Origin: Deinococcota bacterium
GTDB taxonomy: Bacteria > Deinococcota > Deinococci > Deinococcales > Thermaceae
Reading direction: 5' to 3'
Assembly: GCA_041695225.1 (NCBI GenBank)
Contig: JBGFRI010000011.1
Span: 68,653-132,652, forward strand
Length of the DNA stretch: 64,000 nt
Below are positions 1-64,000 of the stretch, piece after piece (position 1 is the first letter of the stretch; the number at the start of each line of letters is the position of its first letter). A model generated the notes under the pieces. That model was not told the origin of the DNA and did not search any database. It worked only from the letters and a program-made list of their open reading frames with translations. A program made the translations under genes and the position numbers.

Positions 1-405
1 ACCTATCTGCTGCCGCGCCGGGTTGGGCAGCGCACTGCCCTGGAACTGACCAACGGCTTGCTGCCCCTGGGTGATGAGGAAGCGTTGCGGATCGGCCTGG
101 TTGATGCGCTATTACCGGGAGACAGGGGGGCTTTTGCGGAGAAGGTAGAGGAGCAGGTGTGGCAGGCGCTGCACCCCAGTATCCTCTCGGCTACTCTGGC
201 CTTGAAGCAGCAGGCGCGTAATGCAGACCGGAAGCAGAAGAGCCTCGAGCGCTACCGGGTCGAGGAGCTGGCCCAGATGGGCCGCAACTTCTGGGGCGAG
301 ACCGCCTACCACCAGGCCCGACGGGAGTTTGTCTACAAGATAGCTCCAACCAGTACACCAGCACATCTAGCCTTGCACCGCAGGGCCAGGGAGGTAAACG
401 TATGA
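1..405 (+). CDS. C-terminus of HoxX/HypX-like enoyl-CoA hydratase-domain protein (5' truncated by window)
   Basis: Open frame from base 1: YLLPRRVG...EALRIGLVD crotonase signature, then YR..EL..M..NF...YH.AR..FVYK...TP.HLA tail typical of HoxX. Confidence 0.7.
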   Translation, partial: TYLLPRRVGQRTALELTNGLLPLGDEEALRIGLVDALLPGDRGAFAEKVEEQVWQALHPSILSATLALKQQARNADRKQKSLERYRVEELAQMGRNFWGETAYHQARREFVYKIAPTSTPAHLALHRRAREVNV

Positions 406-923
406 CGCTACGTGAACAACTACTACAGCTGATAGCCGATGGCCCAAAAACTCTCGATCAGGTTTACAAGATTGCCCACGATGACTGGGGACTCAGAGGA
501 TCGCTGGCTGAGGCCACGATTCTCACTGCCCTGCTGGATCTGGTCAGGGATGGAGCCCTGCAAAAGAATGGTCAGTACCCCAGAGTCGAGTACCGCCTGT
601 CCGATCAGCTCCAGCTAGATCTGGTAGAAGGGTTGCCGTTGCGTGATCCACAGGTACTGTGGCAACGGGCCGAGGCCGTGGGAATCGCCAGGCGGTGCTG
701 GAAGGAGCCCCTCTCGCAGGACTGGATCAACCAGCTTGCAGCCAGCGAGAAGCTGGTACGTGAGCGGGCCTGGCTCGAGTTTGATCTGCTGGTGAGCAGT
801 CGATTGGAACAGCCCGGTCGGGGCCAGCGGCTGCTGGCGCACTACTCGCGCCTGCCCCGGTTGTTCCTCGAGGCGGTCTGCCGGGCAGTGGAGGCCCATA
901 GGGCGCAGGAGCAATTCGCATGA
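402..923 (+). CDS. hypothetical protein, possible N-terminal winged helix
   Basis: ATGA overlap with upstream gene, GGAGG RBS. Confidence 0.6.
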   Translation: MTLREQLLQLIADGPKTLDQVYKIAHDDWGLRGSLAEATILTALLDLVRDGALQKNGQYPRVEYRLSDQLQLDLVEGLPLRDPQVLWQRAEAVGIARRCWKEPLSQDWINQLAASEKLVRERAWLEFDLLVSSRLEQPGRGQRLLAHYSRLPRLFLEAVCRAVEAHRAQEQFA

Positions 924-1387
924 GGCAGACACTAAAGATAATTGCACTGGTAATACTACTGGCCTGGGCTGCTGCCCAGGCAGTCTCTTTTTCCGGGCGG
1001 GCTTCAGTGGTGGATGGCGATACCATTGAAATACAAGGAGTTGCGATCCGCCTCTGGGGCATTGATGCGGTAGAGAGCCGCCAGACCTGCCTGGATGCCC
1101 GGGGCCAGCCCTGGGCCTGCGGACGGCAGGCGGCAAATGCTTTGAGCACCTGGCTGGGACAGCGGACAGTCCACTGCCAGAAGCGCCGCAAAGACCGGTT
1201 TGGCCGGGTAGTAGCAGTGTGTAGCGTAGGTGGGGTTAATGTAAACCGCTGGCTGGTGGAGCAGGGCTGGGCCCTGGACTTTGCCCGGTTCAGCGGGGGC
1301 TATTTCGCCCAGGCGGAAGCAGTAGCTCGGCAGCAGCGCCGGGGCATCTGGCAGGGGCGGTTTGATCCACCCGGAGAGTGGCGATGA
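920..1387 (+). CDS. secreted thermonuclease (SNase family)
   Basis: Signal peptide; VVDGDT, IRLWGIDAVE, DRFGR, AR..RRGIW motifs. Confidence 0.9.
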   Translation: MRQTLKIIALVILLAWAAAQAVSFSGRASVVDGDTIEIQGVAIRLWGIDAVESRQTCLDARGQPWACGRQAANALSTWLGQRTVHCQKRRKDRFGRVVAVCSVGGVNVNRWLVEQGWALDFARFSGGYFAQAEAVARQQRRGIWQGRFDPPGEWR

Positions 1388-1515
1388 GACTGGAACAGGT
1401 TGCCGGGGTAGATCTTCAGATTCCCACTCTGATCTGGCAGCACTGGGCAGCACGAGGTTTCGTGCTGGGGATCCTGGTCAGCTGGGTATGGTGCTGATTG
1501 TTTCGGAGGTAAGTT

Positions 1516-1998
1516 ATGCAGGTAGTATTTGGGCGAGGAGTCATTCGGTTGGATCAGCCAACTCTGCACTTACCGCTAGAAGATCTGGCACTATCCCTTT
1601 CGCGTATTCACCGCTGGAACGGGCATAGCCCCGTTACCGTGGCCCAGCACTCGGTAATGGCCAGCTACCTGGTGCGGCATTTCTTTGCTGAGGCCCTGCT
1701 GCATGATGCAGCAGAGGCATTACTGGGAGATCTGATAACACCCCTCAAGCCATTAGCACCCGAACTGAGGGCGCTGGAAGAAAAGATACTGGAACGTATC
1801 TTCCAGTCCAGAGGGCTCATCTGGCCACTGCCAATCGAGGTTGATTGGGTAGACACCCGGCTGAAGGCGACTGAAGGGCGCGACTTTTTTGGCCTCGAGC
1901 CCAGGGTGCGGCCCTATCCCGCACCAGTCCAGCCCTGGGGGCCGAAGTATGCACGGGAGCGGTTCTTGCAGCGGGCAGCAGAGCTGGGTTTAAAGTAA
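1516..1998 (+). CDS. HD-domain phosphohydrolase (YfbR/YfdR-like 5'-deoxynucleotidase)
   Basis: LSRIHRWNGH, TVAQHS, LLHDAAEALLGD..TPLK motifs. Confidence 0.85.
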   Translation: MQVVFGRGVIRLDQPTLHLPLEDLALSLSRIHRWNGHSPVTVAQHSVMASYLVRHFFAEALLHDAAEALLGDLITPLKPLAPELRALEEKILERIFQSRGLIWPLPIEVDWVDTRLKATEGRDFFGLEPRVRPYPAPVQPWGPKYARERFLQRAAELGLK

Positions 1999-2218
1999 GA
2001 CGCTACCTTCTCTTCGTGGGTTGAACCTTTTTTTGAGACCAGCGGGCGGCCTGGCCGCCCGTGACTGGTTGTCGAGGTGATCAAAGAGGCATATCCAGTT
2101 CTGGCAGGAGAGGTTGATCGCCAGTTTGCTGAGCGTTTTGGAGCAAAGGCCCAACAAGAACCGAACTCACGGCTTTCCTGAAAGGCAAACTGGAGGGCCT
2201 ACGGCCCTGGGAGTGGTG

Positions 2219-2458
2219 ATGATGGAAAACCAGAATTCACTTGAATACTACCTGAGCCTACGCTATCCCGTTACGGTAATTCCCGAGATAGAAGGGGGCT
2301 ACACCGCTTTTGTTCCCGATCTGCCCGGCTGTGTCACAGTAGGCGAGACAGTAGAAGAAGCGCTGGAGATGATCAAGGATGCCCGCCGGCTGTGGCTTGA
2401 GACAGCCTACGAGCACGGTGACAGAATTCCCTTGCCCTACCTCATTCCCTGGGAATAA
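2219..2458 (+). CDS. hicB: HicB family antitoxin (no intact hicA next to it)
   Basis: YPVTVIPE.EGGY.A.VPDLPGC.T.GETVEEA...DA..LWLE. Confidence 0.85.
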   Translation: MMENQNSLEYYLSLRYPVTVIPEIEGGYTAFVPDLPGCVTVGETVEEALEMIKDARRLWLETAYEHGDRIPLPYLIPWE

Positions 2459-2491
2459 GGCTACTAAGCCAAACAGATTTAAGGAGGAGCG

Positions 2492-2914
2492 ATGAAGGTA
2501 CTTTCCCACCCCAGGTTTCCCTACCCAAACTTCTGGTCTGGGACTGCCTGGTGCGACGTAGACATCTTCTTCCGGGGTGATGATGTTCTGGTGATCCTGC
2601 GGGACCAGGACGACCATGAAGGAACCAGTGTTACAAATGCCCTGGAAGAGGTCTGCCGCAAGGTGCGGCGGGAACTGCTGGTTCCAAACGGTTTGGCCGG
2701 TGAACGGTTGTACTGGATTCACTGGGCACGGACTGATCAGATTGCCAGCAAGGTAACGTTTGGCGATCCAGTACGTTTGGAAAGACCGGACTGGAAGTAT
2801 TTGCGTCCTGAGGAATTCCAGCAGATTCTTTCCTACTTCCGGGCCCCACACCAGCTTACTGAGTGGGAACAGGAAGGCAGCCTGGTTCTCAGGGCGCTGG
2901 CAGACGAGACATAA
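2492..2914 (+). CDS. hypothetical protein
   Basis: AAGGAGGAG RBS, 140 aa, GTSVTN motif. Confidence 0.7.
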   Translation: MKVLSHPRFPYPNFWSGTAWCDVDIFFRGDDVLVILRDQDDHEGTSVTNALEEVCRKVRRELLVPNGLAGERLYWIHWARTDQIASKVTFGDPVRLERPDWKYLRPEEFQQILSYFRAPHQLTEWEQEGSLVLRALADET

Positions 2915-3029
2915 CAGGCAAGCGACAGATTAATGTGCAAACTCCCCAAGTATTACGAGGGGAGAGTTTACGTTTTTCTGGTTCAGGGCTGAACCAGGGG
3001 GCAGCAAGCTGCCCCTGGGAGGAAGGTGT

Positions 3030-3197
3030 ATGGAAACTGATACTCACACCACAACCAGCCAGATGTGTACGTGTAGCACACACTGCGTCGAGAGCCCCTA
3101 CCACGAGTCAGCGTGTTGTTCACTCACGCACTGCCCATGCTGGTGCCATGAAAACAAGCGGGCAAAAAAGAACACCGTATCCGGCAGGGAGGCGTAG
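3030..3197 (+). CDS. 55-aa Cys/His-rich microprotein (not in ORF track)
   Basis: GGAGGAAGG RBS, ATG 3030, TAG 3195-3197 overlapping the ardC start; 8 Cys. Confidence 0.55.
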   Translation: METDTHTTTSQMCTCSTHCVESPYHESACCSLTHCPCWCHENKRAKKNTVSGREA

Positions 3198-4006
3198 TGA
3201 TGAACAGCGAAGCGCTAAAGGAACGGCTACAAGCCCATCTGCAAACATTGAGTGAGGAGCTTAAGCAAGGCAAGAGCCAGAACCTGCTCAAGCTTCTGGA
3301 GAAAATGGGGCGCTTCCACCAGTACAGCGCCCGTAATACCGTGCTGATTCTCTTCCAGCGGCCCGACGCCAGCCTGGTGGCCGGGATGAAGCGATGGAAT
3401 GAGATGGGTCGGAAAGTGAAGAAAGGTGAGCGGGCCATCGCCATCCTGGCCCCGACCATAAAGAATGTAGAGACAGTAGACAGGGCCACCGGCGAGGTAA
3501 AGGAAGACAGGCGGATTGTAGGATTCCACACCGCATATGTCTTCGACGTGTCTCAGACCGAGGGTAAGCCCATCGAGCTGGGCCGAGACCAGCCTGAAGA
3601 AGCTGCCCTGTATGCCCGACTGACGCAGGCTTGTCCGGTAAAGGTGCGGGAGGCGCTGCTACCTGCTGGAACAATCGGCAGGACCAACGGACGGGAGATT
3701 CAGCTATCCAGCACAATAAATTTCAGAGCGAAGGCCGAGACCCTGTTGCATGAATGGGCGCACATCTCGCTGGCGCACGTTACCCGGGAACGCAATGTCA
3801 CGCTGGAAGAACTTGAAGCAGAGGCTGTGGCCTACGCAGTCGGTCGGGAGATCGGGCTTCCGATGCAGGGGAGCCGAAACTACATCCTGGCATTCCGGGG
3901 CACGGTGGAGAAGCTGGAGGAGTCGCTCGACCGGATCATGCGGGCGGCGCGGGAGATCCTCGAGGGCTTCTATGCCGGGAGGCCGGCGCTGGCAGCGGCA
4001 GCGTAA
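3197..4006 (+). CDS. ardC: ArdC-like ssDNA-binding antirestriction protein with HExxH metallopeptidase-like domain
   Basis: RFHQYS.RN..LI..QRPDA..VAG...W...GR.VKKGE, VFDVSQT, LLHEWAH, ELEAEAVAY. Confidence 0.85.
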   Translation: MMNSEALKERLQAHLQTLSEELKQGKSQNLLKLLEKMGRFHQYSARNTVLILFQRPDASLVAGMKRWNEMGRKVKKGERAIAILAPTIKNVETVDRATGEVKEDRRIVGFHTAYVFDVSQTEGKPIELGRDQPEEAALYARLTQACPVKVREALLPAGTIGRTNGREIQLSSTINFRAKAETLLHEWAHISLAHVTRERNVTLEELEAEAVAYAVGREIGLPMQGSRNYILAFRGTVEKLEESLDRIMRAAREILEGFYAGRPALAAAA

Positions 4007-4023
4007 TCAGAAAAGGGCATGAT

Positions 4024-4257
4024 ATGAACATTGAATTTGATGGATACCGCTTAACAACTGACCATCCTGCCAGTTCGTATGGCATCCCTGTCCTGCTCAT
4101 TGCGGGAAAGGCACATGGGGTTGGCAATCTATCGCCAGAAAAGCGCCTTTCGGTCAGCGGAGCTGCTCACAAAGCGCGGGCTCGAGGTCACCTGACAAAA
4201 GACAAGTACAGGGCAGTACTTGTGTTCCTCGGACTTCGGCACCCCGGATACTATTGA
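4024..4257 (+). CDS. hypothetical protein
   Basis: Co-oriented short ORF; LTTDHPASSYGIPVL. Confidence 0.6.
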   Translation: MNIEFDGYRLTTDHPASSYGIPVLLIAGKAHGVGNLSPEKRLSVSGAAHKARARGHLTKDKYRAVLVFLGLRHPGYY

Positions 4258-4334
4258 GCCCAAGCCTGAGCTGACGGCGTAAACCAGGGGGGCAGCTAGG
4301 CTGCCCCACTTTTGTGGGTATAAAAGGAGGATGT

Positions 4335-4661
4335 ATGGCTCAAGTAGACCTGAAAGCCACCATCGCAGCATTGATGGCGCTGCCTGGTAAGCTGATTTTT
4401 CACCCGGTGTCGGATGGAGTTGAGATAGGAGTCCAGAGCAACATTTCAGAGGATTCAGCAGATACTCTTACCATTTACGATGATGGGTATATCTCCGTAG
4501 ATGATGGGTATTTCACAATCTTGGTCACCTGGGGCTCCATGAGCCACTGGGACCGGTGGGATGGGCCAACACTCAGGTACAGCGGAACCGTAGATGATGG
4601 AAGCGGAAGGTCGCTCCCAGACTGGGTAAAGTTCCTTCCCGAACCAACCGAGATTTTTTGA
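4335..4661 (+). CDS. hypothetical protein, paralogue family A
   Basis: AGGAGG RBS; similar to ORFs at 5471 and 18974. Confidence 0.7.
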   Translation: MAQVDLKATIAALMALPGKLIFHPVSDGVEIGVQSNISEDSADTLTIYDDGYISVDDGYFTILVTWGSMSHWDRWDGPTLRYSGTVDDGSGRSLPDWVKFLPEPTEIF

Positions 4662-4760
4662 AGCAAAACGACGTTAACCAGAGGGCAGCTTTTGCTGCCC
4701 CTTTTCAGTTTGTGACAATGGCCCGGGCCAGGCGGGTAAACCCTGGCAAAGGTAGGAATT

Positions 4761-5465
4761 ATGCACAAAGCAGTTGTTCAGTTGTTCAAAGGTTCGACCA
4801 CAATCACCCTGGAAGCGCCCTCACCGAAGGAGCTGATCCAGCAGCTCTCCTTCTACTCCCAGCTTCCACAGGAGTGCCCGGTGTGCGGAGCCGGGTTGGC
4901 CTTCAGCTACCGCGAGGCCCAGGGCTACAAGTTCTGGAGCCTGGTCTGCTCGGGTAAGCCCCAGCACGAATCGGTGTTTGGGCAATACAAAGCCGATGGT
5001 GGGCTTTTCTACAAGGCGGCCTGGACGGTTGTCCAGCGGGGCCGCGAGGAGGAGGAAGGGCCACCCCCTGCACCTGCGCCACAAAAGGCTGCTCCTCTGA
5101 CGCAGGAGTCAGCGCAGGTTGCTGCAAAAGGGCCAGAACTGCCTGGTGGTCTGGCAACGGTAGTCCAGATGAAGCACCTGGGAGAGGCGCTAAAGGAGGC
5201 CGGGCTGACGGTTCCAAGCGGGGCCAACGCCAGGGAGTCCTCGCTTGTGGCTCAGCAGCAGCGGAATTTCCTGAGCACGGTGCTCGGGTCGAAAGTGACC
5301 CTGATCAAGAGCCTGACCGAAGAACAGGCCCACCGGATCTTGACTGCCCTGGGCAGCTACGATAAGGCGGGAAACTACCGGCCAGATCGCAGGAAGATTA
5401 CAATAGCTCTGGAACATCACGTACAAAGCACAGCAGTAGACTTCACGCAGCTGGGAAAGGAGTAG
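4761..5465 (+). CDS. hypothetical protein with N-terminal CxxC zinc-ribbon-like motif
   Basis: CPVCG...C...H; Pro/Ala linker. Confidence 0.7.
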   Translation: MHKAVVQLFKGSTTITLEAPSPKELIQQLSFYSQLPQECPVCGAGLAFSYREAQGYKFWSLVCSGKPQHESVFGQYKADGGLFYKAAWTVVQRGREEEEGPPPAPAPQKAAPLTQESAQVAAKGPELPGGLATVVQMKHLGEALKEAGLTVPSGANARESSLVAQQQRNFLSTVLGSKVTLIKSLTEEQAHRILTALGSYDKAGNYRPDRRKITIALEHHVQSTAVDFTQLGKE

Positions 5466-5470
5466 TTGCG

Positions 5471-5722
5471 ATGGAAGCCAGCCTCAAGGCTTCCCTGGCT
5501 GTCCTGCTCCAGCGGCCTGGGGAGCTAGTAATTCGCCGCAGCCCACAGGAGCAGAACGGCTGGGTCGAGATCACCGTCGTTCGGGAGGACGGTGAGGACA
5601 GTCTGATCATTTACGGTAACGGTTCAGTCCTAACAAATGTCGTATGGAACGGAACAGCTTACGACTGGCCCGACTGGGTAGTCTGGGAGACTGCTAACTC
5701 ACAGGTGCCGGGAACTGCGTAG
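5471..5722 (+). CDS. hypothetical protein, paralogue family A
   Basis: AAGGAG RBS; LKASLAVLLQRPG...WPDWV. Confidence 0.65.
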   Translation: MEASLKASLAVLLQRPGELVIRRSPQEQNGWVEITVVREDGEDSLIIYGNGSVLTNVVWNGTAYDWPDWVVWETANSQVPGTA

Positions 5723-5797
5723 CGGGCCCTGGCATAAAAGGTGGGGGGTTTCGGCCTCCCACCTTCCAGTTTTTAGTTTTTCAGGAGGAGGTATCCG

Positions 5798-6367
5798 ATG
5801 CAGATTCAACTCGATCTTGCAACAGTAACAGGCAGGGAGATTCTGAAAGCTCTGACCTGGGACATCCTGCAATGCGGTCAGAAGGCCAGCCAGGATCTGC
5901 CTGTAGAAGGAACAAGTAATCTGGCCCTCTGGACGATTTTTGACGAGTGCAGGAACATCCCCAGCCTTCAAGAGATAAACCTGTTACACGACTATGCGCT
6001 ACAGCAGGCCACTCAAGAATACTGGTATCGAGAAGTGACTGAGATTGCTCGGGCATTTGCGGCCCTAGCTGGGGTTCCGCCAATACGTGCGACTACACCT
6101 GTCTCGGAATTCAAGGCTGGTTGCTCCACACCTGAGTCCCTCGATGCTGCGCTGGAGAGTGAGTACAACTGGAATGCTGAGTATTGGAGAATCAAACAGG
6201 CAATTACCCGCGCATTGGGAAAAGAGGTCTACGAGTACGAACAGACTCCCATGTTTTGGGCTGTATACCGGCTTAACCACGAAGTACAGAATGCCCGGGC
6301 AATGGCCATCATGTGGGCCTCGCTTTACATTCACCAGAAGTCCCGGGCCGGTCAGGAGGCAGCGTGA
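5798..6367 (+). CDS. hypothetical protein
   Basis: AGGAGGAGG RBS, 189 aa. Confidence 0.7.
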   Translation: MQIQLDLATVTGREILKALTWDILQCGQKASQDLPVEGTSNLALWTIFDECRNIPSLQEINLLHDYALQQATQEYWYREVTEIARAFAALAGVPPIRATTPVSEFKAGCSTPESLDAALESEYNWNAEYWRIKQAITRALGKEVYEYEQTPMFWAVYRLNHEVQNARAMAIMWASLYIHQKSRAGQEAA

Positions 6368-7215
6368 GCGATTCAACAAGTCTTTTCCAGAAGCGCCAGC
6401 CCACCCTGGGCCTGGTGGCCACCAAGGAGATCGCCCCGTGGCAAAGCGGAGCCAGGAGTGCCAGCACAAGAGCGATCAAGACGCTGGGCTTTGCCTCGAC
6501 GGTACTGCTGCGGGCCTTTCCTGAACCAAAGCAGATTACTTACGAGGACGGGTCTGTCGGGACTTTCCTTTTCGAGGTAGTTGACGGGGCCAGACGGCTT
6601 GACGATGCAAAGCGCGAAGGGCTGGAACAAATCCCGGCCACAATTCTGCCGCCCGAGACTACCGAAGCAGAGGTAGCAGCGTACCGGATCACCGCCAACC
6701 TGAGCCGACGGCCCAACCCGGCGCATGAGGTAGAAGCGCTAGAAAGTCTGTACCAGACCTACCAGCAACAAGGGTTAAGCGCCGAGGAGGCTCCCAGGGC
6801 GATAGCCGCAGCCCTGGGAATTAGTCTGGGTACAGTGAAGCGGCGTCTGAAGCTCACTACCCTGCCAGCGGTGGTGCGCCAGGCAGTAGCAGAGGGCAAG
6901 GTAGCCGCCAGTGTGGCCGAGGGTGTGGCTGGTCTAAACCCAGAACAGCAACAAGCCCTGGTAGAACGCCTTAACACGACGGGCAAGTTACACGCGGCTG
7001 ATGTCGCTGATGCAAGACGGGTCAGGCGGGAGTCTCAGTTGGCTGGGCTGGGCGAGATACTTCTGGCCCTGGATGCACAGCCGGAGCCGGCAGAGCTGTT
7101 CAGACAGGCAGTAAGACAAGCTCTTGGTAATGGCCTTACTTCTGAGGAGATGATGGCTATGATCAAGGAGATCGCAGTGGGAAAGGAGGTAGATAGTGTT
7201 TATTGCCCGGGCTAA
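6364..7215 (+). CDS. ParB/Spo0J-like protein
   Basis: GTGA overlap; EVVDGARRL (GxRR motif), ANLSR..NP..E, HTH AIAAALGISLGTVKRRL. Confidence 0.8.
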   Translation: MSDSTSLFQKRQPTLGLVATKEIAPWQSGARSASTRAIKTLGFASTVLLRAFPEPKQITYEDGSVGTFLFEVVDGARRLDDAKREGLEQIPATILPPETTEAEVAAYRITANLSRRPNPAHEVEALESLYQTYQQQGLSAEEAPRAIAAALGISLGTVKRRLKLTTLPAVVRQAVAEGKVAASVAEGVAGLNPEQQQALVERLNTTGKLHAADVADARRVRRESQLAGLGEILLALDAQPEPAELFRQAVRQALGNGLTSEEMMAMIKEIAVGKEVDSVYCPG

Positions 7216-7939
7216 TCCTGAAGTTGAGCGAGGCTGCGGCAGTTCCCGCAAGCGGGGTGGGGTCTACCTGGAGACCGGTCTAGTTCCTGCTGGTGGGAAG
7301 CCTTTGGAACATTTTATGTTCGATCCACCCAAGCCATACCAGGCTGAGATCAAGCGGGGAGTGCAGATCGTTGAGATCAACGGAACAAACCACGTTATTG
7401 ATTACGTGGGACAGGACTCGTATCCCTACCCCTCCGATATTCTGGAGGAGATCCGGCTGCACGGGCTGTCCCGGCTGGTAAGCCCGGGCGTGATAAAAGG
7501 GCAGTTGTCCCGCTCGAGTACAGTGCTCTTAGTTCATGCCAGAGCCATCCTGGTCAATGCGGCTGAGATGTATCCTTACCTGGAGAATGAGCGTCTGCAA
7601 GGACGCTGTAGCTACTATGTAGTAACCGGTAGTCAGTTACATCTGCACAGCCCGGATACAGCCTGCACCCGGCACAGTTATGCGCTGGCTGAAGCTACCA
7701 GGGTAGAGCAGCGGGAAGAGCGGGTAGTCTTCATGCGCCAACTTACCCGGCATGTGGGCTACCGGGTTGAGCCGGTGCTACCGGAAGCGCCTACGCCACG
7801 GTGGGAGAGCGGGCTAATTGCGGCCCTGCCGATAACCAATATCAGCGTAGTTGCCTCCGAGGATGGCTCGCACCTGGAAACGCTGAATGAGCTACTAACT
7901 TCCCTACCGGAGATGCACATTACGGCAAGTCCGATGTAA
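7196..7939 (+). CDS. hypothetical plasmid protein
   Basis: GGAGG RBS, ERGCG..RK.GGVY N-terminus. Confidence 0.7.
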   Translation: MFIARANPEVERGCGSSRKRGGVYLETGLVPAGGKPLEHFMFDPPKPYQAEIKRGVQIVEINGTNHVIDYVGQDSYPYPSDILEEIRLHGLSRLVSPGVIKGQLSRSSTVLLVHARAILVNAAEMYPYLENERLQGRCSYYVVTGSQLHLHSPDTACTRHSYALAEATRVEQREERVVFMRQLTRHVGYRVEPVLPEAPTPRWESGLIAALPITNISVVASEDGSHLETLNELLTSLPEMHITASPM

Positions 7940-7950
7940 AAGGAAAAGAC

Positions 7951-8178
7951 ATGGCTCCGATACGTGTTTATGCTGCAACAGGGCCTAAAAAACAACCCCG
8001 GCCTGGATGGTTGGTGTGGGTGGAATGTCTTGGGAAGTACCTTTTCGCCCCAGACCGTACCTTGAAGACGTTTCACCTTCACGAAATCTCAAAGGTACGG
8101 CCCATGTATCCCCAGGACCAGGCCCGGCTGGAACAGGCCGGTTTGATTCAGCAGAGCGAGGAAACTAATGGTAGTTAA
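7951..8178 (+). CDS. hypothetical protein
   Basis: Operon-like spacing, AAGGA RBS. Confidence 0.6.
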   Translation: MAPIRVYAATGPKKQPRPGWLVWVECLGKYLFAPDRTLKTFHLHEISKVRPMYPQDQARLEQAGLIQQSEETNGS

Positions 8179-8635
8179 GGGCGATTTTCTCGAAGGAATT
8201 AATGATCCAATGGGTGTTGTGGCTGCCCCCACCAATGGAGTTATCACTCCTGGGGGACTGGTAATGGGGGCCGGGGCAGCCCTGGCTCTGGCCAGGCGCG
8301 TACCCGGTTTGCGGGAAGCTCTGGCCGAGCAGATAAAGCGGAAGGGGCTTATCAAAAGCGGTTTCCGCGAGTACGGCTTTATCACTGTGCTGTACAAGAA
8401 CCGTCTGTGGGGGGCTTTCCAGACCAAACGGAGCTTTCGGCAAAAATCGGATCTGGAGCTTATCCGTTTCAGCGCCAAACAGTTACGAGTGTGGTTGCTG
8501 GAGAATCCTGAACACACGGTCCACCTGGCATTCCCTGGTATTGGGTTAGGAGGACTGAAGCCGGAGGATGTACTTCAGGTTTTCCAGGAAATACTTGGGC
8601 CCTCTCCAAAGCGAGTAAAGCTCTACCAGCTCTAG
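8168..8635 (+). CDS. stand-alone macrodomain (ADP-ribose binding/hydrolase, DarG-like)
   Basis: VKGD, N...VMGAG.A, FQTK, FPGIGLGGL macrodomain motifs. Confidence 0.75.
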   Translation: MVVKGDFLEGINDPMGVVAAPTNGVITPGGLVMGAGAALALARRVPGLREALAEQIKRKGLIKSGFREYGFITVLYKNRLWGAFQTKRSFRQKSDLELIRFSAKQLRVWLLENPEHTVHLAFPGIGLGGLKPEDVLQVFQEILGPSPKRVKLYQL

Positions 8636-8645
8636 GAGGCAGAAG

Positions 8646-9173
8646 GTGCAGTACGTTTCTGAGTACATCAAGATGCTAAAGACCAGGGTCTGGGATAACC
8701 CAGGACTGGCTCAGGCTGCACGACAGCTAATCGAGGTCTACAATAACGATGGTCCCATGCTCACGGCAGCGTATGCGCGTATCGTACTACACGCTTCAGA
8801 AGGCCCGGCCCGCCAGATGCTGGTAGATGTCAGTGCTCTAGGGAATCTCGATGACTCGGGTAATACCAGTCCCTGGACTCTGGCCGATCTCTCGCCCGAG
8901 GCGCAGGATCTACTGGATAACAGTTTCAAGCTACTCGAACAGCAGCTTCGAGAAACCCTGGCCGCCTGGCGGCAGGACCGAATCCTACTGGCCAGGCTAC
9001 TGGTAGCAGCAGATACCTACACCGCTGATCAGACTGGTGCTGAGGATTCCCGGGTCGGGCTAGTGCAGCCGGTAACTGTTGCAGAGGCCGAGGCGCTCAA
9101 CGCTGCGGTGGCCGCAGCCTGGGCCAGGCTGGGAACGGCTGAGGTAGAGAGGCTGCTACAAGACAAAGAATAA
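8646..9173 (+). CDS. hypothetical protein
   Basis: AGGAGG RBS, GTG start. Confidence 0.65.
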   Translation: MQYVSEYIKMLKTRVWDNPGLAQAARQLIEVYNNDGPMLTAAYARIVLHASEGPARQMLVDVSALGNLDDSGNTSPWTLADLSPEAQDLLDNSFKLLEQQLRETLAAWRQDRILLARLLVAADTYTADQTGAEDSRVGLVQPVTVAEAEALNAAVAAAWARLGTAEVERLLQDKE

Positions 9174-9224
9174 CCCTCAGGGGGCAGCCAGGCTGCCCCC
9201 TGTGCTGCCTGTGCAGGAGGTTGT

Positions 9225-9479
9225 ATGACAGAGATAACTATCCAGCTTGGCAGCACAATCCTTCATGGCGGCATAGCAGCCCGGATGGCTTACTGCCCGG
9301 TGCTAAAAGACACCTTTGGCATTATTTATCTGGAAACACCAAAAGGGGGTGTACTGTTGCCCAAACATGCCCTGGTTCCCCAAGGCAGCTATTACAAGCT
9401 GGCCCGCTGGTTTCGGGGCAGTCCTGAAGTATGGGCCAGACTCGAGTCGGCCAGCAGACTCGCCGGAATTAGCGCCTGA
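9225..9479 (+). CDS. hypothetical protein
   Basis: AGGAGG RBS. Confidence 0.6.
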   Translation: MTEITIQLGSTILHGGIAARMAYCPVLKDTFGIIYLETPKGGVLLPKHALVPQGSYYKLARWFRGSPEVWARLESASRLAGISA

Positions 9480-9496
9480 GTACGAGGAGGTATTAA

Positions 9497-10435
9497 ATGC
9501 GACTTGCCGGTAAAGCCAAGGCAGGGTTCTATCCCACGCCGCCCCGTATTACCACACTGATCAAGCATTACTTTTACAAAGCGCTTGGCTGCAAGGTTCT
9601 CGATCCCTGCGCCGGGGAAGGAGTGGCGGTAAAGGCCCTGGCCGATCACGTCAAAGGCTGGCCTCTTGCGATTGAACTATCCCGCGAGCGGGCGACAGCC
9701 TGTAAGAAGAACGGGGTCAGGACTTTTCACGGCGACAGTCTTTCCTACACTGGGAAAGGCTTTGGTCTGCTTTACCTGAATCCACCTTATGATGACGGGA
9801 ACGGGGAAAGACTGGAACGCACCTTTCTCAAGCACTGGACACCTGCATTACTAAGCAAGGGAGTGCTGGTTTTTATCATCCCCGAACGGGTGCTGGAGAA
9901 GGTGGAGGACTACCTCACTTCCTGGTACAGCCACCTGTTTGCCCTGCGTTTTCCTGAGCCGGAGTACCAGGCTTTTCGGCAGATCGTAGTCTTCGGGGTA
10001 AAGCGGGAAGAGCCTGTACCGCCTTCCAGTCTGAAAGTTACCCGCATTCTGGGAGACATTCACCACCGTTATTCGGTTCCGACTGAAGGCGCAGGACTGC
10101 TTTACACCCAGGGCCCCAGTGCTGAGGAGGCGCTGAGCCTGGCAGATAACAGCCCTCTGTGGGCGCTTTTTGAAAAAAAGGCAGTCGGGCAGTTTCAGCC
10201 CCTGCTCCCACTCAAGGATGCACACCTGGCCCTGTTGCTGGCCGGAGGGCTGTTGAACAACCAGGTAGTGGAGATCGAGAGCGAGCCTTTTCTACTTAGA
10301 GGCCAGGTAAAGAAGACTGTCCTGACGCTCCACGAACAGGACGAACGACGGGAAAAAACCATCGAACGGGAGCGGTTTACCGTCCAGGTAGTGGCGCTCG
10401 GACTCAGGAGTGGTCAGATACTCGAGATCAAGTGA
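9497..10435 (+). CDS. DUF6094-type adenine methyltransferase (plasmid/ICE orphan MTase)
   Basis: KAGFYPTP, VLDPCAGEG (motif I), LYLNPPY (motif IV). Confidence 0.85.
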   Translation: MRLAGKAKAGFYPTPPRITTLIKHYFYKALGCKVLDPCAGEGVAVKALADHVKGWPLAIELSRERATACKKNGVRTFHGDSLSYTGKGFGLLYLNPPYDDGNGERLERTFLKHWTPALLSKGVLVFIIPERVLEKVEDYLTSWYSHLFALRFPEPEYQAFRQIVVFGVKREEPVPPSSLKVTRILGDIHHRYSVPTEGAGLLYTQGPSAEEALSLADNSPLWALFEKKAVGQFQPLLPLKDAHLALLLAGGLLNNQVVEIESEPFLLRGQVKKTVLTLHEQDERREKTIERERFTVQVVALGLRSGQILEIK

Positions 10436-10496
10436 TCACAAACCAAAGGCCAGGGGGCAGCAAAGGCTGCCCCTTTTCTTTGCCTGGAGGCCCCAA

Positions 10497-11048
10497 GTGC
10501 TAACCATACACACCACCAAGCAGGGCTTGCAGGCCCTGGTACATAAAGCAGTCATCCACCAGAGGATGACGGTATTTCTCTCCTTAGTGGGCAACAGGGA
10601 GGAAGTACACGCACTCTGGGGGGCTATAGCTGGTCATGACGAACTACGGATTGGTGACCAGTCTGTACGCCGGCCCTGGCGGGATATTAAAGCTCGCTTC
10701 TCCACTCTGGCGCGAGGGGTTAGCCATGTTGTCATCTGGAGTCAGGACGAGGACTACTTCTTTGGCCCCAGGGAGCAGCTTGCGGACTGGCTGGCCCAGT
10801 CTTTAGGGCTGCCGGTAATGCCAGAATGGGTGCCTTTCATCGAGGAGATTCCCGAGATCAAGGAGACCAGCACCAAAGTCTGGACACATAATACCCACGG
10901 GCTGTACCTGCCCAGCTCGGCCCGGCAAGAAGTCCGGGCTTTCATTCAAGAGGCTCTTAAGGAAGGAAAGCTGCCGTTGCCAGATGGTCTGAGGCATCAT
11001 CCGGTTCCAGTAGCTGAGAAGGCTTTAGTGATTGAGGCAAGGGGATAA
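10497..11048 (+). CDS. hypothetical protein between MTase and helicase
   Basis: GGAGG RBS, GTG start. Confidence 0.65.
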   Translation: MLTIHTTKQGLQALVHKAVIHQRMTVFLSLVGNREEVHALWGAIAGHDELRIGDQSVRRPWRDIKARFSTLARGVSHVVIWSQDEDYFFGPREQLADWLAQSLGLPVMPEWVPFIEEIPEIKETSTKVWTHNTHGLYLPSSARQEVRAFIQEALKEGKLPLPDGLRHHPVPVAEKALVIEARG

Positions 11049-11051
11049 CTG

Positions 11052-13106
11052 ATGGAGCTGACCCTGACCCAGTTCATGGAACAGCACGGGGCCGTGCTTT
11101 TTGCCCAGGCTGAGACCCAGTTTCCCCCGGTGCTGCGGAGCGCAGAGATCCAGAGCAGGGGCCGGACGCCTCTAGGGGTGCAGGCCCTGGCCGCCTCGGC
11201 TATGCTCAGGGCTTTGCAGGATGGCCGGGCTGGTTTTCTGGTAGCCGAGATGTCTACCGGGAAGACCAAGATGGCGCTGGACACGGTGATGAATTTTGAT
11301 CCCAAGGGCCGGTATCTGGTTCTCTGTCCCCCGCACCTGGTAGAAAAGTGGAAACGGGAAGCTGAGATGGAGGGATTTGGCGCGGTTATTCTGGATTCCC
11401 CGGCCTCGGTCCGCTCTCTGCCCCACCTGGCAACGCCTCTGGTTGCTATTCTTAGCCGGGAAAAAGCCAAGCTCGGGCCAGGCTGGGAGCCTGGTCTAAT
11501 CTGGCGTAGAAAGTTTGTGAAAACAAAATACGGAACGGAGTATTTCCAGGTTCCTACCTGCCCGCGCTGTGGCCAGGTGGTCAAGGACAAAGAAGGTATG
11601 CCGCTGGAGAAGGATGCGGCAGCGCGAAAGAAACATAAGTGCCAGTGCGGAGAGCCCATCTGGAACCAGAAGGCCCCGGCCCGGGTCGCTTTAGCAGACT
11701 ACCTCAAGCGCTACTTACCCAAGGGATTTTTCAAGGCCCTGATCCTGGACGAGGCCCATGAGTACAAGGCTGGCGAGAGCGCCCAGGGGATTGTGGCCGG
11801 GGTGCTCGCAGACTGGACTGGCCGGGTACTGGCCCTGACCGGGACGCTGTTTGGGGGCTATGCCAGCAACCTGTTTCACCTTTTCTGGCGGTTTCTGCCG
11901 GGTTTCCGGGAGGAGTATGACCGGAATGAGGTCTCACGGTTTGTAGCCGAGTACGGGCTGCTCGAGCGGGTTGAGACCACCCCGCTTGATGAGGATGGGC
12001 GGGTTTCTCGGCGCAAGAGCAGTAGCGTTACTACCAAGGAGAGGCCCGGGCTCTCGCCTCTACTTTTGCCCAAACTGCTGCCGCATACTGCCTTTGTGCG
12101 GTTGCGTGAGGTGGTCGAGGCCCTGCCCCCTTACAGCGAGAAAGTACGGATCACCCAGCTTGAAGGAGAGCACCGGGACAGGGTAGTGAGGTTCTACCAC
12201 GAACTGAGCGAGGCAATGCGTGAAGCCCTGCGGAATGGCTCCAAGAAGCTGCTGGGAGCCTATCTACAAGGGGCGCTGAATGGGCCCGACGCCAGCTTTG
12301 CGGACCTGGAGGTCTTCGATCCCGAGTCAAAGCGGCTGGTAGCCTCCCTTTCGGCCATGCCGGCAGAGTACCAGCATCCCAAGGAGCACGAGCTTATCCG
12401 GCTGGTGCAGCAGGAACGTGCTAAAGGCCGGCGGGTACTGGTTTACGTGCAGAACACGGACAAGATCAACCAGGTAGCCAGGCTGGAAGGGCTCTTGAAG
12501 GCCGAGGGCATCCAGGCCAAAGGGCTGTACAGTACCACGGTCAATCCCAGCGAGCGGGAACGCTGGCTAGATAAGCAGCTTCAGGGCGGGGTCGAGGTAG
12601 TAATCGCCCACCCCCGGCTGGTGCAGACCGGCCTGGATCTAATTGGTTTTCCCACCCTGGTCTTTTACCAGACCGAATACTCGGTCTATACGTTACGGCA
12701 GGCCGCCAGACGAAGCTGGCGGATCGGGCAGAAGCATCCTGTACAGGTAGTCTTTCTGGCCTACGAGGAGACCCTCCAGACCCCGGCGTTAAAACTCATC
12801 GCCACCAAGACCAAAAGCTCCCTGGCTCTGGAAGGGGAGCTGGTGGAGGGTGGCCTTACCGCGATGAGCGAGGAAGACCCTACCCTGCTGCTGGCCGGGG
12901 CCCTGGCCGGGACGATCCGGCTGGACTGGGATGGCCAGGAAAGTTTAGGTGTTGAGGAAGGAGCGCCGGCGCTGGTTTCTGTTCCTGAAGTTGGAGTACG
13001 GGAAATTACACTCCTAGAGCTGCCTACCCTCAAGGAAGAGCGCTGGGTAAAGGTTGGGAAGAAGAAGGTGCTGGTTCCTGCCGGGCAACCAGTGTTGTTC
13101 AGTTGA
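11052..13106 (+). CDS. SNF2-like/DEAH helicase of plasmid/ICE type
   Basis: AEMSTGKT, LDEAH, LTGT, QTGLDL, RQAARRSWRIGQ; CxxC insert. Confidence 0.9.
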   Translation: MELTLTQFMEQHGAVLFAQAETQFPPVLRSAEIQSRGRTPLGVQALAASAMLRALQDGRAGFLVAEMSTGKTKMALDTVMNFDPKGRYLVLCPPHLVEKWKREAEMEGFGAVILDSPASVRSLPHLATPLVAILSREKAKLGPGWEPGLIWRRKFVKTKYGTEYFQVPTCPRCGQVVKDKEGMPLEKDAAARKKHKCQCGEPIWNQKAPARVALADYLKRYLPKGFFKALILDEAHEYKAGESAQGIVAGVLADWTGRVLALTGTLFGGYASNLFHLFWRFLPGFREEYDRNEVSRFVAEYGLLERVETTPLDEDGRVSRRKSSSVTTKERPGLSPLLLPKLLPHTAFVRLREVVEALPPYSEKVRITQLEGEHRDRVVRFYHELSEAMREALRNGSKKLLGAYLQGALNGPDASFADLEVFDPESKRLVASLSAMPAEYQHPKEHELIRLVQQERAKGRRVLVYVQNTDKINQVARLEGLLKAEGIQAKGLYSTTVNPSERERWLDKQLQGGVEVVIAHPRLVQTGLDLIGFPTLVFYQTEYSVYTLRQAARRSWRIGQKHPVQVVFLAYEETLQTPALKLIATKTKSSLALEGELVEGGLTAMSEEDPTLLLAGALAGTIRLDWDGQESLGVEEGAPALVSVPEVGVREITLLELPTLKEERWVKVGKKKVLVPAGQPVLFS

Positions 13107-13202
13107 CCGCAGGGTGGCTTTTGGCACCGTGGTACTGAGAGAGCGAGTTAATGAGACTCAAGACGTATACTGAGAAACAGGAAGAGCATCCAAGGAGGAT
13201 AA

Positions 13203-13433
13203 GTGCCCAGGAATGTTACTCTCGAGAAAATGGCTGAGGCAGCCTACATAATTGCGTTGCATCTGCGCGACGCAAATAAGGACGGCGTTCAGACCGGGCA
13301 AACTCCTGATAGTAGAGAAATGGCTGAATTAAGCAGACTGCTGACCAGAGCTTTGAAGCTCTCCAACAAACTAGCGGAAAATGTGCGGTCCAGGGAATAT
13401 AGCACGGAGAATCCACCCAAACTGCTCAATTGA
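13203..13433 (+). CDS. hypothetical protein, paralogue family B
   Basis: AAGGAGG RBS; similar to ORF at 17428. Confidence 0.7.
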   Translation: MPRNVTLEKMAEAAYIIALHLRDANKDGVQTGQTPDSREMAELSRLLTRALKLSNKLAENVRSREYSTENPPKLLN

Positions 13434-13497
13434 AGCAAGCAGGAGGAGGCCAGGGGGCAGCTCATGCTGCCCCCTGCCTACCTTTGAGGAGGACTAT

Positions 13498-13716
13498 ATG
13501 CGGCTAGAGTTCATTACTAACCTGTGGCGCTGGCTACAGGAAAAGTTTGGTGTAGGCGCTCCACAGGACATCCCAGATTTTGAGTTACATTACTGGAGAG
13601 ATTCATCAAGCAACGCTCCCCAGAATCACTCGGCGTGGGAAAGCCCGTGGGAAGACCCCGGCGAGGACAAGGAATGGTTTGATCTGGAAGGACCGGACCT
13701 GCCTAGTGAGTGGTAG
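13498..13716 (+). CDS. small acidic Trp-rich protein
   Basis: GAGGAGG RBS; lies between two hairpin repeats. Confidence 0.6.
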   Translation: MRLEFITNLWRWLQEKFGVGAPQDIPDFELHYWRDSSSNAPQNHSAWESPWEDPGEDKEWFDLEGPDLPSEW

Positions 13717-13782
13717 TTAGCCAAAAAGCAAGAGACCAGGGGGCGGCAAAAGCTGCCCCTTTCGTTTTGTAAAGGAGCTCTT

Positions 13783-13932
13783 ATGGAAGCAGCATACACA
13801 GAGTTTGGCAGACGGGTCTGGCTATGGCTGGTAGACAACTACGGCCCACGCGCTCCCGAACCACTAATGGAACAGATGGCAGATATTGCTGTTGAGGCCG
13901 GTTTACTTGAGATGAAGGACACGGAGGAGTAG
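13783..13932 (+). CDS. 49-aa protein (not in ORF track)
   Basis: AAGGAG RBS; MEAAYTEFGRRVWLWLVDNYGPRAPEPLMEQMADIAVEAGLLEMKDTEE. Confidence 0.55.
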   Translation: MEAAYTEFGRRVWLWLVDNYGPRAPEPLMEQMADIAVEAGLLEMKDTEE

Positions 13933-13934
13933 GT

Positions 13935-14321
13935 ATGGGAATCGAATACTTTACCCACATGCAAGGGTTTCTCTACCCTGAAAGAAAGCAGGCATTTATC
14001 GACCTAGTTACCGGACAGTTTCCTATGGCCGAACATGCCCACGAAAGCATCGTTACCGCTATTCCTGGTACGGAGTGGGGCCACGATGAGTATTTTGACG
14101 GCCAGCGGGTGCTGATAAACCGCACTCCCCTGATCAATATTGAACCTCTGGAGTACGCCAACTACCTGGCCAACTTTTTCCAGCAGGGCCTGCTGGTAAC
14201 CAAACACGAGCTGAACAACCAGGTAGAAGGATTCCTCATCAAAGAAGGGCTCGTGTATCTCCTTCGGACCGGCTTCCAGGGCCCGTATGGAGAATTTATC
14301 CCCTATCCAGAGGGGTGGTAG
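13935..14321 (+). CDS. hypothetical protein, paralogue family C
   Basis: GGAGGAG RBS; similar to ORF at 16915. Confidence 0.65.
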   Translation: MGIEYFTHMQGFLYPERKQAFIDLVTGQFPMAEHAHESIVTAIPGTEWGHDEYFDGQRVLINRTPLINIEPLEYANYLANFFQQGLLVTKHELNNQVEGFLIKEGLVYLLRTGFQGPYGEFIPYPEGW

Positions 14322-14323
14322 CT

Positions 14324-15400
14324 ATGACCCAGGTAAAAATTAGCAAAGGGGCCTTTGCTAAGGCGGTGGACAACATTACCCGGAATATCCCGGACTCCTA
14401 TCCCGAGGCCGGCCTGGTTGAGCTAAACCTCAACAGCAGCCTGCATCTACGGGCCGCTCATGACCGGCAGATCGAGTGCTCGCTGCCACTGGCTGAGCCG
14501 GTAGAGCCAGGCCAAGCGTATGTGTATGGGCCCAAGCTGATCGAGGTGGTCAAGCATCTACCGGCTGGGGATCTCACCCTCAGTCTGGCCGAGACTGCCC
14601 TGAAAATACAGACCGGGACATATACCGCCCAGATCACCCTGGCCCAGCCGGAGAAGTTTCCCGAATCGGCGTTCTGCGCTAAAGGAGCTGTGCAAGTACC
14701 CGCCCAGGACTTATGTGAAGCCCTCGATGCGGTCAAGTATGCGGTAGCTCGAGAAGAGCACCGCAGAGTTTTTCTAGGCATCCAGCTTGAGCTTGGCCCA
14801 GGTCTGAAGGCAGTAGCTACTGACGGTTTTCGGATTGCGATCTGCGAGATGCCTGTGCAAGTGCAGGCCGACCCGGTAAAGGTAGTGCTGCCAAAAGTTG
14901 CGGTGCAGGATATTATCCGGCTTTTCGAGGACAGCACGGAGACCCTTCAATTTGCGGTTAACAAAAACCAGGTATCGGTTTCTAGCAGCCAAGCCAGGCT
15001 CAGCTTTGTGGTCATGCAGGATACGTTTCCTGACTACCAGAGAGTAGTGCCCAAAGAATACGTCAGCACAATCACCCTGGATGCGGCCAGTTTGGAGGCT
15101 GCCCTGCGCCGGATTGAACTCGTTGCCAACAGCATCAACCATCGGGTAGACCTGTCTTTCCAGGACAGTGCCCTGTTGCTAGGAACTGAGGGCGACCTGG
15201 GCGCAGCTCGAGACAAACTTGAAGCCAGGATAGAAGGGGAGCCCACAAAACTCTCCTTCAACGCCCGGCTTTTGCGCGAGGCCCTGCCAAAGACTGGACA
15301 GGCCCAGCTGGCTCTGAGCGGGGATAAAACTCCCGCCAGGGTTGGATCGCCAGAGGATAACAGGGTATACGGGGTACTGGCACCGCTGTGGATTCAGTAA
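14324..15400 (+). CDS. dnaN: DNA polymerase III beta sliding clamp (element-encoded, divergent)
   Basis: ~358 aa; AVATDGFRIA, FPDYQRVVP, SFNARLL, LAP C-terminus. Confidence 0.9.
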   Translation: MTQVKISKGAFAKAVDNITRNIPDSYPEAGLVELNLNSSLHLRAAHDRQIECSLPLAEPVEPGQAYVYGPKLIEVVKHLPAGDLTLSLAETALKIQTGTYTAQITLAQPEKFPESAFCAKGAVQVPAQDLCEALDAVKYAVAREEHRRVFLGIQLELGPGLKAVATDGFRIAICEMPVQVQADPVKVVLPKVAVQDIIRLFEDSTETLQFAVNKNQVSVSSSQARLSFVVMQDTFPDYQRVVPKEYVSTITLDAASLEAALRRIELVANSINHRVDLSFQDSALLLGTEGDLGAARDKLEARIEGEPTKLSFNARLLREALPKTGQAQLALSGDKTPARVGSPEDNRVYGVLAPLWIQ

Positions 15401-15410
15401 GAGAGGCAGT

Positions 15411-16112
15411 ATGCCAAAAAAACGCTGGTATCGCCTGGAGGCCAGCGTTCTGCAAAACCTGCTGGCCAGGGTCTCGCTGAAGGATGGGCTACTAATCTGG
15501 CAGGCCCTGGGGGAAGACCCAAAGAACTTCCCGGCAGGCAGGCCGGAGAGTCGGAAAAGAGTATTACGACGACTGAGCAAACTGGCAGATGGGGCGGACA
15601 AAATGTCCGCCCCTATTGAACGAAACACCCGGACAAATTGTCCCCCCAGTTTGCGTAAAGGACGGAGAAAACCCCGGCAGGATCAGCGAATAGACCCGGA
15701 CAAATTGTCCGCCCCTATTGAACGAAAGAAGCGGACAAAATGTCCGGCCTACCCTGACCCAGCCGGAGCCCTGGCCCAGGAGCTGGGAGGCTGGCGGGCC
15801 GGCTTACTGTTCCGGGCGAGGAAGGAACAGAACACCCGGATTCAGGAGCTGGTTCACCGGCACAAGGAAACCCTGCTTGAGCTTTTGAACCTGGCCGAGG
15901 GCCTCCCTCTTCCGAGGCGGGTTCCCACCACCCTGGCCTGGCTGGAGGAGTTTGCCGGTGAGGTTGAACGGCTGGGGACCGAGGAGGTGCAGAAGGTGTT
16001 TTTCGAGGTGAGAAAGCGCGGGGTAGAAAACCCGCTGGCCTACGCGGCGAAGGTGCTGAAGGCTCGAGGAAAAGAGGAGAAAGTATGGACACCGACCGGA
16101 GAAGAGTTCTGA
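15411..16112 (+). CDS. putative replication initiator (DnaD/lambda O-like position) with internal iterons
   Basis: C-terminal NPLAYAAKVL; directly upstream of DnaC-like ATPase; four internal palindromes. Confidence 0.6.
   Translation: MPKKRWYRLEASVLQNLLARVSLKDGLLIWQALGEDPKNFPAGRPESRKRVLRRLSKLADGADKMSAPIERNTRTNCPPSLRKGRRKPRQDQRIDPDKLSAPIERKKRTKCPAYPDPAGALAQELGGWRAGLLFRARKEQNTRIQELVHRHKETLLELLNLAEGLPLPRRVPTTLAWLEEFAGEVERLGTEEVQKVFFEVRKRGVENPLAYAAKVLKARGKEEKVWTPTGEEF
15591..15745. repeat. four palindromic iterons GGACA-AAW-TGTCC (candidate origin)
   Basis: Cores at 15596, 15631, 15698 and 15733; two pairs, each 35 bp apart. Confidence 0.8.
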
Positions 16113-16852
16113 ATCTTGCAGCTCTGGTCGAATCCTTGAGAGCACAGGGAGGGCAGGAAGTGCTTACCAACCCCGACCTGCCGCCCTGCCCTCTCTGCGG
16201 GGCCCTGGCTTTTCAGGGCTATGGCTTCCGCAGCCCGAGCGAGATCGAGCACGACTGCAACTGCCAGTTTCAGCAGCCCCAGGACTACCTTCAGGGCATT
16301 CACCGGGCCTGGCGTGGCTACAATGCTCCGAAGCTACTCCTGGCTGATCTGGAGAATTACCCTCACTACCAGGAGTACCTGGGCCGGTCTCTGATCGTCC
16401 ACCAGGGCAACCTGGCGGCAATCAGCGCAGGTAAGAAGTATCGACAAGGGCTGCTTTACCTGTGGGGCCCGCCTGGAGTGGGCAAGACCCACCTGGCCCT
16501 GCGGCTGGCGGCTGAGCTTGTACGCAAGGGACGGTTTGTACGGTTCCGCAGCGAGCTCGATCTGCTGGCGGAGGAGCGGGAGGCCGCTACATCTGAAGAG
16601 ACAGTCCTGCCCTCCTATGAGCGGCTGGTGCTGGACGACTGGGGCAAAAGCCGGCTCACCCCCTTCACTACCGAGCGGCTTTACGCCCTGATAGAAGGAG
16701 CCAGCGCCGGAAGGTTTGATCTGATCATCACTTCCAACTACACCCCCGAGGCCTCCACTACCCGGCTGGGCGAGGTTGGGGAGGCGGTGGTATCCCGTAT
16801 CCGGGGCGGGCTGGTGGTGCAGATAGAAGGGCCAGATAGGCGCAGCACTTAA
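16085..16852 (+). CDS. DnaC/IstB-like AAA+ helicase loader
   Basis: CPLC...CNC, GPPGVGKTHLA Walker A, LVLDDWG, IITSN, VVSRI. Confidence 0.85.
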   Translation: MDTDRRRVLNLAALVESLRAQGGQEVLTNPDLPPCPLCGALAFQGYGFRSPSEIEHDCNCQFQQPQDYLQGIHRAWRGYNAPKLLLADLENYPHYQEYLGRSLIVHQGNLAAISAGKKYRQGLLYLWGPPGVGKTHLALRLAAELVRKGRFVRFRSELDLLAEEREAATSEETVLPSYERLVLDDWGKSRLTPFTTERLYALIEGASAGRFDLIITSNYTPEASTTRLGEVGEAVVSRIRGGLVVQIEGPDRRST

Positions 16853-16914
16853 TGCCAGGGGGCAGCACAGCCGCCCCACCTATTTTTGTGAAAGACACTT
16901 TGCGGAGGTCCCCG

Positions 16915-17331
16915 ATGGGAATAGATTACTGGTACGGTCTAAAAGAAGTTCGAGTCATACCCGAGAAACGGGAGCTGCTGGAAGCGATCATTGCCCCCGC
17001 CAAGCTGGATGTTCTGAGCATAGAGTATCTGATACAGACAATACCCGGGCTGCCATATGCTAAGGATGTGCTTCAGGAGCCAGTACAAGACCTGGTAATT
17101 CTCGATAATGGTTGCCTGGATCTTAGCCTGGACACCTATCCCTGGCGCAATCTCAACCCCCAGGCTATGGCGTCACTCCTGTCATATTTGTGCCAGCCAG
17201 GTGGGGTGTTGATCGTACACGCCGACGATGAGCGCTGGGGTTACCGCCTCGATGGAGCTGGTCGGACCACGCATCTGGAACCGGCCCTGGTAGAACCGAG
17301 TACGAAGGAATTTGTGGCATGGCTCCCGTAG
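16915..17331 (+). CDS. hypothetical protein, paralogue family C
   Basis: GGAGG RBS; MGIDYW N-terminus. Confidence 0.65.
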   Translation: MGIDYWYGLKEVRVIPEKRELLEAIIAPAKLDVLSIEYLIQTIPGLPYAKDVLQEPVQDLVILDNGCLDLSLDTYPWRNLNPQAMASLLSYLCQPGGVLIVHADDERWGYRLDGAGRTTHLEPALVEPSTKEFVAWLP

Positions 17332-17427
17332 TTTGCACTGGTAAAGAAATCCGCCAGGGGCGGCTTTATACCCTGGCCCGGTTCAAGCGCCTGCCCCGGC
17401 CCCCCATTTCAATGAAGAAGGTTGGCA

Positions 17428-17658
17428 ATGACCAGAGACTTACTACGCGAGTCTGACCAGGCCGCCGGGATGATCCGCCAGTATCTCAAAGAGGTCAAGG
17501 ATCGGCGTGATCGTTATCAACTCAGGCTGGATACCAGGGAACTGGCCGAGCTTTACAACGCCCTGGCCCGGGCCCTGAGTATCGCCAACCGGCTTTCGGG
17601 CAGGTGTGTTCAGCCTGAAGAGTACACTGCTCAGGCTTTGCAAAAACTCGTGGACTGA
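17428..17658 (+). CDS. hypothetical protein, paralogue family B
   Basis: DTRELAEL...ARAL...NRL. Confidence 0.65.
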   Translation: MTRDLLRESDQAAGMIRQYLKEVKDRRDRYQLRLDTRELAELYNALARALSIANRLSGRCVQPEEYTAQALQKLVD

Positions 17659-17672
17659 AAAGGAGGAAGTTT

Positions 17673-17978
17673 ATGCGCCGGATCAATGACCCGGTAGTCG
17701 TACATCAGTACCTGGTGCGACTCACCGATAATCTGAAATACCTAACTGTGGCTCAGGCCAGATTACTGCTGGCTTCGAGGGGGATCCGTTGCCAGCACAA
17801 AGCAGTAAAGGCAGCCCTGAAGCTGCCTGTAGCTGTAGCTACTATCGTACCCCAGCCACTTCCGAAACCTAAAAAAGTGAGGTTGAAGCCATTGGACGAT
17901 CTACCGCTCACACCCAAAGAACGGGAGATCATGGAGCGCCTACGGCGCACACGGGAGGAATCCGACTATGCTCAATAG
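17673..17978 (+). CDS. hypothetical basic protein
   Basis: AGGAGG RBS. Confidence 0.6.
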   Translation: MRRINDPVVVHQYLVRLTDNLKYLTVAQARLLLASRGIRCQHKAVKAALKLPVAVATIVPQPLPKPKKVRLKPLDDLPLTPKEREIMERLRRTREESDYAQ

Positions 17979-18135
17979 CCCCAGCACCCCCCACAATCTG
18001 TGGGAAGAACCGGTTGAAAAGGTTGAGCTGGCCCGGCACTGGATTGACCGGGCGCTGGAGCACTACGAGAAAAACGACTGGCAACACTTCCTGATGGCTG
18101 TAAATCTAGTCAAGGAGTGTTTGCAGGATTTCTAG
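17968..18135 (+). CDS. 55-aa protein (not in ORF track)
   Basis: GGAGG RBS, fills the gap in the operon. Confidence 0.5.
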   Translation: MLNSPSTPHNLWEEPVEKVELARHWIDRALEHYEKNDWQHFLMAVNLVKECLQDF

Positions 18136-18150
18136 GGATGGAGGTTCTCA

Positions 18151-18450
18151 ATGGAATGGTGGAAACAGGGAAAATGGTCATCCAAATACTTTGGTGATTT
18201 CACCGTTTCCCTTAGCCTGTTACATCCCCGCTTGCTAGTTGTAACTATCTACCGCAGCTACACGCTGGAGATAACTGCAAACGTAGACCTCAACAACATG
18301 GAGTCGCTGATCACCGTTTTGCAGATTTTACGAGCATTAGGCTGCGACGATGCCACTCCCTGGATTACTGATGTTGCGCTAGAGAATGGGCTGGTAGTTA
18401 CCACTCAGGAGGAACCATGCAATTCATCACACGACAGGCTTTTGCAGTAG
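18151..18450 (+). CDS. hypothetical protein
   Basis: GGAGG RBS. Confidence 0.6.
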   Translation: MEWWKQGKWSSKYFGDFTVSLSLLHPRLLVVTIYRSYTLEITANVDLNNMESLITVLQILRALGCDDATPWITDVALENGLVVTTQEEPCNSSHDRLLQ

Positions 18451-18977
18451 CTTACCGACTAGCCCAATTCTACGACCACGAGTGGGCCAGGCGGCCCCTT
18501 GAGATTCCTGACTGGGCTACAGGCCCACAGGATCTTCGAGCCCATATCCGGGTCGAGACCGTGAAGGCACGAGGTAACAACCTACCGGGCATTGCAGAAC
18601 CCGACCTGAAATACGATGTCAGTGTTGCCTCATGGGAAATATGGCATATCGTTGGTACAGAGCGCACCGAGTATTCTATTCTCTGGCACGAACGTGGGTA
18701 CGAACCACTTTCACTAGCCATATTCGTGACCTGGCCAGATGGACGGGCACATATTCACTACACCCACAAGATTGGAACACTCGATGTAGAAGGCAGCTAC
18801 GGCGGTGCCCTCGAGGCTCGCCACTGGCGGGCGCTGGTTGAGCCAGTAACCTGGCTGGACGGAAATACCAACCAGCTCGAGATCGCTTTCCCAGACCGGC
18901 CCTGGGAGGCTTTTATCCAGCCTTCCAAAGACCCGGAGCGGTGGTGGGAGTATGTTGAAAAGGAGGGTGCGGGGTGA
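18417..18977 (+). CDS. hypothetical protein
   Basis: AGGAGG RBS. Confidence 0.65.
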   Translation: MQFITRQAFAVAYRLAQFYDHEWARRPLEIPDWATGPQDLRAHIRVETVKARGNNLPGIAEPDLKYDVSVASWEIWHIVGTERTEYSILWHERGYEPLSLAIFVTWPDGRAHIHYTHKIGTLDVEGSYGGALEARHWRALVEPVTWLDGNTNQLEIAFPDRPWEAFIQPSKDPERWWEYVEKEGAG

Positions 18978-19279
18978 AAGTCGAACTTGAGCGTACACTT
19001 GCAGCACTGCGGGCCTTGCCAGGGGCCCGTATTATCACACACGAAGACGCTGGCACTCACATTGTGGCTGTGTTGGATTACAGGCTCGAAGATCTGTTAT
19101 GTCGCTCCGATGGCACTTTCCGAGTTACAGTCCACTCGGGCCTACCAGGACGCTACGACGCCTGGGAAATCGACGACCAGGCCATTTATTACGATGGAAC
19201 CGAAGAAGGCACTCGCTATCCCCCATCATGGCTGTTTTTTGATCTACTGAGTCCGGTAATCGGGGAGAAGAAGCCATGA
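18974..19279 (+). CDS. hypothetical protein, paralogue family A
   Basis: GTGA overlap; LERTLAALRALPG...PPSWL. Confidence 0.65.
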   Translation: MKVELERTLAALRALPGARIITHEDAGTHIVAVLDYRLEDLLCRSDGTFRVTVHSGLPGRYDAWEIDDQAIYYDGTEEGTRYPPSWLFFDLLSPVIGEKKP

Positions 19280-19608
19280 ACCGCTACCCGACATTTGAAC
19301 GAGCCTATGACCACTGGTATTTGCGGGGCTATCGGGTAGGCGACCTGGTAGCAGCAGTCAATGTCTTCAAAAACAATCTCAACACGCGCAAGCGTGTGTG
19401 GCGCGTATCAGAGCCAGACTACGGCTACTGCATGACCATGTGGAAAGGTACAAAAAAAGAGGCTATTCGCCTTGCCGAACTAATGCAGGAAGAATGCTCG
19501 TGGAAAGAGGTCGGTAAGCTGAAAGGTAAACTACAACTGGTCCAGTACGAGGATATTGCATACCGGGCTATAGCAAAGCTAGAGCGAGAGCTACAAACCC
19601 GGACCTAA
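19276..19608 (+). CDS. hypothetical protein
   Basis: ATGA overlap. Confidence 0.6.
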   Translation: MNRYPTFERAYDHWYLRGYRVGDLVAAVNVFKNNLNTRKRVWRVSEPDYGYCMTMWKGTKKEAIRLAELMQEECSWKEVGKLKGKLQLVQYEDIAYRAIAKLERELQTRT

Positions 19609-19691
19609 TGTGTTGTTCCGAAAAACATTTATCATTCCAACCACAAGTAAGGCACGGACATCACGGTACAGCCACTAAGAAAGGAAACGGT

Positions 19692-20066
19692 ATGACAAAG
19701 ATTCTAGCAGTACAGGACACAGATCTCTGGCTTTTTGCTCAGACGCCGCAAGGCTGGAAATTCTTGACTTTCGTTTACGAGGACGAAAGACCAGACGTTG
19801 CCTTGCGGACTGTAGATAACGTACTTCAGGGCCTGGGAATCCAGGCCAGTATCCAGGCGGTTGAGCTACCGTGGCTAACCAGCTTTACCTTCGCAGACTT
19901 TGAACCAGAAAACGCCTCCAGGCCAGAGCTAGAAGGCCGTCGTCGTCGGGCAGAGGCCCAGCTCAAGGTGGGGTTCGATGGGGAGACCGAGGCACTAGAG
20001 TGGCTTCTGGCACACCGACCAGACTGGGTACTAAAGGGGGCGCAAAATACCGAGCTCTTGTCATAA
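19692..20066 (+). CDS. hypothetical protein
   Basis: AAGGA RBS, ATG 19692. Confidence 0.6.
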   Translation: MTKILAVQDTDLWLFAQTPQGWKFLTFVYEDERPDVALRTVDNVLQGLGIQASIQAVELPWLTSFTFADFEPENASRPELEGRRRRAEAQLKVGFDGETEALEWLLAHRPDWVLKGAQNTELLS

Positions 20067-20067
20067 C

Positions 20068-20114
20068 ACACTAGATATAGTAGTATCTCCGCTATGTCCT
20101 ACTAGATGGGGTAC
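20068..20114. promoter_or_regulatory. tandem NrdR boxes
   Basis: ACACTAGATATAGTAG (20068) matches acaCwAtATaTwGtg; weaker CTACTAGATGGGGTAC starts 31 bp later; upstream of nrdA. Confidence 0.75.
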
Positions 20115-20144
20115 TGTCTAGCCAGGACATGCAGTCGCTATGCC

Positions 20145-20250
20145 TGTTCCGCCAGGAAGGACCCGGAAGGGTTCGGGGGAAGCCGGTGAGAGTCCGGCGC
20201 TGTCCCGCAACGGTAACACGGCCAGTACGTGAAGTCCGAGTACCCGCTTA
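20145..20250 (+). ncRNA. cobalamin riboswitch
   Basis: GGGAAGCCGGTGAGAGTCCGGCGCTGTCCCGCAACGGTAA core and B12-box-like AAGTCCGA; upstream of a B12-independent RNR; boundaries approximate. Confidence 0.9.
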
Positions 20251-20294
20251 GCGACTCCATCCCACGCCCTCGACGGAAGGGCACCGGAGGTCAT

Positions 20295-22004
20295 ATGTCA
20301 CACCTGTTCACCGCCAAGCCGCTTCAGACCAGCTACAGCACACCACGCCGCAAGCGTCCTCCCTTCTCCTGGCTGACCGACGAAAGCCGGGCCTTTTTAC
20401 GACAGGGCTACCTGCTGCCCGGCGTCACGCCGGAAAAACGCCTGCGGGAGATTGCCGAACGCGCCGAGGCACTGCTACCTGGTATGCACGGCTTTGCCGA
20501 GCGGTTTTACGAGTATCTATCGCGCGGCTGGTACTCGCTGTCCACCCCCATCTGGGCCAACTTTGGGCTGTCCCGTGGCCTGCCCATCAGCTGTTTTGGC
20601 TCGTATGTGCCCGATAGCATGGCCGGTATCCTCGGCACGGCTGCCGAGGTCGGGATCATGAGCAAGTACGGCGGCGGGACCAGCGCCTATTTTGGCGATC
20701 TGCGCGGGCGCGGCTCGCCCATTCGTGACAACGGCCAGTCCGAAGGCGCGGTAAACTTCATGCGCCTTTTCGATACCCTGATCGACGTCACCAAGCAGGG
20801 TGCGACCCGTCGCGGCTCGTTCGCGGCCTATCTGCCCATCGAACATCCCGACATCGGCGAGTTTCTGGAAATCCGCTCAGACGGCAACCCTATCCAGAAC
20901 ATCTTCTTTGGGGTAACGGTCAGCGACGCCTGGCTTACCGCCATGCGCGAGGGCGACCAGGAGAAACGGCGGCTATGGGCGCGGGTGCTGCAAAAGCGCA
21001 GCGAGGTAGGGCTGCCTTACATACTTTTTAGCGACAATGCCAGTCGCGGGGCCGCCGATGTCTACCGCGACCGGGGCCTGGCAATTCGCTCCAGCAACCT
21101 CTGTAGCGAGATCATGCTGCCGGTCACGGCAGAGGAGTCGTTTGTCTGCGACCTCTCCAGCATGAACCTGCTTTACGTAGGCGAGTGGCAGGATACCGAT
21201 GCGGTGCAGCTCCTGACCTATTTTCTCGACGCGGTGATGACGGAGTTTATCCAGCGAACCGAGGGCATCCCCTACTTCGAGCGGGCGCGGCGCTTCGCCC
21301 TGCGCCACCGCGCTCTGGGTATCGGGGTGGTGGGCTGGCACAGCTACCTGCAGGCCCAGATGATCCCGCTAGCGAGCCTGACCGCCGCGCTGAAAAACGT
21401 GGTGATCTTCCGTACCCTGCGCGAAGCCGCTTATGCTGCCTCGGCCCAGTTAGCCCGGCGCTACGGCGAACCCCCAATGCTGGAGGGCTATGGCCGCCGT
21501 AACGCCACCCTGCTGGCGGTCGCGCCGACCACCTCCAGCTCCTTCATCCTGGGCCAGGTCTCCCAGAGCATCGAGCCGCTGCGCTCGAACTACTGCGTGC
21601 GCGACCTGGCCAAGGCCGTAACTAGCTACCAGAACCCCGCCTTCAAGGCCCTGCTGGCCGAACTGGGCCGGGACACCCCGGCGGTCTGGCGGAGCATCCT
21701 GGAGCACGATGGCAGCGTGCAGCACCTCGAGTTCTTGGGAGCCGAGGAAAAGCGCGTCTTTGCTACCTTTTCCGAGATCAGCCAGCTCGACCTGGTGATT
21801 CAGGCCGCCGCCCGTCAGCCGTTTATCGACCAGGGGCAGTCGCTCAACCTGCTGGTCCACCCCGAGACTCCGGCCCAGGAGCTCAATGCCCTCCACCTGG
21901 AAGCGTGGCAGCGGGGCCTCAAGAGCCTCTACTACCAGCACAGTATAAATGCCGCCCAGGCCTTGGGCCGCAGCCTGCTGGTCTGCTCGTCGTGTGAGGC
22001 ATAG
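20295..22004 (+). CDS. nrdA: class I ribonucleotide reductase alpha subunit (short, no ATP cone)
   Basis: LPISCF, GGGTS, SNLCSEI, APTTSSS, KSLYY, C-terminal CSSCEA; GGAGG RBS before ATG 20295. Confidence 0.95.
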   Translation: MSHLFTAKPLQTSYSTPRRKRPPFSWLTDESRAFLRQGYLLPGVTPEKRLREIAERAEALLPGMHGFAERFYEYLSRGWYSLSTPIWANFGLSRGLPISCFGSYVPDSMAGILGTAAEVGIMSKYGGGTSAYFGDLRGRGSPIRDNGQSEGAVNFMRLFDTLIDVTKQGATRRGSFAAYLPIEHPDIGEFLEIRSDGNPIQNIFFGVTVSDAWLTAMREGDQEKRRLWARVLQKRSEVGLPYILFSDNASRGAADVYRDRGLAIRSSNLCSEIMLPVTAEESFVCDLSSMNLLYVGEWQDTDAVQLLTYFLDAVMTEFIQRTEGIPYFERARRFALRHRALGIGVVGWHSYLQAQMIPLASLTAALKNVVIFRTLREAAYAASAQLARRYGEPPMLEGYGRRNATLLAVAPTTSSSFILGQVSQSIEPLRSNYCVRDLAKAVTSYQNPAFKALLAELGRDTPAVWRSILEHDGSVQHLEFLGAEEKRVFATFSEISQLDLVIQAAARQPFIDQGQSLNLLVHPETPAQELNALHLEAWQRGLKSLYYQHSINAAQALGRSLLVCSSCEA

Positions 22005-22006
22005 GT

Positions 22007-22993
22007 ATGCTGACCGACCGCAGAATCCACCTGAGGCCGGCGGAATACCCCCAGTTTCTGGCTTACCGCGACGCCATCCGGCACTCCTACTGGCTGCACA
22101 CCGAGTTCAACCTGACCGAGGATGTCCACGACTTTCGCGCCCGGGTCAGCGCCGCCGAACGTCAGGCTATCACCCGCACCATGCTGGCCATCGCCCAGGT
22201 CGAGGTAGCGGTGAAGACCTTCTGGGGAGACATTTATCAGCGCTTCCCTAAGCCCGAGGTCGCTGCGGTCGGCTACACCTTCGCCGAGTCCGAGGTGCGT
22301 CATCAGGATGCGTATGCGCACCTGCTCGAGCTATTGGGGCTCAGCCGGGAGTTCGAACGCCTGGACCAGGTGCCGGCAGTGCAAGGGCGGATTGCGGTGC
22401 TAAACGAGCACCTGGCGCAGCCACCAACTCTGAAAACCGACCGCGATGGTCGGGCCTATGCCTTTACCATCCTGCTGTTCAGCGTCTTCGTCGAACACGT
22501 TAGCCTTTTCGGTCAGTTTTTGATCATGAAGGCTTTTGACCGGGCCCGCCAGCTGTTCAAAGGCATCGCCAATATCGTCGAGGCCACCAGCAAAGAGGAG
22601 CAGATTCACGGCCTGTTTGGCTATCAACTGCTCGAGACCTTGAGGCTCGAGTTCCCGCACTGGTTCGACACGGCCTTCTTCGATGATTTGGCGCGGGCCT
22701 GCCGCCAGGCGTTTATGGCCGAGCGAGCAATCCTGGACTGGATCTTTGAAGATGGAGAGCTTGACTTCCTCCCTAAAGCCCAGATCGAAGCCTTTATCCA
22801 GCACCGCTTCAACGCCTCTTTACAGACAATCGGGCTGAGGCCGTTGTGGACGGTAGACCCCGCAGCCGTCGCCGCGACACATTGGTTCGAGGAGGAACTC
22901 TTGGCCGGTAAGCACCTCGACTTCTTCCACAAGCGCCCTACCGCCTATGCAAAGAAGGTCAGGGCCATCACCGAAAATGATCTGTTTGTCTGA
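22007..22993 (+). CDS. nrdB: class I ribonucleotide reductase beta subunit
   Basis: ESEVRHQDAY, VEHVSLF, KEEQIH di-metal ligands, DFFHKRPTAY. Confidence 0.95.
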   Translation: MLTDRRIHLRPAEYPQFLAYRDAIRHSYWLHTEFNLTEDVHDFRARVSAAERQAITRTMLAIAQVEVAVKTFWGDIYQRFPKPEVAAVGYTFAESEVRHQDAYAHLLELLGLSREFERLDQVPAVQGRIAVLNEHLAQPPTLKTDRDGRAYAFTILLFSVFVEHVSLFGQFLIMKAFDRARQLFKGIANIVEATSKEEQIHGLFGYQLLETLRLEFPHWFDTAFFDDLARACRQAFMAERAILDWIFEDGELDFLPKAQIEAFIQHRFNASLQTIGLRPLWTVDPAAVAATHWFEEELLAGKHLDFFHKRPTAYAKKVRAITENDLFV

Positions 22994-23322
22994 GCGGAAC
23001 CTGTATCCCCGCAGAGGTAGTTGATGAGCCAAAACCAAAGCCGAGATTGCCCGGGCTCTGCTCGAGCAAAGGTAGGCCACAGACTTGGACCAGGGGGCAG
23101 CCGCTGCTGCCCCTTTGCTTTTTCTGAGGTAGTTCAGTATGGTTGAGAAAAAACCGCAGTGGGACGAGAAGGAGTATTCCAGGCATCTACGTGAGGAAGG
23201 GCCCGGGCCAGTGAATGAGCACCCTAATGGTTGTTATCATTGCGGCTCAACCTGGCATATGAGCACCGATTGCCCCGAGGCCAGGAGTGACGGCTACTAC
23301 GAGTCATTTGAATGAGGTAAGT

Positions 23323-23727
23323 ATGCTAATTCATGGGCACGGCTTTACAACAGATGAACAGATGTCTGGGGAAATTGTACTGGCCCTGGACGAGAATAAC
23401 TGGGCAATTATCCAGCTAGAGCGTGAGCTGCTGGAAAGGGCTGCACAATTTTTGAAGGGACAGGGCCTCGAAGTGATCCTAAAGTCGCCCCGCGAGATCG
23501 AGGTGCCAGTTTACAACGCCTCAGAGATAGCAGAGCTAGGCGACTTGGACGACCTGGAGGATATTCCTTTGGAGGAGCTGCTTGAGAAGATGAAGCACAT
23601 TGAAGCCCAGGAAGCTCTGGTGACAGTTGTGCTCGAAGCCGGACAGGCTTCATTAGAAGGACATACGCTCGAGCCTTCTTATTCCGGTCATCGCGAGCTG
23701 AGGCCCCTCTGGGCAATTTTGCCGTAG
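23323..23727 (+). CDS. acidic hypothetical protein
   Basis: GAGG RBS; very Asp/Glu-rich. Confidence 0.6.
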   Translation: MLIHGHGFTTDEQMSGEIVLALDENNWAIIQLERELLERAAQFLKGQGLEVILKSPREIEVPVYNASEIAELGDLDDLEDIPLEELLEKMKHIEAQEALVTVVLEAGQASLEGHTLEPSYSGHRELRPLWAILP

Positions 23728-23800
23728 GTACGGAAGGACATCGTGCTTAGACCAGGGGGCGGCAGAAGCCGCCCCACTTGCTTTTTTGAGAGGAAAAACC

Positions 23801-24442
23801 ATGCAAACACACCCACAGATAGCTGCCCTGAGAGCGCCTTTGAGTGCAGATGAGATCGAGTGGAAGATCGTCTCAGCAAAAGATGGGGTTACCAGCGTTG
23901 CCCCTTATATTGACGCCCGAGCGGTGATGGACAGGCTTGACCGGGCCTTCACCCCGTTTGGCTGGAGTGTCCGTTATACGCCGGGCCAGGTTGGGCAGGA
24001 GTACGGGGTTATTGCGGCCATTGCAGTCAAAGACCCCACGACGGGAGAGTGGATCGAGAAGCAAGATGGTTCCGGGCCCTCCGATATTGAACCTTACAAA
24101 GGCGGTATCAGCGGAGCCCTGAAACGGGCCGCCACCGCCTGGGGGATCGGACGGGAACTTTATACCTATCCCCGGATAATCATCGAGGGAGAGCATAAGA
24201 AATGGATCCCCTTCAAGGTACTGGACCGGCTCAAAGGGTTGCCTGGGGCAGTAGCACAGGGTAAGTCTTTGCCTGCGGTCATCCAGCTCACTGCCGAGGG
24301 TGAACACTGGAACAGGCCGCCCAGGTCTACTAACACGCCAGAAGCTACGCCTGCCAGAGTGCCTGCAAATGGCCCGGCTACTGAGATCAAGAAACCAGGT
24401 GTGCAGGGAATAACGCCTCGAGCACCAACATCGCGGTACTAG
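23801..24442 (+). CDS. Rad52/Rad22 (Sak/DdrA-like) ssDNA annealing protein
   Basis: L.AP....IEW, YIDARAVMDRLD, KGG.S.ALKRAA..WGIGRELY. Confidence 0.9.
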   Translation: MQTHPQIAALRAPLSADEIEWKIVSAKDGVTSVAPYIDARAVMDRLDRAFTPFGWSVRYTPGQVGQEYGVIAAIAVKDPTTGEWIEKQDGSGPSDIEPYKGGISGALKRAATAWGIGRELYTYPRIIIEGEHKKWIPFKVLDRLKGLPGAVAQGKSLPAVIQLTAEGEHWNRPPRSTNTPEATPARVPANGPATEIKKPGVQGITPRAPTSRY

Positions 24443-24472
24443 CTACCGCAACGCATCGGCTAACATTTTGCT

Positions 24473-24664
24473 GTGGTAAAGCAACGAAAAGCAGCTAAGG
24501 CCCGCTCCCATATCACCAGCCGGGCCCCGCTGCCTGGCCATATCCGGCGGCAGCTCTGGGTCTACGCGCCGGAGAAGGCGGTGCTTTGGTTTCGCAGTCT
24601 AGGCTCGCGGGAGATGGGCCGGATTATCGCCCGGCTGTACGACGAGCGGGATGGTTCAAAATGA
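24473..24664 (+). CDS. small basic protein, possibly DNA-binding
   Basis: Stop overlaps the start of the AcrVA2-like gene (ATGA). Confidence 0.45.
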   Translation: MVKQRKAAKARSHITSRAPLPGHIRRQLWVYAPEKAVLWFRSLGSREMGRIIARLYDERDGSK

Positions 24665-25696
24665 GTTATCCCCACCCGGCCCTGCCAGCAGTAATAGAGA
24701 GCCTGCGTGAACTCGAGCGAGACCGCGCCCTGGTGGTAGACCTGAGCAAGGTGATCTACCAGGATCGGCCCCAGCACCCGGCAGTGCCAATAACGATAAG
24801 CCAGGTCTTTGAGTTGATGGCAAAGCACGGCTACCACCGGCTGCCCATGCCGTCGGCTCTGATGTTCGGATCGATGGCCGTTGCCCTGGCTACGTGGCGA
24901 CTGACCAAGGGGGCTTACCTGTTCGATGCCAGCATCTGGGAGCAGATCCGGGAGACGCCTTTGACGAAGCTACCCCAGGCCCTGCTCCAGCGCCTGCCCG
25001 AGCCAGCGCCGCTTTTGCTCTTCCCTACCCCACTGGACTGGTTAGGCCACCAGGTAGATGCCGCCCACGCCTACTTTGACTGGGACAGCCGGGGCGAGCC
25101 TCACCTGGAGCTGCGCTTTCTCTGCTGGGTACGCCAGGAAGTAGGGCATACAACTCTCTCGGTCGTCCTGGATCTGGACGCCGAGACCCTGGACGACTGC
25201 CTGGAGCGCACCATGCAGCGCACCTGGAAGGAGCTGGCTGGTGTTCCCAGGTCGGATAAGCTGGTGGGAACCCTTGAGGAGTCGAAGGCATCGGTACGTA
25301 ACTTGCTCCTGGCACTGCTCAACACTGTGCTATTTCTCTGTCAGGAGGAGCCGGATCTCTCCGATACACCCCGCCAGCGGCCTCCATCACGAGCCAAGCT
25401 CAAGCTGTTGCAGACTCCCAGGACGCCAAGGGTCATTCAGACCGGTTGGCGGTGGGGGGGCTGCAATACGCGAGTACCAGGCCAAGCAGGTAGCCCAGGT
25501 AGGTAAAGAGACACTGCCCACCGGGCGGTCGGTGCAGCCCCATGTACGCAGGGCGCACTGGCATCTTTATTGGACGGGCGAAGGCAGCAGAAAAGACCCC
25601 AGTAAGGCAATGCCACGGCTAAAGTGGGTGGGAGCTACGCTGGTGGGGGGCGAGATGGAGACTGTGACGGTGCGGAAATTGAAGGAGGGTAACTAA
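24661..25696 (+). pseudogene. AcrVA2/FinQ-family protein, frameshifted at G7 tract 25454-25460
   Basis: ATWRLTKGAYLFD, LLQRLPE, LFLC in frame 1; PHVRRAHWHLYW in the +1 frame; removing one G gives a 344-aa ORF. Confidence 0.75.
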
Positions 25697-25956
25697 TGGA
25701 CAAAGCAACATTTGTTTTATACCTGAAAAGGGCAAAAACATTCCGCAAGATTGACAGAGGCTCAGCAGCTCATTACTGGAAAGGTTACCGGTGGGGGTTG
25801 CACCGGCTTTACTACGGAGAACGGTACGGAACAACAGAGCAGCACCAGCAATTCCTGGACCTGCAATTTTCCTTTGATATGAAGGACCGGGAGATAAATC
25901 GCGGTTATCACGATGGTCTGGCGGGTAAAGCACCCGTATCCTGGGATCATCAATAA
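25696..25956 (+). CDS. hypothetical protein
   Basis: AAGGAGG RBS; YW.GY..GL.R.Y.GE..GT...GY.DGL. Confidence 0.65.
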   Translation: MDKATFVLYLKRAKTFRKIDRGSAAHYWKGYRWGLHRLYYGERYGTTEQHQQFLDLQFSFDMKDREINRGYHDGLAGKAPVSWDHQ

Positions 25957-26020
25957 AGCCTTGACGTTGTTTATGGAGGGGGGTGGCAATGAAAAACGCT
26001 ACTACACTTACAGGGGAGCT

Positions 26021-26254
26021 ATGACACGAGCGGAGATTGAGAAGGCGCTGGAGGCTCTGACCGGTTTGGGAGCTGAGCCGTCCCAGAATCTGTTCAACGA
26101 GCCACGTATTTGGTTTCAATACCGGGGTATCACAGGGTGCGCTTTGTACTCGAAGGAAGACGGGTACTGGGTGGGCCAGGCCAGATATGGGGGGAGATTA
26201 TCCGTTTTCACGGGGCTAAGGACGCGCTTTTTACAGCGTTTCAGGCCGCTGTAG
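26021..26254 (+). CDS. hypothetical protein
   Basis: GGGGAG RBS. Confidence 0.5.
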   Translation: MTRAEIEKALEALTGLGAEPSQNLFNEPRIWFQYRGITGCALYSKEDGYWVGQARYGGRLSVFTGLRTRFLQRFRPL

Positions 26255-26317
26255 ATGCACTTCTCTGACTTCCTTCTTACTTGTTAGAATTTTATCGAAT
26301 CGTGCAGGAGGAAAAAG

Positions 26318-27481
26318 ATGGCAAAACTTCTAAGTATTAGTTTCTGGCTAAATGCCACTACAGACGAAGTGGCTAAAGCAATCGCGGAAGAGGACGTAAA
26401 TGCCGTAGATGGCCTGGGTACTACACCATTGATTCTGGCAATCATGGCAAATGCCAGACCTGCTGAGATCGCTCTCCTACGAGAAGCAGGTGCAAAAGTT
26501 ACTGCGGATAAAACCTGGACAGAGGAATACGTCCGCGCCCGGTTCTACAACCCCAACGTGTTGCGGGCCTGGCAAGAAGACCAGGAACAAAACACAAAAG
26601 ATAAAATGCCAACACGCGACTACGAGCACTACCGACAAATTCTTTTAGAGAGCGGGCACTACCGGGTGCTCGAGCGCTTCATTCCCCGCCGAGAATACTC
26701 CATTTCCCCGGAGGGTAGTGTGCTGCGTAAGGCAGTTTTCGTTGACATAGAAACGACAGGGCTAGATTTACGCCGCGACACGATAATTGAATTCGGGGCA
26801 GTGCTCTTTACCTTCACTTCGGGCGGCCAGGTGGTGCGGATTGAGGACGAATACTGCGGCTTCGAGGATCCGGGTAGTCCTATTCCATCCCGGATCACAC
26901 AGCTTACGGGCATCACCAACGAGATGGTTCGCGGACAGCGGCTTGATGAGGCCCGGCTTGAAAAGCTGCTGGGTGAGGCCGATCTGATCATTGCCCACAA
27001 CGCTGCCTTTGATCGCCCTTTTATTGATCGTCGGCTGGGTCTGGCGGCCAGACCGTGGGCTTGTAGCCAGCGCGAGGTGCCCTGGCAGGAGTCGGGCCTG
27101 GGGAGTACCAAACTAGAGTTCCTGGCTTACCGCTACGGCTTCTTTTACGATAACCACCGGGCCCTCGATGATTGCCGGATGGCCGTGCATCTGCTGGCCC
27201 AGCCTTTGCCTGGGACTGGGCGTACAGCCCTAGCTGCTTTGTTAGACAGCGCTAGTAAGCCGGGTTACCGGCTCTGGGCGACTGGGGCTCCTTTTGAAGC
27301 CAAGGAGCTGCTTAAGAGCCGGCAGTATCGTTGGGATGCAGAAGCCCGCTGTTGGTGGAAGGAGGTCGGGGCGGAGGAACAAGAAGCAGAAGTGGCTTTC
27401 TTGCAGGCGGAGGTACTGGGAGGCCGGGCCCCGAGGATTGAGACACTTACAGCCCGGGAACGCTACAGGGCGGTAGAATAA
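26318..27481 (+). CDS. DEDDh 3'-5' exonuclease (DnaQ-like) with N-terminal ankyrin-like segment
   Basis: VDIETTG, AHNAAFD, HRALDD; N-terminal DVNAVDGLGTTPLILA...LLREAGAKV. Confidence 0.85.
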   Translation: MAKLLSISFWLNATTDEVAKAIAEEDVNAVDGLGTTPLILAIMANARPAEIALLREAGAKVTADKTWTEEYVRARFYNPNVLRAWQEDQEQNTKDKMPTRDYEHYRQILLESGHYRVLERFIPRREYSISPEGSVLRKAVFVDIETTGLDLRRDTIIEFGAVLFTFTSGGQVVRIEDEYCGFEDPGSPIPSRITQLTGITNEMVRGQRLDEARLEKLLGEADLIIAHNAAFDRPFIDRRLGLAARPWACSQREVPWQESGLGSTKLEFLAYRYGFFYDNHRALDDCRMAVHLLAQPLPGTGRTALAALLDSASKPGYRLWATGAPFEAKELLKSRQYRWDAEARCWWKEVGAEEQEAEVAFLQAEVLGGRAPRIETLTARERYRAVE

Positions 27482-27639
27482 TATCGAACAGGAGTTTTAG
27501 AAGAATGCCAACCATCACTGTAGGCCAGCCCTTCGGCCGGTTCGGCCCGCGCTCCGAAGGTTTTGAGCTTTCGCTTGGCGGCTCAACTCCTGAGCTGCAC
27601 CTGGTCTTTGCCAACATCACCGAGGCGGAGGTAACCAGC

Positions 27640-28956
27640 TTGACACTCCCCAGGGCTAAAGCCCGGGGATTCCTGGTTCAACCTTAACTGCCAGCTGAGG
27701 GGCTGGCCTTACGTCAAGTCCCCAGGCGTTTTCGCTGTTTTCAGCGAGGCTTCCGGCATGCCCTGCCGTAGCCAGACCTTTTTGCAGGATATTCCGGGCT
27801 GCATTGTGATCTCGGTCTTGCACATGCCCGCATCGGCAGACGTGAGTGCGGGTGCTAAGCGACTTTTGCACTTTTCGCTCACACGCGCTACAGGTCTGCG
27901 AGGTGTACTGTGGCGGTACAGCCACCGTCACCTTACCAAACACCCTCCCGTAGTATTCCAGCCAGCACCGGAACTGATACCAGCTGGCATCATTAATACT
28001 TTTGGCCAGGTTGCGATTTTTCACCATGTCCGACACCCGCAAATCCTCATACGCCACGAAGTCGTTAGACATCATTACGTCCCGTGCTTTTTCAGTAGCA
28101 TGGGCTTTACGCTGGCGGCTTACTTGCAGGTGCTTCCTGGCATAGCAGTTCCTGGCCTTCTTACGATTGCTGCTGCCTTTCTTCTTCCGGCTCACTCGAC
28201 GGTTGAGGAGTCTCAGGCGATTCTCGGCTTTGCGAAGAAAGCGGGGATTTTCTACTTTATGCCCTTCCGAATCGGTATAGAAAGACTCCAGACCAACATC
28301 GAGACCAACTGCTCTACCAGTTGGCTCCGCATTTTCTGAACGATTTATCTTAATCGCAAACTGTACATAGTATCCATCCGCCCTCCTTAGCAACCGTACT
28401 CGTTTAATGCGATCAACTCCGTAGAGCGCAAGATCGTAGCTTCCTTTAAGCTTGAGCGTACCAATTACAAAGCCGTCGGTGAAAACGATGCGCTTATTTG
28501 CTGCATCCAGCTCCCAGCCTGAGTGTTTGTACTCGACGCTGCGCACATTCTTTTTAAACCTTGGGTAGCCAGCTGGTTTGATGCCGTTCTTGAGATTGTC
28601 GTAGAAGCGGCTGATGGCTGCCCAGGCGCGATCACCCGCCGCCTGGATAGCGGTGCTGTTGAGCTTATTGCACCATTCAAACTTCCGCCGCAGCACGGTT
28701 GTATATCTACTGATCTCCTGCCTGCCAACCTTTCCCTCTCCTTTCTTCGCATCCTTCCAAAGCCGGAGGCATTTATTCCGCACAAACTGAGCTGTACGTA
28801 TTGCCTCGTCTATCTGGCGATACTGTTCGGGCCGGCCAACTGCTTTGTACTCCAGGACTAGCACCCTTCCAGTCTACCACATTATTACGCTCTGACCATA
28901 ACACACCCGGGCTTATATCCCCAGGGCTAAAGCCCGGGGCTTTACGCCCGGTCTTG
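27640..28956 (-). mobile_element. IS200/IS605 family, tnpB-only (IS1341-type) element, 1317 bp
   Basis: Identical subterminal hairpins CCCCGGGCTTTAGCCCTGGGG; left end has AAAG guide, right end has GAAT guide and ends in TCAA, as in IS608; no tnpA. Confidence 0.9.
27656..28864 (-). CDS. tnpB: TnpB RNA-guided endonuclease
   Basis: RuvC GLDVG, YEDL, DRDHNAARNI; zinc finger CSAC..CRC; leaderless TAGACT -10. Confidence 0.95.
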   Translation of the reverse strand: MLVLEYKAVGRPEQYRQIDEAIRTAQFVRNKCLRLWKDAKKGEGKVGRQEISRYTTVLRRKFEWCNKLNSTAIQAAGDRAWAAISRFYDNLKNGIKPAGYPRFKKNVRSVEYKHSGWELDAANKRIVFTDGFVIGTLKLKGSYDLALYGVDRIKRVRLLRRADGYYVQFAIKINRSENAEPTGRAVGLDVGLESFYTDSEGHKVENPRFLRKAENRLRLLNRRVSRKKKGSSNRKKARNCYARKHLQVSRQRKAHATEKARDVMMSNDFVAYEDLRVSDMVKNRNLAKSINDASWYQFRCWLEYYGRVFGKVTVAVPPQYTSQTCSACERKVQKSLSTRTHVCRCGHVQDRDHNAARNILQKGLATAGHAGSLAENSENAWGLDVRPAPQLAVKVEPGIPGL

Positions 28957-29386
28957 GTACCCACCGGCCCGGCCCGGTTTGGGGTGCTTGAGACTAACGG
29001 CGTACTGTTCTTTCTGTTTCGCTTTGATCCGGCCATCGGCTGGTCGGATAGCCCATACCACCGGGCGCTCGAGGAAAGAGTCCGCCCGGTCAACCTGCAA
29101 CTGCTCACCGAGCAGACCAGGGCCCTGCTCATGGTCTGCCTGGTTAATGCCGAGGACAGTATCGTGCGCGGGATCCGGGCGGTCACGCTTAATCCTGAGA
29201 CAACCCGGGCCCTCTGGCAGGCGGTACTGCTACAAGACAAACTGCCAGTGGATTACGATGCACGTATTCAGCAGGTTTACCGCCGTATGACCACAAGCCA
29301 GATGGCCAGGGAAGCAGTTATCAGTAAGGGGGGTGAATGAGACAACAACCGGACAGCCCGGTTGTTTCTTGTTATCCTGATAAGTA

Positions 29387-32300
29387 ATGCACGTCTTCAA
29401 TTTGCGCTCCCAGCTAATCCAGGATTACCGGCGGTTTGTTGAGAGCTTCATCCAGATCAGGGATGAGCGGATTTCCCGCTATGTGAAAGATAGGCTGGAC
29501 CAGGGCGTCTTCTGGCCCGAACCGCTCGTGCAGCTAAATCCGGGGTTTGCCCCGGGCGAGTCGCTGGAGGTCCTGGTGCAGGAAGGTGTGCTGCACCGGG
29601 AGATCCCCCGCATTTTCCGCCTCAAGGACAGGTCCGGCCAGCCCCTGATAAGGCTGCACTACCATCAAGAACAGGCTATCCGCACCGCAGTGCGGCGCGA
29701 AAACTACCTGGTAACCACCGGCACCGGCTCCGGCAAGAGCCTGGCCTACATCATTCCCATCGTGGACTGGGTACTGCGATATGGCAGCGGCAAAGGCATC
29801 CAGGCCATCGTGGTCTATCCGATGAATGCCCTGATCAACAGCCAGCTAGGAGAGCTGGACAAGTTCATTAACCACGGCTACCCCGATCACAGGGGCCCGG
29901 TGCGATTTGCAAGATACACCGGGCAGGAGACCCAGAAGGAGCGGGCGGAGCTCCAGGCCCGTCCCCCTGATATCCTCCTCACCAACTACGTGATGCTGGA
30001 CCTGATCCTGACCCGGCCCCGCGACAGCGGTCTGATTGAGGCTGCGAAAGGCTTGAAGTTTCTTGTACTCGACGAGCTTCACACCTACCGGGGACGGCAG
30101 GGCGCTGATGTGGCCTTGCTGGTGCGGCGGCTGCGGGAACGCCTGGAGGCTCATGAGGTGGTCTGTGTGGGGACATCGGCCACCCTGGCCGGCCAGGGAC
30201 GACAGGAGGAGCGGCAGCGCAGTGTAGCCCAGGTAGCCTCACGCATCTTCGGCCTGGAGGTGAAGCCCCAGAACGTTATCGGGGAACGGCTCCAGCGTAC
30301 CATCCGGCATTACGACTTCAGCGATCCGGGGACCAGAGAGCGTCTGCGTGAACGGGTGCAGAACGGCAGCACCCCGCAGGATTTCACCGGATTTATTGAA
30401 GACCTCCTGGCCAGCTGGATCGAGGAGACTCTGGGACTGTATGAAAGCGAAGGAGTCCTGGTTCGCCAGGCCCCCAGGCCGCTCACCGGAGCAGAAGGAG
30501 CGGCGGAACAGCTCGCCAGCCTGACCGGCCTGCCTCCAGAGGACTGCCAGCAGGCCCTGGAGGAGTGTCTGCTGACTGGCTATCAGCTGGTACGGCCCGG
30601 CAGCAGCCTGAAAGTCTTTCCCTTCCGGCTGCACCAGTTCATCAGCCAGGGTGACACCGTGTACGCCTCGCTGGACGAGGCTGAGACCCGGTTTCTGACC
30701 TTACGGGCCCAGCAGTTTGTGCCGGGCAGCCGTGAACAGTTGCTGCTACCCCTGGCCTTCTGCCGCGAGTGCGGGCAGGAGTTTTATACCGTCTGGCAGG
30801 AGAGCAGCCCCAAAGGCTCTCAGTACCTGGCCCGGCAGCTGAACGAACGCTACTCCAGTGATGGTGGAGAGGCCGGCTTCCTCTACCCCGGTGACTGGCC
30901 GGAGAGTCTAGAAGAGATCGAGGAGCGGGTGCCGGAGGACTGGCTGGATCCGGTAGAAGGCCGGCTCCGGCGGGATAAACATAAAAAGCTGCCTCAGCCG
31001 GTACAGGTTGACCTGCTGGGCAGGGTTGTATCCACAGGCGGGCGCAGGCTCCACTTCCTGGAGGCCCCTTTCGAGTTCTGCCCATGCTGTGGGGTAGCCT
31101 ATGGAGCCCAGCAGCGCTCAGATTTTGCCAAACTAAGCGGTCTTGGCTCCGAGGGCCGCAGTACCGCCACCACGGTACTCTCGCTCTCCAGCCTGCTCCA
31201 TCTGCGCGGGACAGAGCTGCCCCGGGAGGTTCAGAAACTGCTGTCTTTTACCGATAACCGCCAGGATGCCTCACTCCAGGCCGGCCACTTCAACGATTTT
31301 GTGCAGACCGGGCTGCTCAGATCGGCCCTCTACCGGGCGGTGGCGGATGCGGGCGAGGCTGGTCTGGGACACGACTGGCTGAGCCAGAGAGTCTTCGATG
31401 CCCTAAACCTCTCTCCGGGGGAGTATGCTAGCAATCCTGATGCCAGATACGGTGCTAAGGACAGCATCAGGCAGGCTCTTTACGATGTGTTGGGCTACCG
31501 GATCTACCGTGATCAGCTGCGGGGCTGGCGTATCACCGCGCCCAACCTGGAGCAGGTTGGTCTGCTACGGATCGGCTACCGGTCGCTGGATGAGCTGTGC
31601 CGCTGTGAGGAGGACTGGCAGAAGACCCACCCTTTACTGGCCGGCGCAAAGTCCGAGTTCCGGGAGAGGCTCTCCAGGGTGCTGCTGGATTATCTGCGGC
31701 GGGAACTGGCCATCAAGGTCCAGTACCTGAACAGAGACTTTCAGGACCGGATGCTCCAGGCCAGCAACTCGCACCTGATCGCTCCCTGGGCGCTGGATCA
31801 GTACGAAAAACTGGAGTATGCCCGGGTAGCCTACCCCCGGCCACGCCAGGCCGGAGATCCCTACGAGGCGGTCCATATCTCTCCCAGGGGAGGTTTCGGC
31901 CAGTACCTGCGGCGCAGCCAGGCCTCTTCAGGCCTGGATCGGGCGCTGGATACCCAGGAAATTGCGGTAATCATCCAGCAGCTGTTGCAGGTTCTCAGTT
32001 TGGCCGGACTGGTGGAGAAGGTTGATCCAGAAAGGCAGGGCTACCAGGTGGTGGCGGCTTTAATGAACTGGAAGGCCGGGGACGCCACCCAGCCGTCCAG
32101 CGATCCATTGCGGGTGCGCCTGCGGGAGGGGGCCGGGCGCAGGGTTAACTCCTTTTTTGCTGATTTTTACCGGTCTACCGCGCAGAACCTGGGCGGCATC
32201 GAGGCCCGGGAGCATACTGCCCAGGTGCCTTCGGACGAGCGGGAGGTTCGGGAGGAGCGGTTTCGCAGCGGCGAGCTGCCGGTACTGTACTGCTCTCCCA

Positions 32301-34510
32301 CCATGGAGCTGGGGGTGGATATTGCCAGCCTGAACCTGGTCAATATGCGCAATGTGCCGCCAACCCCGGCCAACTATGCCCAGCGCTCGGGCCGGGCCGG
32401 ACGCAGCGGCAGTCCAGCCCTGGTCTTCACCTATGCCGCCAGCAGAAGCTCCCATGATCAGTATTTCTTTCACCGGCCCCAGCTTATGGTAGCCGGGGCG
32501 GTAACACCTCCCAGACTGGATCTGGGCAATGAGGAGCTGGTACGCTCGCATCTGCAGGCTATCTGGCTGGCCTCTACCGGAACCGATCTCGGCCAGTCCC
32601 TGGCTGAGATTCTGGAGATCGAGGGGAATCAGCCCAGTTTGGCCATAAAGCCATCCGTGCGCGACAGCCTGACCTATCCGGCTGCAGCAAAGCAGGCCCT
32701 GGACCGGGCCCAGCGGGTGCTGGCCGATATGAAGCCTGAGCTGGAGCAGGCTAACTGGTATACGCCGGACTGGGCTAGCGGTGTCCTCGAGCAGGCTTTT
32801 GTCCGCTTCGAGGAAGCCTGCGAACGCTGGCGGGAGCTATACCGGACTGCTTTTGAACAGCAGCAGGTGCAGAACCGGGCTGTCCTGGACGGTAGTCGTA
32901 GCCTGGAGGAGCGACGCCAGGCCGAGCGGCTGCGCCATGAAGCAGAGAACCAGCTTAAGCTGCTGGTCGAGACCACTGACCGGGCCCAGTCGGACTTCTA
33001 CTCCTACCGCTACTTCGCCAGCGAAGGTTTTCTACCCGGCTACAGTTTTCCCCGGCTGCCGCTTTCCGCGTATATTCCGGCCCGGCGCCGGATAGGTGAT
33101 AAAGACGAGTTCCTCTCCCGTCCCCGCTTTTTAGCCATCACCGAGTTCGGTCCATTTGCCACCGTGTACTACGAGGGTGCGAAGTACATGATCAACCGGG
33201 TAAGCCTTCCGCCGGGCAGTGAGGAGGAGTTGCGCACCACCTCGGTAAAGCGCTGCCGGGTATGCGGCTTTCTTCACCGAACTGATGCAGCCGGCGGGCC
33301 TGATCTCTGCCAGCGCTGCCAGGCTGAGCTGCCAGCACCCCAGAGCAATCTGCTGCGGATGCACAATGTCTCCACCACCAGGCGCGAACGCATCAACTTC
33401 GATGAGGAAGAGCGCCAGCGGCTGGGTTACGAGGTGCTGACCAGCATCTCTTTTCCACCCCAGGCTGGCCAGACTGCCCGGGTCTTCTACCAGGAGCAGC
33501 CGCTGGCCGAGCTGAGCTTTGTCCAGGCTGCCGGGATCTGGCGGATGAACCTGGGCTGGCTTCAGCGCAAGAGCAGGAGTGAGGAGGGTTTTTTGCTGGA
33601 TGCCGAGCGCGGCTACTGGGTCAGACGCCAGAGCGACCCCGAGGAGGCCGATCCGCAGAATCCCCAGGCCCAGCGCACAGTCCGGGTCATCCCTTACGTG
33701 CAGGACCGCAAGAACGCCCTGCTGCTGCGACCTGAGCCGCTGCCGGAGCAGCTCCCGCTGAATGAGGTGCAGTTTGTCTCCTTGATGGCTGCTCTGAAAA
33801 GTGCGATCCAGATTAAGTACCAGCTGGAGGAGAACGAGCTGACGGCAGAAGTACTGCCGGATGGCGAGAGCCAGCGCGAGATTCTGCTCTACGAGGTCAG
33901 CGAAGGGGGTGCGGGAGTGCTCCACCAGCTCGTGAGCGATCCCCAGGCCCTGCCGGCGGTAGCCGGGGAGGCCCTCCGGCTCTGCCACTTCGACGCCCAA
34001 GGCCAGGATCAGGGCCGGGCCCCACACGCCAGCGAGGTGTGTGAGGCGGCCTGCTACGACTGCCTGATGAACTACCAGAACCAGCGTCTCCACCGCCTGT
34101 TAGACCGCAAGGCCATCCGGGACTACCTGCTGGCCCTGGCTGCAAGCACGGTAGCCTCCTCCCCGGTAGCAGCCAGCCGGGTCGAGCACCTCCAGGCCCT
34201 GCTCAGCGTGTGCGAGAGCGGGCTGGAGAGGAAGTTTCTGGAGTTTCTAGAAGCCCGCCGGCTAACCCTGCCCAGCCGGGCCCAGGTCTATATTCAGGAG
34301 GCCCAGGCCCGGGCGGACTTCCTTTACGACAGCGAACGGACCGTGGTCTATCTGGACGGTCCTTACCACGACTACCCGGACCGGCAGGCTAAAGACCAGC
34401 AGCAGGAGCGGCTGCTGCGCCTGAACGGCTACTCGGTGATACGGCTGGCCGGCCCGGAGGACTGGGAGGCCCGGGTGAAGGAGTATCCAGAGATTTTCGG
34501 GAGGCCTTGA
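29387..34510 (+). CDS. YprA/DrmAB-like DEAD/DEAH helicase with DUF1998 and C-terminal DUF559/Vsr-like nuclease
   Basis: TGTGSGKS, DELH, TSAT, QRSGRAGR, CEAACYDCL..Y.NQ, ESGLE...ADF...YLDG..H...D. Confidence 0.9.
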   Translation: MHVFNLRSQLIQDYRRFVESFIQIRDERISRYVKDRLDQGVFWPEPLVQLNPGFAPGESLEVLVQEGVLHREIPRIFRLKDRSGQPLIRLHYHQEQAIRTAVRRENYLVTTGTGSGKSLAYIIPIVDWVLRYGSGKGIQAIVVYPMNALINSQLGELDKFINHGYPDHRGPVRFARYTGQETQKERAELQARPPDILLTNYVMLDLILTRPRDSGLIEAAKGLKFLVLDELHTYRGRQGADVALLVRRLRERLEAHEVVCVGTSATLAGQGRQEERQRSVAQVASRIFGLEVKPQNVIGERLQRTIRHYDFSDPGTRERLRERVQNGSTPQDFTGFIEDLLASWIEETLGLYESEGVLVRQAPRPLTGAEGAAEQLASLTGLPPEDCQQALEECLLTGYQLVRPGSSLKVFPFRLHQFISQGDTVYASLDEAETRFLTLRAQQFVPGSREQLLLPLAFCRECGQEFYTVWQESSPKGSQYLARQLNERYSSDGGEAGFLYPGDWPESLEEIEERVPEDWLDPVEGRLRRDKHKKLPQPVQVDLLGRVVSTGGRRLHFLEAPFEFCPCCGVAYGAQQRSDFAKLSGLGSEGRSTATTVLSLSSLLHLRGTELPREVQKLLSFTDNRQDASLQAGHFNDFVQTGLLRSALYRAVADAGEAGLGHDWLSQRVFDALNLSPGEYASNPDARYGAKDSIRQALYDVLGYRIYRDQLRGWRITAPNLEQVGLLRIGYRSLDELCRCEEDWQKTHPLLAGAKSEFRERLSRVLLDYLRRELAIKVQYLNRDFQDRMLQASNSHLIAPWALDQYEKLEYARVAYPRPRQAGDPYEAVHISPRGGFGQYLRRSQASSGLDRALDTQEIAVIIQQLLQVLSLAGLVEKVDPERQGYQVVAALMNWKAGDATQPSSDPLRVRLREGAGRRVNSFFADFYRSTAQNLGGIEAREHTAQVPSDEREVREERFRSGELPVLYCSPTMELGVDIASLNLVNMRNVPPTPANYAQRSGRAGRSGSPALVFTYAASRSSHDQYFFHRPQLMVAGAVTPPRLDLGNEELVRSHLQAIWLASTGTDLGQSLAEILEIEGNQPSLAIKPSVRDSLTYPAAAKQALDRAQRVLADMKPELEQANWYTPDWASGVLEQAFVRFEEACERWRELYRTAFEQQQVQNRAVLDGSRSLEERRQAERLRHEAENQLKLLVETTDRAQSDFYSYRYFASEGFLPGYSFPRLPLSAYIPARRRIGDKDEFLSRPRFLAITEFGPFATVYYEGAKYMINRVSLPPGSEEELRTTSVKRCRVCGFLHRTDAAGGPDLCQRCQAELPAPQSNLLRMHNVSTTRRERINFDEEERQRLGYEVLTSISFPPQAGQTARVFYQEQPLAELSFVQAAGIWRMNLGWLQRKSRSEEGFLLDAERGYWVRRQSDPEEADPQNPQAQRTVRVIPYVQDRKNALLLRPEPLPEQLPLNEVQFVSLMAALKSAIQIKYQLEENELTAEVLPDGESQREILLYEVSEGGAGVLHQLVSDPQALPAVAGEALRLCHFDAQGQDQGRAPHASEVCEAACYDCLMNYQNQRLHRLLDRKAIRDYLLALAASTVASSPVAASRVEHLQALLSVCESGLERKFLEFLEARRLTLPSRAQVYIQEAQARADFLYDSERTVVYLDGPYHDYPDRQAKDQQQERLLRLNGYSVIRLAGPEDWEARVKEYPEIFGRP

Positions 34511-37305
34511 TGAACTACACCCCAGGCTCCCTGATCCGGGCGCGGGGCCGGGAATGGGTGGTGCTGCCCGGCTCAGAAGGCCCGCTGCTCCTGGCCCGGC
34601 CCATCGGGGGCACCGAGGAGGAGATCAGCGGGATCCATACCGGGTTAGAGGAGGTGGATCCTTCCAGCTTCGGCGCCCCCAGCTTAGAAGACCAGGGCGA
34701 TTACCGCTCGGGTCGTTTGCTGCGGGATGCGGTGCGCCTGACCTCGCGCAACGTGGCGGGCCCTTTCCGCTCCTTTGGGCGGATCGCGGTGGAGCCCCGG
34801 CCCTACCAGCTGGTCCCCCTTCTGCTGGCCCTGCAACAGGATCCGGTGCGGCTCCTGATCGCTGATGATGTGGGCATCGGCAAGACCGTGGAGGCCCTGC
34901 TGATCGCCCGGGAGCTGCTGGACCGGGGCGAGGTGCGTAGCCTGGCCGTGCTCTGCCCGCCGCACCTGGCCGAGCAGTGGCAGGAGGAGCTTTACCAGAA
35001 GTTCCACCTCGAGGCGGAACGCGTGGTCTCCTCTACCGCCGCCCGGCTGGAGCGCGGCCTGCGGATTGGCGAGACCATCTTCCAGCGCCATCCTCTCACG
35101 GTGGTCTCGCTGGACTTCATCAAGAGCGAACGCCGCCGGGAGGAGTTTTTACGCACTGCGCCCGACCTGGTTATCGTGGACGAGGCCCACACCTGCGCCT
35201 ATGGCGGGGTGGGCCGGGGCGGGCAGCACCAGCGCCATACCCTGGTGGCCCGGCTGGCGGAGGACCGCGAGCGGCACCTGGTCTTGGTGACCGCCACCCC
35301 CCACTCCGGCCACGAGGAGGCCTTCCGCTCCCTGCTGGCCCTGCTGAACCCGGCCTTCCGGGAGCTGCCCCCCGACCTCAGCCGGGAGGAGGCCGAGGGC
35401 TGGCGTCGCCGTCTGGCCCAGCACCTAGTCCAGCGCAAGCGGGCCGATATACGCCAGTTTCTGGACGAGCAGACCCCTTTTCCCGAGCGGCTGGAGGCCA
35501 CGCCGGAGCCCACCTATACCCTTTCGCCGGAGTACCAGCGGCTTTTAGACCGGGTGCTGACCTATGCCCGGGAGCTGGTGAGCGACCCCAGCGGCGACCA
35601 GCGGCACCAGCGGGTGCGCTGGTGGGCAGCCCTGGCCCTGCTGCGCTCGGTGGCCTCGAGTCCGGCTGCCGCTGCCATGGCGCTGCGCAACCGGGCAGCC
35701 GTAGCGGACGCCGCGACCGAGGCTTTAGTGGATGAGCTAGGCCAGCGGATGGTGCTGGATCAGGACGGGTATGACCAGGAGTTCGATCTGACCCCTGGAG
35801 GAGAAGTCAGCCAGGAGGAGTCCGAGCAGAGGCGGCTGCACGGGCTGGCCCGCGAGGCCCTGGCCCTGGCCGGCGAGAAAGACCGCAAGCTGCAAGGGGC
35901 GATCGAACTGGTGCGGGGCCTGCTGCAGGAGGGGCACCAGCCCATCGTTTTCTGCCGCTTCATCCAGACCGCTGAGTACCTGGCCGAACACCTGCGGCTG
36001 GCCCTGGGCGAGGGGGTGGCGGTGGAGGCCGTCACCGGCCACCTGAGTCCCCCGGAGCGCGAGCTGGCCGTGGAGCGGCTGGGCCGGGAGCCCGTCAGGG
36101 TGCTGGTGGCGACCGACTGCCTTTCGGAGGGGGTCAACCTGCAACACTATTTCAGCGCAGTGCTGCACTACGACCTCTCCTGGAATCCCACCCGCCACGA
36201 GCAGCGGGAGGGCCGGGTGGACCGGTACGGCCAGCCCTACCGGCAGGTCAAGACCGTGACCTATTTCGGGGCCAACAACCCGGTGGACGGAATTGTGCTG
36301 GAGGTGCTGCTGCGCAAACACCGGGCCATCCGCAACGACCTGGGCATCTCGGTGCCGGTGCCGGTGGACAATGATGCGGTGATCCAGGCGGTGATGCAGA
36401 GCATGCTGCTCAAGGGCACCCGCCGGACCGAGCAGCAGGGCCTGTTCGAGTCCTTTGATCAGAAGGGCCTGGAGGTGCAGTGGCGCAATGCCGCCGAGCG
36501 GGAAAAGCGTTCGCGCACCCTCTTCGCCCAGCAGACCATCCGTCCCGAGGAGGTGGCCCGTCAGCTCGCGCTGACCCGGGCAGCGGTGGGCTCGGGGGTG
36601 GAGGTGGAGCGGTTCTTGCTCGAGGCGGTCCAGGCGCATGGCGGCCAGGCCGAGCCGCTGGAGGAGGGCCTCTACCGCTTCAACCTTACCGGCCTGTCCC
36701 GTTCGCTGCGCGATCTGATCGGCCAGGACTCCTTCTCGGGCCGGTTCTCCCTGCCGGTGCAGCCGGGTGAGCTCTACCTGAGCCGCACCCACCCCTTAGT
36801 CGAGACGGTGGCCAGCTTCCTGCTGGAAAGCGCCCTGGATCCCCTGGCGGAGGGCCGGGCCCGGCGGGTCGGGGTGACCGCTACCAGCGCGGTAAGCCAG
36901 CTTACCACCCTGCTCCTGCTGCGGCTGCGCTACCATCTCACCACCACCTCCACCCGCCGCGACCGCCAGAGCTGGCAGCAGCTGGCCGAGGAGGTGCAGA
37001 CCGTAGCCTTTCGCGGCTTCCCCGACCAGCCGGACTGGCTGGACCCGGAAGAGCTGGAGGTTTTATGGCAGGCCCGTCCTACTGCCAACCTCTCCTTAGC
37101 CCAGGCCCGGGAGTTCGCCGGCCTGGTACTGCCAGAGCTGGGAAGGCTGGAAGGGTTCTTCCACCAACTGGCCCGCGAGCGAGCGGGGCGCTTTGAGGAG
37201 GCCCACCGAGAAGTCCGCCGGGCTGCCGATCTCAGGCTGCGCTACCAGGCCGAGCCGATCCTGCCGGTGGATCTGCTGGGCGTGTATCTCTATATTCCGA
37301 GGTAA
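34507..37305 (+). CDS. SNF2-family helicase (DrmD-like)
   Basis: LIADDVGIGKT, DEAH, TATPH, SEGVNLQ, EQREGRVDRYGQ. Confidence 0.9.
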   Translation: MMNYTPGSLIRARGREWVVLPGSEGPLLLARPIGGTEEEISGIHTGLEEVDPSSFGAPSLEDQGDYRSGRLLRDAVRLTSRNVAGPFRSFGRIAVEPRPYQLVPLLLALQQDPVRLLIADDVGIGKTVEALLIARELLDRGEVRSLAVLCPPHLAEQWQEELYQKFHLEAERVVSSTAARLERGLRIGETIFQRHPLTVVSLDFIKSERRREEFLRTAPDLVIVDEAHTCAYGGVGRGGQHQRHTLVARLAEDRERHLVLVTATPHSGHEEAFRSLLALLNPAFRELPPDLSREEAEGWRRRLAQHLVQRKRADIRQFLDEQTPFPERLEATPEPTYTLSPEYQRLLDRVLTYARELVSDPSGDQRHQRVRWWAALALLRSVASSPAAAAMALRNRAAVADAATEALVDELGQRMVLDQDGYDQEFDLTPGGEVSQEESEQRRLHGLAREALALAGEKDRKLQGAIELVRGLLQEGHQPIVFCRFIQTAEYLAEHLRLALGEGVAVEAVTGHLSPPERELAVERLGREPVRVLVATDCLSEGVNLQHYFSAVLHYDLSWNPTRHEQREGRVDRYGQPYRQVKTVTYFGANNPVDGIVLEVLLRKHRAIRNDLGISVPVPVDNDAVIQAVMQSMLLKGTRRTEQQGLFESFDQKGLEVQWRNAAEREKRSRTLFAQQTIRPEEVARQLALTRAAVGSGVEVERFLLEAVQAHGGQAEPLEEGLYRFNLTGLSRSLRDLIGQDSFSGRFSLPVQPGELYLSRTHPLVETVASFLLESALDPLAEGRARRVGVTATSAVSQLTTLLLLRLRYHLTTTSTRRDRQSWQQLAEEVQTVAFRGFPDQPDWLDPEELEVLWQARPTANLSLAQAREFAGLVLPELGRLEGFFHQLARERAGRFEEAHREVRRAADLRLRYQAEPILPVDLLGVYLYIPR

Positions 37306-37307
37306 CC

Positions 37308-40300
37308 TTGAAGCACAGCGGTTCGTTCCTCAAGACTGTAGGCGGCCTGCTGCCCCCTGAGCTGTTGCAGCGTATAGCGGCTCTGGACAGGCGGCTGGGG
37401 GGCCTCGAGGCCCCGGACTACCACCTGGTGGGCGAGCGGATCGATGAGGCCATCAGCCGCAGCTGGGGCCGGATGCTGGCGGTCTGGAGCGGGTTTCGGG
37501 AGGTTCGGGCCGGCCTGCCGCCGGGCGAGCCAGCCACCGGACCAACCCGGGAGCGGCTGCTTCTGCCGCTGTTCAAGGAGCTGGGTTACGGCCACCTGGC
37601 CCTGTCCCGGGGCCTGGAATTAGCCGGTAAAAGTTATCCCATCTCCCACCTGTGGAACGGGGTACCGATCCATCTGGTGGGGGTGGGCGTAGACCTGGAC
37701 CGGCGCACCCCCGGGGCGGTGGGGGCGGCCCGGCAGAGCCCCCACGGTCTGGTGCAGGAGTACCTGAACCGCTCGGAGGCCCTGTGGGGCCTGGTCTCCA
37801 ATGGCCTCAAGCTGCGGCTCCTGCGCGATAACGCCAGCCTCACCCGCCAGGCTTACCTGGAGTTCGATCTGGAGGGCCTGCTGGAGGCCGGGGCTTATCG
37901 CGACTTTGCCCTGCTCTGGCTGCTGGTCCATGAGTCGCGGCTTTATACCGATGGCCGGCCAGTCGCGGACTGCTGGCTTGAGGGCTGGAGCCAGCAGGGG
38001 GCGGAGCAGGGCAAGCGGGCCCTGGAGCGCTTGAAGGACGGGGTGCGGACGGCCATTGAGCAGCTGGGCCGGGGTTTTCTGGAGTATCCGGCCAACACTC
38101 AGTTGAAGGAGGCGCTGCGCACCGGAAGCCTCACCCCCCAGGGTTACTACCGGGAGTTATTGCGCCTGGTCTACCGGCTGCTCTTCCTCTTCACCGCCGA
38201 GGACCGGGAGGTGCTGCTGGAGCCGGTCCGGGAAGGGGCTCCCGCCGAGGAGCGGCAGCGCTTAGAACAGGCCCGTGCGGTCTACCTTAAGCACTACTCC
38301 ACCGCCCGGCTGCGCCATCTCGCCGAGCGGGTCCGGGGCAGCCGCCACTCTGATCTCTATCGGCAGCACCGGCTGGTCGCGGGCTGGCTGAACGAAGCGG
38401 GTGCCGGGGCGCTGGCCCTGGTGCCCATCAACTCCATGCTCTTCGATCCCCAGGCCACGCCCCATCTGAGCCGGGCCGAGCTGGGCAACCGCGACCTGCT
38501 GGAGGCGGTGCGCTCCCTGGCCTTCATCCGGGATAACTCGGTGCTGCGCCCGGTGGATTACAAGAACCTGGGGGCAGAGGAGCTGGGCAGCGTCTACGAA
38601 CAGCTGCTGGAGCTAGTTCCCCAGGTTCAGGCCGCAGCCGCCCAGTTCAGGCTGGAAAACTTTGCCGGCAATGAGCGCAAGTCCAGCGGCAGCTACTACA
38701 CCCCCAGTTCGTTGATCGAGACGGTGCTGGACCAGGCCCTCCAGCCCAAGCTGGCGGAAGCTGTGCAGCAGGCCCGCCGTCTGCCGGAGGCCGAGCGGGA
38801 GAGACCGATTCTCTCCCTGCGGGTAGTAGACCCAGCGGTAGGCTCGGGCCACTTCCTGATCGCCGCCGCCCACCGCATGGCCCGGGCCCTGGCCCAGCTG
38901 CGCTCAGGGGAGGAGGAGCCCGGGCCGGAGGTGCTGCGCGGGGCGCTACGCGATGTGATCCGGCACTGCCTCTACGGGGTGGATATTAATGAGATGTCGG
39001 CTGAGCTCTGCCGGGTGGCCCTGTGGATCGAGATGGCCGAGCCGGGCAAGCCCCTGGGCTTTTTAGACCACCATATCAAGGTGGGCAACTCGCTGATCGG
39101 GGCCCCGCCCAACTTCTACGAGCTGGGTATCCCGACCGAGGCCCATAAGCGGGAGGATGTGCCGGAGAGCGCCCGGGCCAGCGCTAAAACCCTGGGCAAG
39201 AAGAAACTGGAGGAGTGGCGTTCCCGCTCCCATGGCTTGATATTCAAAGAGCCTCTCGCGGTGCCGCCCCTGGATGCTCCTGAGGACTCTCTTGAGCAGG
39301 TGCGCTCCAAGGCCCAGGCTTACCAGGAGTGGCGCGAGAGCGAGGCGGTGCGGAAGTACCAGTTTGTGGCCGACTACTGGACTGCGGCCTGGTTCGCCCA
39401 GCCCGGTCCTGGCCAGAAGCTGCCGGATATGACCGGCCTGGTCACCCTGGTTGAGACCCAGTTGACCAGGCTGGAGGCCGGGGAGATGCGGCGCAGCAGC
39501 GGCCTGGCCGGGGAGGTGGAGGAGGCCCGGGAGCGTTACCGGTTCTTCCATTGGTGGCTGGAGTTCGCCGAGGTCTACTTTGACCGCCAGACCGGGGAGC
39601 TGAAGCCCGATGGAGGTTTTGATGTAGTGCTGGGGAATCCGCCGTGGGAGCGGGTCAAGCTCCAGGAGAAGGAGTTTTTTGGCTCCAGGCATCCGCTGAT
39701 TGCCGGGGCTGAGAATGCTGCCCGGCGCAGGAGGCTCATCGAGAGCTTGAAGGAGAGCGATCCTGCGCTCTACGCGGCCTTCCAGGAGGCTCTCAGCGTA
39801 GCCGAGAACCAGGCCAGCTTCCTGCGTACCTCGGGCCGCTTTCCCCTCACCGGCGGGGGTGATGTCAACACCTACCAGGTCTTCGCCGAGCACAAGCGCA
39901 GCCTGATGAACCGCCAGGGCCGGGCCGGGATGATCGTGCCCACCGGGATTGCCACCGATGATTCCAACAAGGAGTTCTTCGCCGACCTGGTAGGGCGGGA
40001 GCAGCTGGCGGCGCTGCTGGACTTTGAGAACCGCGAGGGTCTGTTTCCTGGGGTACACCGCTCGTATAAGTTCAGCGTCCTGGCCCTCAGGGGCCGGGAA
40101 GCCGGGAGCAGCGCCCCGGCCCGGCTGACTTTTTTCGCCACCAATGTGGGTCACCTCGAGGAGGTCGAGCGGGTCTTTAGCCTGAGCCCGGAGGAGTTTG
40201 CCCTGCTCAATCCCAATACCCGCACCTGCCCGGTCTTCCGCACCCGCACCGACGCCGAGCTGACCAGGAAGATCTACCGCCGGGTGCCGGTGCTGTGGCG

Positions 40301-41393
40301 GGAAGAGCCGGAGGAGAATCCCTGGGGTATCCGGTTCTTACGGCTTTTCGACATGTCCAACGACTCGCGCCTTTTTAAGACCCGGGGGGAACTCGAGGGC
40401 CTGGGCTACCGGCTGGTAGGAAACCGGATGATGAAGGAAGGCTCGGTCTACCTGCCGCTTTACGAGGCCAAGCTGATCTGGCAGTTTGACCACCGCTTTG
40501 CCACCTACGACGGGGGCGAGACCCATGACCTGACCCCGGCTGAACATGCCAGCCCGGAGGTCCTGCCCCTGCCGCGCTACTGGGTGCCAGAGGAAGAGGT
40601 GGAGGAGCGGCTGGTGCTGCGGGACAGGCAGGGGAATCTGGTCTGGCGGTGGGAGCGGGGGTGGTTGATGGGGTTTCGGGCTGTTGCTCGCTCAACCGAT
40701 GAACGCACTTTTATCGCTGGTCTCCACCCTAAATCTGCTGTTGGTAACAGCCTTGTCATGATTGGCTCGGATGTACCCCATGGACAACAGCAAGCTGTTC
40801 TAAATGCCAATCTTAATTGTATTATCTTAGACTACATCGTTCGCCAGAAAGTTGGGGGGACTAACATGAATATGTTCTACGTCAAGCAGTTCCCTGTCCT
40901 CCCCCCATCCGCCTACGCACCCGCAGACCTTCACTTCATCGTCCCGCGAGTCCTCGAGCTGACCTATACCGCCTGGGATCTGGCTCCCTTTGCTGAGGAT
41001 GTCTGGGACGAGGCCGATGACGGCCTGCGCGGGCTGTTGCGGCAGCAGTGGGAGGCCAACGGCGGCGGCCACCCTGACCAGCCGCCGGCCTGGGTGGATA
41101 GCCCTTATCCTTTCCCGCCTTTCCGCTGGGAGGCGGAGCGGCGGGCTCTGCTGCGGGCTGAGCTGGACGCTTATTATGCCCGGCTCTACGGTCTCGACCG
41201 GGAGGAGCTGCGGTACATCCTTGACCCGCAAAGCGTGAAGGGGCCGGACTTCCCCGGGGAGACCTTCCGGGTCTTGAAGGAGAAAGAGACCCGGGCCTTT
41301 GGCGAGTACCGGACTATGAGATTGGTGCTCGAGGCGTGGGATCGGCTGGATCAGTTAGGGTTTGGCAAAGAGTTAATTACTTCCCGGCAGTAA
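37308..41393 (+). CDS. large N6-adenine DNA methyltransferase (Eco57I/type IIG- or DrmMI-like)
   Basis: ELGSVYE, GSYYTP, DPAVGSGHFL, GNPPW; C-terminal TRD. Confidence 0.9.
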   Translation: MKHSGSFLKTVGGLLPPELLQRIAALDRRLGGLEAPDYHLVGERIDEAISRSWGRMLAVWSGFREVRAGLPPGEPATGPTRERLLLPLFKELGYGHLALSRGLELAGKSYPISHLWNGVPIHLVGVGVDLDRRTPGAVGAARQSPHGLVQEYLNRSEALWGLVSNGLKLRLLRDNASLTRQAYLEFDLEGLLEAGAYRDFALLWLLVHESRLYTDGRPVADCWLEGWSQQGAEQGKRALERLKDGVRTAIEQLGRGFLEYPANTQLKEALRTGSLTPQGYYRELLRLVYRLLFLFTAEDREVLLEPVREGAPAEERQRLEQARAVYLKHYSTARLRHLAERVRGSRHSDLYRQHRLVAGWLNEAGAGALALVPINSMLFDPQATPHLSRAELGNRDLLEAVRSLAFIRDNSVLRPVDYKNLGAEELGSVYEQLLELVPQVQAAAAQFRLENFAGNERKSSGSYYTPSSLIETVLDQALQPKLAEAVQQARRLPEAERERPILSLRVVDPAVGSGHFLIAAAHRMARALAQLRSGEEEPGPEVLRGALRDVIRHCLYGVDINEMSAELCRVALWIEMAEPGKPLGFLDHHIKVGNSLIGAPPNFYELGIPTEAHKREDVPESARASAKTLGKKKLEEWRSRSHGLIFKEPLAVPPLDAPEDSLEQVRSKAQAYQEWRESEAVRKYQFVADYWTAAWFAQPGPGQKLPDMTGLVTLVETQLTRLEAGEMRRSSGLAGEVEEARERYRFFHWWLEFAEVYFDRQTGELKPDGGFDVVLGNPPWERVKLQEKEFFGSRHPLIAGAENAARRRRLIESLKESDPALYAAFQEALSVAENQASFLRTSGRFPLTGGGDVNTYQVFAEHKRSLMNRQGRAGMIVPTGIATDDSNKEFFADLVGREQLAALLDFENREGLFPGVHRSYKFSVLALRGREAGSSAPARLTFFATNVGHLEEVERVFSLSPEEFALLNPNTRTCPVFRTRTDAELTRKIYRRVPVLWREEPEENPWGIRFLRLFDMSNDSRLFKTRGELEGLGYRLVGNRMMKEGSVYLPLYEAKLIWQFDHRFATYDGGETHDLTPAEHASPEVLPLPRYWVPEEEVEERLVLRDRQGNLVWRWERGWLMGFRAVARSTDERTFIAGLHPKSAVGNSLVMIGSDVPHGQQQAVLNANLNCIILDYIVRQKVGGTNMNMFYVKQFPVLPPSAYAPADLHFIVPRVLELTYTAWDLAPFAEDVWDEADDGLRGLLRQQWEANGGGHPDQPPAWVDSPYPFPPFRWEAERRALLRAELDAYYARLYGLDREELRYILDPQSVKGPDFPGETFRVLKEKETRAFGEYRTMRLVLEAWDRLDQLGFGKELITSRQ

Positions 41394-41732
41394 GGGCAGC
41401 ACGAGGCTTAACCTGATAGTTTCTTGCCTTGCTTCTGTTGTTCTTGCAGGTTTTAGCTTTATTGGTCCCAACAAGAACAACACCCATCCTCAGATGGAGT
41501 GCATCGCTCCGGTTATTGCAGGAATAGCAAAGCGGCACAATGCGTTCCTGGCCTCCACCTTCCTGGATCATGTCGCCACCGACCTCTGCTAAATTCGAGC
41601 ATTTCTCAACCGAACACTCTGATGGCCAGGACTTTCCTGGAAGATTCAACCAGCGCTGTTTCCAGCTGCCGCATTAACACGACCTCTCGCTCGTGCCCTT
41701 TTTGTTCTTCCAAAGCGTTCTTGTGGGAAACA
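41377..41732 (-). pseudogene. small Cys-rich HNH-like protein with in-frame stop at 41674-41676
   Basis: WKNKKGTSERSC*CGSWKQRW...CSVEKC...VPLCYSCN; start approximate. Confidence 0.5.
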
Positions 41733-41836
41733 AGGCTTTTCCCACCAAGAAGAGGGCAATACCACCTACGATAATAGTGAGTGGCTCTATTCTCATAACA
41801 TGATCTTAAAAGCTCCACTTCATTTTGCACAGCGCC

Positions 41837-43392
41837 TGTCAAGCCATCAATAAATGTTACCGAACCCTCTATCGTCGCTCCATCAAAGACATTACCGAGG
41901 CAGGGCCTCGTTTCGTGCGGTCCGGGGCTCCGAGGGTGACAATAGGGAGGCCCGGTTGCGGGTGAGCTCGTGCAGTGGTGAGTTCGTGCAGTTGTGACAC
42001 GCTCGGCAGCAGTGAGCTTTTGACGCTGCGGCAGAGCGGCCAGGCCATGGATCCGGGTAAGTTTGCGCTCAATCGCCTTGGCCAGCGCGAAGGGGTCGAG
42101 GCGAGCCCGCAGTTCCTGGAGGGTGCGGATCCTGGTGAGATCACCCTGGCCGGAGGCGATGAGGCGGTCCAGCGGGGTCTGCGGCTGGTCGTAGACGCGG
42201 TGGAGCCGGGAGCCGAGGCGGACTTTCTGAACCAGCTTCACCGAGGGCTGGAAGAGGTTCATCATCACGTTTCGCCAGCTGACTAACCTGCGCTATCAGG
42301 CTCCACTCGTGACGGTAGAGGTCGTTGATGGCCGCGAGCGCCTCGGGGGTGTCGTAGCGGTCCCAGCCCAGCAGTTTGCGGACATGGATTAATCATCCTC
42401 GTCCTCGGCCAGTCCGGTAATTAATCGATGGGTCCAGTTTTTCTGCTCGACTAGGTTACGGCTTTGCCGGAATCGCGTAAGCGACTCGCCTCGTGGGCGT
42501 TGTCGTCTGCGGGTGAACTGAATGGAGTAGGTAGTGGAGTGGCCGGTCATGTCTGATGCCTACTTCATCCCGCGGGCCTGGCAGTAGCGAAACAGGTGGC
42601 CATTGATGAACTCGACCCCATTATCGGAGTCCAGGCCCTTGAGCAAGAGGGGCAGGGCCGCGGCGATCTCCTCCAGGGCCTTGTGGACGCCGTACTGGCT
42701 CTTGCCCAGTGCCGCCCGAGTCTCGGTCCAGGCGCTGGCGATGTCGGTAAAGTTCAACGAGTGGAGGTACGAGCCGTCAGTAGCGCCCCCGCCGTGATCT
42801 ACCAGATCGATCTCGCCAAACCCTGGCGCCGTGACCTCCCAGCGATCGGCTTTGATGGGGATGTGGTGTTTGAGGAGGGTACCGGGTTTGGTACGACCGT
42901 ACTGGCGGCGGCTAAGCCGCTGCTTATGCGGCTTTAGCCGGCGGTCTATGGTGCGAGGGCTGATGGCGAGCAACTGCTGCTCGACTGATGGGGGGATAGC
43001 CCAGCGCTGCTTGGCCCAGGGTAGCCAGAGCGGCAGCAGGGCTTTCAGACGCACCGACCAGGGAAAGTCTGCGGCTTCCCAGATGGCCTTGAGCACGGCC
43101 AGCGCCTGGTCTCCATAGGTCCGGGCGGGGGATCGGCGTGAGCGCCCTGGCGGGAGGCGGCCAGCACCCGGATGGCTGCCTTGCGATGATAGCCCAGGGT
43201 GGCACAGAACTCGTCCAGGATCTGCCCCTTGGCCTGTTTAGAGGCTTGGGCATAGCGCTTGCTAACGGCTTGGATATACTCCCGCTTCGACATCGGACTC
43301 ATGGCGAATCTCCATGGAAACAAGGTCAGTCTCGGTAACAGTTTCCATGGCGAGACGATACTCCCTTCGGTAACAGTTTAGATGGCGCGATT
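41837..43392 (-). mobile_element. degenerate ISNCY-type DDE (rve) insertion sequence
   Basis: Transposase fragments RY..ASK..KG.ILDEFC, EIDLV.H.G, DSDNG.EF, DDNAH/VEQKN; long imperfect inverted ends with repeated RTTACCGA boxes, TGT at 41837; 43392 boundary uncertain. Confidence 0.85.
42452..42492 (+). repeat. 41-bp micro-insertion, copy 1
   Basis: Splits DDNAH|VEQKN; matches the reverse complement of 61172-61213 except for one T. Confidence 0.9.
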
Positions 43393-43439
43393 GGGGGGAT
43401 GTTGTCGTTTGAACTTTTTTAGTACACTACAAATCAAGT

Positions 43440-44921
43440 ATGCAACTACGGCTAGATGAGGTTTTCAAAATTTCTGGCGTACCGACTTTCACATTTGTCA
43501 AACCTACCGAATACACTAAGCTTCTGGTTTCCTTGCAAACACCAGGAAGAAGCCTCGTAGTCGAGGGGCCTTCTGGGATCGGTAAAACTACCAGCGTCAA
43601 ACAGGCCTTAAAAGAGTTGGGAATGCAACATTCGGCTACAGTACTCAGCGCCCGAAGACAGTCAGATAGAGAAGTTGTTACCCTAATTCCAGTAATGAAG
43701 GATAACGGCATAGTTATCATTGATGACTTTCATCGCCTTGATAATGATGTAAAAAGCTCTATTGCCGACTTCGCAAAAATCTTGGCAGATGAGGAAGACC
43801 CCAACACAAAACTCATTCTAATTGGCATAAATCGAGCTGGTGAAACACTTGTCAATTTTGCAGCCGACTTGGCAAACCGGATCGACAATATCCGATTTGA
43901 GGCAAATCCTTCAGAAAAAATTGAAGAGTTGATTTCTAAAGGCGAACAGGCACTGAATGTGAAACTATCATCGAAAAGCCAAATCGTAGATGATGCACGA
44001 GGCAGTTTCTACATCACACAGATGCTTTGTCATCATGCTTGTATTTTGCGTGACGTTGCAACTTGCCAACCCGTTCAAAAGACAATTGATGTGGGAATTG
44101 ATGCCATTAAGTTGGGCGTACTAGAGGATGTGTCAAGGCAATTCAAAAACTCCGTAATCAAGTTTGTTCGAGGGCCAAAGTTTAGACCTGGAGGACGGGG
44201 ATCCTATGTTCATCTCTTAAAGTGGATTGCAGAATCTACAGAGTGGTCTATGCACATACGTAGGCGGTTGGCACAAAACCCTGAGCTTCGGCCAAGTATT
44301 GTGCAAATCTTAGACAAGGGTTTCCTGGAAGGTTTTCTTCGAGCCAATGAAGAATTTGGGAATCTACTGCACTACGATCCACACACAGGAATTCTCGTTG
44401 TCGAAGATCCAAGGTTTATGTACTTTATTCGCAACATAAACTGGACTGTACTTGCCAAGGACGCAGGGTTTTTGGAGGTAGAGTTCCCACACAAATACGA
44501 TTTTGCACTTTCGTTTGCTGGTGCAGATCGAATTACTGCTGAAATGTTCGCTGCAAGATTAATTGAAGCCGAAGTTAGTGTTTTCTACGATAAGAATGAA
44601 CAATCATCTATTCTTGCCGAGAATGTTGAAGAGTACTTAGCTCCAATCTATCAGAGCCAAGCAAGATTTGTTGTCGTTTTCCTTACCAATAACTATCCGC
44701 AAAGAGTATGGACCAAGTTTGAGTCCGATCAATTTAAGACAAGAATGGGAGATGGTGATGTTATTCCAATTCGATTTGAAGACTCATCTGAAAGTTTCTT
44801 TAGTGAAACGTCAAAATTGGGAAGTATTTTTATTGACAAATCTAAAGACACTGAAGAGCAGATAGACCAAGCAATTGAGTTGCTTCTCAGAAAAATAGAG
44901 GAGTCTAGAATCAAAAATTAG
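43440..44921 (+). CDS. P-loop ATPase fused to C-terminal TIR domain (candidate defence effector)
   Basis: GPSGIGKTT, IIDDFH; YDFALSFAGADR...VFYD...WTKFE; visibly AT-richer than flanks. Confidence 0.85.
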   Translation: MQLRLDEVFKISGVPTFTFVKPTEYTKLLVSLQTPGRSLVVEGPSGIGKTTSVKQALKELGMQHSATVLSARRQSDREVVTLIPVMKDNGIVIIDDFHRLDNDVKSSIADFAKILADEEDPNTKLILIGINRAGETLVNFAADLANRIDNIRFEANPSEKIEELISKGEQALNVKLSSKSQIVDDARGSFYITQMLCHHACILRDVATCQPVQKTIDVGIDAIKLGVLEDVSRQFKNSVIKFVRGPKFRPGGRGSYVHLLKWIAESTEWSMHIRRRLAQNPELRPSIVQILDKGFLEGFLRANEEFGNLLHYDPHTGILVVEDPRFMYFIRNINWTVLAKDAGFLEVEFPHKYDFALSFAGADRITAEMFAARLIEAEVSVFYDKNEQSSILAENVEEYLAPIYQSQARFVVVFLTNNYPQRVWTKFESDQFKTRMGDGDVIPIRFEDSSESFFSETSKLGSIFIDKSKDTEEQIDQAIELLLRKIEESRIKN

Positions 44922-45186
44922 ATTTCGATAATTGAGCGTGAAACCTACTGGGCCTGCAAGCATCAACTGCCACGGAGATATTCGGGCCATAACTTTTGGT
45001 CAGTCTGAAGTGCGGTTGCAGATTGTTGGAGCTGGTGAGCGCATCGGTGTTTTCACGGATCACGGTACGCTGGCAGTCAGCACCAAGGAGGCGGGCAGTG
45101 CAGGTGAGTATCGCATCCGCACCCCGAGCCCGGCGACAGCTGTTCAGCTGGACGATTGTCCGGTGGTTGATCTAAGGTGAAGCGCT

Positions 45187-45400
45187 TCATACTGCGTGCG
45201 CAACCCCCAGCTCCACAGCCACCGTATGGAGGGGCTTGTCCCAGGTCCACAGCCGCGCATCGCCGGCCAGGACTACCGAAGCCAGTAGGTGGACATCGAG
45301 GTAGCCGAGGCCCCGGCCCATCAGGGCGTACTGGTTAATAAAGGTCAGGGCCTCGGGGTCGGTGGCCCTGGGCATGTGGCGGCCCAGCAGGCAGCAGTTA
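45187..45400 (-). pseudogene. 3' fragment of VapC/PIN toxin
   Basis: GRGLGYLDVHLLAS...LWTWDK; 5' part missing. Confidence 0.7.
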
Positions 45401-45823
45401 CTCGGTTTGGTTCCAATCGAAGGCAAGGGTTTTGACCCAGGGCATATGGGCAAAGTCTTGCGCGTTTTCAGTAACAAGCACCCTGTTGGTTGCCCATGCA
45501 CAGGCGGCAATCATCAGGTCGAAAGCTTTTTTGTGGGGGTTGCGTGTTTTGGGCAAGCCCAGTTTGACCGCTTCTCGGGCGGCTTTGTTGGCGGCCTTTT
45601 CATCAAAAGGTACAATCTCAAATCGCTCAAACAAAGCCTCGATGCTCTTTTCTTGTCGGGGGTCAACCACAAACTCGCCAACTGCATACTCGATCTTCAC
45701 CAGGGCGCTGGTCACAAGCTGCTGGTCCTTGAGCGCCTGCAACACACGCAAAGCCTCCGGCTGCTTGCGCCGGAGGGCAATAAAAAAGTTGGAGTCCAGG
45801 AGAATGCGCCCGGGTATTTTCAT
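45398..45823 (-). CDS. vapC: VapC PIN-domain toxin
   Basis: ILLDSN, FDLMIAA, LVTENAQDF. Confidence 0.9.
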   Translation of the reverse strand: MKIPGRILLDSNFFIALRRKQPEALRVLQALKDQQLVTSALVKIEYAVGEFVVDPRQEKSIEALFERFEIVPFDEKAANKAAREAVKLGLPKTRNPHKKAFDLMIAACAWATNRVLVTENAQDFAHMPWVKTLAFDWNQTE

Positions 45824-46035
45824 TACTGTGTGGCTTTAGCAATGACGCTCTTAGCCCGCTTTCTGCTTCGGACTTTGGAAGCTTTTGCCAACACAGCAAA
45901 CTCACGACCGCTAAAGCTCTTGATGGCTGCGGCCATTTTCTTGGCTCTTGCAGGGGTCAAGGGGGGCATGCCCTCCAAGATAGCCAGCACCTGCGCGGCT
46001 TTTGGGCTAACAGGCTGGATAACAGCGGCCTTCAT
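45823..46035 (-). CDS. probable cognate antitoxin
   Basis: Small basic ORF coupled (TAATG) upstream of vapC. Confidence 0.6.
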   Translation of the reverse strand: MKAAVIQPVSPKAAQVLAILEGMPPLTPARAKKMAAAIKSFSGREFAVLAKASKVRSRKRAKSVIAKATQ

Positions 46036-46306
46036 GTCTCTTATTGTACATCAATACGCACCACTGATCACGGTGATTCCCATTACCAGCCAGGGTCTGG
46101 ACAGTAGCTACCCCGTGCAGCTGCTCCTGCCCTATACCCAGACCGGCTTGCCCAGAGATTCCAAAGCCCAGGTAGCTGATTGGGCAGATCCGCAAAGACC
46201 GTATCGTGCGCCCGCTAGGACGGCTGAGCGCCGAGCTACTGGCCGAGCTTGACCGCAGAATTCGCGAGCATCTGGCATCGTAGTTAGGGATGGCGGGTGG
46301 CTGCGC

Positions 46307-46830
46307 TTAACCACCCAGCTCGGCCCGCGCCAGCAGCTTACGCTTCAGCTCGGGGGTAAGGCGGATGCCGCCGTGCTCCAGCCTGGCGAGATCGTCCTCA
46401 AGCGCGCGGTCGGCGCGCCCCAGACGATGAATGCGTAAGAGAATCCCGAGGGTTCCAACCAGCGGCAGCCCGATACCCTGCGCGTACCTGCGCGCTTTCA
46501 GGTCGTCCAGTACGACCAGGATCGGTGCACCCCCGCCTGCGTGAGATCGAGCGCCAAGGCGATGACCTCTTCCTCGCCGGGGTCAGCCAGGAGGTCGTTG
46601 CGGACTCTAAGCAGCGTCTCGTCACTTGGGTGACGCAGCTCGACCCAGTCGCGCCGGGGGATACTGCTTCCCGGAGCGCCGGGACGAGCGGTGAGTTCAG
46701 CCGCAACTTGCGGGGAAACAAGGACGCGATACAAGCCAGGGAGCAGTGATGTATAGCCCAGCAGGTCGAGAAAGATGAGCGGACTGGCGTCGAAGACCGC
46801 CTCAATCCTGGTGGGCGTGCCGGAGTTCAT
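46307..46830 (-). pseudogene. DUF3368-type PIN protein, frameshift at G5 run (46530-46534)
   Basis: VFDASPLI, DPGEEEVIALA, then DDLKARR..GTLGIL in the shifted frame; +1 G restores 174 aa. Confidence 0.75.
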
Positions 46831-47050
46831 CGTCCAGGTCGTCGGGGGTGAGGTTGGGGTACGGCAGCCCGTGGCGTGTGTACCACTGGACCGCCTCCCA
46901 GCGGCTCATGCCGAGCAGCGTTCCTGCCCTACCAAGGCTCATCCGCCCCTCGCTCACCAGCTTGAGCAGGACACCCTCAAGAACGTCCTGCTGCAACTGG
47001 GGGCCAGCAGCATCGAGAACGTCCTGCGGTAAGTCGAGTCGTACAGCCAT
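46802..47050 (-). CDS. UPF0175-family antitoxin
   Basis: L..EG.MSLGRA..LLGMSR.E...DDLDDEL; AGGGAGG RBS. Confidence 0.85.
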   Translation of the reverse strand: MAVRLDLPQDVLDAAGPQLQQDVLEGVLLKLVSEGRMSLGRAGTLLGMSRWEAVQWYTRHGLPYPNLTPDDLDDELRHAHQD

Positions 47051-47200
47051 TCACCTACCTCCCTTTCATTATAGTAGCGGTTGCAGGGCTAAGCGAAAGA
47101 GTACCCTGCGCCGCGAACTGGGGAAGGAGCTGGTCTTGCTGGCCTGGGCCATAGGGGAATACCGGGCCTGCCCCTTCACTTTGCTGCGGGCTTAAGCGCG

Positions 47201-47452
47201 ATTCCCGCCATCATTGAAACTCTAGTTCGGCGGGGGGCAGAGATAAATGCGCGGAATCAGAGAGGTATGACGCCTCTGCACTATGCGGCGGCCAAAAGCA
47301 CTACTTCAGCCATTGCCGTAACACTGCTAGAGCTGGGGGCCGACCCCAGAGTGCGTACCTCGGCAGGCAGCACTGCCTGGGATCTGATTCAACACAACCA
47401 GAAACTGCGAAACACCCCGGCCTTTCGGCGGCTCAGCGAGATACGGTTTTAG
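47201..47452 (+). pseudogene. ankyrin-repeat protein 3' remnant
   Basis: LVRRGAEINARNQRGMTPLHYAA...LLELGADP; no 5' part. Confidence 0.7.
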
Positions 47453-47649
47453 CAGAAGCACTGACCTGGCCGGGCCTTTCACACCGCCAATCAAACGTGA
47501 GTGTGTTGCCGGCTGTGTACGTGATTGTGCATAACTCTCGGCGATCACGGTGCATCGCTCGGTGGCGATTAATACCCAGGTAGTGAAAGTGGCGATTGCA
47601 GGTATGACAGTAACAGGTTTTCATTGCGGTCTCCTTCTCGTTGGTTGGA

Positions 47650-48402
47650 TCAACCATTCCGCCCCAGTGCCCTCGAGTAACTCTCCGCCACCTGGACCAG
47701 CGAACTCTCAGCATAGATCTGGGTGGTCTTGGGATTGAGGTGTCCCAGGAATTTCTGCAACTGCTCCTGCGGCATCCCCCGGTCTAACAGGATCTGGGCA
47801 ATGGAGTGGCGCAACAAGTGGGGGTAGACTCTTTTGTTAATGCCCGCTGCCAGCGCAGCCTGGTGGATCAGCTTCTGGATGGCCCGCTGGGAGTAGCGGT
47901 TATGCCGGTTGCTCTCAAAGAGGTAGCCCCGGGTCCTTCCTCCGAGGTGCATCCGCAACTCCTGGGCCAGGCCGGTCAGGATAGGCACGTAGCGCACCGA
48001 GTCTTTCTTGGCCTTGGAGATGTATGCCTGGGGAGCCTGGCCGTCGAGGGATACATCCTCCACCCGGAGGTTCACAAACTCGCTGACCCGGGCCCCGGTA
48101 TAAAACAGAGTCTTGAGCATCAGACCGTAGACCGGCTTCTTCTGGTTCAGGCGGTAGGCCGCCTCGAGCAGCTGCTCGATCTCCTGGGCGCTCAGGCGCT
48201 CCACCGTCCGCCGGCGGTTGGAGGGCTGGGTGAGTTCCAGGGCCCGGCGTACCCGCTCGACTACATACTTGGTCTGGTCGTAGTCCAGGTGAGCCTTGCG
48301 CCAGAGGCGGGTGGTCTCTCCGATCACCCACTCCAGCTCAGAGTTCGCTTTCGATTTCTGACCACGCACTTCAGTCAGTTTTAGAGAGGTTTGGAGGTTC
48401 AT
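47650..48402 (-). CDS. tyrosine recombinase (Xer/TnpI-like resolvase)
   Basis: TGARVSE, K, HLLRH, LGH....TQIY catalytic set. Confidence 0.95.
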   Translation of the reverse strand: MNLQTSLKLTEVRGQKSKANSELEWVIGETTRLWRKAHLDYDQTKYVVERVRRALELTQPSNRRRTVERLSAQEIEQLLEAAYRLNQKKPVYGLMLKTLFYTGARVSEFVNLRVEDVSLDGQAPQAYISKAKKDSVRYVPILTGLAQELRMHLGGRTRGYLFESNRHNRYSQRAIQKLIHQAALAAGINKRVYPHLLRHSIAQILLDRGMPQEQLQKFLGHLNPKTTQIYAESSLVQVAESYSRALGRNG

Positions 48403-48424
48403 ATGCCATCAGGATAGCAGAAAT

Positions 48425-48452
48425 AGTTCGCTGTTTGTATCTTGTGCGAACT
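48425..48452. other. dif-like 11-6-11 recombination site
   Basis: AGTTCGCTGTT-TGTATC-TTGTGCGAACT just upstream of the recombinase. Confidence 0.65.
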
Positions 48453-48577
48453 TGTGGGCTGGAGCTGTTCCTCTGTAGGTGGGCTTGATGGAAGAGCGAT
48501 TTGGGTGTTTTTCCGATGGAACCTGGTAGAATTGGCTACCTGAAAGCGTGGATGCGAGCAGTCTGGAGGTACTGAGA

Positions 48578-48787
48578 ATGTCTAAGGTAGAGGAGCTGCA
48601 AAGGGTGGTGGCCTCCTTAACAGCCGAGGAATATCGCGAGTTTCGCCAGTGGTTCCTGGAGCAAGACTGGGAATTGTGGGATCGGCAGATCAAGGAGGAC
48701 TCCCGAGCGGGAAGGTTGGACTTCCTGGTTCGGGAAATACGGGAAGCCCGGGAGGTCGGGGAGCAAGGCACAGTTGAGGAGCGCTGA
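48578..48787 (+). CDS. small antitoxin-like protein without adjacent toxin
   Basis: MSKVEEL...L...E...FR.WF...WD.QI..D..AG.LD.L family. Confidence 0.65.
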   Translation: MSKVEELQRVVASLTAEEYREFRQWFLEQDWELWDRQIKEDSRAGRLDFLVREIREAREVGEQGTVEER

Positions 48788-49101
48788 AGACCCTCGGATC
48801 ACAGACCTGACTGGCCAAGTACGCTCCATAGCCTGTGCGAGAATTTGCTCCCTTCAGGTATCAAGCGTTTAGTACCTCCTGGTAGTTGGCCCTCGAGGCG
48901 TTGTGTTCTGTATACCTGGCTTTCTATCGCCAGTAGCCGGGGCAGTTGCAGGTAGTTTAGGATCAGGCGTTGCATCTTGTGCGAACTTCCGGTATCTGGT
49001 AAAAAGAATCCCCACGAAGAAAAGGACGGTAGGCTTAGTTTAGTGATGGGCAGGTTGCCGTTTACCGGCAATCGTGGTTTTAGGCAGCAGGGCCGCCCCT
49101 A

Positions 49102-50481
49102 TCAACGCGCAGACGGCCTTGAGTTCGATAGTGGCGAGGTCGCGGACAATCCCGACAATGGCACTGGCGAGGTATAGCGTCGTAAGAATTCCTCCCGGTC
49201 TTTCCAGATGAGGTCTTCGAGCCACGCTGCCTCGAAGAGCCGCACCACATGCGGGTCGAACTGCTTGCCCGCATGCATGATTATCTCATTTAGCGCCTCT
49301 TCTGGCGACTTGGCCTTGGCATAGGCCCGCCCTGCGGTCATGGCCTCGTAGGCATCGGCCAGCGTGACCACCCTGGCCCACTGCGGTATGGCCTCAGCCT
49401 TCAGACCGTCTGGGTAGCCGGTTCCGTCCCAACGCTCGTGATGATTCCTTATAACCCCCTGCACATCTTTGGACAGGCGCTGGCGCATGGGATGAAGCAG
49501 CTCCAGCCCCTTGGCCGGGTGACTTTTGATCAGGTCAAACTGTTCAGAAGTCAGCTTGCCTGGGTTCAGCAAAACCGAGTCGGGTATTGCCACCTTGCCA
49601 ATATCGTGAATGCGGGCGGCATAGGTAATACGCTTCTGATCTTGCTCGTCCAGGCCCATCTTTTGTGCAACGCTGTTCGCTATGGACGCCACCCGCTCGG
49701 AGTGCAGCCGGGTAAAGGGGTCTTTGGCATCCAACGCCGATACCAGCACCTCGATGGTATTGTCGAAAGACTCTTCCAGCTTTACCTTTTCGTCCCAGTA
49801 ATAGCGCGAAAAATAGAGCAACAGCATCATAAGCAGCACCGTAAACCCACCCCACCCCCCCACCAGCGGAACCTGATATGCCTTGGCCAGCAACAACCCC
49901 ACCGGTGCCTGCACCAGGTAACTTGCCCAGAGCCAGCCATAGTTTTCAAACCAGACTTTGCGAATACTAACCCCATATAAGAGCTTGATACCATAACTCA
50001 CAGAAGATACATTTACCACAAAATAGACAACCGATGCCGCAAAAATCCCCCCAAAGTCCAGCAGATACGGGTTCAGCCCCGGCTGAGCCTGCACCAGCCA
50101 CCAGACCAGGGCGGCGGCTCCGGTGGCTAGACCATGCTGGGCTCTGTTGAAGAGGTCTTTGTACCAGGAGTAGCTGGCCTGTCCGAAGTCTTTGTTAAAG
50201 TATCCAGCAAAGACCATTACGGCGGCCAGCCAGGCTGGGAAAATGACCACCGCCGCCAGGGCTACCACAAACAAATGCGACATCGAGGCCTGAACCGGCA
50301 GTCTTATTTCAGATCGCTGGGCCATCAGGAGCAGCACCAGCCAGAAGGCTGCGTCGAGAGAATTAAAGCCTGGCTCTGGTGTTAAATTAAAAAGAAAGAC
50401 CAGCAGGGCAACAAAAGACCCCATCAAGCCCAGAATGAAGAGGAGTAGCCTGGTTGGGGGGAGCGAAAGCTGGCGTTGCAC
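49102..50481 (-). CDS. membrane-anchored HD-GYP c-di-GMP phosphodiesterase
   Basis: Multi-TM N-terminus; HSERV, HDIGK, HHERWDGTGYPDGL; leaderless TAGACT-6nt-GTG. Confidence 0.95.
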   Translation of the reverse strand: MQRQLSLPPTRLLLFILGLMGSFVALLVFLFNLTPEPGFNSLDAAFWLVLLLMAQRSEIRLPVQASMSHLFVVALAAVVIFPAWLAAVMVFAGYFNKDFGQASYSWYKDLFNRAQHGLATGAAALVWWLVQAQPGLNPYLLDFGGIFAASVVYFVVNVSSVSYGIKLLYGVSIRKVWFENYGWLWASYLVQAPVGLLLAKAYQVPLVGGWGGFTVLLMMLLLYFSRYYWDEKVKLEESFDNTIEVLVSALDAKDPFTRLHSERVASIANSVAQKMGLDEQDQKRITYAARIHDIGKVAIPDSVLLNPGKLTSEQFDLIKSHPAKGLELLHPMRQRLSKDVQGVIRNHHERWDGTGYPDGLKAEAIPQWARVVTLADAYEAMTAGRAYAKAKSPEEALNEIIMHAGKQFDPHVVRLFEAAWLEDLIWKDREEFLRRYTSPVPLSGLSATSPLSNSRPSAR

Positions 50482-50507
50482 TAGCCCAGTCTAGGGCATA
50501 GCAAACG

Positions 50508-50540
50508 AAAACCGGGTACGGATATCACACCCGTACCCGC
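50508..50540 (-). terminator. intrinsic terminator-like hairpin after peptide gene
   Basis: CGGGTACGG...CCGTACCCG followed by GTTTT on the - strand. Confidence 0.6.
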
Positions 50541-50553
50541 ACATGTTACGAGA

Positions 50554-50643
50554 TTATTTCAGGCTAGTACCAGCACCAGCAGCCATAGCCAGGGCAACCA
50601 GGGAGGCAATCAAAGCGATGATTCTGAAGGCAGTCTTTTTCAT
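50554..50643 (-). CDS. 29-aa hydrophobic peptide MKKTAFRIIALIASLVALAMAAGAGTSLK (not in ORF track)
   Basis: Strong GGAAGGAG RBS, ATG 50643, TAA, followed by terminator. Confidence 0.75.
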   Translation of the reverse strand: MKKTAFRIIALIASLVALAMAAGAGTSLK

Positions 50644-51018
50644 GGGTATCTCCTTCCAGATGGTTCGGAAGCGCTAGTGGTATCTGCGTTCCTTTCCTTG
50701 GAAGAGACAATAACCCACCCTGCCCTGTGGGTCAAGCCACACAAAGCTACTTGCACTCGGTTTATAATGTGCGACCGACTACAATGCGGCTGAATTTTCA
50801 CCGTCTACACCACGGTAGACGACCTTTAGTCTATGCGCCGGAGTGTGGGGTGTGTGTGACATTTGCACCAGAATTTGGGCCTATGCGTTACGTGAGCAAG
50901 ACCCAGAGCACCCGGTATTGCGGGGGCAAGGGGTGGCCAGATCACCCCGTAGGTCAAGTTGCGTTTATGTCCTCCTGGATTGCTTCGTAGACCCCTGGCC
51001 TTCTAGCAATGAGACACT

Positions 51019-51918
51019 ATGCCTGAAATCAGGGATCTTCCACCCGGCTTTGGTAATATAGTGATTATGTCTCCGGCTACAAGTGCTGTCCTTTCTATCA
51101 TACCCGCTCTTGCGCTTCCTGTAGTCGGACTTGTATCAGGCAGGGTTGTTGGTGATTTTTTCATCCGGGGCGATTTGATCGGTTGGACCGGTGCAGTGTT
51201 TGGGGTTCTGGTTTACGCCCTAGCCCTGGCTTCTTCATACTCGCATCTTCGGCACTATTACCGGGGCTTTGAACCACCGGGAGTCGGGGCATCGCGAGCC
51301 CTGGCTCTGGCTGTTGAGGTTGCAACCTTCTACATGAGTTTCGCCTATGTAATTATTCAGTCCCCCTGGGCTTTCTGGGGGAGTCTCATAGGGGCCTTTG
51401 TGGTGTTTTGGGGAAATTTCTCGAGCATGTACAGGGGTCACATAGAAGCTCGTCGCAGTGATTCCCTCGCGGTCACTGAAACAAGTCCGCTGGCAAGTGC
51501 CAGGACAAGCTCCGGTAAGCAAGCAGACCCAGACAGTAGAGTCATCGTGCAGGAGCATAGACACGTCGATGCTGAGGCTACAGCGCGCTCTCCTCATCAC
51601 ATAAGCAGGCTGGAGGAGATACAGGCTGTTGTGGAGCAGACGCAGATCAAGCAGGTACGTCAGTCTATGCGGGCCATCAGGACTGATGTGCCGGAACTAC
51701 AGCCGGAAACAACGGAATTAATCGCAGAAAACAGCCTATCCGATATGGACCGCAAGATTTTAGACCTGGCCGCCTCTATTCCCATAGGTCCGTCTGTGGT
51801 GGGACGGGAGCTTGGAATCGCCAAAAGCACGGCAGGAGAGCGATTGAAGCGGTTAGAACGCATGGGTCTCCTGGTCAAGGACAAAGGTGGTTACCTAAAG
51901 GGTAAGGTTTACAGTTGA
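51019..51918 (+). CDS. 4-TM membrane protein with C-terminal HTH
   Basis: Hydrophobic N-half; VGRELGIAKSTAGERLKRLE. Confidence 0.75.
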   Translation: MPEIRDLPPGFGNIVIMSPATSAVLSIIPALALPVVGLVSGRVVGDFFIRGDLIGWTGAVFGVLVYALALASSYSHLRHYYRGFEPPGVGASRALALAVEVATFYMSFAYVIIQSPWAFWGSLIGAFVVFWGNFSSMYRGHIEARRSDSLAVTETSPLASARTSSGKQADPDSRVIVQEHRHVDAEATARSPHHISRLEEIQAVVEQTQIKQVRQSMRAIRTDVPELQPETTELIAENSLSDMDRKILDLAASIPIGPSVVGRELGIAKSTAGERLKRLERMGLLVKDKGGYLKGKVYS

Positions 51919-52250
51919 ATGAGTTTTCTTGCTGCTCGAGAGGCTATAACGGCGTCCTTAACCTCAACATTTGCGTTAGGATGCTGTTCAATTGCATTTA
52001 GAATGTCCGCATCCAGAGTCTGAGCCAGTTGCATGAGTGTGGCAGTAGGAGTTTTTGGATTCTTTGCAAGTTGAAGGAGAACAGCAGGAGATTCTTCCCG
52101 GGCCAACGAGATAACACCTTCGGGTGGAAGATTCGGGTTCTGGGCCAGGAAGTACTGCACCTGCGGATCACCTTGCTGCGCCAGTTCTAGCAGAAGTTCG
52201 AAGGGGGACGAGGGGTTGCGGGCCAGCACGAGCTTCTCGTACCACTTCAT
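51909..52250 (-). CDS. leucine-rich-variant (LRV) repeat protein
   Basis: Repeated LA.NP..P...L..LA; start probably ATG 52250. Confidence 0.7.
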   Translation of the reverse strand: MKWYEKLVLARNPSSPFELLLELAQQGDPQVQYFLAQNPNLPPEGVISLAREESPAVLLQLAKNPKTPTATLMQLAQTLDADILNAIEQHPNANVEVKDAVIASRAARKLIQL

Positions 52251-52286
52251 CAGACCATATTGTGGCATAATGCGTAGGAGAGGATA

Positions 52287-52940
52287 ATGTTCAAAGTATC
52301 GCAGCTTTTGACATACCTGGTACTGCTTGCCTTTCTGAACCTGGCTGTAGCCCAGCAGAGTGTAGCAGGACGGGCAAGCGTAGTGGATGGCGATTCCCTG
52401 GAAATTCAAGGGATTAGCATACGTTTGTGGGGAGTGGATGCTGTAGAGAGCAGTCAGACCTGTCTGGACGCAGCTGGAAGGATCTGGCCTTGTGGAAGAC
52501 GGGCTGCGTTAGCGCTCTCCGATTTTCTGGGACAGCGCACCGTACACTGCCAGCGGCGGGACACCGATCGATTTGGTCGCATGGTGGCGGTCTGCCAGGT
52601 CGGGGGCGTCGAGATCAATCGGTGGCTGGTAGAGCAGGGCTGGGCATTGGCTTTTGTTAGGTACGGTGGGCAGGTTTACCTGGCGAGCCAGAACCAGGCC
52701 CGGGCAGCCAGGCGGGGCATTTGGCAGGGAACCTTCCAGGAACCGTGGAACTGGCGTAGAAACCCTGCTAATCCGCCGACAGCAGGCAGTCCGCGCCCGT
52801 CAAGTCCACCCTCCAACGTCTACTTCCGCAATTGCGCGGAGGCGCGTGCGGCAGGCGTGGCTCCGATCAGGAAGGGGCAGCCGGGGTATCGAATTGAACT
52901 GGATCGGGATAGAGATGGGGTGGCTTGTGAAACCAGGTGA
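52287..52940 (+). CDS. secreted thermonuclease with C-terminal excalibur Ca-binding domain
   Basis: VVDGDS, DRFGR; FRNCAEARAAG.AP...PGY...LDRDRDGVACE. Confidence 0.9.
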   Translation: MFKVSQLLTYLVLLAFLNLAVAQQSVAGRASVVDGDSLEIQGISIRLWGVDAVESSQTCLDAAGRIWPCGRRAALALSDFLGQRTVHCQRRDTDRFGRMVAVCQVGGVEINRWLVEQGWALAFVRYGGQVYLASQNQARAARRGIWQGTFQEPWNWRRNPANPPTAGSPRPSSPPSNVYFRNCAEARAAGVAPIRKGQPGYRIELDRDRDGVACETR

Positions 52941-53027
52941 AGCCCTTTGTGTCAATACACTACGGCATGGATCAGGGTCGTAAAGCCCTTTGCGTCAATA
53001 AAGCTAGGACACCTATCTCTTTAGAAT

Positions 53028-53996
53028 TTAGTGTACTTCAATTTGCAGAGATAAGTCTGTCTCAACCTGCGCTAACCTCCGGTTGTATATCTCCACAATT
53101 TCCTTCAGGACGCTAAAGAAATCCTTGTTTTCTTCGGTAGCGACTTCGATGATGTTCAGCGCGACGAAATCCTCGATTGAGACAATCGTCAGTTCTTTAT
53201 CAATTCCTTCATCCTGGGCAAGAATTCGGGCTTTGTTCTCCTGCTCGCGGGGGATGAGCAAAACGGGATGAAAGCCAACTTTTATGTTTTCCGCGCACTT
53301 CTGCAAAACATTTCTTGATGGAGAGGCTGTCACATGATAAACCAACTGCGAGATGGCGAAATCTCCGACGCGCTCTGTCTGCCTGTCGCCTGCATGGGCG
53401 GGGTGATTGGGAACCGTAAGACCTTTGAACCGCCTTACCAGTTTTGCACCCACGAGTTGTTGTTCAACGATCCCCCCTGAGCGCCCTTTGGCGTTTTCTA
53501 CGATCACGTTTACCCACGTCGTGGGCGCATGGCGTCGGTCAATAGCAAGTTTCAGATTTTGGCGCTTCAGCCAGGCGCCGGCAACATCCTGTAGACGCCC
53601 AATCAGTTCAAGCAACAGTTCGTCGCGAACATTGTCTGGAAGGTTCGCCAGTTTCTTGCCCCATTCAAACTGCTCAAAGAGTCTTTGCCCGTCCTGGTGC
53701 CCCTGCCGCGTTGTAATTTCCTTCAAGTAATTGCTTGGGATGTCGTAGGACTCGAGCCTTTTCCCAAGCCCCGAGCGTGCGCCGCTGACTTCGCCGCCTT
53801 GCGAAATAACTTCCTCACGCGACACAGGGCAAGCCTGCCTGAGATGGTCAAGCACAACGATGCCCATCGCAATAGTGTTTCGGGCAATCTTTCCTTGTCG
53901 CGTACAGGACTTAAGCCACTCGTCAAGAATCTGATGGCTTTGTTGCTTAGTTTCATCAACCGATACGTTTTTCAAATCCTTGCTCCTTGCGTCCAA
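53028..53996 (-). CDS. DUF4928-family putative restriction endonuclease
   Basis: LVGAKL, AGD.QT.R.GDF, HVT..P, KC..N; operon with vsr and C5-MTase; start uncertain. Confidence 0.65.
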   Translation of the reverse strand: MDARSKDLKNVSVDETKQQSHQILDEWLKSCTRQGKIARNTIAMGIVVLDHLRQACPVSREEVISQGGEVSGARSGLGKRLESYDIPSNYLKEITTRQGHQDGQRLFEQFEWGKKLANLPDNVRDELLLELIGRLQDVAGAWLKRQNLKLAIDRRHAPTTWVNVIVENAKGRSGGIVEQQLVGAKLVRRFKGLTVPNHPAHAGDRQTERVGDFAISQLVYHVTASPSRNVLQKCAENIKVGFHPVLLIPREQENKARILAQDEGIDKELTIVSIEDFVALNIIEVATEENKDFFSVLKEIVEIYNRRLAQVETDLSLQIEVH

Positions 53997-54396
53997 CAGC
54001 GCGAAGTATGCGAACCTTGATTCTCGCTGTGTTGGCTATTTCATGTTCCCACACCCTGATTACTGTCCATCCATCTCGGCGCAATCGCTGGTTATGCAAT
54101 TTAGCTAAAGCAACATTTCGCTTGATTTTGCTCTTCCAATACTCACGGTTTGTTTGGGGCAACTTTCTACGGCAATATGGGCAACCATGCCAAAAACAAC
54201 CATCAATAAACACGGCGACTCTCCGGCTGACAAATGCGACATCGGGCTTGCCAGCGAGGTTTCCGACATTTTTCTTCCATCCCTTCAAGCCCATTCCCGC
54301 AAGCATAGCAAAAAGGCGCTTTTCCAGTCTTGTGCCTTTTCCTTTGACGGACTGCATCGTCCTTCGTCGGTCTTCAGGTCTGAGGTTGTCGCCCAT
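53956..54396 (-). CDS. vsr: very short patch repair endonuclease
   Basis: GKPD, FIDGCFWHGC, YW..KI.RN, RVWEH. Confidence 0.95.
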   Translation of the reverse strand: MGDNLRPEDRRRTMQSVKGKGTRLEKRLFAMLAGMGLKGWKKNVGNLAGKPDVAFVSRRVAVFIDGCFWHGCPYCRRKLPQTNREYWKSKIKRNVALAKLHNQRLRRDGWTVIRVWEHEIANTARIKVRILRAVGRKEQGFEKRIG

Positions 54397-54544
54397 TTTT
54401 CAATAAAAAGGTTCCGGGAGTAGGTGGATCCCTCTGTCAGGACGGGACTCGGGCCTGGTCTAGGTTGCTGTACGGGCTAGTCACGTCCCGAAGGGGGTCG
54501 CCCCTCTGCGCTTTGAAACTGGCTGAGTGGTTCTTGCTCATCTT

Positions 54545-55753
54545 CTATAGTCGCTTAAAGCCTGCGGTTTTTGCGTTCAGTCTATGGGGTTTACTATAGG
54601 GTAACTTCGGTTTAAGTATCGGCGCGCCATGTTCAGCCAGCGGGTTTAGGATATGTTTGGCAATCCAGGAAATCGCGGGCACACATACTGCGTCGCCAAA
54701 ACCCGTAAGCGCTTGAACGCCGTTTACATTGATGGGATACTCGTCCGGAACTCCTTGCAGGCGCGCATACTCTCTCGGCGTCATGGCCCGCATTTTAACG
54801 CAACCTTTGCCCGCTCTTATCAAGAATTGCTTGCCACTTCCACCGACAGCAGTGCGGAGGCAGCCAGATAAATCGTCGTTCCTAACCTCAGCCCGTTGTT
54901 GGTCTTCTCGCCGTCTCCGAAAGAAGGTTCGGTAAGCGAATTGCTTACCCTGAGCTAATTGCATAACTCTTTCACGGTGCGACTGTTTCATCATGGCAAG
55001 ATGGCGGCTGATTTCTTCTTCTGACCACCACCGGCTATCTAAGTCGCTCATTTGCTCGACTATGTTCGACAAACCATCACTGTTGAGTGATGGGGGTTCT
55101 GGAATCTCGCTATAAAACCAACGCAGATCCTTGTTGGCGATGATGCTCTTCTTCAGCAGGTCCGAAAGCAGGGACTTAGGTCGCGTTAGCAGCAAGTCGG
55201 CGGTAGTATGGGTGTGGACAACCGGAAACTTCGTTCCAACAAGAAAGACGCGCAACCGGCTTTGAGGGGTGAACCTTAAAGCGTCCAAGGTGAAAACATC
55301 ACACGCATACCCAAGGTCATTGAGCGCTTGAACAGTGACTCTAAAATCATTTCCTTTGTTGGAATGTAGCCAGCCGGGAACATTCTCCACAAGTATCAAA
55401 GGCGGCGCAGATTTCCCCTGAGCCTTTAGAATTCTCACAAAACCCCAAAATGCGCTTGAATGGTTGCCGTCAATAATTCCGTTCATATTTCCTGCGAGCG
55501 AAAGGTCAATGCAGGGAAATGAGCAAGTAGCTAAAGTAGAAGGTGGAACCTGGGCGGCGTCAACTTTGAAAATGTCGTTGACTAAATAATGCCCTCTAGC
55601 GTCGGGGTAAAACGCTCTATACATTTCATATTTCTTATGGGAAATGTCGTTGGCAAACACCACTTGCCACCCGTAAGGCTGCAACCCCATTCTGACCAGG
55701 CCAATACCGGCAAAGTATTCTGCTACAGTCAAAAGTGATTCTTGTCGCTTCAT
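54545..55753 (-). CDS. C5-cytosine DNA methyltransferase
   Basis: EYFAGIG, SFPC, ENV, PQSR.R, TPREYARLQG, GDAV. Confidence 0.95.
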   Translation of the reverse strand: MKRQESLLTVAEYFAGIGLVRMGLQPYGWQVVFANDISHKKYEMYRAFYPDARGHYLVNDIFKVDAAQVPPSTLATCSFPCIDLSLAGNMNGIIDGNHSSAFWGFVRILKAQGKSAPPLILVENVPGWLHSNKGNDFRVTVQALNDLGYACDVFTLDALRFTPQSRLRVFLVGTKFPVVHTHTTADLLLTRPKSLLSDLLKKSIIANKDLRWFYSEIPEPPSLNSDGLSNIVEQMSDLDSRWWSEEEISRHLAMMKQSHRERVMQLAQGKQFAYRTFFRRRREDQQRAEVRNDDLSGCLRTAVGGSGKQFLIRAGKGCVKMRAMTPREYARLQGVPDEYPINVNGVQALTGFGDAVCVPAISWIAKHILNPLAEHGAPILKPKLPYSKPHRLNAKTAGFKRL

Positions 55754-55799
55754 TTTCCGTTACCTGACCTCAGCACCTGCGAACTACGCCTATTATACA

Positions 55800-55895
55800 T
55801 CTCTGGGACTTCAAACTCAGCCAAGGTGAGGTAGCCCAGCGAGGAGTGGATTCGCCTTTTGCAGTTAACCTCTCCGATGAAGGTCTTGATTTTCG
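55800..55895 (-). pseudogene. IS3-family transposase C-terminal remnant
   Basis: FIGEV..KRRIHSSLGYLT.AEFE. Confidence 0.6.
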
Positions 55896-55929
55896 GAGAC
55901 GTATTTTGCAATCTACGATAGGAGGCAAA

Positions 55930-56451
55930 ATGCGAGAAGCCTTTGATCGTATCAAAAAAGTTGATCCAAGAGCAACACCACAAATCGTGTCATTTAACAG
56001 TCCCGAGTTTGCGGTGCTGATGAATCACCGGAGCGTACCCGACCGGGTGCTCATAGGGCGTTTCACGGTTCCAAGCGAGGCAAACTGGATTCTTCCGAAC
56101 CCGCTACCGATGATAATAAAGCTGTTTAGCGCCGCTGATACCCAGATACCATTAGACTCCAGGCTGGTGCTGGCTAAAAGATCCTCGCTTGGTAACAAAC
56201 CGGAGGAGATCGCGCAAATTCAGTACAGTGCCTATTTCGACCTAACCGTGATTCAGCAATACAACGCTAACTTCTACCGCAGCATTCTTGCTAATCTGTT
56301 TTTACCCAACGATGGCTTTCAGATTCCAGCGATCCGATTCCAGGAAGGAGCGGTGTTGGAAATCTACGTAAAGCCTCCAGTTACCGTAGACCTTACCCAG
56401 CCCGATACTCGCTTCATGTTTCCCGTCGGCCAAAGCAACTACTATCGCTGA
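55930..56451 (+). CDS. orphan homologue of Thermus phage P23-77/IN93 small major capsid protein VP16 (single jelly roll)
   Basis: AGGAGG RBS, 173 aa; end-to-end similarity to VP16 as recalled: M.EAF.RIK, PEF, G.F.VPS.A.W..PNP.P.I.KL, LAKR, QY..Y.DLT, FY..IL, EG.VLE.YV, P.TR...P.G. Confidence 0.8.
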   Translation: MREAFDRIKKVDPRATPQIVSFNSPEFAVLMNHRSVPDRVLIGRFTVPSEANWILPNPLPMIIKLFSAADTQIPLDSRLVLAKRSSLGNKPEEIAQIQYSAYFDLTVIQQYNANFYRSILANLFLPNDGFQIPAIRFQEGAVLEIYVKPPVTVDLTQPDTRFMFPVGQSNYYR

Positions 56452-56585
56452 TGGGCTCAAGCGCTTCGATGTCTTCACCGGTAAGAACCATCACACAAGA
56501 AGCGTCGGTGGCAGGAAGGATGCAAAGGATTCCTGACAGTAACCGCTGTGCGCACCCAAAGCCAGTTTTGTACAATAAGCGCCAC

Positions 56586-57506
56586 GTGTACCGCACCGGC
56601 ACTGCAAGCTGGACCGACAAGAGCCTGCTGGAGGCTGGCTGGTATCCGCCAGGGGTCAGGGGCAGCGCCGAGCTTCAGCTCCGGTACTACGCCGAGCGCT
56701 TTGACCTGGTGGAGTTTGACGGCTCGTACTATGCCCTGCCCCGCACGGACTGGGCCAGGCGGTGGGTGGAAAGGACCCCAGCTGGCTTCCTTTTCAACGT
56801 GAAGGCCTTCAGCCTGCTGACCCGGCACCCTGTGGAAGTAGAGCGGCTGCCCAAAGACCTCAGAGCATTAGTACCCCAGCTTTCTGGCCGGGTACGGGCC
56901 TCGGCCATCCCCCAGGAGGTCGTCGAGGCGGCCTGGGAGCGGTTCCTGGGGTTCCTCGAGCCCCTGGAGCAACAGGGCCGGCTTGGTTATCTCCTCTTCC
57001 AGTTCGGCGACTGGTTTCGCCCTGTTCCAAAGAGCCTGGACTACCTGGAGGAGGTGAGCGTACGGGCCGCAGGCTACACCCTGGCCGTTGAGTTCCGGCA
57101 CGAAAGCTGGTACGCCGCGGGTATATGGCCACGGGTGAGGCGTTTCCTGGAGGAGGCTGGCCTGGTGCATGTGGTGGTGGACGCTCCTGCCCTGGAAGGG
57201 GTTCCTCCCAGGGTATGCGAGGCGACCAGCCAACGCTTCGCGGTTCTACGCTGTCACGGGCGGAACCAGAGCACCTGGAGCGGTCCGCACCAGGCCGCCT
57301 ATCAGCGCTTCAACTGGGCCTACAGCGAAGAGGAGCTGCTGGACCTGGCGGGAGCGGCCCGAGAGCTGGCACAGCAGGCCGAGCAGGTGCATATTGTCTG
57401 GAACAACAACTACGGCAAACAGGGAGTGGAGAGCGCCAGGGCCATGCAGAGGCTGCTGGGCATCGTCCCCTATGCCGGTTTGCAGGGCGCTGAGCCCCTG
57501 AGCTGA
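56586..57506 (+). CDS. DUF72 (YecE-like) protein
   Basis: GTASW, YAERFDLVE.DGSYY, FNVKA, AVEFRH.SW, RCHGRN, WNNN. Confidence 0.9.
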   Translation: MYRTGTASWTDKSLLEAGWYPPGVRGSAELQLRYYAERFDLVEFDGSYYALPRTDWARRWVERTPAGFLFNVKAFSLLTRHPVEVERLPKDLRALVPQLSGRVRASAIPQEVVEAAWERFLGFLEPLEQQGRLGYLLFQFGDWFRPVPKSLDYLEEVSVRAAGYTLAVEFRHESWYAAGIWPRVRRFLEEAGLVHVVVDAPALEGVPPRVCEATSQRFAVLRCHGRNQSTWSGPHQAAYQRFNWAYSEEELLDLAGAARELAQQAEQVHIVWNNNYGKQGVESARAMQRLLGIVPYAGLQGAEPLS

Positions 57507-57577
57507 GCTCTGGTCGGGATGGAGGGCTGAGCGACCGGCCGGCAGTCTCAGCACCACTTACAAAAAGGGAACTGTTA

Positions 57578-57606
57578 TTGACATAAAAAGGGAAAGACGT
57601 TACCCT
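57578..57606 (+). promoter_or_regulatory. sigmaA leaderless promoter of Xre-RES operon
   Basis: TTGACA-17-TACCCT, ATG 6 nt later; AAAAAGGGAA direct repeats at 57562 and 57585 (candidate operator). Confidence 0.75.
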
Positions 57607-57612
57607 CGAGCC

Positions 57613-57981
57613 ATGACCCCAGCCCTGCGCCACACCCTGATTGAAGGCCACAACCCCCAGAGCGGGCGCTTCGATGCCGTCCGGCTGGCCAAGGCGCTGG
57701 GTCTGAGCGTCCCGGAGATGGCGGTGGTCCTGGGCTACACCCCGCGTGGCCTCCGGGCAAATCCCGACTCCAAGAACCTCCAGGCCAGGCTGGGCGAGCT
57801 GGTCAGCCTCATTATTCGGTTGATGGAGGAGCTGGACGGCAGTATGGAGAACGTCAGGATCTGGCTCCACGCGCCCCACCCCGACCTGGGTGGCGTGCCC
57901 CCCTACCAGGCCATGCGGCAGGGCAATTTCGGGGCGGTGGCGACCTTGATCACCGCAATGGAAGAGGGCACCCCGCTTTGA
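57613..57981 (+). CDS. Xre/MbcA/ParS-type antitoxin
   Basis: HTH plus WLHAPHPDLGG..P C-terminal domain. Confidence 0.85.
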   Translation: MTPALRHTLIEGHNPQSGRFDAVRLAKALGLSVPEMAVVLGYTPRGLRANPDSKNLQARLGELVSLIIRLMEELDGSMENVRIWLHAPHPDLGGVPPYQAMRQGNFGAVATLITAMEEGTPL

Positions 57982-58562
57982 GGCCCAAAGAGAGGCTTCG
58001 CGAGGCCCTCGGGGGCCTGGTTCTTTCACCCGCCCAGGGTACCGCCTACCGCCTGACCAGCGTCAAATATATGACCAGTCCGCTCGCCACCGAGGGCGCG
58101 ATTAGAGCCGGTGGCCGGTACAACAAGCAGGGCCGGTTCGCGGCCCTGTACCTTGCCGACACACCTGCTACCGCACTGGCCGAGGTGCAGATGCTCAAGC
58201 TCACCGATAACCGCCTGATCGGGGTCAAGGGCCCGCCCAAGGTGCTGGTCTCCATAGACTATGCCCTGCAAACCGTGTTGAACCTGAACGACCCCGAGGT
58301 GCAGGCTGCACTGGAGACCAGTACCGAGGAGCTTCGGGCCGACTGGGTGCTCCGGCAGCAGAGGGGGCAGCGCATCCCCACCCAGGATCTGGGCGAGGCT
58401 GTGTATGAGCTGGGGAGCGCTGAGGCCCTGTGGGCTCCCTCGGCCCGCCTGAGGGGAGGCTCCAACCTGGTGGTATTTCCCAACCGCTTGCAGACTGGCA
58501 GCCGCCTGACATTGTACGACCCCGAAGGGCTGCTCTCGCTCTCGGTGTCAGGACCGCAGTAA
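57978..58562 (+). CDS. RES-domain toxin (MbcT/ParT-like)
   Basis: GGRYN, ALYLA...TALAE, TQ.LG, PSAR, NLVVFP. Confidence 0.9.
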   Translation: MRPKERLREALGGLVLSPAQGTAYRLTSVKYMTSPLATEGAIRAGGRYNKQGRFAALYLADTPATALAEVQMLKLTDNRLIGVKGPPKVLVSIDYALQTVLNLNDPEVQAALETSTEELRADWVLRQQRGQRIPTQDLGEAVYELGSAEALWAPSARLRGGSNLVVFPNRLQTGSRLTLYDPEGLLSLSVSGPQ

Positions 58563-58780
58563 ACTTGGGAGCCTGCTCAAAGCAAGAGCGTAGTTAGAGG
58601 TTACTCACACCCCGTCCCAGTCCCTGTCCAGTCCTTCACGGTATCCTGGCTGCCCTGCCAAAAGCGGAGCAGCTCCAGCCGCTAAAGCCTACCGTCTACG
58701 CCTGCAAGCCCGGCTACCGCCCGAAGCCCGATCAGGATGGAGATAGACGCTCCGAGTAGGGCATTGCACAACCGCTGCCC

Positions 58781-58838
58781 TTGACCCCAGGTAGTTCTTG
58801 CGCGTATCCTCGAGGCACTACCTGTAACCTTACAGGTA
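58781..58838 (+). promoter_or_regulatory. lexA promoter and perfect palindromic operator TACCTGTAA-CC-TTACAGGTA
   Basis: TTGACC(58781)-18-TATCCT(58805); palindrome at 58819-58838. Confidence 0.7.
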
Positions 58839-58850
58839 TGGGGGTGCGAG

Positions 58851-59474
58851 ATGCAGCTTACCAAAGGGCAGCAGAGGGTGATCCAGCAGATATCCAGGCT
58901 GAAGCAGCAACTGGGGCGGATGCCCAGTGTGTCCGAGCTGAGCGCAGCCCTGGGCTACTCCTACCAGGCATTGCGGCAGCACCTGGGCGAGCTGGAGCGC
59001 AAGGGGTTAGTGGAGGTGGTCTCGCGGGGCCAGGGCCGTACCTCCGAAATCATCCCAACCCTTCAGGGCAAGTCCCTGCTGGGTCTGGGCATCCCGCTGC
59101 TGGGACAGATTGCTGCTGGCCGACTGGAAGACGCCGCCCAGGATCTGCGGGGCCTGCTGGCCCTGCCGAGCAAACCCGGCTTCTATGCACTGGTGGTGGA
59201 GGGCGACTCGATGGCCGACTACCTGGTGGAAAACGACATCGTGATCGTCCGGGCTACCTCCGAGTTCCGGCAGGGCCAGATCGCCGCGGTCTATCACCAG
59301 GGCCGCACCACCCTCAAGTACGTCTACCGCAAGGGGGCGCGGGCCGAACTCCGCCCCCACAACCCCAGATATCCCCCCATTGTGCTACCGGCCAGTGAGC
59401 TACAGGTGCAGGGGGTCTACGACAGCCTGATCCGGGGTGGCCTGATTTCCCAGCTGCTGGAGGTGGTCATGTAA
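58851..59474 (+). CDS. lexA: LexA repressor (cassette-associated)
   Basis: PSV.EL, IAAG cleavage site, GDSM Ser, TLK Lys, PHNP.Y. Confidence 0.95.
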   Translation: MQLTKGQQRVIQQISRLKQQLGRMPSVSELSAALGYSYQALRQHLGELERKGLVEVVSRGQGRTSEIIPTLQGKSLLGLGIPLLGQIAAGRLEDAAQDLRGLLALPSKPGFYALVVEGDSMADYLVENDIVIVRATSEFRQGQIAAVYHQGRTTLKYVYRKGARAELRPHNPRYPPIVLPASELQVQGVYDSLIRGGLISQLLEVVM

Positions 59475-59609
59475 CCCTACCGCACCTGCGACTTTAGGGC
59501 ACGCTCCGCCGGGAAGCTGAACCGCGCCCTCGCCCATAGCACCCAGGGCCTGGCCCTGGAGCAGTCATCTACTGATCTGGTGGTCTGGCCAGTATAGCAG
59601 GTTTTACCC

Positions 59610-60896
59610 ATGCCGAGAAGTCATAATTCAGGTTCTGGACAGCTCCTAAAGCCGCTTCTGCCCGCCCCGGCAGCAGCCAGGCGGCCCGCGGCACGACCGG
59701 CGGCTGCCCCGAGCATCACCGCGTTCTGGCTGGCCGATCCACCAACCTGGGCGCTGGGCCGGCTAGATCGCCAGATATTCTCCCAGGTGCCCCCCGACAG
59801 ACCCGTCTTAGCTGTATCGGGGGAGCGGGTGGTGGGCAGCAACCTTGCGGCCAGAAAGGCCGGCGTGCGGCCCGACGAGACCCTGAGCCGGGCCTTGCAG
59901 CTCTGCCCCAGCGCGCTGGTACACCCGCACGACGATGCAGCCATGCTGGCGGCCTGGGACAGCGCGATAGCCACGGCCTATGGCCTCAGCCCCTGGGTGG
60001 AGTCTGAGCGGGTGGGGCTGGTCCTGGTGGGTGGTCTGGGCCCTGGCGAAGCCCACGACCTGGCCAAAGCTACCCAGACCCGAGCCGGCCAGGCCAAAAG
60101 TCGCAGCACCGCCCAGCTGGCCGCGCTGACCGCCCCCGAGGGAGGCGCCCGGCTGGTTCCCAGCGAAACCGCCTTTATCGCCCAGGTTCCGGTGGGGTAT
60201 CTGCTGGGCCTGGGCTTCAGCCAGGACCTGATCGAGCGGCTCCGCCTGTTCGGGGTGGATCACCTGGCCGATATCCACCGCCTGGGCCTGACCCAGAAGC
60301 AGCTCGAGGCCCAGTTCAACAGTGAAGGCCGGCGTCTCTACCAGGTGGCCCACGGGCAGTTCACCCAGCCTGTCCAGCGCTTCCAGGAACCCCAGGTGGC
60401 CAGGGCACGCTGGGAGTTCGAAGAGCCTGTTACGGAGCCTTACCAGTTCATGCCCGTCCTGCACCTGCTGGTAGGCCAGGCAGCTACTGAGCTGGGCAGC
60501 AAGGTCTGCTGGACGGTCACGGTGGGGGTGGAATACCGGGTGAGCCGGGGGCTCGGCCGCCGGGTGCTGGGCGCGGCCAGCGGCAGCCCCCAGAAGCTCC
60601 TGCACGTCGCGGAGGCGGTCTTCCGGGACGCCCATACCCCCGGGGCGGAGATAGAGGCGCTCGAGGTCACCCTTGGGCGCATCGTCCTGCCCACCGCCCG
60701 GCAGCAAGACCTGTTCGGGGTCTTCGAGCGCCCCCCGGTCTGGGATGCCCTAAAGCGGGTGGACGCCCGCTATAACGGGGGCATCGGCAGGATGGTCTTC
60801 AAAGCCTTCCACCGCTTCAGGGAAGAAGGGTGGTCCTTCAAACCGCTCGGCCCCAGCCAGCAGGCCCAGGTGGGGGATGGGAGGAGGCTGCGGTGA
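59610..60896 (+). CDS. imuY: ImuY/ImuB-like Y-family polymerase-related protein
   Basis: N.AARKAGVRP...L..A..LCP, SPWVE, ERLRLFGV, clamp motif QQDLF; cassette context. Confidence 0.8.
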   Translation: MPRSHNSGSGQLLKPLLPAPAAARRPAARPAAAPSITAFWLADPPTWALGRLDRQIFSQVPPDRPVLAVSGERVVGSNLAARKAGVRPDETLSRALQLCPSALVHPHDDAAMLAAWDSAIATAYGLSPWVESERVGLVLVGGLGPGEAHDLAKATQTRAGQAKSRSTAQLAALTAPEGGARLVPSETAFIAQVPVGYLLGLGFSQDLIERLRLFGVDHLADIHRLGLTQKQLEAQFNSEGRRLYQVAHGQFTQPVQRFQEPQVARARWEFEEPVTEPYQFMPVLHLLVGQAATELGSKVCWTVTVGVEYRVSRGLGRRVLGAASGSPQKLLHVAEAVFRDAHTPGAEIEALEVTLGRIVLPTARQQDLFGVFERPPVWDALKRVDARYNGGIGRMVFKAFHRFREEGWSFKPLGPSQQAQVGDGRRLR

Positions 60897-60901
60897 AGGC
60901 G

Positions 60902-61372
60902 TTAGCGTTTCACCAACTTCCGCAGCCGCGGCAAGGCTTGCTGGGGGGTTTGTACACTGGTTTTACCGATCTTTTTGAGGGCCGTGATGTGCCGGTCGTC
61001 GCTCACCAGCAGGCTAGCCCTGGCCTCCAGGGCGATGGCCGCGATGAAATCGTCATGGGGGTCGTCGGGAACTATAAAGGGTATAGACTGGGGGTTCAGC
61101 ACCACTGCCCGCAGCCTGAGCAGGTTGATCAGCGCCCCGAACCTGGCCCTGCCGATGCGCCGCTGGGCCACGAGGCGAGTCGCTTACGCGATTCCGGCAA
61201 AAGCCGTAACCTACCTGCGCCTGCTCACGCGTCGCAGCTCCTCGAGCTGGGCCTCGGAGGTGTACAGGGTGCAAGCCCCTTGGGACCAGAGCATCAACAG
61301 CTCCGACTCCACAGGAAAAAGCGCCCCTTGCAGGGCACGGATGTAAACCTGAGTATCAAAGACGACCCTCAG
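60902..61372 (-). pseudogene. PIN-family toxin disrupted by 42-bp insertion with two stops; CTG start
   Basis: RVVFDTQV...EELRRV [insert] ...DPHDD...LVSDDRH. Confidence 0.85.
61172..61213 (-). repeat. 42-bp micro-insertion, copy 2
   Basis: TAGGTTACGGCTTTTGCCGGAATCGCGTAAGCGACTCGCCTC. Confidence 0.9.
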
Positions 61373-61608
61373 CGCGACCTCGCGATCCTGCGCCGCACCT
61401 CATGCACCAGATGGTCAATCTCTTCGGCGCTCAGGCCCTCTTTGCCTTCAGGCAGTTCGGCAAACACCGTCTGGCGGGCCTGGGCTACTTTCAGATGCTC
61501 GCTGATGGCCACGCCCAGGGCCTTCTCGGGGGTGGTCTGCTCGAGGAGTGCGATCTCAGACAGCTCCTGGAGGGTTTTTTTGCTGAGCCTGGGGGCGGGC
61601 AGAGCCAT
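61369..61608 (-). CDS. antitoxin (RHH-like) of PIN module
   Basis: GLSAEEIDHLVHEVRR tail; stop overlaps the PIN start. Confidence 0.7.
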   Translation of the reverse strand: MALPAPRLSKKTLQELSEIALLEQTTPEKALGVAISEHLKVAQARQTVFAELPEGKEGLSAEEIDHLVHEVRRRIARSR

Positions 61609-61641
61609 ACGGCAATTTTATCACTTTTCAGGGGTTGCTCC

Positions 61642-61905
61642 ATGAAGAGCCTGCACACCCCCCAGCCGTGCAGGGTGCTGCTGGATCGGCAGCTGATTCG
61701 GGCGGTGCACTTCCGCGAGCGGGCCTGGGTGGTGCGGGAGACCCTCTGCATCTACACCCTCTGCGACCCCTGGCGCAGGCTGCCGGGCCTCGAGGGCGAG
61801 AAGCGGGTCTACTATCAGCTCCTCACCACCAACGGCCAGATTGAGGTCTTCCAACGGGTGCGTGGGGCGGAGCTGGGCTGGTTCGTGGCCAGGTGGTGGG
61901 ACTGA
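61642..61905 (+). CDS. ImuB C-terminal-like small protein (DUF6504-like)
   Basis: W.V......PW...GEKR.YY, W....WWD; between imuY and dnaE2. Confidence 0.75.
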   Translation: MKSLHTPQPCRVLLDRQLIRAVHFRERAWVVRETLCIYTLCDPWRRLPGLEGEKRVYYQLLTTNGQIEVFQRVRGAELGWFVARWWD

Positions 61906-61907
61906 TG

Positions 61908-62264
61908 CTAATCGGAGAAGCTAGAAGCCACAGCCTCCAGGCGGTCCGGGTAGATATTGACCAGCTTATGCCCGGCCAGCAGCCGCTCCACCTCAGGCCA
62001 TACCTGCTGCATCAGCTGCTGAAACTGGCTCAGCTTGAGGTTGCTCACCCGTACATGCACCACTCTGGGGGGCGGGCTGGCAATCAGAGTTCGGTTGGAA
62101 AAATCGGCATCCTTGCTGACGATGACCAGATCATGGGTCTGGGCATACTCCCAGATCTGTTCGTCGGTAGGGCTGGCCCCAACTACTCAGGCGTGCTGGG
62201 TGGGCAGCGACGGACTGATGCCCAGATGACGGGGCAGGTTTTCGTCCAGCAAAAAGCCCTTCAA
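61908..62264 (-). pseudogene. DUF5615 PIN-like toxin with in-frame TGA at 62187-62189
   Basis: FLLDENLP, D.QIWEYA, IVSKDADF, PP.VV. Confidence 0.85.
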
Positions 62265-62265
62265 A

Positions 62266-62490
62266 CTAGGCTACCCGTTCGATGTGAAACCGGTTCCCCA
62301 TCAGTTTGGAGGAATACTGCAAGGCCGCCAGCACATCCTCACGGCTCAGGCTGGGGTATTCCTGAAGAATCGCTTCAATGCTGTCGCCGTTACCTAAGAA
62401 CTCCAGGATGGTCTGCACGGTGATGCGGGTTCCGCGAATCACCGGCCGGCCATTGCAGATCAAGGGGTTGATCTCGACCCGTTCTTCCAC
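62266..62490 (-). CDS. DUF433 antitoxin
   Basis: ICNGRPVIRGTRITV, YPSL..EDV.AAL.Y; leaderless TATACT promoter before GTG 62490. Confidence 0.9.
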   Translation of the reverse strand: MEERVEINPLICNGRPVIRGTRITVQTILEFLGNGDSIEAILQEYPSLSREDVLAALQYSSKLMGNRFHIERVA

Positions 62491-62520
62491 AGGCCTAAGT
62501 ATAGCCCTCTGGAGCCAGGT

Positions 62521-64000
62521 ATGAGCGATTTTGTTCACCTTCATTCATGGTCGTGGTTTAGCTTCTTGCGGGGGGGCTCGAGCCCCCAGGCCCTGGTTGA
62601 ACAGGCCGTCAAGAACGGCCAGACCGCTCTTGCCCTCACGGACTGGATGACCGTGGCGGGCGCGGTGCAGTTCCAGGTCGCGGCGCGCAAGGCCGGCATC
62701 AAGGCGATCGTCGGGGCGGAGGTGCAGGTGGAGGGCCATCCGCTGGTGCTGCTCTGCGCCGACCAGACGGGCTACGCCACCCTCAACCGCCTCCTGACCG
62801 GGGCGCACCTGCGGGACAGGGAGAATCCTGAAGTTTCCCTCGAGCAACTCTCCGACGACAACGGAGGGCTATTTATCCTCACTGGGGGCCTGGAGGGCAG
62901 GCTGCGTCAGCTGGTGATGAGTGGAAGGTACGAAGAAGCCACAGTCTGGCTCGAGCACCTCGCCGGCATCGCCCCCAAACGGGTCTTCGTGGAGCAAGTT
63001 GCCCATAGGTTGGAGGACGAGCCTCGAGTATTGAACCAACTCACGGCACTGGCTCGAGGGTTGAACCTGCACACCATCGCCACCAACGCCGCCAGGTACG
63101 CCACACCCCAGGACTTTATCACCCACGACCTGCTGAACCGCATCCGGCTGAAGATCCGCTACGACGAGCCCCACCCCGAGCTGCCTTTGAACGACGAGGC
63201 CTGGCTCAAAGGCGTAGACGAGCTGTACCCGCTGATCCCCGACCCCAACGCTTTGGGCAACACGGTGGCCTTAGCCGCCGAGTGCGAGGTGAACCTGCTG
63301 CCCGGCGAGATCACCCCGCCGGGGGCGATGCTGCCTTTGGGCTTCGGCCACTACAACGACTACCTGCTGCACCTCTGCCGCGAGGCCCTGCCGCGCCGGT
63401 ACCCCGACCCGGTGCGGCGGGCCAGGGCCGAGGCCGTCCTGGCGCACGAGCTCTCCATCATCACCACGCTTGACGTCGCGGAGTTCTTCCTGGTGGTGCG
63501 GGAGGTGATGGAGTACGCCCGCTCGCGGGGCATCCGCTGCGCCGGCCGGGGCAGCGCAGCGAACAGCATCGTAGCCTACCTCCTCGACATCACCACGGTC
63601 TGCCCCATCGAGCACCGCCTGTTGTTCGAGCGCTTTTTGCACATGGGGCGGAAGGGTACGCCCGACATTGATGTGGACTTCGACACCGCGCGCCGCGACG
63701 AAGTGATCGCATGGATGACAGAGAGGTTTACCTCAAGCCACACCGCCATGACCGCCAACGTAAACCAGTACCGCCTCCGCACGGCGGTGCGCGACGTGGC
63801 CAAGGTGCTGGGCTGGTCGAAGGACATCGCCACCCACGTGTTGACTAAAACCCTAGACGGCCACGGCGATCCCGAGGACGTTCGAACCTACCGCGCGGCC
63901 CTGGCCGGGGTGCTGGGCCAGGTGCCGCTCTTAGAGCCCCTGCTGGCCCTGGTCGAGCGCCTCCAGGGCTGCCCCCGCAACCTCTCGCTGCACTCGGGCG
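62521..64000 (+). CDS. dnaE2: error-prone DNA polymerase DnaE2 (3' truncated by window)
   Basis: MSDFVHLHSWSWFSFLRGGSSP PHP start, ALTD, GRGSAANS, LFERFL, PDIDVDF, HSG. Confidence 0.9.
   Translation, partial: MSDFVHLHSWSWFSFLRGGSSPQALVEQAVKNGQTALALTDWMTVAGAVQFQVAARKAGIKAIVGAEVQVEGHPLVLLCADQTGYATLNRLLTGAHLRDRENPEVSLEQLSDDNGGLFILTGGLEGRLRQLVMSGRYEEATVWLEHLAGIAPKRVFVEQVAHRLEDEPRVLNQLTALARGLNLHTIATNAARYATPQDFITHDLLNRIRLKIRYDEPHPELPLNDEAWLKGVDELYPLIPDPNALGNTVALAAECEVNLLPGEITPPGAMLPLGFGHYNDYLLHLCREALPRRYPDPVRRARAEAVLAHELSIITTLDVAEFFLVVREVMEYARSRGIRCAGRGSAANSIVAYLLDITTVCPIEHRLLFERFLHMGRKGTPDIDVDFDTARRDEVIAWMTERFTSSHTAMTANVNQYRLRTAVRDVAKVLGWSKDIATHVLTKTLDGHGDPEDVRTYRAALAGVLGQVPLLEPLLALVERLQGCPRNLSLHSG

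Follow-up and report, generated by a model that had tools for sequence, protein, structure and literature searches.

A co-oriented family of intercistronic hairpin units in a lineage of Thermaceae conjugative elements

Results and discussion

Hairpin units in the window

The 64-kb window analysed here carries a zone of co-directional genes encoding several proteins for the handling of single-stranded DNA, comprising DprA-like, ArdC-like and Rad52-like proteins, a beta clamp, a DnaC-like loader and a DnaQ-like exonuclease, and this gene content suggests an establishment (leading) region. The zone is punctuated by 11 copies of a short hairpin spanning positions 2033-23789, all of them located between genes and co-directional with these, as the initial annotation had stated for the ten copies it listed. 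A search for the core pattern GGGGCRGC-N2-6-GCYGCCCC gave nine exact matches in the window (2998, 4289, 9181, 10454, 13454, 13740, 16859, 23094 and 23756, all on the plus strand) compared to 0.01 expected from shuffled sequences. The tenth copy, the TTTT-loop hairpin at 4682-4701, has one mismatch to the core pattern (AGGGCAGC). The family is wider than first noted, and a covariance model added an eleventh copy.

The added copy (2033-2075, plus strand like all others) is a divergent unit reading ACCAG-CGGGCGGC-CTG-GCCGCCCG, with a covariance model score of 22.7 bits and a match to a relaxed pattern, and it separates an HD-domain gene (1516-1998) from a HicB-like gene (2114-2458). The unit at 2988-3029, identified by the pattern and the covariance model, combines a 12-bp stem (CCAG...CTGG) with the lack of a T-tract; GGAGG and the ATG at 3030 come immediately after it, and the ArdC-like gene is downstream. 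Three units were detected by the pattern, the covariance model and a simple terminator scan: 4278-4321 (loop TAG and an extra G in the leader, with the start codon at 4335 27 nt on), 10444-10487 (loop AAAG, tail TTTTCTTTG, start at 10497 23 nt on), which sits 3' of a DUF6094 methyltransferase gene, and 13730-13773 (G.T pair in GCGGC/GCTGC, loop AAAA, T-rich tail, start at 13783 23 nt on). The mismatched TTTT-loop copy (unit 4672-4715, T-rich tail), found by the covariance model and the relaxed pattern, was the fourth and last family member flagged by the terminator scan. In sequencing run X10, a variant in G-run length was seen behind position 4286, within the unit at 4278-4321.

Both the pattern and the covariance model also identified the units at 9171-9213 (leader CTCAG, loop CAG, no T-tract, start at 9225 25 nt on), 13444-13487 (loop TCAT, a pyrimidine-rich but T-poor tail, start at 13498 24 nt on), 16849-16891 (loop ACA), directly 3' of the DnaC/IstB-like gene, and 23084-23127 (loop CGCT, tail TTTGCTTTTT, start at 23139 25 nt on), 100 nt 3' of a ribonucleotide reductase beta gene. 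The last unit (23746-23789, loop AGAA) was matched by the pattern and, at 50.9 bits in the covariance model, is the best-scoring copy of the genome; it lies 25 nt before the Rad52-like gene. The compensatory pair of this copy (GCGGC/GCCGC on both arms, core at 23756) and the G.T pair at 13740 had been reported before and are both real, and an A.C mismatch on the plus strand at 16859 (GCAGC/GCCGC) had been overlooked.

Other details of the earlier description needed adjustment. The CCAG leader directly abuts the stem in 8 of the 10 copies listed initially, the exceptions being 4289 (CCAGG and then the stem) and 9181 (CTCAG). The distance from stop codon to hairpin, given as 2-30 nt for most copies, is 6-100 nt, with 8 of the 11 copies at or below 31 nt and the rest farther away. 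T-tails described as weak or absent are indeed poor in four copies (at most 4 T), but T makes up five or more of the first 10 nt in the remaining seven.

Distribution in the genome and in the family

The confinement of the hairpins to 3-24 kb holds only inside the window, since the covariance model detected four further plus-strand copies upstream on the same contig (C12:58901, 60284, 60855 and 65603). The hairpin zone thereby becomes a 33.5-kb stretch (C12:58.9-92.4 kb). When the whole 2.83-Mb genome was scanned, all 10 exact pattern matches and every covariance model match with E<0.01 were located on C12, with the plus strand scoring best at 15 of 15 sites, and neither method found anything comparable outside the zone. 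A motif equally common on the chromosome in both orientations, raised initially as the opposing possibility, is not what was found. An independent repeat finder returned the hairpin family as the three largest direct-repeat families, with similarity confined to approximately 30-46 nt.

A covariance model scan, which the initial annotation had proposed for related plasmids, recovered co-oriented clusters of the unit in 13 of 68 Thermaceae genomes. A named plasmid of the Thermaceae and some metagenome contigs carry the unit as well. The sites number 115, in 16 loci. Within each locus all sites lie on one strand, with the G-rich arm always first. In the loci examined, an orthologous gene for the type IV coupling protein lies 25-30 kb away from the units, and a Pfam scan of the open reading frames located a relaxase-like gene on the element. 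The conjugative nature of the element is confirmed, and the units belong to one lineage of Thermaceae conjugative elements, either integrated or existing as plasmids. The conserved core of these elements includes several uncharacterised proteins, e.g. the families of 140 aa (window 2492-2914) and 101 aa (window 17673-17978; 25 copies in 12 genomes). The element also encodes a sigma-70-family protein (L021:13380-14093), which is 80% identical in G002. The G+C content of the hairpin zone is 57% here and 61-69% in the relatives, and the A-U pair typical of the present element agrees with this lower value. Thermus oshimai pTHEOS02 has the same architecture, built from different stems, in 14 of the 15 intergenic gaps of its homologous region; these hairpins have no T-tract and occur between almost every pair of genes of 200-500 bp.

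Architecture and constraint of the unit

The unit comprises approximately 45 nt, arranged as a leader (A)CC-AG, a stem base GGGGC...GCCCC, a T/C-rich tract and the Shine-Dalgarno sequence of the next gene (consensus nnnGAACCAGGGGGCGGC..GCCGCCCC; tail consensus in the relatives nCTTCTTTG). The hairpin itself is 20 nt long, with a stem of 8-10 bp and a loop of 4 nt, where the base is invariant while the inner stem and the loop are free. The two C of the leader are near-invariant (88/97 and 84/97 units). Predicted folding energies of the window copies are -10.8 to -18.3 kcal/mol, corresponding to the stable GC-rich stem of an intrinsic terminator. Searching Rfam returned no family at the gathering threshold on any unit, nor at E<=1 over positions 1900-24000.

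In the alignment of units, pairing is retained in 99% of 954 cells, and three of the eight pairs have changed in both partners (CG to UA/AU in 12 rows and GC to AU in 12 rows), giving a covariation score that was reached by none of 500 shuffles. Among units keeping the leader and the stem base, the inner segment ranges from 6 to 31 nt and the stem from 5 to >13 bp, the shortest being only the 5-bp GGGGC/GCCCC; variants include UUCG and GCAA tetraloops. As the inner stem both covaries and changes in length, the structure is the selected feature.

Every unit falls between co-directional genes. Across loci, the hairpin follows the stop codon at a median distance of 11.5 nt (interquartile range 4-26), and from its 3' end to the start codon the median is 24 nt (interquartile range 23-25; 21-27 nt in 74 of 89 units), a tight spacing that may in part be due to inheritance of a single conserved block and not to selection. 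For the window copies, this hairpin-to-start distance spans 14-59 nt, with 7 of 11 at 23-27 nt. At positions -25 to -13 the T share is 44% in hairpin units (n=60) versus 22% at hairpin-less gaps (n=291). With a median of 24 nt to the start codon, Shine-Dalgarno sequence included, the array junctions with units leave no space for internal promoters, and sigma-70-like sites numbered 4 in the searched region versus 7.0 +/- 2.6 in shuffles, with none at a unit.

Duplex DNA sites and mobile-element hairpins as alternatives

With their 8+8 palindrome, whose spacer is mostly 4 bp, the arms could make the unit a double-stranded site, either an operator for a KorB-, ArdK- or Reg576-like repressor or a promoter for the sigma factor of the element. 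A promoter would be well served by the fixed start distance, the element does encode a sigma-70-family protein, and the motif GAAC-N15-GCCG bears a loose resemblance to group-3 sigma promoters. However, inner lengths of 6-31 nt and stems of 5 to >13 bp cannot be reconciled with the constant geometry of an operator or a -35/-10 promoter, the arms vary between units by compensatory changes, and the ParB-like gene lies outside the conserved core. The variable geometry largely refutes a double-stranded operator or promoter, and in combination with the covarying stem it excludes both, leaving this explanation very improbable. The initial annotation had drawn a parallel to the CUP repeats of IncN plasmids, and both are conserved sequences repeated upstream of anti-restriction and other plasmid genes. 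In the available text of PMC6289460, which cites Delver and Belogurov 1997, the CUPs are bound by the repressor ArdK, and one CUP overlaps the ardK promoter; they thus act on duplex DNA, a mode ruled out for the present units by their variable geometry.

A short conserved leader followed by a hairpin also resembles REP sequences and the ends of IS608, and a TnpB gene is found nearby (27656-28864, minus strand), as might be expected for REP/RAYT- or IS200/IS605-type sites handled by a Y1 (HUH) transposase. This origin is extremely unlikely, as the only Y1 transposase match of the genome (PF01797) is on contig C8, off the element, no unit adjoins the TnpB gene, and all copies occur in the one 33.5-kb stretch instead of being dispersed, with none on the chromosome. 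Integron attC sites, which are imperfect palindromes of 57-141 nt with extrahelical bases next to an IntI integrase, were likewise rejected, the present unit being a near-perfect hairpin of 20 nt and no integrase domain being among the Pfam matches of the scanned open reading frames.

Possible gene exchange at the hairpin junctions

The shared 45 nt could alternatively serve as portable homology or swap sites for gene cassettes, possibly through the Rad52-type annealing protein of the element, whose gene is present in 10 of the 12 compared genomes. Of 1922 homology end-points, 324 lie within 40 nt of a hairpin, where approximately 2% would be expected at random positions, and end-points occur at 63 of 77 hairpin junctions versus 109 of 193 hairpin-less ones (odds ratio 3.5, p=8e-5). 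Across a hairpin, one and the same downstream gene was seen joined to four or more different upstream genes, and in gene-order maps the conserved backbone is interrupted by variable slots with hairpins at their borders. Module boundaries would be breakpoint-rich in any case, however, and the excess became small when flanks were collapsed into unique groups (discordant in 4/8 hairpin versus 10/31 control groups, and 3/7 versus 9/27). Of 14 clean indels, 12 were hairpin-less at both ends and one was hairpin-bounded on both sides. Gene order is overall conserved rather than shuffled, and DNA contigs from four sequencing runs contained a single weak joint (8755 to 14034), away from the hairpins. 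The REP-like cassette shuffling suggested initially has at best weak support: it agrees with the raw breakpoint enrichment, but not clearly with the collapsed data, and the rarity of hairpin-bounded indels and the location of the Y1 gene speak against it. We consider such exchange quite unlikely to be the main function of the units.

A comparable arrangement is found in the PeSL (promoter-early stem-loop) elements of T4-like phages, composites with a stem-loop between small accessory genes in hyperplastic regions (PMC4122927, PMC2839356). According to the available text, these are also short and conserved and were proposed as exchange points between otherwise unrelated sequences, but they include an early promoter (PMC4122927). 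In the present units approximately 24 nt separate hairpin and start codon, without promoter-like sites, and hairpin-mediated exchange is weakly supported.

A possible signal on the transferred single strand

The element being conjugative and the zone rich in proteins for single-stranded DNA, the hairpins might instead fold on the transferred strand, as priming (ssi-like), protective or loading structures during conversion to duplex. They share one orientation and are equally stable on both strands (sense more stable in 52 units, antisense in 39, equal in 3; p=0.15), and the complementary strand has CTGG after the hairpin, CTG being the start triplet of E. coli primase. In RSF1010, ssiA and ssiB are recognised by the RepB' primase. 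Against such a role, the unit keeps its place relative to stop codons and, to within 1-2 nt, relative to the next start codon, neither of which a DNA signal needs, and the T-rich tract is found only on the sense side. No Prim-Pol match was obtained in the genome with a search whose control worked, and the pTHEOS02 hairpins are too dense for priming. Frpo promoters, too, are structured elements among the co-directional anti-restriction and single-strand-handling genes of a conjugative element, but the available description is of an extended imperfect hairpin resembling duplex DNA, with -35 and -10 elements (PMC11541004), for which the 20-nt hairpin, lacking both, is far too short. The suggestion of a signal active during transfer thus gained no positive support from hairpin length, the primase search or strand asymmetry in stem stability, and we regard it as improbable.

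A proposed intercistronic RNA module

Among the options raised initially, an RNA signal would best fit the anatomy of the unit, as judged from sequence, and we infer that the units act in this form. Our preferred interpretation, held tentatively and with slightly less than even confidence, is a cis-acting RNA module between cistrons, which would work as a leaky terminator or a stabiliser of RNA segments, coupled to the ribosome-binding site of the next gene. The module would act in cis on the sense transcript of the long one-directional gene array. The hairpin and its U/C tract would halt or pause some polymerases, or shield the 3' end of the upstream RNA segment, and in read-through RNA a hairpin 24 nt before the start codon would insulate, and possibly stabilise, the downstream ribosome-binding site. 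The outcome would be graded or segmented expression of blocks of 1-9 genes, and the copies would resemble each other because they share an ancestor and the structure of the stem base is constrained.

A plain intrinsic terminator, ending a transcription unit ahead of one with its own promoter, does not fit, as the median gap to the next start codon is 24 nt and no promoter-like site lies at any unit. The units were initially judged to be more than ordinary terminators, and this is supported: they are element-specific, conserved across 13 genomes, placed at a fixed start distance without room for a promoter, and different from the 103 terminator-like hairpins of the host genome, which have diverse stems and A-rich leaders. 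The T-tract is missing in 4 of 11 window copies, in several copies of relatives and in all pTHEOS02 hairpins, and termination therefore cannot be the shared core function. It also counts against a terminator-like module that, behind fifteen efficient terminators, the distal genes would be silent. With the sense fold more stable in 52 units and the antisense fold in 39, the stems do not favour RNA over a hairpin in single-stranded DNA either.

Intercistronic stabiliser hairpins are known, e.g. the REP sequence in the malE-malF spacer of E. coli. With intrinsic terminators and stabilisers the unit shares a GC-rich stem of 8-10 bp, a tetraloop, a mostly U-rich tract, co-orientation and placement after stop codons. 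It differs in having one stem common to all copies of one element, a conserved leader and a fixed start distance, and in lacking the T-tract in a minority of copies and in all homologues of the Thermus plasmid. The closest analogues are the PeSL discussed above, the EGeRS of pLS20-family plasmids and the SAS/ESAS ((extended) start-associated sequences) of Cluster K mycobacteriophages. For the SAS/ESAS, the available text describes inverted repeats with a variable spacer upstream of a ribosome-binding-site motif near the start codon, with 11-19 ESAS copies per genome, nearly all in one orientation and in the non-structural half, a lineage-specific consensus and a suspected role in translation initiation (PMC3203893). 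The inverted repeat with variable spacer, the fixed start distance, the single orientation and the non-structural location are shared. However, the ESAS have 17-bp arms and a 13-bp SAS of a sequence unrelated to the present consensus, belong to phages of Actinobacteria instead of a conjugative element of Thermaceae, and are described in that text without the T-rich tract (PMC3203893). The unit here has an invariant stem base and 5' leader; it is an analogue and not a member. The EGeRS (establishment-gene regulatory sequences) of the pLS20 family, as far as the available texts describe them, are likewise conserved repeats confined to part of a conjugative plasmid, lie just before the ribosome-binding sites of several operons including ardC (PMC8708921), and are rich in inverted repeats among mosaic establishment genes (PMC8708921, PMC6294495). 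EGeRS1 measures 420-750 bp in 5 copies and EGeRS2 is a promoter with repressor operators (PMC8708921, PMC6294495), in contrast to a single hairpin in approximately 45 nt and up to 15 copies here.

Both the near-invariant CC of the leader and the G-arm-first polarity go beyond a generic hairpin and hint at a possible sequence-specific reader of the conserved stem base. In a broader form, an element-encoded RNA-binding protein, either an antiterminator or an endoribonuclease, would recognise CC-AG-GGGGC...GCCCC and open or cut all units together, turning on the whole accessory region as one block, e.g. after transfer. We find this unlikely. Conservation at the leader and the lowest five pairs with a free upper stem and loop is what would be expected if a protein read the hairpin, the polarity is kept in 115 of 115 sites, and serial terminator-like units without promoters between them call for read-through control; in addition, these elements have several uncharacterised core proteins, such as the 140-aa and 101-aa families. 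However, the conserved base may be no more than the most stable stem beside a U-tract, and no candidate reader was found: Pfam and PHROGs returned nothing for the uncharacterised core proteins, protein atlas scores were at most 0.81, and no NusG-like family was among the Pfam matches of the scanned open reading frames.

In its boldest version, which we consider unlikely, the units would be the cis sites of an undescribed regulon-wide switch, in which a reader encoded by the element binds the invariant CC-AG-GGGGC stem base, either on nascent RNA or on the single strand as it enters, and converts approximately 15 serial stop or processing signals to read-through. If so, transfer would be followed by a single timed pulse of expression from the whole region of anti-restriction, recombination and replication genes, and new genes could join the regulon by recombination between two units, which would then act as portable junctions.

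Copies of the hairpin unit in the window and genome

The hairpins were found to be part of an intercistronic unit of about 45 nt, comprising a CC-AG leader, a GGGGC...GCCCC hairpin, a T/C-rich tract and the Shine-Dalgarno (SD) sequence of the next gene. The core (GGGGCRGC-N2-6-GCYGCCCC) had nine matches in the window, compared to 0.01 expected from shuffles, and the tenth copy of the initial annotation, at 4682, was recovered when one mismatch per arm was allowed. The exact core was found ten times in the whole genome, only on the contig carrying the window (C12, cited in its own coordinates). The suggestion that these hairpins are more than ordinary terminators had been set against a motif equally common on the chromosome and in both orientations; as exact cores occur on C12 only, that alternative fails.

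A covariance model of the unit (R1), built on an alignment of 48 oriented units (A1), identified 11 sites in the window (2033, 2988, 4278, 4672, 9171, 10444, 13444, 13730, 16849, 23084 and 23746) and four more on the same contig 5' of it (C12:58901, 60284, 60855 and 65603). All R1 matches with E<0.01 in the genome (2.83 Mb, 50 contigs) lie within C12:58.9-92.4 kb, and in the genome scan the + strand was the best-scoring one at every site. By this model the family, at first thought confined to 3-24 kb, reaches about 10 kb upstream past the window start. An independent repeat finder returned the units as the three largest direct-repeat families, with similarity stretching over only ~30-46 nt.

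The sixth stem pair of the 11 window units is A-T (GCAGC/GCTGC) in seven, G-C in two, and G.T and A.C in one each; the A.C mismatch, on the + strand of the copy at 16859, had been overlooked when a compensatory change and a G-U pair were first recorded. In relatives this pair is G-C in nearly all units. As the G+C content of the zone is 57%, compared to 61-69% in relatives and 70% in the Thermus plasmid, the simplest reading is that of a pairing-only position which drifts with composition while pairing is preserved. The loops all differ among the window copies, and whole-unit gene conversion among them is thus unlikely.

Several other repeats or hairpins were seen in the zone, all on the + strand. 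In the copy at 2988 (2970-3015) the leader TGAACCAG can also pair with CTGGTTCA located 5' of it, so that two hairpins would lie side by side; its homologue in relatives, the first unit there and located after a DprA-like gene, is identical including its flanks in eight loci. A terminator-like hairpin outside the family (5738-5765; 12 pairs, tail CCAGTTTTTA) lies between the genes at 5471-5722 and 5798-6367, so unrelated hairpins are also used in the zone. A 49-nt direct repeat (15595-15643 and 15697-15745; 90% identical, 102 nt apart) is found inside the 233-aa gene preceding the DnaC-like gene, each copy comprising a GGACAAAATGTCC-type palindrome and encoding a repeated peptide (KLSAPIER...), and a relaxed hairpin pattern also matches this region (15591-15613).

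Architecture of the unit

The unit was analyzed in 20 sources (430,534 bases), where R1 at E<=0.001 gave 147 matches corresponding to 115 sites in 16 loci, the strand being uniform within each of the 16. The consensus from A1 reads nnnGAACCAG-GGGGCGGC-loop-GCCGCCCC-nCTTCTTTGnGnGA(GG). What stays invariant among the 94-97 unique units is CC (88/97 and 84/97), then AG, and GGGG(C) in the 5' arm with (G)CCCC in the 3' arm, and the inner stem and loop are free: inner-stem variants include GGGGGTGGC/GCCACCCC, GGGGGAGGC/GCCTCCCCC and GGGGCC/GGCCCC, and in other variants the stem is reduced to 5 bp below a GCAA loop, the loop is UUCG, or the inner segment extends to as many as 31 nt. In an alignment fitted to the R1 model, antisense rows included, pairing was kept in 99% of 954 cells with both-side changes at three of eight pairs (25 cells), and the covariation score was reached by none of 500 shuffles. 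Since the inner length is free and the pairing kept, the conserved feature is structure and not spacing.

The variable hairpin length rules out a promoter for the element's own sigma factor as well as a palindromic double-stranded operator, because both require fixed geometry, and it leaves a site read in duplex DNA as a highly improbable explanation. Promoter-like sites showed no enrichment (4 compared to 7.0 +/- 2.6), and none was found at any unit. The CCWGG- and GCNGC-like sites in the unit were judged to be a by-product of the GC-rich palindrome.

The unit is tightly placed relative to the next gene. The distance from the 3' end of the hairpin to the SD-bearing start codon has a median of 24 nt (IQR 23-25; 21-27 nt in 74/89 units), and the end of the upstream stop codon lies a median of 11.5 nt before the hairpin (IQR 4-26; at most 6 nt in 36/88 units). 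From hairpin to SD, T accounts for 44% and pyrimidines together for 74% of the tract (n=60), compared to 22% T at hairpin-less gaps (n=291). The initial description of the tails as weak or absent is not generally valid, as seven of the 11 window copies have T at five or more of the first 10 positions behind the stem. Only some units are predicted to have their SD sequestered by the pyrimidine tail, and inconsistently. The 103 terminator-like hairpins identified across all contigs of the genome vary in their stems and are preceded by A-rich leaders, and no Rfam family matched any unit.

A putative cis-acting element of the sense transcript would best fit this anatomy, because of the polarity, the stop-to-SD placement, the sense-side T/C tract, the tetraloops of RNA type present in unit variants and the lack of room for a promoter. 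Hairpin stability does not differ significantly by strand (sense strand more stable in 52 units, antisense in 39, equal in 3; p=0.15), a result compatible with a signal acting in single-stranded DNA. Such a signal would leave the coupling of the unit to translation signals unexplained; with no positive support, and no match in a Prim-Pol search, we consider it improbable.

A wider hairpin-before-RBS design

Plasmid pTHEOS02 of Thermus oshimai has a homologous region (NC_019388.1, 8500-17000) encoding a DEAD-box helicase, a DUF6094 protein, an SSB, and SWIM-finger and Rad52-like proteins. Of the 15 intergenic gaps there that exceed 15 nt, 14 have folds of -17.9 kcal/mol or lower, in most cases through a GC-rich hairpin ahead of a GGAGG-type SD and the start codon. 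In nearly all gaps between the small genes, such a hairpin precedes GAAGGAGGTGA and ATG, and in some the hairpin is very long (-52 to -76 kcal/mol). These hairpins often begin CAG-GGGGG, their stems are unlike those of the window units and they lack the T-rich tract. The design of a hairpin before the ribosome-binding site is thus older and wider than the sequence family of the unit, and termination cannot be its common denominator.

Gene surroundings

Upstream of the window, C12 encodes RepA/RepC-type replication proteins, a relaxase-like protein, a VirB4-like ATPase, a type IV coupling protein and a lytic transglycosylase. These genes make the element a conjugative one; its hairpin zone is a putative establishment or leading region, judged by gene content. 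The hairpin zone encodes, on the + strand, an SNase-like nuclease, an HD-domain protein, HicB-, ArdC-, ParB- and DprA-like proteins, a DUF6094 methyltransferase, an SNF2-type helicase, a beta clamp, a DnaC/IstB-like ATPase, ribonucleotide reductase, a Rad52-like protein and many small uncharacterized proteins. A sigma-70-family gene (region 3 match) also lies inside the zone on the + strand (13380-14093 of L021, an upstream stretch of C12; C12:62032-62745), and an 80% identical copy is found in a relative (G002) about 15 kb upstream of its hairpin cluster.

A cobalamin riboswitch (RF00174; 20123-20265, +; 47.5 bits, gathering score 31.5) directly precedes the ribonucleotide reductase alpha/beta genes (20295-22993), with the hairpin unit at 23084 coming after this operon. 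An uncharacterized 101-aa family (17673-17978, +) has 25 copies in 12 genomes with hairpin clusters, and the first 50-75 nt of the gene match Thermus megaplasmids at 83-94% DNA identity. Downstream of the zone, defence-island genes (29387-41393, +; G+C rising to 63-68%) encode a DruE-like helicase with MZB and DUF559 domains (1707 aa), a DpdE/DrmD-like SNF2 protein (931 aa) and a DrmMI/type IIG-like methylase (1361 aa). A TnpB gene (OrfB_IS605 and Cas12f-like TNB; 27656-28864, -) has the accessory array on one side and the defence genes on the other, and a TnpB gene also adjoins the hairpin cluster of plasmid NC_014214.1.

Distribution among relatives

Exact cores were found clustered in many genomes of the same family. 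R1 at E<=1e-5 gave 5-15 matches each in 13 of 68 family genomes, from the genera g1, g2 and g3; the 32 genomes of genus g5 had 0-2 weak matches each. In a phylum sample of 151 genomes, one of the 102 from other families had an R1 match (E<=1e-7), and only a single one. The coupling protein has an orthologue (70-72% identical) that shares a contig with the hairpin cluster, at a distance of 25-30 kb in G001, G002, G005, G014, G022 and G028 and of about 50 kb in G013. The elements carrying units form one lineage, found on plasmid-sized contigs as well as within contigs larger than 3 Mb. A 10-kb stretch of one cluster matches NC_014214.1 (Allomeiothermus silvanus pMESIL02) with 100% identity, in the annotation of which plasmid the hairpins occupy gaps between minus-strand genes.

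A strict 21-base version of the unit was found in 96 stretches of metagenome contigs, and among the 80 stretches listed all 14 contigs with at least two copies keep them on one strand. Viral contigs gave 14 stretches, all unrelated single matches without the RBS architecture, and there is no sign of the units as a phage family. The whole zone, compared to plasmid and phage DNA, gave short Thermus matches or none. Among the matches listed from other genomes, leader-plus-core patterns were singletons in unrelated GC-rich taxa, apart from one further locus with the pattern on both strands; both were read as chance.

Breakpoints at hairpin junctions

Whether breakpoints of gene gain and loss coincide with the repeat was examined by comparing 13 elements all against all. 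Homology end-points lay within 40 nt of a hairpin in 324 of 1922 cases, compared to ~2% expected at random positions. End-points were found at 63/77 hairpin junctions and 109/193 hairpin-less ones (odds ratio 3.5, p=8e-5), and in pairwise counts hairpin junctions were broken 469 times and conserved 150 times, compared to 686 and 559 for controls. None of these counts is independent; on collapsing to unique flank groups the excess became smaller (discordant 4/8 hairpin and 10/31 control; 3/7 and 9/27), and the test is limited by the crude control gene calls (sense-strand ORFs with an SD). Of 14 clean indels, 12 were at junctions free of hairpins and had none at either end, and only one had hairpins on both sides.

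Gene-order maps revealed a backbone that is conserved and interrupted by variable slots, many of which have hairpins at their borders. The consistency of hairpins with the downstream and with the upstream gene family was 0.919 in both directions and does not tell the two apart. The fragmentary DNA contigs of four runs on 4000-23999 showed no hairpin-to-hairpin deletion; they contained one weak joint (8755 to 14034, side 25) away from hairpins and a G-run length variant behind 4286. We conclude that the hairpins mark module borders and are unnecessary for gene gain or loss and not clearly causal. A primary role as recombination linker, which the raw enrichment would suit, is given a low probability, and a REP/RAYT-type site is ranked as very improbable indeed.

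Possible functions and related systems

The reading we favor, at slightly less than an even chance, is an intercistronic module: the unit may attenuate transcription, or shield the RNA segment upstream at its 3' end, and its hairpin would serve as a fixed insulator in front of the next ribosome-binding site. Such a module does not explain why the CC leader is invariant and why the G-arm-first polarity is fixed, and these two features keep alive a sequence-specific reader, an antiterminator or nuclease, as a rather unlikely candidate; the 101-aa and 140-aa core proteins, possible readers, gave protein atlas scores of at most 0.81 and nothing in PHROGs.

The nearest described systems are ESAS/SAS of Cluster K mycobacteriophages (PMC3203893), which share the architecture of the unit and are equally unexplained, the PeSL cassettes of T4-like phages (PMC4122927) and the EGeRS sequences of pLS20-family plasmids (PMC8708921), with CUP repeats (PMC6289460) and Frpo (PMC11541004) as further leading-region precedents. 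The unit belongs to none of them by sequence or defining features. A full-text search of a literature library with few subscription journals found no paper with the three unit strings and no description of such repeats in Meiothermus or Thermus elements. We regard the unit as real and well delimited, and as a putative regulatory junction, repeated in the accessory region of a mobile element and now with a working covariance model.

To our knowledge, the timing or balancing of variable accessory and anti-defence gene expression in conjugative elements has been described for a few plasmid families only. Documented examples are Frpo (PMC11541004), CUP repeats with ArdK (PMC6289460) and Reg576 with EGeRS (PMC8708921). 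The unit, a compact and easily recognized 45-nt junction with up to 15 copies per element, conserved in three genera and also present in metagenome contigs, offers a simple handle on such control in thermophiles; the covariance model now locates the elements and their gene blocks, and its small size suits the unit to direct reporter, Term-seq and pull-down tests in genetically tractable Thermus or Meiothermus hosts. Should a specific reader exist, the unit would represent a regulon-wide switch of a new kind; otherwise, it would be a clean natural example of a standardized terminator-RBS junction, and would add a second, independent instance of an architecture so far unexplained, that of the mycobacteriophage ESAS.

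Follow-up and report, generated by a model that had tools for sequence, protein, structure and literature searches.

A 41-bp structured repeat of Meiothermus, very probably a mobile element that inserts without target-site duplication

Two unrelated genes in the 64-kb window (the whole stretch of 64,000 nucleotides analysed here) are interrupted by the same short sequence, here named E, which raises the question of whether so small a unit is mobile and, if so, how it is moved. Copy 1, TAGGTTACGGCTTTGCCGGAATCGCGTAAGCGACTCGCCTC (41 bp, TAGG...CCTC), is located on the plus strand at 42452-42492, inside a DDE transposase pseudogene, between its DDNAH and VEQKN codons. Copy 2, which is 42 bp long owing to one extra T in the loop of hairpin 1, is located on the minus strand at 61172-61213, in sense orientation inside a PIN-like gene. 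A preliminary description of this DNA had placed both copies at these positions and strands, directly 5' of GTGG and with no clear target duplication, and all of this was confirmed in the sequence; genome-wide, GTGG follows only 6 of 43 copies. The 27-nt core of E was matched twice within the window versus never in 100 dinucleotide shuffles, and the covariance model R1 matched copy 1 at 52.5 bits (C12:111104-111143) and copy 2 at 45.6 bits.

The host gene of copy 1 (41606..43323, minus strand) was recognized from its ORFs and PF00665 homologues as an rve-type DDE transposase pseudogene. It is broken into four or more open-frame pieces (43045-43323, 42560-43096, 42389-42550, and 41606-42268), has 6556 homologues with PF00665 (length about 420 aa), and matches the IS481 family weakly (E=9.5e-5). 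The gene is single copy in its genome and was not found in the 25 congeners searched. On the minus strand, the flanks of copy 1 read ...FSSPADDNAH / VEQKNWTH..., and the closest full-length homologue, P0001 (PF00665, 79% identity to a 178-aa fragment of the gene), holds DDNAHVEQKNWTHVR uninterrupted at the corresponding site; removal of copy 1 therefore restores the motif that it splits. Since further lesions are present, the gene is a pseudogene regardless of E. The second host gene, also on the minus strand, is divided by copy 2 into an upstream N-terminal part (61214..61375, read by eye against a 144-aa ORF of the congener G001, with the start codon not fixed) and a downstream C-terminal part of 89 aa (60902..61171). 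Copy 2 sits between ...RRVSRRR and VAQRRIGRARFGAL..., and the 144-aa G001 homologue reads ...RRVSRRK IAQTRIGKAKFGAL... without a gap at this site, so the reading context is likewise restored by removal. In the frame of the gene, the insert opens with TAG and includes a TAA, and thus adds the two stops claimed for it. The assignment of the gene to the PIN toxins is weak, with PIN_3 at E=0.0057 and TIGR00305 at E=0.025, both below curated cut-offs. Directly upstream of this gene and overlapping it is a 79-aa ORF (61369..61608, minus strand), which matches no Pfam family at E<=0.01 and whose position would be compatible with an antitoxin.

The host genome (G000) is a Meiothermus MAG, 92% complete, and was compared with 25 congeners (26 genomes in all, several of them incomplete MAGs). 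A blastn-short search of E against it gave 48 matches, comprising 43 solo copies, one remnant, and the four units of a single tandem array. The solo copies are dispersed over 23 contigs, 22 on the plus and 21 on the minus strand, and their 39-nt core is identical in 28, with one difference in eight and two differences in five. They occur in coding DNA, in non-coding DNA, in other repeats, and in one case inside another copy of E (C34:61472-61537); nearby pairs are either direct or kilobases apart, and the assembly contains no head-to-tail E-E junctions. Module numbers among congeners range from 0 to 48, and tandem units of exactly 41 bp are also found in G009 and G023. The 43 copies in G000 are the product of a lineage-specific burst. 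E is not an assembly artefact, because other Meiothermus genomes also have it and contigs from several runs contain it. Read-derived contigs of four runs break inside the E repeat, and the related population X12 shows a 179-bp difference around copy 1 that does not amount to a clean empty site.

Evidence for mobility comes from the comparison of filled and empty sites among paralogous repeats, orthologous sites in congeners, and protein homologues. The inserts are exactly 41 bp, occasionally 42 bp, long, and the whole unit stands between two adjacent target nucleotides. In a host repeat, E is present in four copies and missing, with a gap of 0, from at least five paralogues; the insertion point is the loop CT/GGT of the repeat's palindrome. 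Three sites on contig C38 (s2-s4), one of them within a conserved coding stretch, are each empty in 2–6 congeners, and the net difference is always 41 bp. A MITE described below likewise has copies with no module and copies with one, the difference being the 41-nt module within a hairpin loop. At the host repeat, the three C38 sites, the PIN site, and the transposase site, the net insertion equals the element length and no flank is duplicated; at the resolved empty sites the target is undamaged, without small deletions or insertions. Together with the 43 near-identical dispersed copies, the exact filled and empty pairs bear out the description of E as an ultra-small mobile element, and we consider it very probable that E is a real mobile element with precise insertion free of target-site duplication (TSD). 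Few mobile DNA elements whose filled and empty sites can be seen directly are as small.

The unit has the form N-AGG...CCT-N, usually TAGG...CCTA or ...CCTC, and its ends share only the four nucleotides TAGG/CCTA, there being no terminal inverted repeats (TIRs) of about 10 bp or longer. The first and last nucleotides are far more variable than the interior (TA 23, TC 11, GA 4, CA 3, and TG 2 among the 43 copies); however, they seem heritable within subfamilies, GAGG occurring with a GCAA loop in solo copies of G013, G023, and G024 and in one G000 copy. Derivation of the terminal bases from the target was rejected for the host repeat, because the empty ...CCCCT/GGT... cannot give the final C, and models with a TA or CTAG target duplication were rejected because the empty sites lack TA. 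E had been called site-selective, which holds only as a weak preference, roughly C/G(G/T)nG with insertion at the slash: over 43 sites there is a bias for C at -1 and -4 and for G at +1, +2, and +4, of at most 0.46 bit per position. The commonest flanking 4-mers account for 4 of 43 copies on the left and 6 of 43 on the right, and no fixed 4–5-nt target lies 5' of the left end. Flank stems of at least 5 bp were seen at 4 of 43 sites, all in the same host repeat, and hairpin-loop targeting was therefore rejected as a general rule. Insertion strand was not associated with local GC skew (Fisher p 0.12–1.0), although this test is low in power because the skew is weak here (mean magnitude only 0.025, on unordered contigs).

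What characterizes E is its fold. The 41-nt module is predicted to form a three-helix Y, made of a 3–4-bp closing helix joining both ends, a hairpin of 7–9 bp whose triloop is T-rich, and a second hairpin of 4 bp capped by a GYAA tetraloop. It had been proposed from the first that E can fold; single-sequence energies are only modestly better than those of shuffles (z -1.3 to -2.3), whereas covariation backs the three-helix structure. With 19 distinct modules compared, 95.9% of the cells are paired and both partners have changed in 4 of the 14 pairs (9 cells), a value reached by 0 of 500 shuffles, with slid controls at 0. The covariation is seen in all three helices across Meiothermus species; in a G023 variant, all three are altered while the architecture and the GCAA loop are kept. 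The Y fold is thus kept up by compensatory changes. The best match to Rfam 15 covariance models was naRNA4 (E=0.36); six loci gave nothing at E<=0.1, and the tandem array had no meaningful Rfam match.

E also belongs to a larger group of related units. Four sister families in G000 (E2, E3, E4, and E5) have the ends AGGTTAC...CCT in common with E and differ in their hairpins. E2, with 10 copies in G000, is absent from its C37 site in 11 of 11 aligned congeners. E3 (six copies in G000) is E2 with 45 internal nt between its two hairpins, and the cis-acting parts would accordingly be a left module (TAGGTTAC and hairpin 1), a right module (hairpin 2 and CCCCT), and a dispensable middle. E5 combines hairpin 1 of E with a different hairpin 2; it was found, along with one internally deleted copy, as the only yield of partial BLAST matches. 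E4 came to light in a scan for AGGTT followed by a hairpin start, which was otherwise too noisy (311 matches). In addition, the module is carried by a Meiothermus MITE of about 165 nt, in which conserved flanks with TIRs enclose a central hairpin whose loop holds 0–4 copies of the 41/42-nt module. At the array loci, similarity stops about 60–70 nt on each side. A ToxI-like type III toxin-antitoxin RNA, in which tandem repeats of about 36 nt would stand immediately before a conserved toxin gene, was considered for these arrays of 1–4 units, but it was rejected, the flanking ORFs of six loci being unrelated at E<1e-10.

Profile searches for Y1, IS110, and reverse transcriptase genes identified no enzyme moving E. 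The sole PF01797 (Y1) match in G000 (C8:43106-43459) is followed by a tnpB-like ORF and forms an IS605-type tnpA-tnpB element, whose ends are unrelated to those of E; its contig has no E copy. In the genus, Y1_Tnp is found in 18 of 26 genomes with no relation to module count: it is absent from G009 (five modules) and G024 (three) and present in the module-free G001, G007, and G011. IS110 (PF01548), found in 7 of 26 genomes, is likewise uncorrelated with module count. The preliminary description had suggested looking for a longer autonomous parent, an HUH, IS110, or reverse transcriptase gene flanked by E, and none was found in G000, in metagenomes, or in plasmid and phage collections. In G000, the left end of E2 has 16 matches, each of them an E2 or an E3; a metagenome scan with this end gave 0 loci, and one with the right half of E/M gave 11 loci without a split element, namely six family members (four of MITE type, two IS-borne copies of E) and five unrelated chance matches. 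No IS with the ends of E was found in these searches, and E does not appear as the terminus or scar of a known IS.

Which known system does E resemble most? By its size below 100 nt, its insertion as a whole unit, also into repeats, its conserved predicted structure, and its non-coding nature, E is a very small mobile repeat of the kind known from Nostoc. The small dispersed repeats (SDR) of Nostoc punctiforme and its relatives are reportedly cyanobacterial and 21–27 nt long. E differs from these, as they are described, in its 41 nt, its occurrence in Deinococcota, and its three-helix Y with covariation, and it goes beyond them in having exact empty sites at the orthologous, paralogous, and protein levels. 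IS200/IS605 elements have neither TIR nor TSD, insert precisely, bear hairpins near their ends, and act on single-stranded DNA; their insertion point lies 3' of a fixed tetra- or pentanucleotide, their two hairpins are similar, and their orientation is biased with respect to replication. E has the absence of TIR and TSD, the precise insertion, and the hairpins in common with them and with their palindrome-associated miniature derivatives, and would share their action on single-stranded DNA; however, it has no fixed flank, its hairpins are unlike each other, no strand bias was detectable in the low-power skew test, and no link to the presence of Y1_Tnp was seen across the 26 genomes, several of which are incomplete. 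It also differs from DDE-derived MITEs, since it lacks both TIRs of about 10 bp and a TSD. Rickettsia palindromic elements (RPE) occur in frame within protein-coding genes. E, too, is found within protein genes, one copy being retained in frame as 14 extra residues in an RlaP-like ORF of G023, but unlike RPE (about 105–146 nt) it measures 41 nt, a length that disturbs the reading frame as a 42-nt copy does not, and both window copies break genes. BOX elements of Streptococcus pneumoniae are built as boxA-(boxB)n-boxC. The Meiothermus MITE, with internal modules between conserved TIR flanks, resembles them, as it does a P. gingivalis MITE that contains a minisatellite (PMC4596501). Unlike in BOX, the 41-nt module is also free-standing and dispersed with exact insertion boundaries. 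We know of no such description for boxB. REP/REPIN sequences are short (about 35 nt), GC-rich, structured, and multicopy, have no classical TIR or TSD, and are thought to be moved in trans by the HUH Y1 protein RAYT; REPs are described as single imperfect palindromes headed by GTAG, extragenic, arranged in inverted doublets, and flanking a RAYT gene (PMC3116915 and PMC3184786; the latter also lists RPE among small repeats). E is similarly short, GC-rich, structured, multicopy, and without classical TIR or TSD. It differs in being a three-helix unit with a TAGG/CCTA closing helix, in occurring also within genes (PIN-like, transposase, conserved coding region) and not in inverted doublets, and in that no RAYT was found for it in G000, where the only Y1 gene is accompanied by tnpB. 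In the literature searched, nothing of this kind was found described for Meiothermus or Thermus.

The reading we favor, with a confidence just short of even, is that E is a non-autonomous 41-bp micro-element of a Meiothermus-wide Y-module family, moved in trans, probably as folded ssDNA. A single-stranded DNA or RNA intermediate and an enzyme supplied in trans had been proposed initially, and they are plausible because E is non-coding and covariation shows its three-helix fold to be preserved. Because there is no gene in E, and because it is the fold, not a pair of inverted-repeat ends, that marks the unit, it is proposed that the trans-acting enzyme would recognize a folded single strand of E. 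The closing helix would juxtapose both ends, so a strand-transferase could cut at the base of this helix, the donor being resealed or left. The 41-mer might then be pasted into exposed single-stranded DNA, with hairpin loops and C/G-rich steps as preferred sites, by a route of the peel-and-paste or copy-and-paste type known from HUH ssDNA transposases. This structure-dependent single-strand route with a trans enzyme is held more tentatively, as less likely than not, and some observations stand against it, among them the distributions of Y1 and IS110 genes and, from a test of low power, the missing link between insertion strand and GC skew. Insertion sites are not generally hairpin loops, the host repeat and the MITE aside, and the conserved GYAA loop would equally fit a structure at the RNA level. 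An HUH-type enzyme in particular is at odds with the lack of a conserved 4–5-nt target at E sites and with the dissimilarity of the two hairpins. A bolder version, which is possible but doubtful, would make the 41-nt Y modules a distinct class of structure-defined ssDNA micro-transposons, in which the fold is the sole cis requirement and the hairpins serve as handles for a host-encoded or other strand-transferase that leaves no TSD, the modules acting as building blocks inserted into MITE hairpin loops. If so, no transposable unit with defined ends would be smaller, and the mechanism would lie outside current IS families.

Other explanations have to be set against this single-strand reading. 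E might be the fused left and right ends of an autonomous IS that has escaped notice, a minimal deletion derivative moved by its transposase, the IS being missing from the MAG or residing in another replicon or phage. The relation of E3 to E2, which implies left and right modules with a dispensable middle, and the hairpin exchange in E5 point this way, and MAGs often lose multicopy IS. On the other hand, no longer member emerged from G000, the metagenome scans, or the plasmid and phage collections, and the only IS605-type element of G000 has unrelated ends, which makes this explanation unlikely. An RNA route is improbable. In it, a transcript of the module, made for instance from a master copy or from MITE arrays, would be cut down to unit length and reverse-transcribed, and the cDNA inserted at breaks or nicks. 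The GNRA-type tetraloop (GTAA/GCAA) and the covarying three-way junction are typical of structured RNA, and the variable terminal nucleotides are such as end heterogeneity or untemplated addition would give; yet those bases seem heritable within subfamilies, there are no poly-A-like or primer-derived tails, and no damage to the target is seen at any resolved empty site. The RNA intermediate allowed for initially is disfavored because PF00078 (RVT_1) has no match in G000, G013, G023, and G008, the four module-richest genomes, and matches in only 3 of 26 overall.

Could the module instead be chiefly of use to the host, as a structured RNA or DNA signal such as a terminator, stabilizer, or protein-binding site, its conservation and spread being explained by selection? 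At three sites common to G000 and G017, E is identical at 121 of 123 positions versus 1023 of 1137 (90%) in the flanks; the fold is conserved across species, and the in-frame copy in G023 has been retained. However, E carries stops in three of six frames, it disrupts the PIN-like gene, three transposase copies, and one conserved coding region, its numbers vary from 0 to 48 among congeners, and function alone leaves the arrival of exact 41-bp units at new sites unexplained, so that we regard this explanation as quite improbable. Most improbable is that E is not independently mobile and owes its distribution to hitch-hiking in larger repeats, to slippage or recombination, or to capture of free fragments at double-strand breaks by end joining. 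Some copies do sit in larger units, four in a single host repeat and two in G024 IS copies, and the MITE carries modules; slippage could enlarge tandem arrays, and variable terminal bases resemble end-joining noise. Nevertheless, when the two flanks of each copy were searched together, a second matching locus came up only where E lies in the host repeat or is a tandem or adjacent copy; the remaining solo copies have contexts unique at the search threshold and show the same exact boundaries, and the resolved empty sites lack the small deletions and insertions usual for end joining.

The spread of repeats too small to hold transposase-binding inverted repeats has been a question since REPs and cyanobacterial SDRs were described, and E offers an unusually clean handle on it, with nucleotide-exact boundaries, many filled and empty pairs, and a recent burst with 28 identical copies. 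Further handles are the covariation-defined fold, the sister families with swapped hairpins, and the module as MITE cargo. The 41-mers of either strand, with their flanks, are concrete substrates, and the wide range of copy numbers among congeners is a phylogenetic contrast for finding the enzyme. It is also worth noting for annotation that E silently breaks or extends genes, as in the PIN-like, transposase, and RlaP-like cases. Relative to neighboring ORFs, its orientation and position appear mixed in a crude context call based on ORFs and GC3, which says little about transcription.

The 41-bp element is a genuine mobile element, non-autonomous and recently active, whose Y-shaped fold is supported by covariation; its family is genus-wide and also provides the internal modules of a ~165-nt Meiothermus repeat (here MITE). 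On the plus strand of the window, copy 1, TAGGTTACGGCTTTGCCGGAATCGCGTAAGCGACTCGCCTC, spans 42452-42492. Copy 2, at window 61172-61213, is in reverse complement and 42 bp long, its first loop having an additional T. The occurrence of one element in two window genes, proposed in the preliminary description, is supported by these locations and by the 27-nt core, matched twice in the window and in none of 100 dinucleotide-preserving shuffles. Copy 1 interrupts a DDE transposase pseudogene, found in at least four pieces, present once in the source genome and without a match in 25 congeners; the minus-strand translation gives ...ADDNAH on one side of the insert and VEQKNWTH... on the other. Among full-length homologues, the best match to the adjoining 178-aa fragment is P0001 (420 aa, PF00665, 79% identity), which has ...RPYKKDDNAHVEQKNWTHVRKLLGW... 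unbroken at this position. Copy 2 separates ...EELRRVSRRR from VAQRRIGRARFGAL... of a gene assigned as PIN-like from sub-threshold matches only, and a 144-aa homologue from genome G001 (...EEIRRVSRRKIAQTRIGKAKFGAL...) is gap-free across the site. Since both homologues are contiguous at the insertion points, removal of the element restores the reading contexts, as had been suggested, and the two stop codons attributed to copy 2 are in frame (TAG at the insert start, TAA within).

In the source genome, a Meiothermus MAG (2.83 Mb, 50 contigs, 92% complete) in which the window occupies C12:68653-132652, blastn-short gave 48 matches: 43 solo copies spread over 23 contigs (22 plus, 21 minus), one remnant from an outer copy that a nested one has split, and four tandem units of the MITE-type module with a 42-bp period (locus L012, C23:472-638). 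This array, which has no Rfam match, is intergenic, upstream of a minus-strand ORF that is thiolase-like by eye. The 39-nt core (AGG...CCT) is identical in 28 of the 43 solo copies; eight differ at one position and five at two, and the remaining two are a degenerate copy and the 42-nt form. Variation is far greater at the terminal bases than in the interior (first and last base: TA 23, TC 11, GA 4, CA 3, TG 2), and these bases look heritable; the GAGG...GCAA form recurs among solo copies of genomes G013, G023 and G024 and in one copy of the source genome. At C34:38780-38791, AGGT is fused to AGCGACTCGCCTA in an internally deleted element of which ~17 nt remain.

Seven kinds of comparison between filled and empty sites are concordant, and in agreement with the preliminary description no target duplication, nor any deletion, was found at any compared site. 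A host repeat of ~180 bp, with a central palindrome CCTCTCCCC-TGGT-GGGAGAGG followed by CTGGGTGAGGGG, occurs at about 20 loci of the source genome (e.g., C34:28560-28760 and C17:116913-117091); in four copies the element separates T from G in the palindrome loop, and in at least five others the flanks abut. The elements within it each carry private substitutions, so the filled host repeat itself seems to have multiplied. Three sites on contig C38, one of them within a stretch conserved like coding sequence, are empty in two, six and three congeners, respectively, and each time the net length difference is 41 bp; genome G017 is filled at one of them. In the nested copy (C34:61472-61537), C16 and C17 of the outer element flank the inner one. 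MITE copies with zero and one module differ by a 41-nt unit in a hairpin loop. An RlaP-like ORF (PF10127) of G023 reads through a copy, with 14 residues (YEVTALPESRKRLA, 42 nt) that are missing from four homologues 56-81% identical to it, and a fifth homologue, 93% identical, contains a decayed version of the insert. The ends have only TAGG/CCTA in common. The proposed site selectivity holds as a weak preference for C upstream (26/43 at -1, 25/43 at -4) and G downstream (29/43 at +1, 22/43 at +2, 26/43 at +4), with at most 0.46 bit at any position; the GTGG following both window copies is not a rule, as it follows only 6 of the 43 genomic copies. Outside the host repeat, the insertion sites were not found to be hairpin loops. 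Two copies of another rve-type IS in G024 (L003 on C6 and L010 on C203, C-terminal ...LESFRQHYNAQRPHQA...) carry the element at the same position, so it spreads as an IS passenger too.

The proposed folding is supported by a gap-free alignment of 19 distinct units, evaluated under a Y model of three helices (closing helix 2-4/39-41, hairpins 5-11/15-21 and 22-25/30-33). In this model 95.9% of cells are paired, and of the 14 pairs 4 have both partners altered (9 cells), every helix having at least one of these; neither the covariation score nor the number of doubly changed cells was reached in any of 500 shuffles, and sliding the partners by 1-3 columns left none. In G023, the variant CGGGTAGCCGCTCTGCGGCTATGGCGCAAGCCACTCCGCCC has all three helices replaced, keeping the architecture and the GCAA loop, and is set in a MITE-like context of its own, where tandem periods measure exactly 41 bp. 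The 22-nt core (at most two mismatches) was found in 8 of 24 other sampled genomes of the genus and in none of 16 representing four further families in the order. The element matched no Rfam family. The covariance model of the unit gave 48-49 matches in the source genome and, at E<=0.001, detected 14 of the family's 68 genomes (12/25 other Meiothermus, 1/3 of a second genus, 0/32 of the largest genus), with 0 to 35 matches per genome outside the source. In G003, G008, G009, G013 and G022 the related unit is TAGGTTCCGGCTnnGCCGGAATCGCGyAAGCGACTnnGCC(T/G), in one to four tandem copies within the MITE, which has terminal inverted repeats ATACCAACTCTGC...GCAGAATCGGTAT and occupies different loci. 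In unit-free MITE copies (six in G013, three in G008), the insertion site is the hairpin loop, 4 nt long, between CGCGCC and GGCGCG. Modules of 53-54 nt with an enlarged first hairpin (…CTAGTGCTTTGCACCAG…) form arrays of two to three units at three G013 loci (L109-L111, on C33, C85 and C7).

K-mer clustering of the source genome also brought out sister families that share ends and layout but differ in their hairpins. E2, TAGGTTACTCGCATAGCGAGTATGCGCTACGCGCACCCCCT, has 41 nt, the same Y layout with different hairpins, and 10 copies (C10:56206-56246, C22:16781, C25:61305, C34:63766, C35:28977, C36:42619, C37:4084, C46:24187, C49:14632, C1:31084); the C37 copy is absent from all 11 aligned congeners, in a region too variable to fix the edges. 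E3 is E2 with 45 nt added between the two hairpins (86-87 nt, six copies: C7:13027, C7:16067, C10:70334, C14:90821, C22:80034, C36:141452). E4 and E5 have one copy each, E5 combining the first hairpin of the 41-bp element with a different second one.

An assembly artefact is excluded by the many unique contexts, the other species and the contigs of several runs in which the element occurs. Whole units insert nucleotide-exactly between two adjacent bases, without duplication, in either orientation and into any kind of host sequence, including single-stranded loops in two distinct kinds of palindromic repeat; tandem units have exact unit length, and the structure is under selection among element lineages. 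As 41 nt cannot encode a protein, the mover acts in trans. The preliminary description, an ultra-small element moved by a trans-acting enzyme via ssDNA or RNA, stands for mobility; the enzyme was searched for and not found, and the route is proposed only tentatively. The substrate may be a folded single strand, in which the closing helix would bring both ends together, within reach of one active site that could cut both and join or leave the donor flanks, the 41-mer being transferred into exposed single-stranded DNA. Such a route, formally similar to peel-and-paste by HUH Y1 transposases, is the likeliest of those considered, at less than even odds; the lack of a fixed target, the two dissimilar hairpins, the absence of strand bias and of a correlated HUH gene argue against it. 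The only Y1 HUH gene of the source genome is an IS605-type tnpA followed by tnpB, with unrelated ends and on a contig free of copies. Neither Y1_Tnp (18/26 genus genomes) nor IS110 (7/26) tracks module count, and orientation shows no relation to local GC skew, which is weak in this genome.

The element might instead represent the fused ends of an unseen IS, an unlikely reading that overlaps with the single-strand one; its best argument is E3, the only sign of longer members with such ends, and no longer element with them was found in the source genome, two metagenome scans, or plasmid or phage collections. The GNRA-type loop and ragged ends would suit movement via RNA and cDNA; the missing RT (RVT_1 matched 3 of 26 genus genomes, none module-rich) speaks against it, and this route is improbable. 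A motif useful to the host, which is compatible with mobility, is slightly less probable still. At three sites common to the source genome and G017 the element is identical at 121 of 123 positions and the flanks at 1023 of 1137; by our rough binomial estimate, at most two differences in 123 at a 10% rate have a probability of ~3e-4, and constraint, concerted evolution or chance could account for this. Passive spread or break capture has the least to recommend it. For probing the single-strand route or any other mechanism, concrete substrates are at hand.

We rate the element among the very small mobile repeats: it works like the Nostoc "very small mobile repeated elements" and resembles REP/REPIN in being small, structured and trans-mobilised. 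It lacks the defining features of REP/RAYT and of DDE-derived MITEs that were open to testing. IS200/IS605 miniatures likewise have neither target duplication nor terminal inverted repeats and carry hairpins near their ends, and differ from it in their fixed target. The module-carrying MITE is similar to BOX elements in its A-(B)n-C build, and the in-frame G023 copy is reminiscent of Rickettsia palindromic elements. No description of the element in Meiothermus or Thermus was found in the literature searched, a scope outside which most subscription journals fall, so that absence from print is unproven.

Many further short repeat families were seen in the k-mer clustering. Among them are CRISPR-like repeats of three types (29-30 nt and 36-37 nt), a family of 292 segments around AAGGTCTAAGGTCTGCGACGG, another of 93 segments, and a ~41-nt core, CATTGCGAGGAGGCC...GCAATCC, belonging to a larger repeat. 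In the window, the transposase pseudogene contains a second micro-insert 24 bp from copy 1, a 40-bp unit at 42388-42427 (ATTAATCATCC...GGTAATTAATCG) that separates NWTH from VRKLLGW of the homologue. With ~9-bp inverted ends, the direct repeat ATGG on both sides (42384-42387 and 42428-42431) and about a dozen related copies in the genome, it has the appearance of a classical tiny MITE, target duplication included, unlike the 41-bp element. Beside the pseudogene, a 493-aa ORF (43440-44921, plus strand) combines a P-loop/STAND-like NTPase at its N terminus with a TIR domain at its C terminus (TIR_2, E=3.8e-10) and is likely a defence gene. A 1361-aa ORF (37308-41393, plus strand) with an NPPW motif, noted by eye, looks like a fused restriction-methylase type protein.

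Follow-up and report, generated by a model that had tools for sequence, protein, structure and literature searches.

How did four different insertions of 31–45 nt come to lie within ~300 bp of a single transposase gene, and what kind of DNA are they? The initial annotation of the window (i.e., the whole 64,000-nt stretch of DNA analysed here) offered two answers: several families of micro-MITEs that accumulate in dead DNA, or the writing of spacer-sized DNA into a hot spot, by which transposons would be inactivated. The movement of repeats far shorter than MITEs has been an open question since the SDRs, which the available text of two reports describes as small dispersed repeats of Nostoc and other cyanobacteria (PMC2884548; PMC3116915), and many REP-like families. 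We propose, with a probability of about 0.8, that the inserts are ultra-small, non-coding and non-autonomous mobile units of recent expansion in this lineage of Meiothermus, a bacterium of the hot-spring type, and that they successively hit a dead transposase. The locus shows such extremely small mobile DNA with unusual clarity.

The host gene and its lesions

The insert-bearing stretch of ~300 bp forms the C-terminal portion of the catalytic core in an rve-type (DDE) transposase pseudogene on the minus strand (41950–43302), where tblastn with the protein P0001 covers residues 1–403. P0001 is encoded by the 420-aa gene of an intact relative, L105; the host transposase would also be ~420 aa long when intact, and its relatives have 409–459 aa, with a top identity of 79%. 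P0001 scores 29.5 bits against the Pfam rve model (cut-off, 32.6), 41.9 bits against the IS481 model (E = 8.6e-11; cut-off, 224) and 23.4 bits against the IS3 model (cut-off, 160), all below the curated cut-offs, and the enzyme is an rve-like DDE transposase whose IS family is unassigned. The pseudogene is present as a single copy in the present Meiothermus genome (G000) and lies in a defence island, with DISARM-like genes upstream, that is missing from the nearest relative sampled (G017). An Rfam search of 41900–43400 gave no match.

P0001 and P0002 were aligned with the window by tblastn, and both alignments have gaps at exactly the four insert positions and lack SRPYKK after FTR. Alignment with L105 places the four inserts, to the base and within the rotational ambiguity of short flanking repeats, where they had been read from the letters. 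The 31-nt ins1 (42268–42298) has ATCA/TGAT, and so AT, repeated on both sides and is absent from L105; in the contigs of another metagenome (X11) the joint 42263>42295 skips 31 letters. The 44-nt ins2 (42388–42431, plus strand), with ATGG/CCAT repeated on both sides, is absent from L105 and the X11 contig. The 41-nt ins3 (42452–42492, minus strand) reads GAGG...CCTA on the minus strand and sits at CAC|GTC, where it separates the His from the Val of NAH|VEQKN and has not duplicated the target. The 45-nt ins4 (42524–42568, plus strand) has AT on both sides where L105 has a single AT, and on the gene strand it brings in an in-frame TAG. The terminal inverted repeats described for ins2 and ins4, matching at 9/10 positions within AT-to-AT spans of 46 and 47 nt, were confirmed from the sequence; those of ins4 are ATGGAGTAGG and CCTACTTCAT.

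The short deletion suspected after FTR is also real: compared with L105, 17 nt are lost at 42506/42507 between 2-nt repeats, removing the codons for SRPYKK and shifting the frame, and the X11 contig has the expected 51 letters (20 + 14 + 17) between 42387 and 42507. An additional lesion, not included in the first reading, is the loss of a single nucleotide at 43153/43154, with a frameshift in the N-terminal portion of the transposase, as seen from the frame change in tblastn and from an extra letter behind 43153 in the X11 contig.

The assembly is a draft of 50 contigs, and contigs of other sequencing runs end at ins3, as might be expected had repeat units been mis-spliced into the contig. Such an artefact is nevertheless exceedingly improbable. 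Logan contigs of three other runs (X7, X8 and X9) reproduce 42130–42476 and 42497–43400, and with them ins1, ins2, ins4 and the junction that leads into ins3, at 0–1 differences; an older allele, itself coherent, is seen in a fourth run; and the 41-nt unit has orthologous copies in the independently assembled species G017. Nor do intact relatives contain the segments, as the 77 metagenome loci of the host IS family (218,583 nt; 56 of 77 with an open frame of at least 380 codons) gave 0 hits to the insert families.

The older allele is that of the X11 contig (depth 28, ~97.5% identical), in which ins4 is present while ins1, ins2, ins3 and both deletions are absent, as judged from assembled contigs rather than raw reads. 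Because this contig holds ins4 alone, with its in-frame stop, ins4 is the oldest lesion, and ins1, ins2, ins3 and the two deletions came later, in a gene that was already dead. X11 also contains a joint 41948>43246 at a depth of 4.5.

The 41-nt family

The genome-wide search proposed for each insert gave, for ins3, 53 blast hits, 46 anchored copies and 41 copies within 3 mismatches, i.e., a family of 41–46 near-identical copies. ins3 is identical to the G-type master copy, and 7 of the 41 copies match over all 41 nt; the 39-nt cores are identical in 28 of 41, and mean pairwise identity is 96%. The units begin with (T/G)AGG and end with CCT(A/C), the inverted ends being just 4 nt long (TAGG/CCTA). 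Their left flanks vary without a fixed word, C standing at position -1 in 31 of 46 copies, which amounts to a weak preference for C|G. The predicted fold of ins3 has two hairpins of 4 bp each, which a short stem closes (-8.4 kcal/mol, z = -1.0).

Empty sites were found at six independent places, and in all of them the filled form is longer by exactly 41 nt with no duplication, one of the six having an adjacent substitution. They are the host IS, with L105 and the X11 contig as empty forms; C38:35268 and C38:32193, by comparison with G017, which at only ~80% identity yields these two clean ins3 sites; a host repeat with three exact empty and four filled copies; C34:61472–61537, where a copy is nested in another ins3 copy; and C28:19711, in one of the heptamer repeats that are abundant in the present genome. 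None of these sites contains TA.

The second family copy in the window (61172–61213, plus strand; 42 nt, with an extra A in a loop) lies in a gene for a PIN-domain, VapC-like toxin (60905–61399, minus strand), to which it adds two in-frame stops; the pieces on its two sides match PIN_3 with E = 1.1e-4 and 5.4e-3. A 271-aa plus-strand frame running through this copy is probably spurious, its relatives being only weak and stop-riddled. An in-frame TAG opens two of the genic copies.

Two further ideas were rejected. Flank pairing, expected if units were inserted into hairpin loops, is found only in four copies of one host repeat, and the mean contiguous pairing of flanks is 0.59 vs. 0.65 for shuffled partners. 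Translational bypass or intron-like removal of the inserts is disfavoured by the junctions as read, where matching take-off and landing codons were not seen, and by the other frameshifts of the IS.

The AT-flanked families and ins1

ins2 belongs to the 44-nt GATTAATC family, hereafter f44 (nhmmer, E = 4.7e-9), which comprises 100 profile hits at E ≤ 1e-3. It is a variant with palindromic ends, and up to 35 of its 44 positions are identical in other copies, while shuffled sequences reach at most 29/44; the ends of the family consensus, ATRG...CTAT, match each other loosely (ATRGAYT). ins4 shares its left end and centre with the 45-nt GGAGTAGG family and has one clear relative, at C19:15218 (37/45 identical; shuffled queries, at most 28/45), though its matches to the family profiles are not significant (E = 5.7 in one search and no match in the other). 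A second remnant of the host IS family, at C36:~4650–4760, bears an f44 unit exactly at its start codon (C36:4726), and the empty form of this site is the 5' end of the window's own IS. At ins2, ins4 and C36:4726 the single AT of the empty site is found on both sides of the unit, a doubling that fits a 2-bp duplication and would equally fit a shared AT core. Comparison with G017 gave no clean empty site for f44: at one locus both genomes carry the unit, two copies directly adjoin start codons where the intergenic DNA is rearranged, and one is without ortholog. The "healed ORF" screen for the f44 and fGG families, in which 36 removals are tried per copy, over-calls and was kept out of the counts.

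For ins1, the best other match in the present genome (20/27) is at the level of shuffles, no match with up to 3 mismatches was found in 67 other Thermaceae genomes, and metagenome and viral contigs gave no exact match. Predicted folding is undistinctive for ins4 (z = -1.0), and ins1 and ins2 fold no better than shuffles.

The micro-MITE proposal thus stands as several families in dead DNA for ins2, ins3 and ins4, while ins1 remains an orphan. The label MITE itself is too strong, given that ins3 has no target duplication and inverted ends of 4 nt and that a parent IS was not found.

Distribution and lineage

The 41 copies of the ins3 core in the present genome compare with 3, 2, 1 and 1 in four and 0 in 21 of 25 other genomes of the genus, and among the genomes of 185,579 species just six exact ins3 stretches were found, in four metagenome-assembled genomes of Meiothermus, Thermaceae or Deinococcota. 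The f44 pattern has 47 matches in the present genome, 4 in G017 and 0 in 66 other Thermaceae genomes. Both large families are expanded almost only in the present Meiothermus genome, in a recent, lineage-specific burst. In the literature on Meiothermus, Thermus and Thermaceae, searched with thin coverage of subscription journals, no described mini-elements were found.

Where copies survive, it is chiefly between long open frames or in genes that can be spared, an IS and PIN toxins among them. Open frames of at least 150 codons leave 15.2% of the genome uncovered, and this fraction holds 27 of 41 ins3 copies and 106 of 137 f44/fGG copies; genes disrupted by units include two PIN toxin genes and one rhodanese gene. 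Copies in other species lie in, among other places, a DDE transposase and an rve remnant. No strand bias relative to GC skew was seen (ins3, 16:10; f44, 27:37; fGG, 12:17), though the skew is weak. We propose that the units may insert almost anywhere and that selection would then purge hits in needed genes.

Search for a mover

No left and right ends of the 41-nt family were found 0.1–5 kb apart in the present genome, as a parent element would have, and between paired f44 ends lie ordinary genes (for PhoU, two-component systems and transporters). Transposase searches of the genome gave one match each to rve, DDE_Tnp_1 and Y1 and none to DDE_3. The sole Y1 gene (PF01797, C8:43106–43459) is an IS605-type tnpA followed by a tnpB-like frame, with no member of the repeat families within ~3 kb, and similarity between the repeat ends and the resident IS605/TnpB loci is limited to 11-nt chance matches. 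Parentage by a RAYT, an IS630-type element or IS605 ends was rejected, as none was found in the present genome. These searches yielded no mobilizing enzyme. The assembly is 92% complete, and a multi-copy IS may therefore be unassembled.

The units would be defined excised molecules that an enzyme acting in trans may integrate. For the 41-nt family a single-strand/HUH-type or a recombinase-type reaction would fit best, in preference to a DDE enzyme with staggered cuts; the AT-flanked families might use a 2-bp duplication or a shared AT core. It is a tentative and rather speculative possibility that the Meiothermus lineage owns novel machinery that integrates fixed-length 41-nt units and, separately, 44–45-nt AT-flanked units without classical transposon architecture. 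The units would then be among the smallest mobile DNA with exact, duplication-free integration. Such machinery may also favour mobile and toxin genes or DNA beside units already in place, in which case the cluster in the transposase core would arise as a side effect of a new mechanism of transposition or oligonucleotide integration rather than by plain neutral accumulation.

Alternative origins of the inserts and of their clustering

Deinococcota are known for heavy double-strand-break repair, and the inserts might be filler DNA that was copied or captured from abundant repeats when breaks were repaired, with no transposition at all. The uniqueness of ins1 and the 4-nt microhomology that flanks it, the 17-nt deletion between 2-nt repeats, the missing transposase partner and the lack of a target duplication at ins3 are all consistent with such repair patches. 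We consider this origin improbable, as the same exact ends and the same 41-nt length at six independent sites point to a defined excised molecule and not to template switching, and the 28 identical ins3 cores and the restriction of the burst to one lineage also argue against it. Far less probable still, to the point of being negligible, is the storage of foreign DNA of spacer size in the transposase gene by an adaptive process, CRISPR-like or other. In its favour are the spacer-like lengths of the inserts, the three CRISPR arrays of the present genome and the position of the locus in a defence island. The inserts are nevertheless copies of resident repeats rather than unique foreign DNA, and no repeat units bracket them. 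The link to CRISPR spacers, phages and plasmids that the initial annotation had raised did not materialize: one of 59 spacers has an 11-mer in common with the region, where ~1 is expected by chance, no phage matched, the single, weak plasmid match covers transposase coding sequence, and four patterns gave no exact match in viral contigs. The proposed process that inactivates transposons by writing such DNA into them is likewise disfavoured, since the same sequences occur at dozens of mostly non-coding loci and the gene was dead before ins1–3 arrived.

A question that concerns the cluster rather than the units is whether insertion was targeted or locally nucleated, i.e., whether the units or their mover prefer mobile and toxin genes, or DNA beside existing units, in which case the cluster would be a hot spot with the effect of silencing transposons and toxins. 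Three family elements lie in 305 nt where 0.019 are expected (P(≥3) = 1.2e-6 under a uniform genome). This excess is much weaker once the confinement of the elements to ~15% of the genome is allowed for: nulls limited to DNA outside long open frames predict ~0.18 windows of 305 nt and ~2.8 windows of 1,350 nt with at least three elements. By our own arithmetic, the probability is ~0.01 that, after ins4, three insertions and the 17-nt deletion would all fall within ~250 nt beside ins4 in a dead gene of 1,350 nt, which hints at some local effect. A preference for mobile and toxin genes is also suggested by the f44 unit in the second IS remnant, by the ins3 copies that break two PIN toxin genes and one IS in the present genome, and by the non-orthologous copies in other species, three of four of which are found in remnants of transposases (two in G024 and one in G013). 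Across the genome the elements are clustered, with 21% of gaps shorter than 100 nt vs. 0.6% under a Poisson model, but this clustering consists mostly of single-family tandem arrays (8 chains). Attraction between different families was not seen: ins3 copies are no closer to f44/fGG copies than random, 2.5% lying within 300 nt (the IS copy excluded) vs. 2–7% in two nulls. Moreover, the majority of copies are intergenic, the insertion flanks have, apart from C|G or AT, no motif in common and are not generally complementary, ins1–3 arrived in a gene already dead, and disruptive insertions are expected to survive precisely in dispensable genes. Targeting of either kind, and with it a transposon- and toxin-silencing hot spot, is therefore rather unlikely, though less so than repair patches, and the simplest account of the cluster in the transposase gene is that mobile units accumulated there neutrally.

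Comparison with known small repeats

For units of this size the present genome is a clean natural experiment, with a recent burst, pairs of empty and filled sites, an environmental allele series that orders the events and a sister species with three copies. As strains of Meiothermus grow in culture, new insertions could be trapped genetically and the enzyme sought. In annotation, frameshifted "pseudogenes" of transposases, PIN toxins and other proteins become explicable by recognizable 41–45-nt units, at which draft assemblies also break.

SDR units of ~21–27 nt that are present or absent between related genomes and nested in repeats were reportedly described by Elhai et al. in 2008 (Genome Res 18:1484). 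The units here resemble SDRs, as these are said to be, in that they are very small, non-coding and dispersed, differ in presence between related genomes, have no known transposase partner and are nested in other repeats and in heptamer tandem repeats. They differ in their length of 41–45 nt, in their occurrence in Deinococcota, in their burst within one species-level lineage and in the exact, duplication-free +41-nt insertion at six sites.

According to the available text of two reports, REP/REPIN sequences are structured 20–40-nt repeats in high copy that are moved by RAYT tyrosine (HUH) transposases (PMC3116915; PMC3733652), and the defining mark of REPs is a GTAG or CGTC tag at one end of the palindrome (PMC3733652). 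As far as those texts describe them, the two kinds of repeat have in common a high copy number, a mostly extragenic and sometimes intragenic location and lineage-specific abundance, and a single-strand HUH route would account for the missing target duplication. Unlike REPs so defined, neither end of the ins3 or f44 units carries the GTAG/CGTC tag, the present genome has no RAYT, its only Y1 gene being an IS605-type tnpA with tnpB and unflanked by repeats, and the hairpins are short with undistinctive energies (z about -1 or weaker).

In the same phylum, Deinococcus radiodurans has mosaic SNRs in 295 copies of at least 9 types, with none in D. geothermalis, according to the part of the report available (PMC1978522). 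On that account, there too many small non-coding families were expanded in one species and are missing from a congener. The SNR units are said to be larger than the 41–45-nt units here.

Classical MITEs are likewise non-autonomous, dispersed and gene-breaking, and the 9/10 inverted ends and 2-bp flank repeats of ins2 and ins4 are MITE-like. In contrast, the present units are far shorter, ins3 has no duplication and only 4-nt inverted ends, ins1 lacks inverted ends, searches gave no parent IS that shares the ends of the units, and the genome has no IS630-type (DDE_3) gene. The duplication-free insertion of ins3 is shared with IS200/IS605-derived (PATE-like) mini-elements, from which it differs in that its left flanks are variable and not one fixed 4–5-nt target word. 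CRISPR spacers differ from the inserts in being unique foreign DNA bracketed by direct repeats beside a leader. Rickettsia palindromic elements (RPEs) are small repeats, longer than the present units, that lie inside protein-coding genes and are kept in frame. Here, in contrast, the unit length is not divisible by three, and almost every copy within a gene disrupts it; RPE-like is an ins3-like copy of G023, which is read in frame within an RlaP gene.

Lesions of the transposase gene

The four short inserts in the transposase gene are explained in outline by the accumulation there of tiny mobile repeats, which are non-autonomous and belong to two or more unrelated types, together with one orphan insert. 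The fragmented gene runs on the minus strand from 43302 to ~41950 of the window (contig C12:68653-132652 of the Meiothermus draft genome G000; 2.83 Mb, 59.6% G+C, 50 contigs), and its longest unbroken piece is 178 aa. Among 8,000 scored candidates, 6,556 relatives of ~420 aa were found at E <= 0.001, the best relative of the 178-aa piece being the intact protein P0001 with 79% identity. P0001 is rve-like yet reaches none of the curated cut-offs (rve, 29.5/32.6 bits; IS481, 41.9/224; IS3, 23.4/160), and we therefore class the host gene as an rve-type DDE transposase with no IS family assigned.

The IS is present once in G000, has no match in a further 40 genomes of the order and lies directly downstream of DISARM-like defence genes, in an island without counterpart in G017, the nearest sampled relative genome (region 36000-48000). 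The DISARM-like cluster, within 29387-41393, encodes a DrmD-like SNF2 helicase, a large helicase and a 1,361-aa methyltransferase-like protein, and is adjoined by a TnpB-family gene (27656-28864, minus strand; NCBIfam guided_TnpB, E = 1.4e-75). A second remnant of the host IS family, ~100 nt of the 5' end, is found at G000:C36:~4650-4760 (locus L182), where a 44-nt GATTAATC-family unit has the AT of the transposase start codon as its exact insertion point.

Searches by tblastn with P0001 and a second intact relative, P0002, gave four gaps where the initial annotation had placed the inserts, and SRPYKK was absent. The nucleotide alignment with an intact gene on metagenome contig L105, whose protein is identical to P0001, fixes the lesions: ins1 (42268-42298) is 31 nt with TGAT/ATCA repeated and is also bracketed by AT; ins2 (42388-42431) is 44 nt with CCAT/ATGG repeated; ins3 (42452-42492) is exactly 41 nt between CAC and GTC; and ins4 (42524-42568) is 45 nt with AT on either side, where L105 has a single AT. 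The short deletion thought probable after FTR proved to be one of 17 nt between 42507 and 42506, and a 1-nt deletion at 43153/43154 accounts for the upstream frameshift. Members of the repeat families were found in none of 77 metagenome loci of the host IS family (218,583 nt), 56 of which have an open frame of at least 380 codons; intact relatives are therefore without the inserted segments.

Repeat families and their spread

The suggestion that several families of micro-MITEs had entered dead DNA is in essence right for ins2, ins3 and ins4, which are tied to dispersed repeats, with MITE too strong a label, but not for ins1, which has no relative. ins3 represents a 41-nt unit for which 46 copies could be anchored. 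In 41 of them a 37-nt core has at most three mismatches; among these 41, a 39-nt core is identical in 28 and the mean pairwise identity is 96%. The first base of the unit is T in 30 copies, G in 11, C in 4 and A in 1, the last is A in 37, G in 4, C in 4 and T in 1, and the flanks have C just before in 31/46 and G just after in 26/46. Four diverged variants included in the 46 stand head to tail with a 42-nt period at a contig end (G000:C23:472-638).

ins2 belongs to a 44-nt family (f44) that starts ATGGATTAATCA and forms tandem arrays with a 44-nt period; its iterated nhmmer profile gave 100 matches at E <= 1e-3 (ins2, E = 4.7e-9), and the word GATTAATC occurs 178 times in the genome vs. ~49 expected. 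The 45 full-length f44 copies are diverse (mean identity 74%), with AT at both ends in 96-100% of them. ins4 agrees with a 44-45-nt family starting ATGGAGTAGG (fGG; 40 matches at E <= 1e-3) in the first 10 nt, in a CGGNCATG at the centre and in the final CAT; it has no significant match to either family profile and one clear relative, at C19:15218, identical at 37/45 positions vs. at most 28/45 for ten shuffles. For ins1, the best other match in G000 (20/27) equals that of shuffles, none of 67 other Thermaceae genomes matches at up to three mismatches, and metagenome and viral contigs hold no exact match.

G000 is crowded with short repeats: 16-mers occurring at least six times cover 1,693 intervals, among them heptamer repeats in tandem and CRISPR repeats of three types. 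The heptamer repeats are very abundant (e.g., GACCTGC/GACCTGA, AAGGTCG/AAGGTCA and ATAGCTG/ATAGCCG), and there are several longer composite families, such as units with CGAAGCAATCCAG and TCATTGCGAGGAGGCC in 30-45 copies each, which often adjoin GATTAATC units.

G000 has 41 copies of the ins3 core. Of the 25 other genomes of the genus, 21 are without it, and the rest have three copies (G017), two (G024) or one (G023 and G013); all three G017 copies are orthologous to G000 copies. Exact matches to the unit are confined to six stretches in four Meiothermus/Thermaceae/Deinococcota MAGs (one genome each of 185,579 species). The f44 pattern matches 47 times in G000, four times in G017 and not at all in 66 other Thermaceae genomes. 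With so few or no copies elsewhere, both families have burst in the G000 lineage. In other species, the copies that are non-orthologous occur in an rve remnant of G024 (twice), in a DDE_5/DDE_Tnp_1 transposase of G013, which the 41-nt unit splits, and in a G023 gene. The nature of these host genes suggests, without being proof, that mobile DNA carries such units along from one genome to another. The G023 gene encodes an RlaP-family nucleotidyltransferase (locus L004, G023:C53, ~1499-1539), in which the copy is read in frame as 14 extra codons, the frame staying open for 384 codons.

Manner of insertion

Filled and empty forms of the 41-nt unit can be compared at six independent places, and the gain is always exactly the unit, with no target duplication: in the host IS (empty in L105 and in a sediment-run contig); in a rhodanese gene (CGCT[41]GCGG in G000 vs. 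CGCT|GCGC in G017); in a small conserved ORF, with one substitution beside the site; in a host repeat (CCCACC|AGGGG, with three empty and four filled loci); at C34:61472-61537, where one copy is nested within another; and in a heptamer array at C28:19711, whose period is restored once the 41 nt are removed. The host repeat is an ~80-nt family ending in a CCTCTCCC...GGGGAGAGG hairpin, with the unit in the loop at G000:C10:14749, C34:21371, C36:175304 and C44:28416 and without it at C36:52923, C17:117047 and C34:28623; this leaves two readings, spread of the composite as a whole or repeated insertion into the loop.

The AT-flanked units behave in another way: for ins2, for ins4 and for the f44 copy at C36:4726, one AT becomes two, with CCAT as the repeat in two of the three. 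The C36:4726 copy lies on the start-codon AT of the second IS remnant, and the IS of the window is its empty form. GATTAATC-family units also abut gene start codons at G000:C11:32564-32612 and G000:C45:5273-5318, where the terminal CAT/ATG of the unit overlaps or supplies the ATG and one N-terminus differs from that of G017; such units may sometimes donate start codons.

The exact, fixed-length and duplication-free integration of the 41-nt unit points to a defined excised molecule as the form in which it would integrate, and speaks against a DDE reaction with staggered cuts in this family. An IS630-type reaction is excluded, as no empty site of the unit has a TA, and the variable left flank disfavours the canonical IS200/IS605 target rule. 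The one Y1 (HUH) transposase of G000 is an IS605-type tnpA followed by tnpB; none of the family members lies near it, and its ends show no similarity to the units. A transposase search of the assembly, which is 92% complete, gave one rve, one DDE_Tnp_1 and no DDE_3 match. No ins3 ends were found 0.1-5 kb apart in G000, and paired f44 ends enclose ordinary genes. No strand bias was seen relative to GC skew, which is weak, the folding of the units is unremarkable, and Rfam gave no match.

The initial annotation had also raised a process that writes spacer-sized DNA into a hot spot. G000 has three CRISPR arrays and 59 spacers; an 11-mer in common with the region was found in one spacer, vs. ~1 expected by chance, and a CRISPR-like origin was rejected, as was derivation from phages or plasmids after searches of phage, plasmid and viral-contig sequences.

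The closest precedents are the small dispersed repeats of cyanobacteria (Elhai, 2008), the REP/REPIN-RAYT systems (PMC3116915, PMC3733652) and the mosaic small noncoding repeats of D. radiodurans, for which 295 copies of at least nine types are given, with none in D. geothermalis (PMC1978522). The literature searched, most subscription journals lying outside it, held no relevant description of mini-elements in Meiothermus, Thermus or Thermaceae. The G000 units matter chiefly because they make the unsolved problem of how repeats this small are mobilised accessible to study.

Order of events and survival of copies

Contigs of four further public runs (assembled contigs rather than raw reads, possible source samples being left out) were compared over 41900-43400. 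Those of three groundwater runs reproduce the structure of the window, with 0-1 differences over 42130-42476 and 42497-43400, so that an assembly artefact, including the local misassembly considered at the outset, is rejected. The same contigs break at ins3, with loose ends at 42451-42453 and 42491-42496 and a summed depth that rises by orders of magnitude, as expected of a high-copy 41-nt unit. The sediment run gave a 1,307-nt contig (depth 28, ~97.5% identical) that skips the 31 nt of ins1 with a 4-nt ambiguity, replaces 42388-42506 by 51 letters (host pieces of 20 and 14 nt and the 17 deleted nt), shows an additional base behind 43153 and is colinear across ins4. As this contig keeps ins4 and is without the other inserts and the deletions, ins4 is the oldest lesion. 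On the strand of the gene, ins4 carries an in-frame TAG, so that in the G000 lineage the gene was already dead before ins1, ins2, ins3 and the two deletions; the later inserts thus accumulated in a gene that ins4 had killed. A minor sediment contig has ins4 tandemly duplicated ("goes back 45"), and a low-depth one joins 41948 to 43246, skipping 1,297 nt of the IS; the latter could represent a deletion variant or a join at an unrelated repeat.

The pile-up in the transposase region is extreme under a uniform null (three family elements in 305 nt, P = 1.2e-6), and genome-wide 21% of gaps are <100 nt vs. 0.6% expected, which would speak for local targeting; however, this clustering consists mostly of same-family tandem arrays, and ins3 copies are no nearer to f44/fGG units than random positions are. 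When the null is limited to the 431 kb outside long frames, over which 133 elements are spread, ~0.18 windows of 305 nt and ~2.8 windows of 1,350 nt with at least three elements are expected by our arithmetic. Two mildly odd facts keep local targeting alive at low odds: the three insertions and the 17-nt deletion that postdate ins4 are all crowded into ~250 nt beside it (~0.01, our arithmetic), and the second IS remnant also bears a unit.

A mere 15.2% of G000 is outside open frames of at least 150 codons, yet 27 of 41 ins3 and 106 of 137 f44/fGG copies are found there. With the unit removed exactly, an open frame of at least 40 codons on both sides appears at 16/41 ins3 sites vs. 76% of random sites. 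Near-random insertion with subsequent selection would produce just such a distribution of surviving copies. At least six of the 16 are real genes by reading: the transposase, two PIN toxins, a tandem-rhodanese gene and two conserved small ORFs. One toxin gene (60905-61399, minus strand, within a vapBC-like pair at 60905-61617) carries a 42-nt copy with one extra A at 61172-61213, which keeps the toxin frame and adds two stop codons; the other (G000:C22:~99230-99683), also in a vapBC-like pair, whose RHH antitoxin lies upstream, is disrupted by an ins3-family copy. Pfam supports the PIN and rhodanese assignments and gives no support for the two conserved small ORFs, one of which we take to be DUF4160-like.
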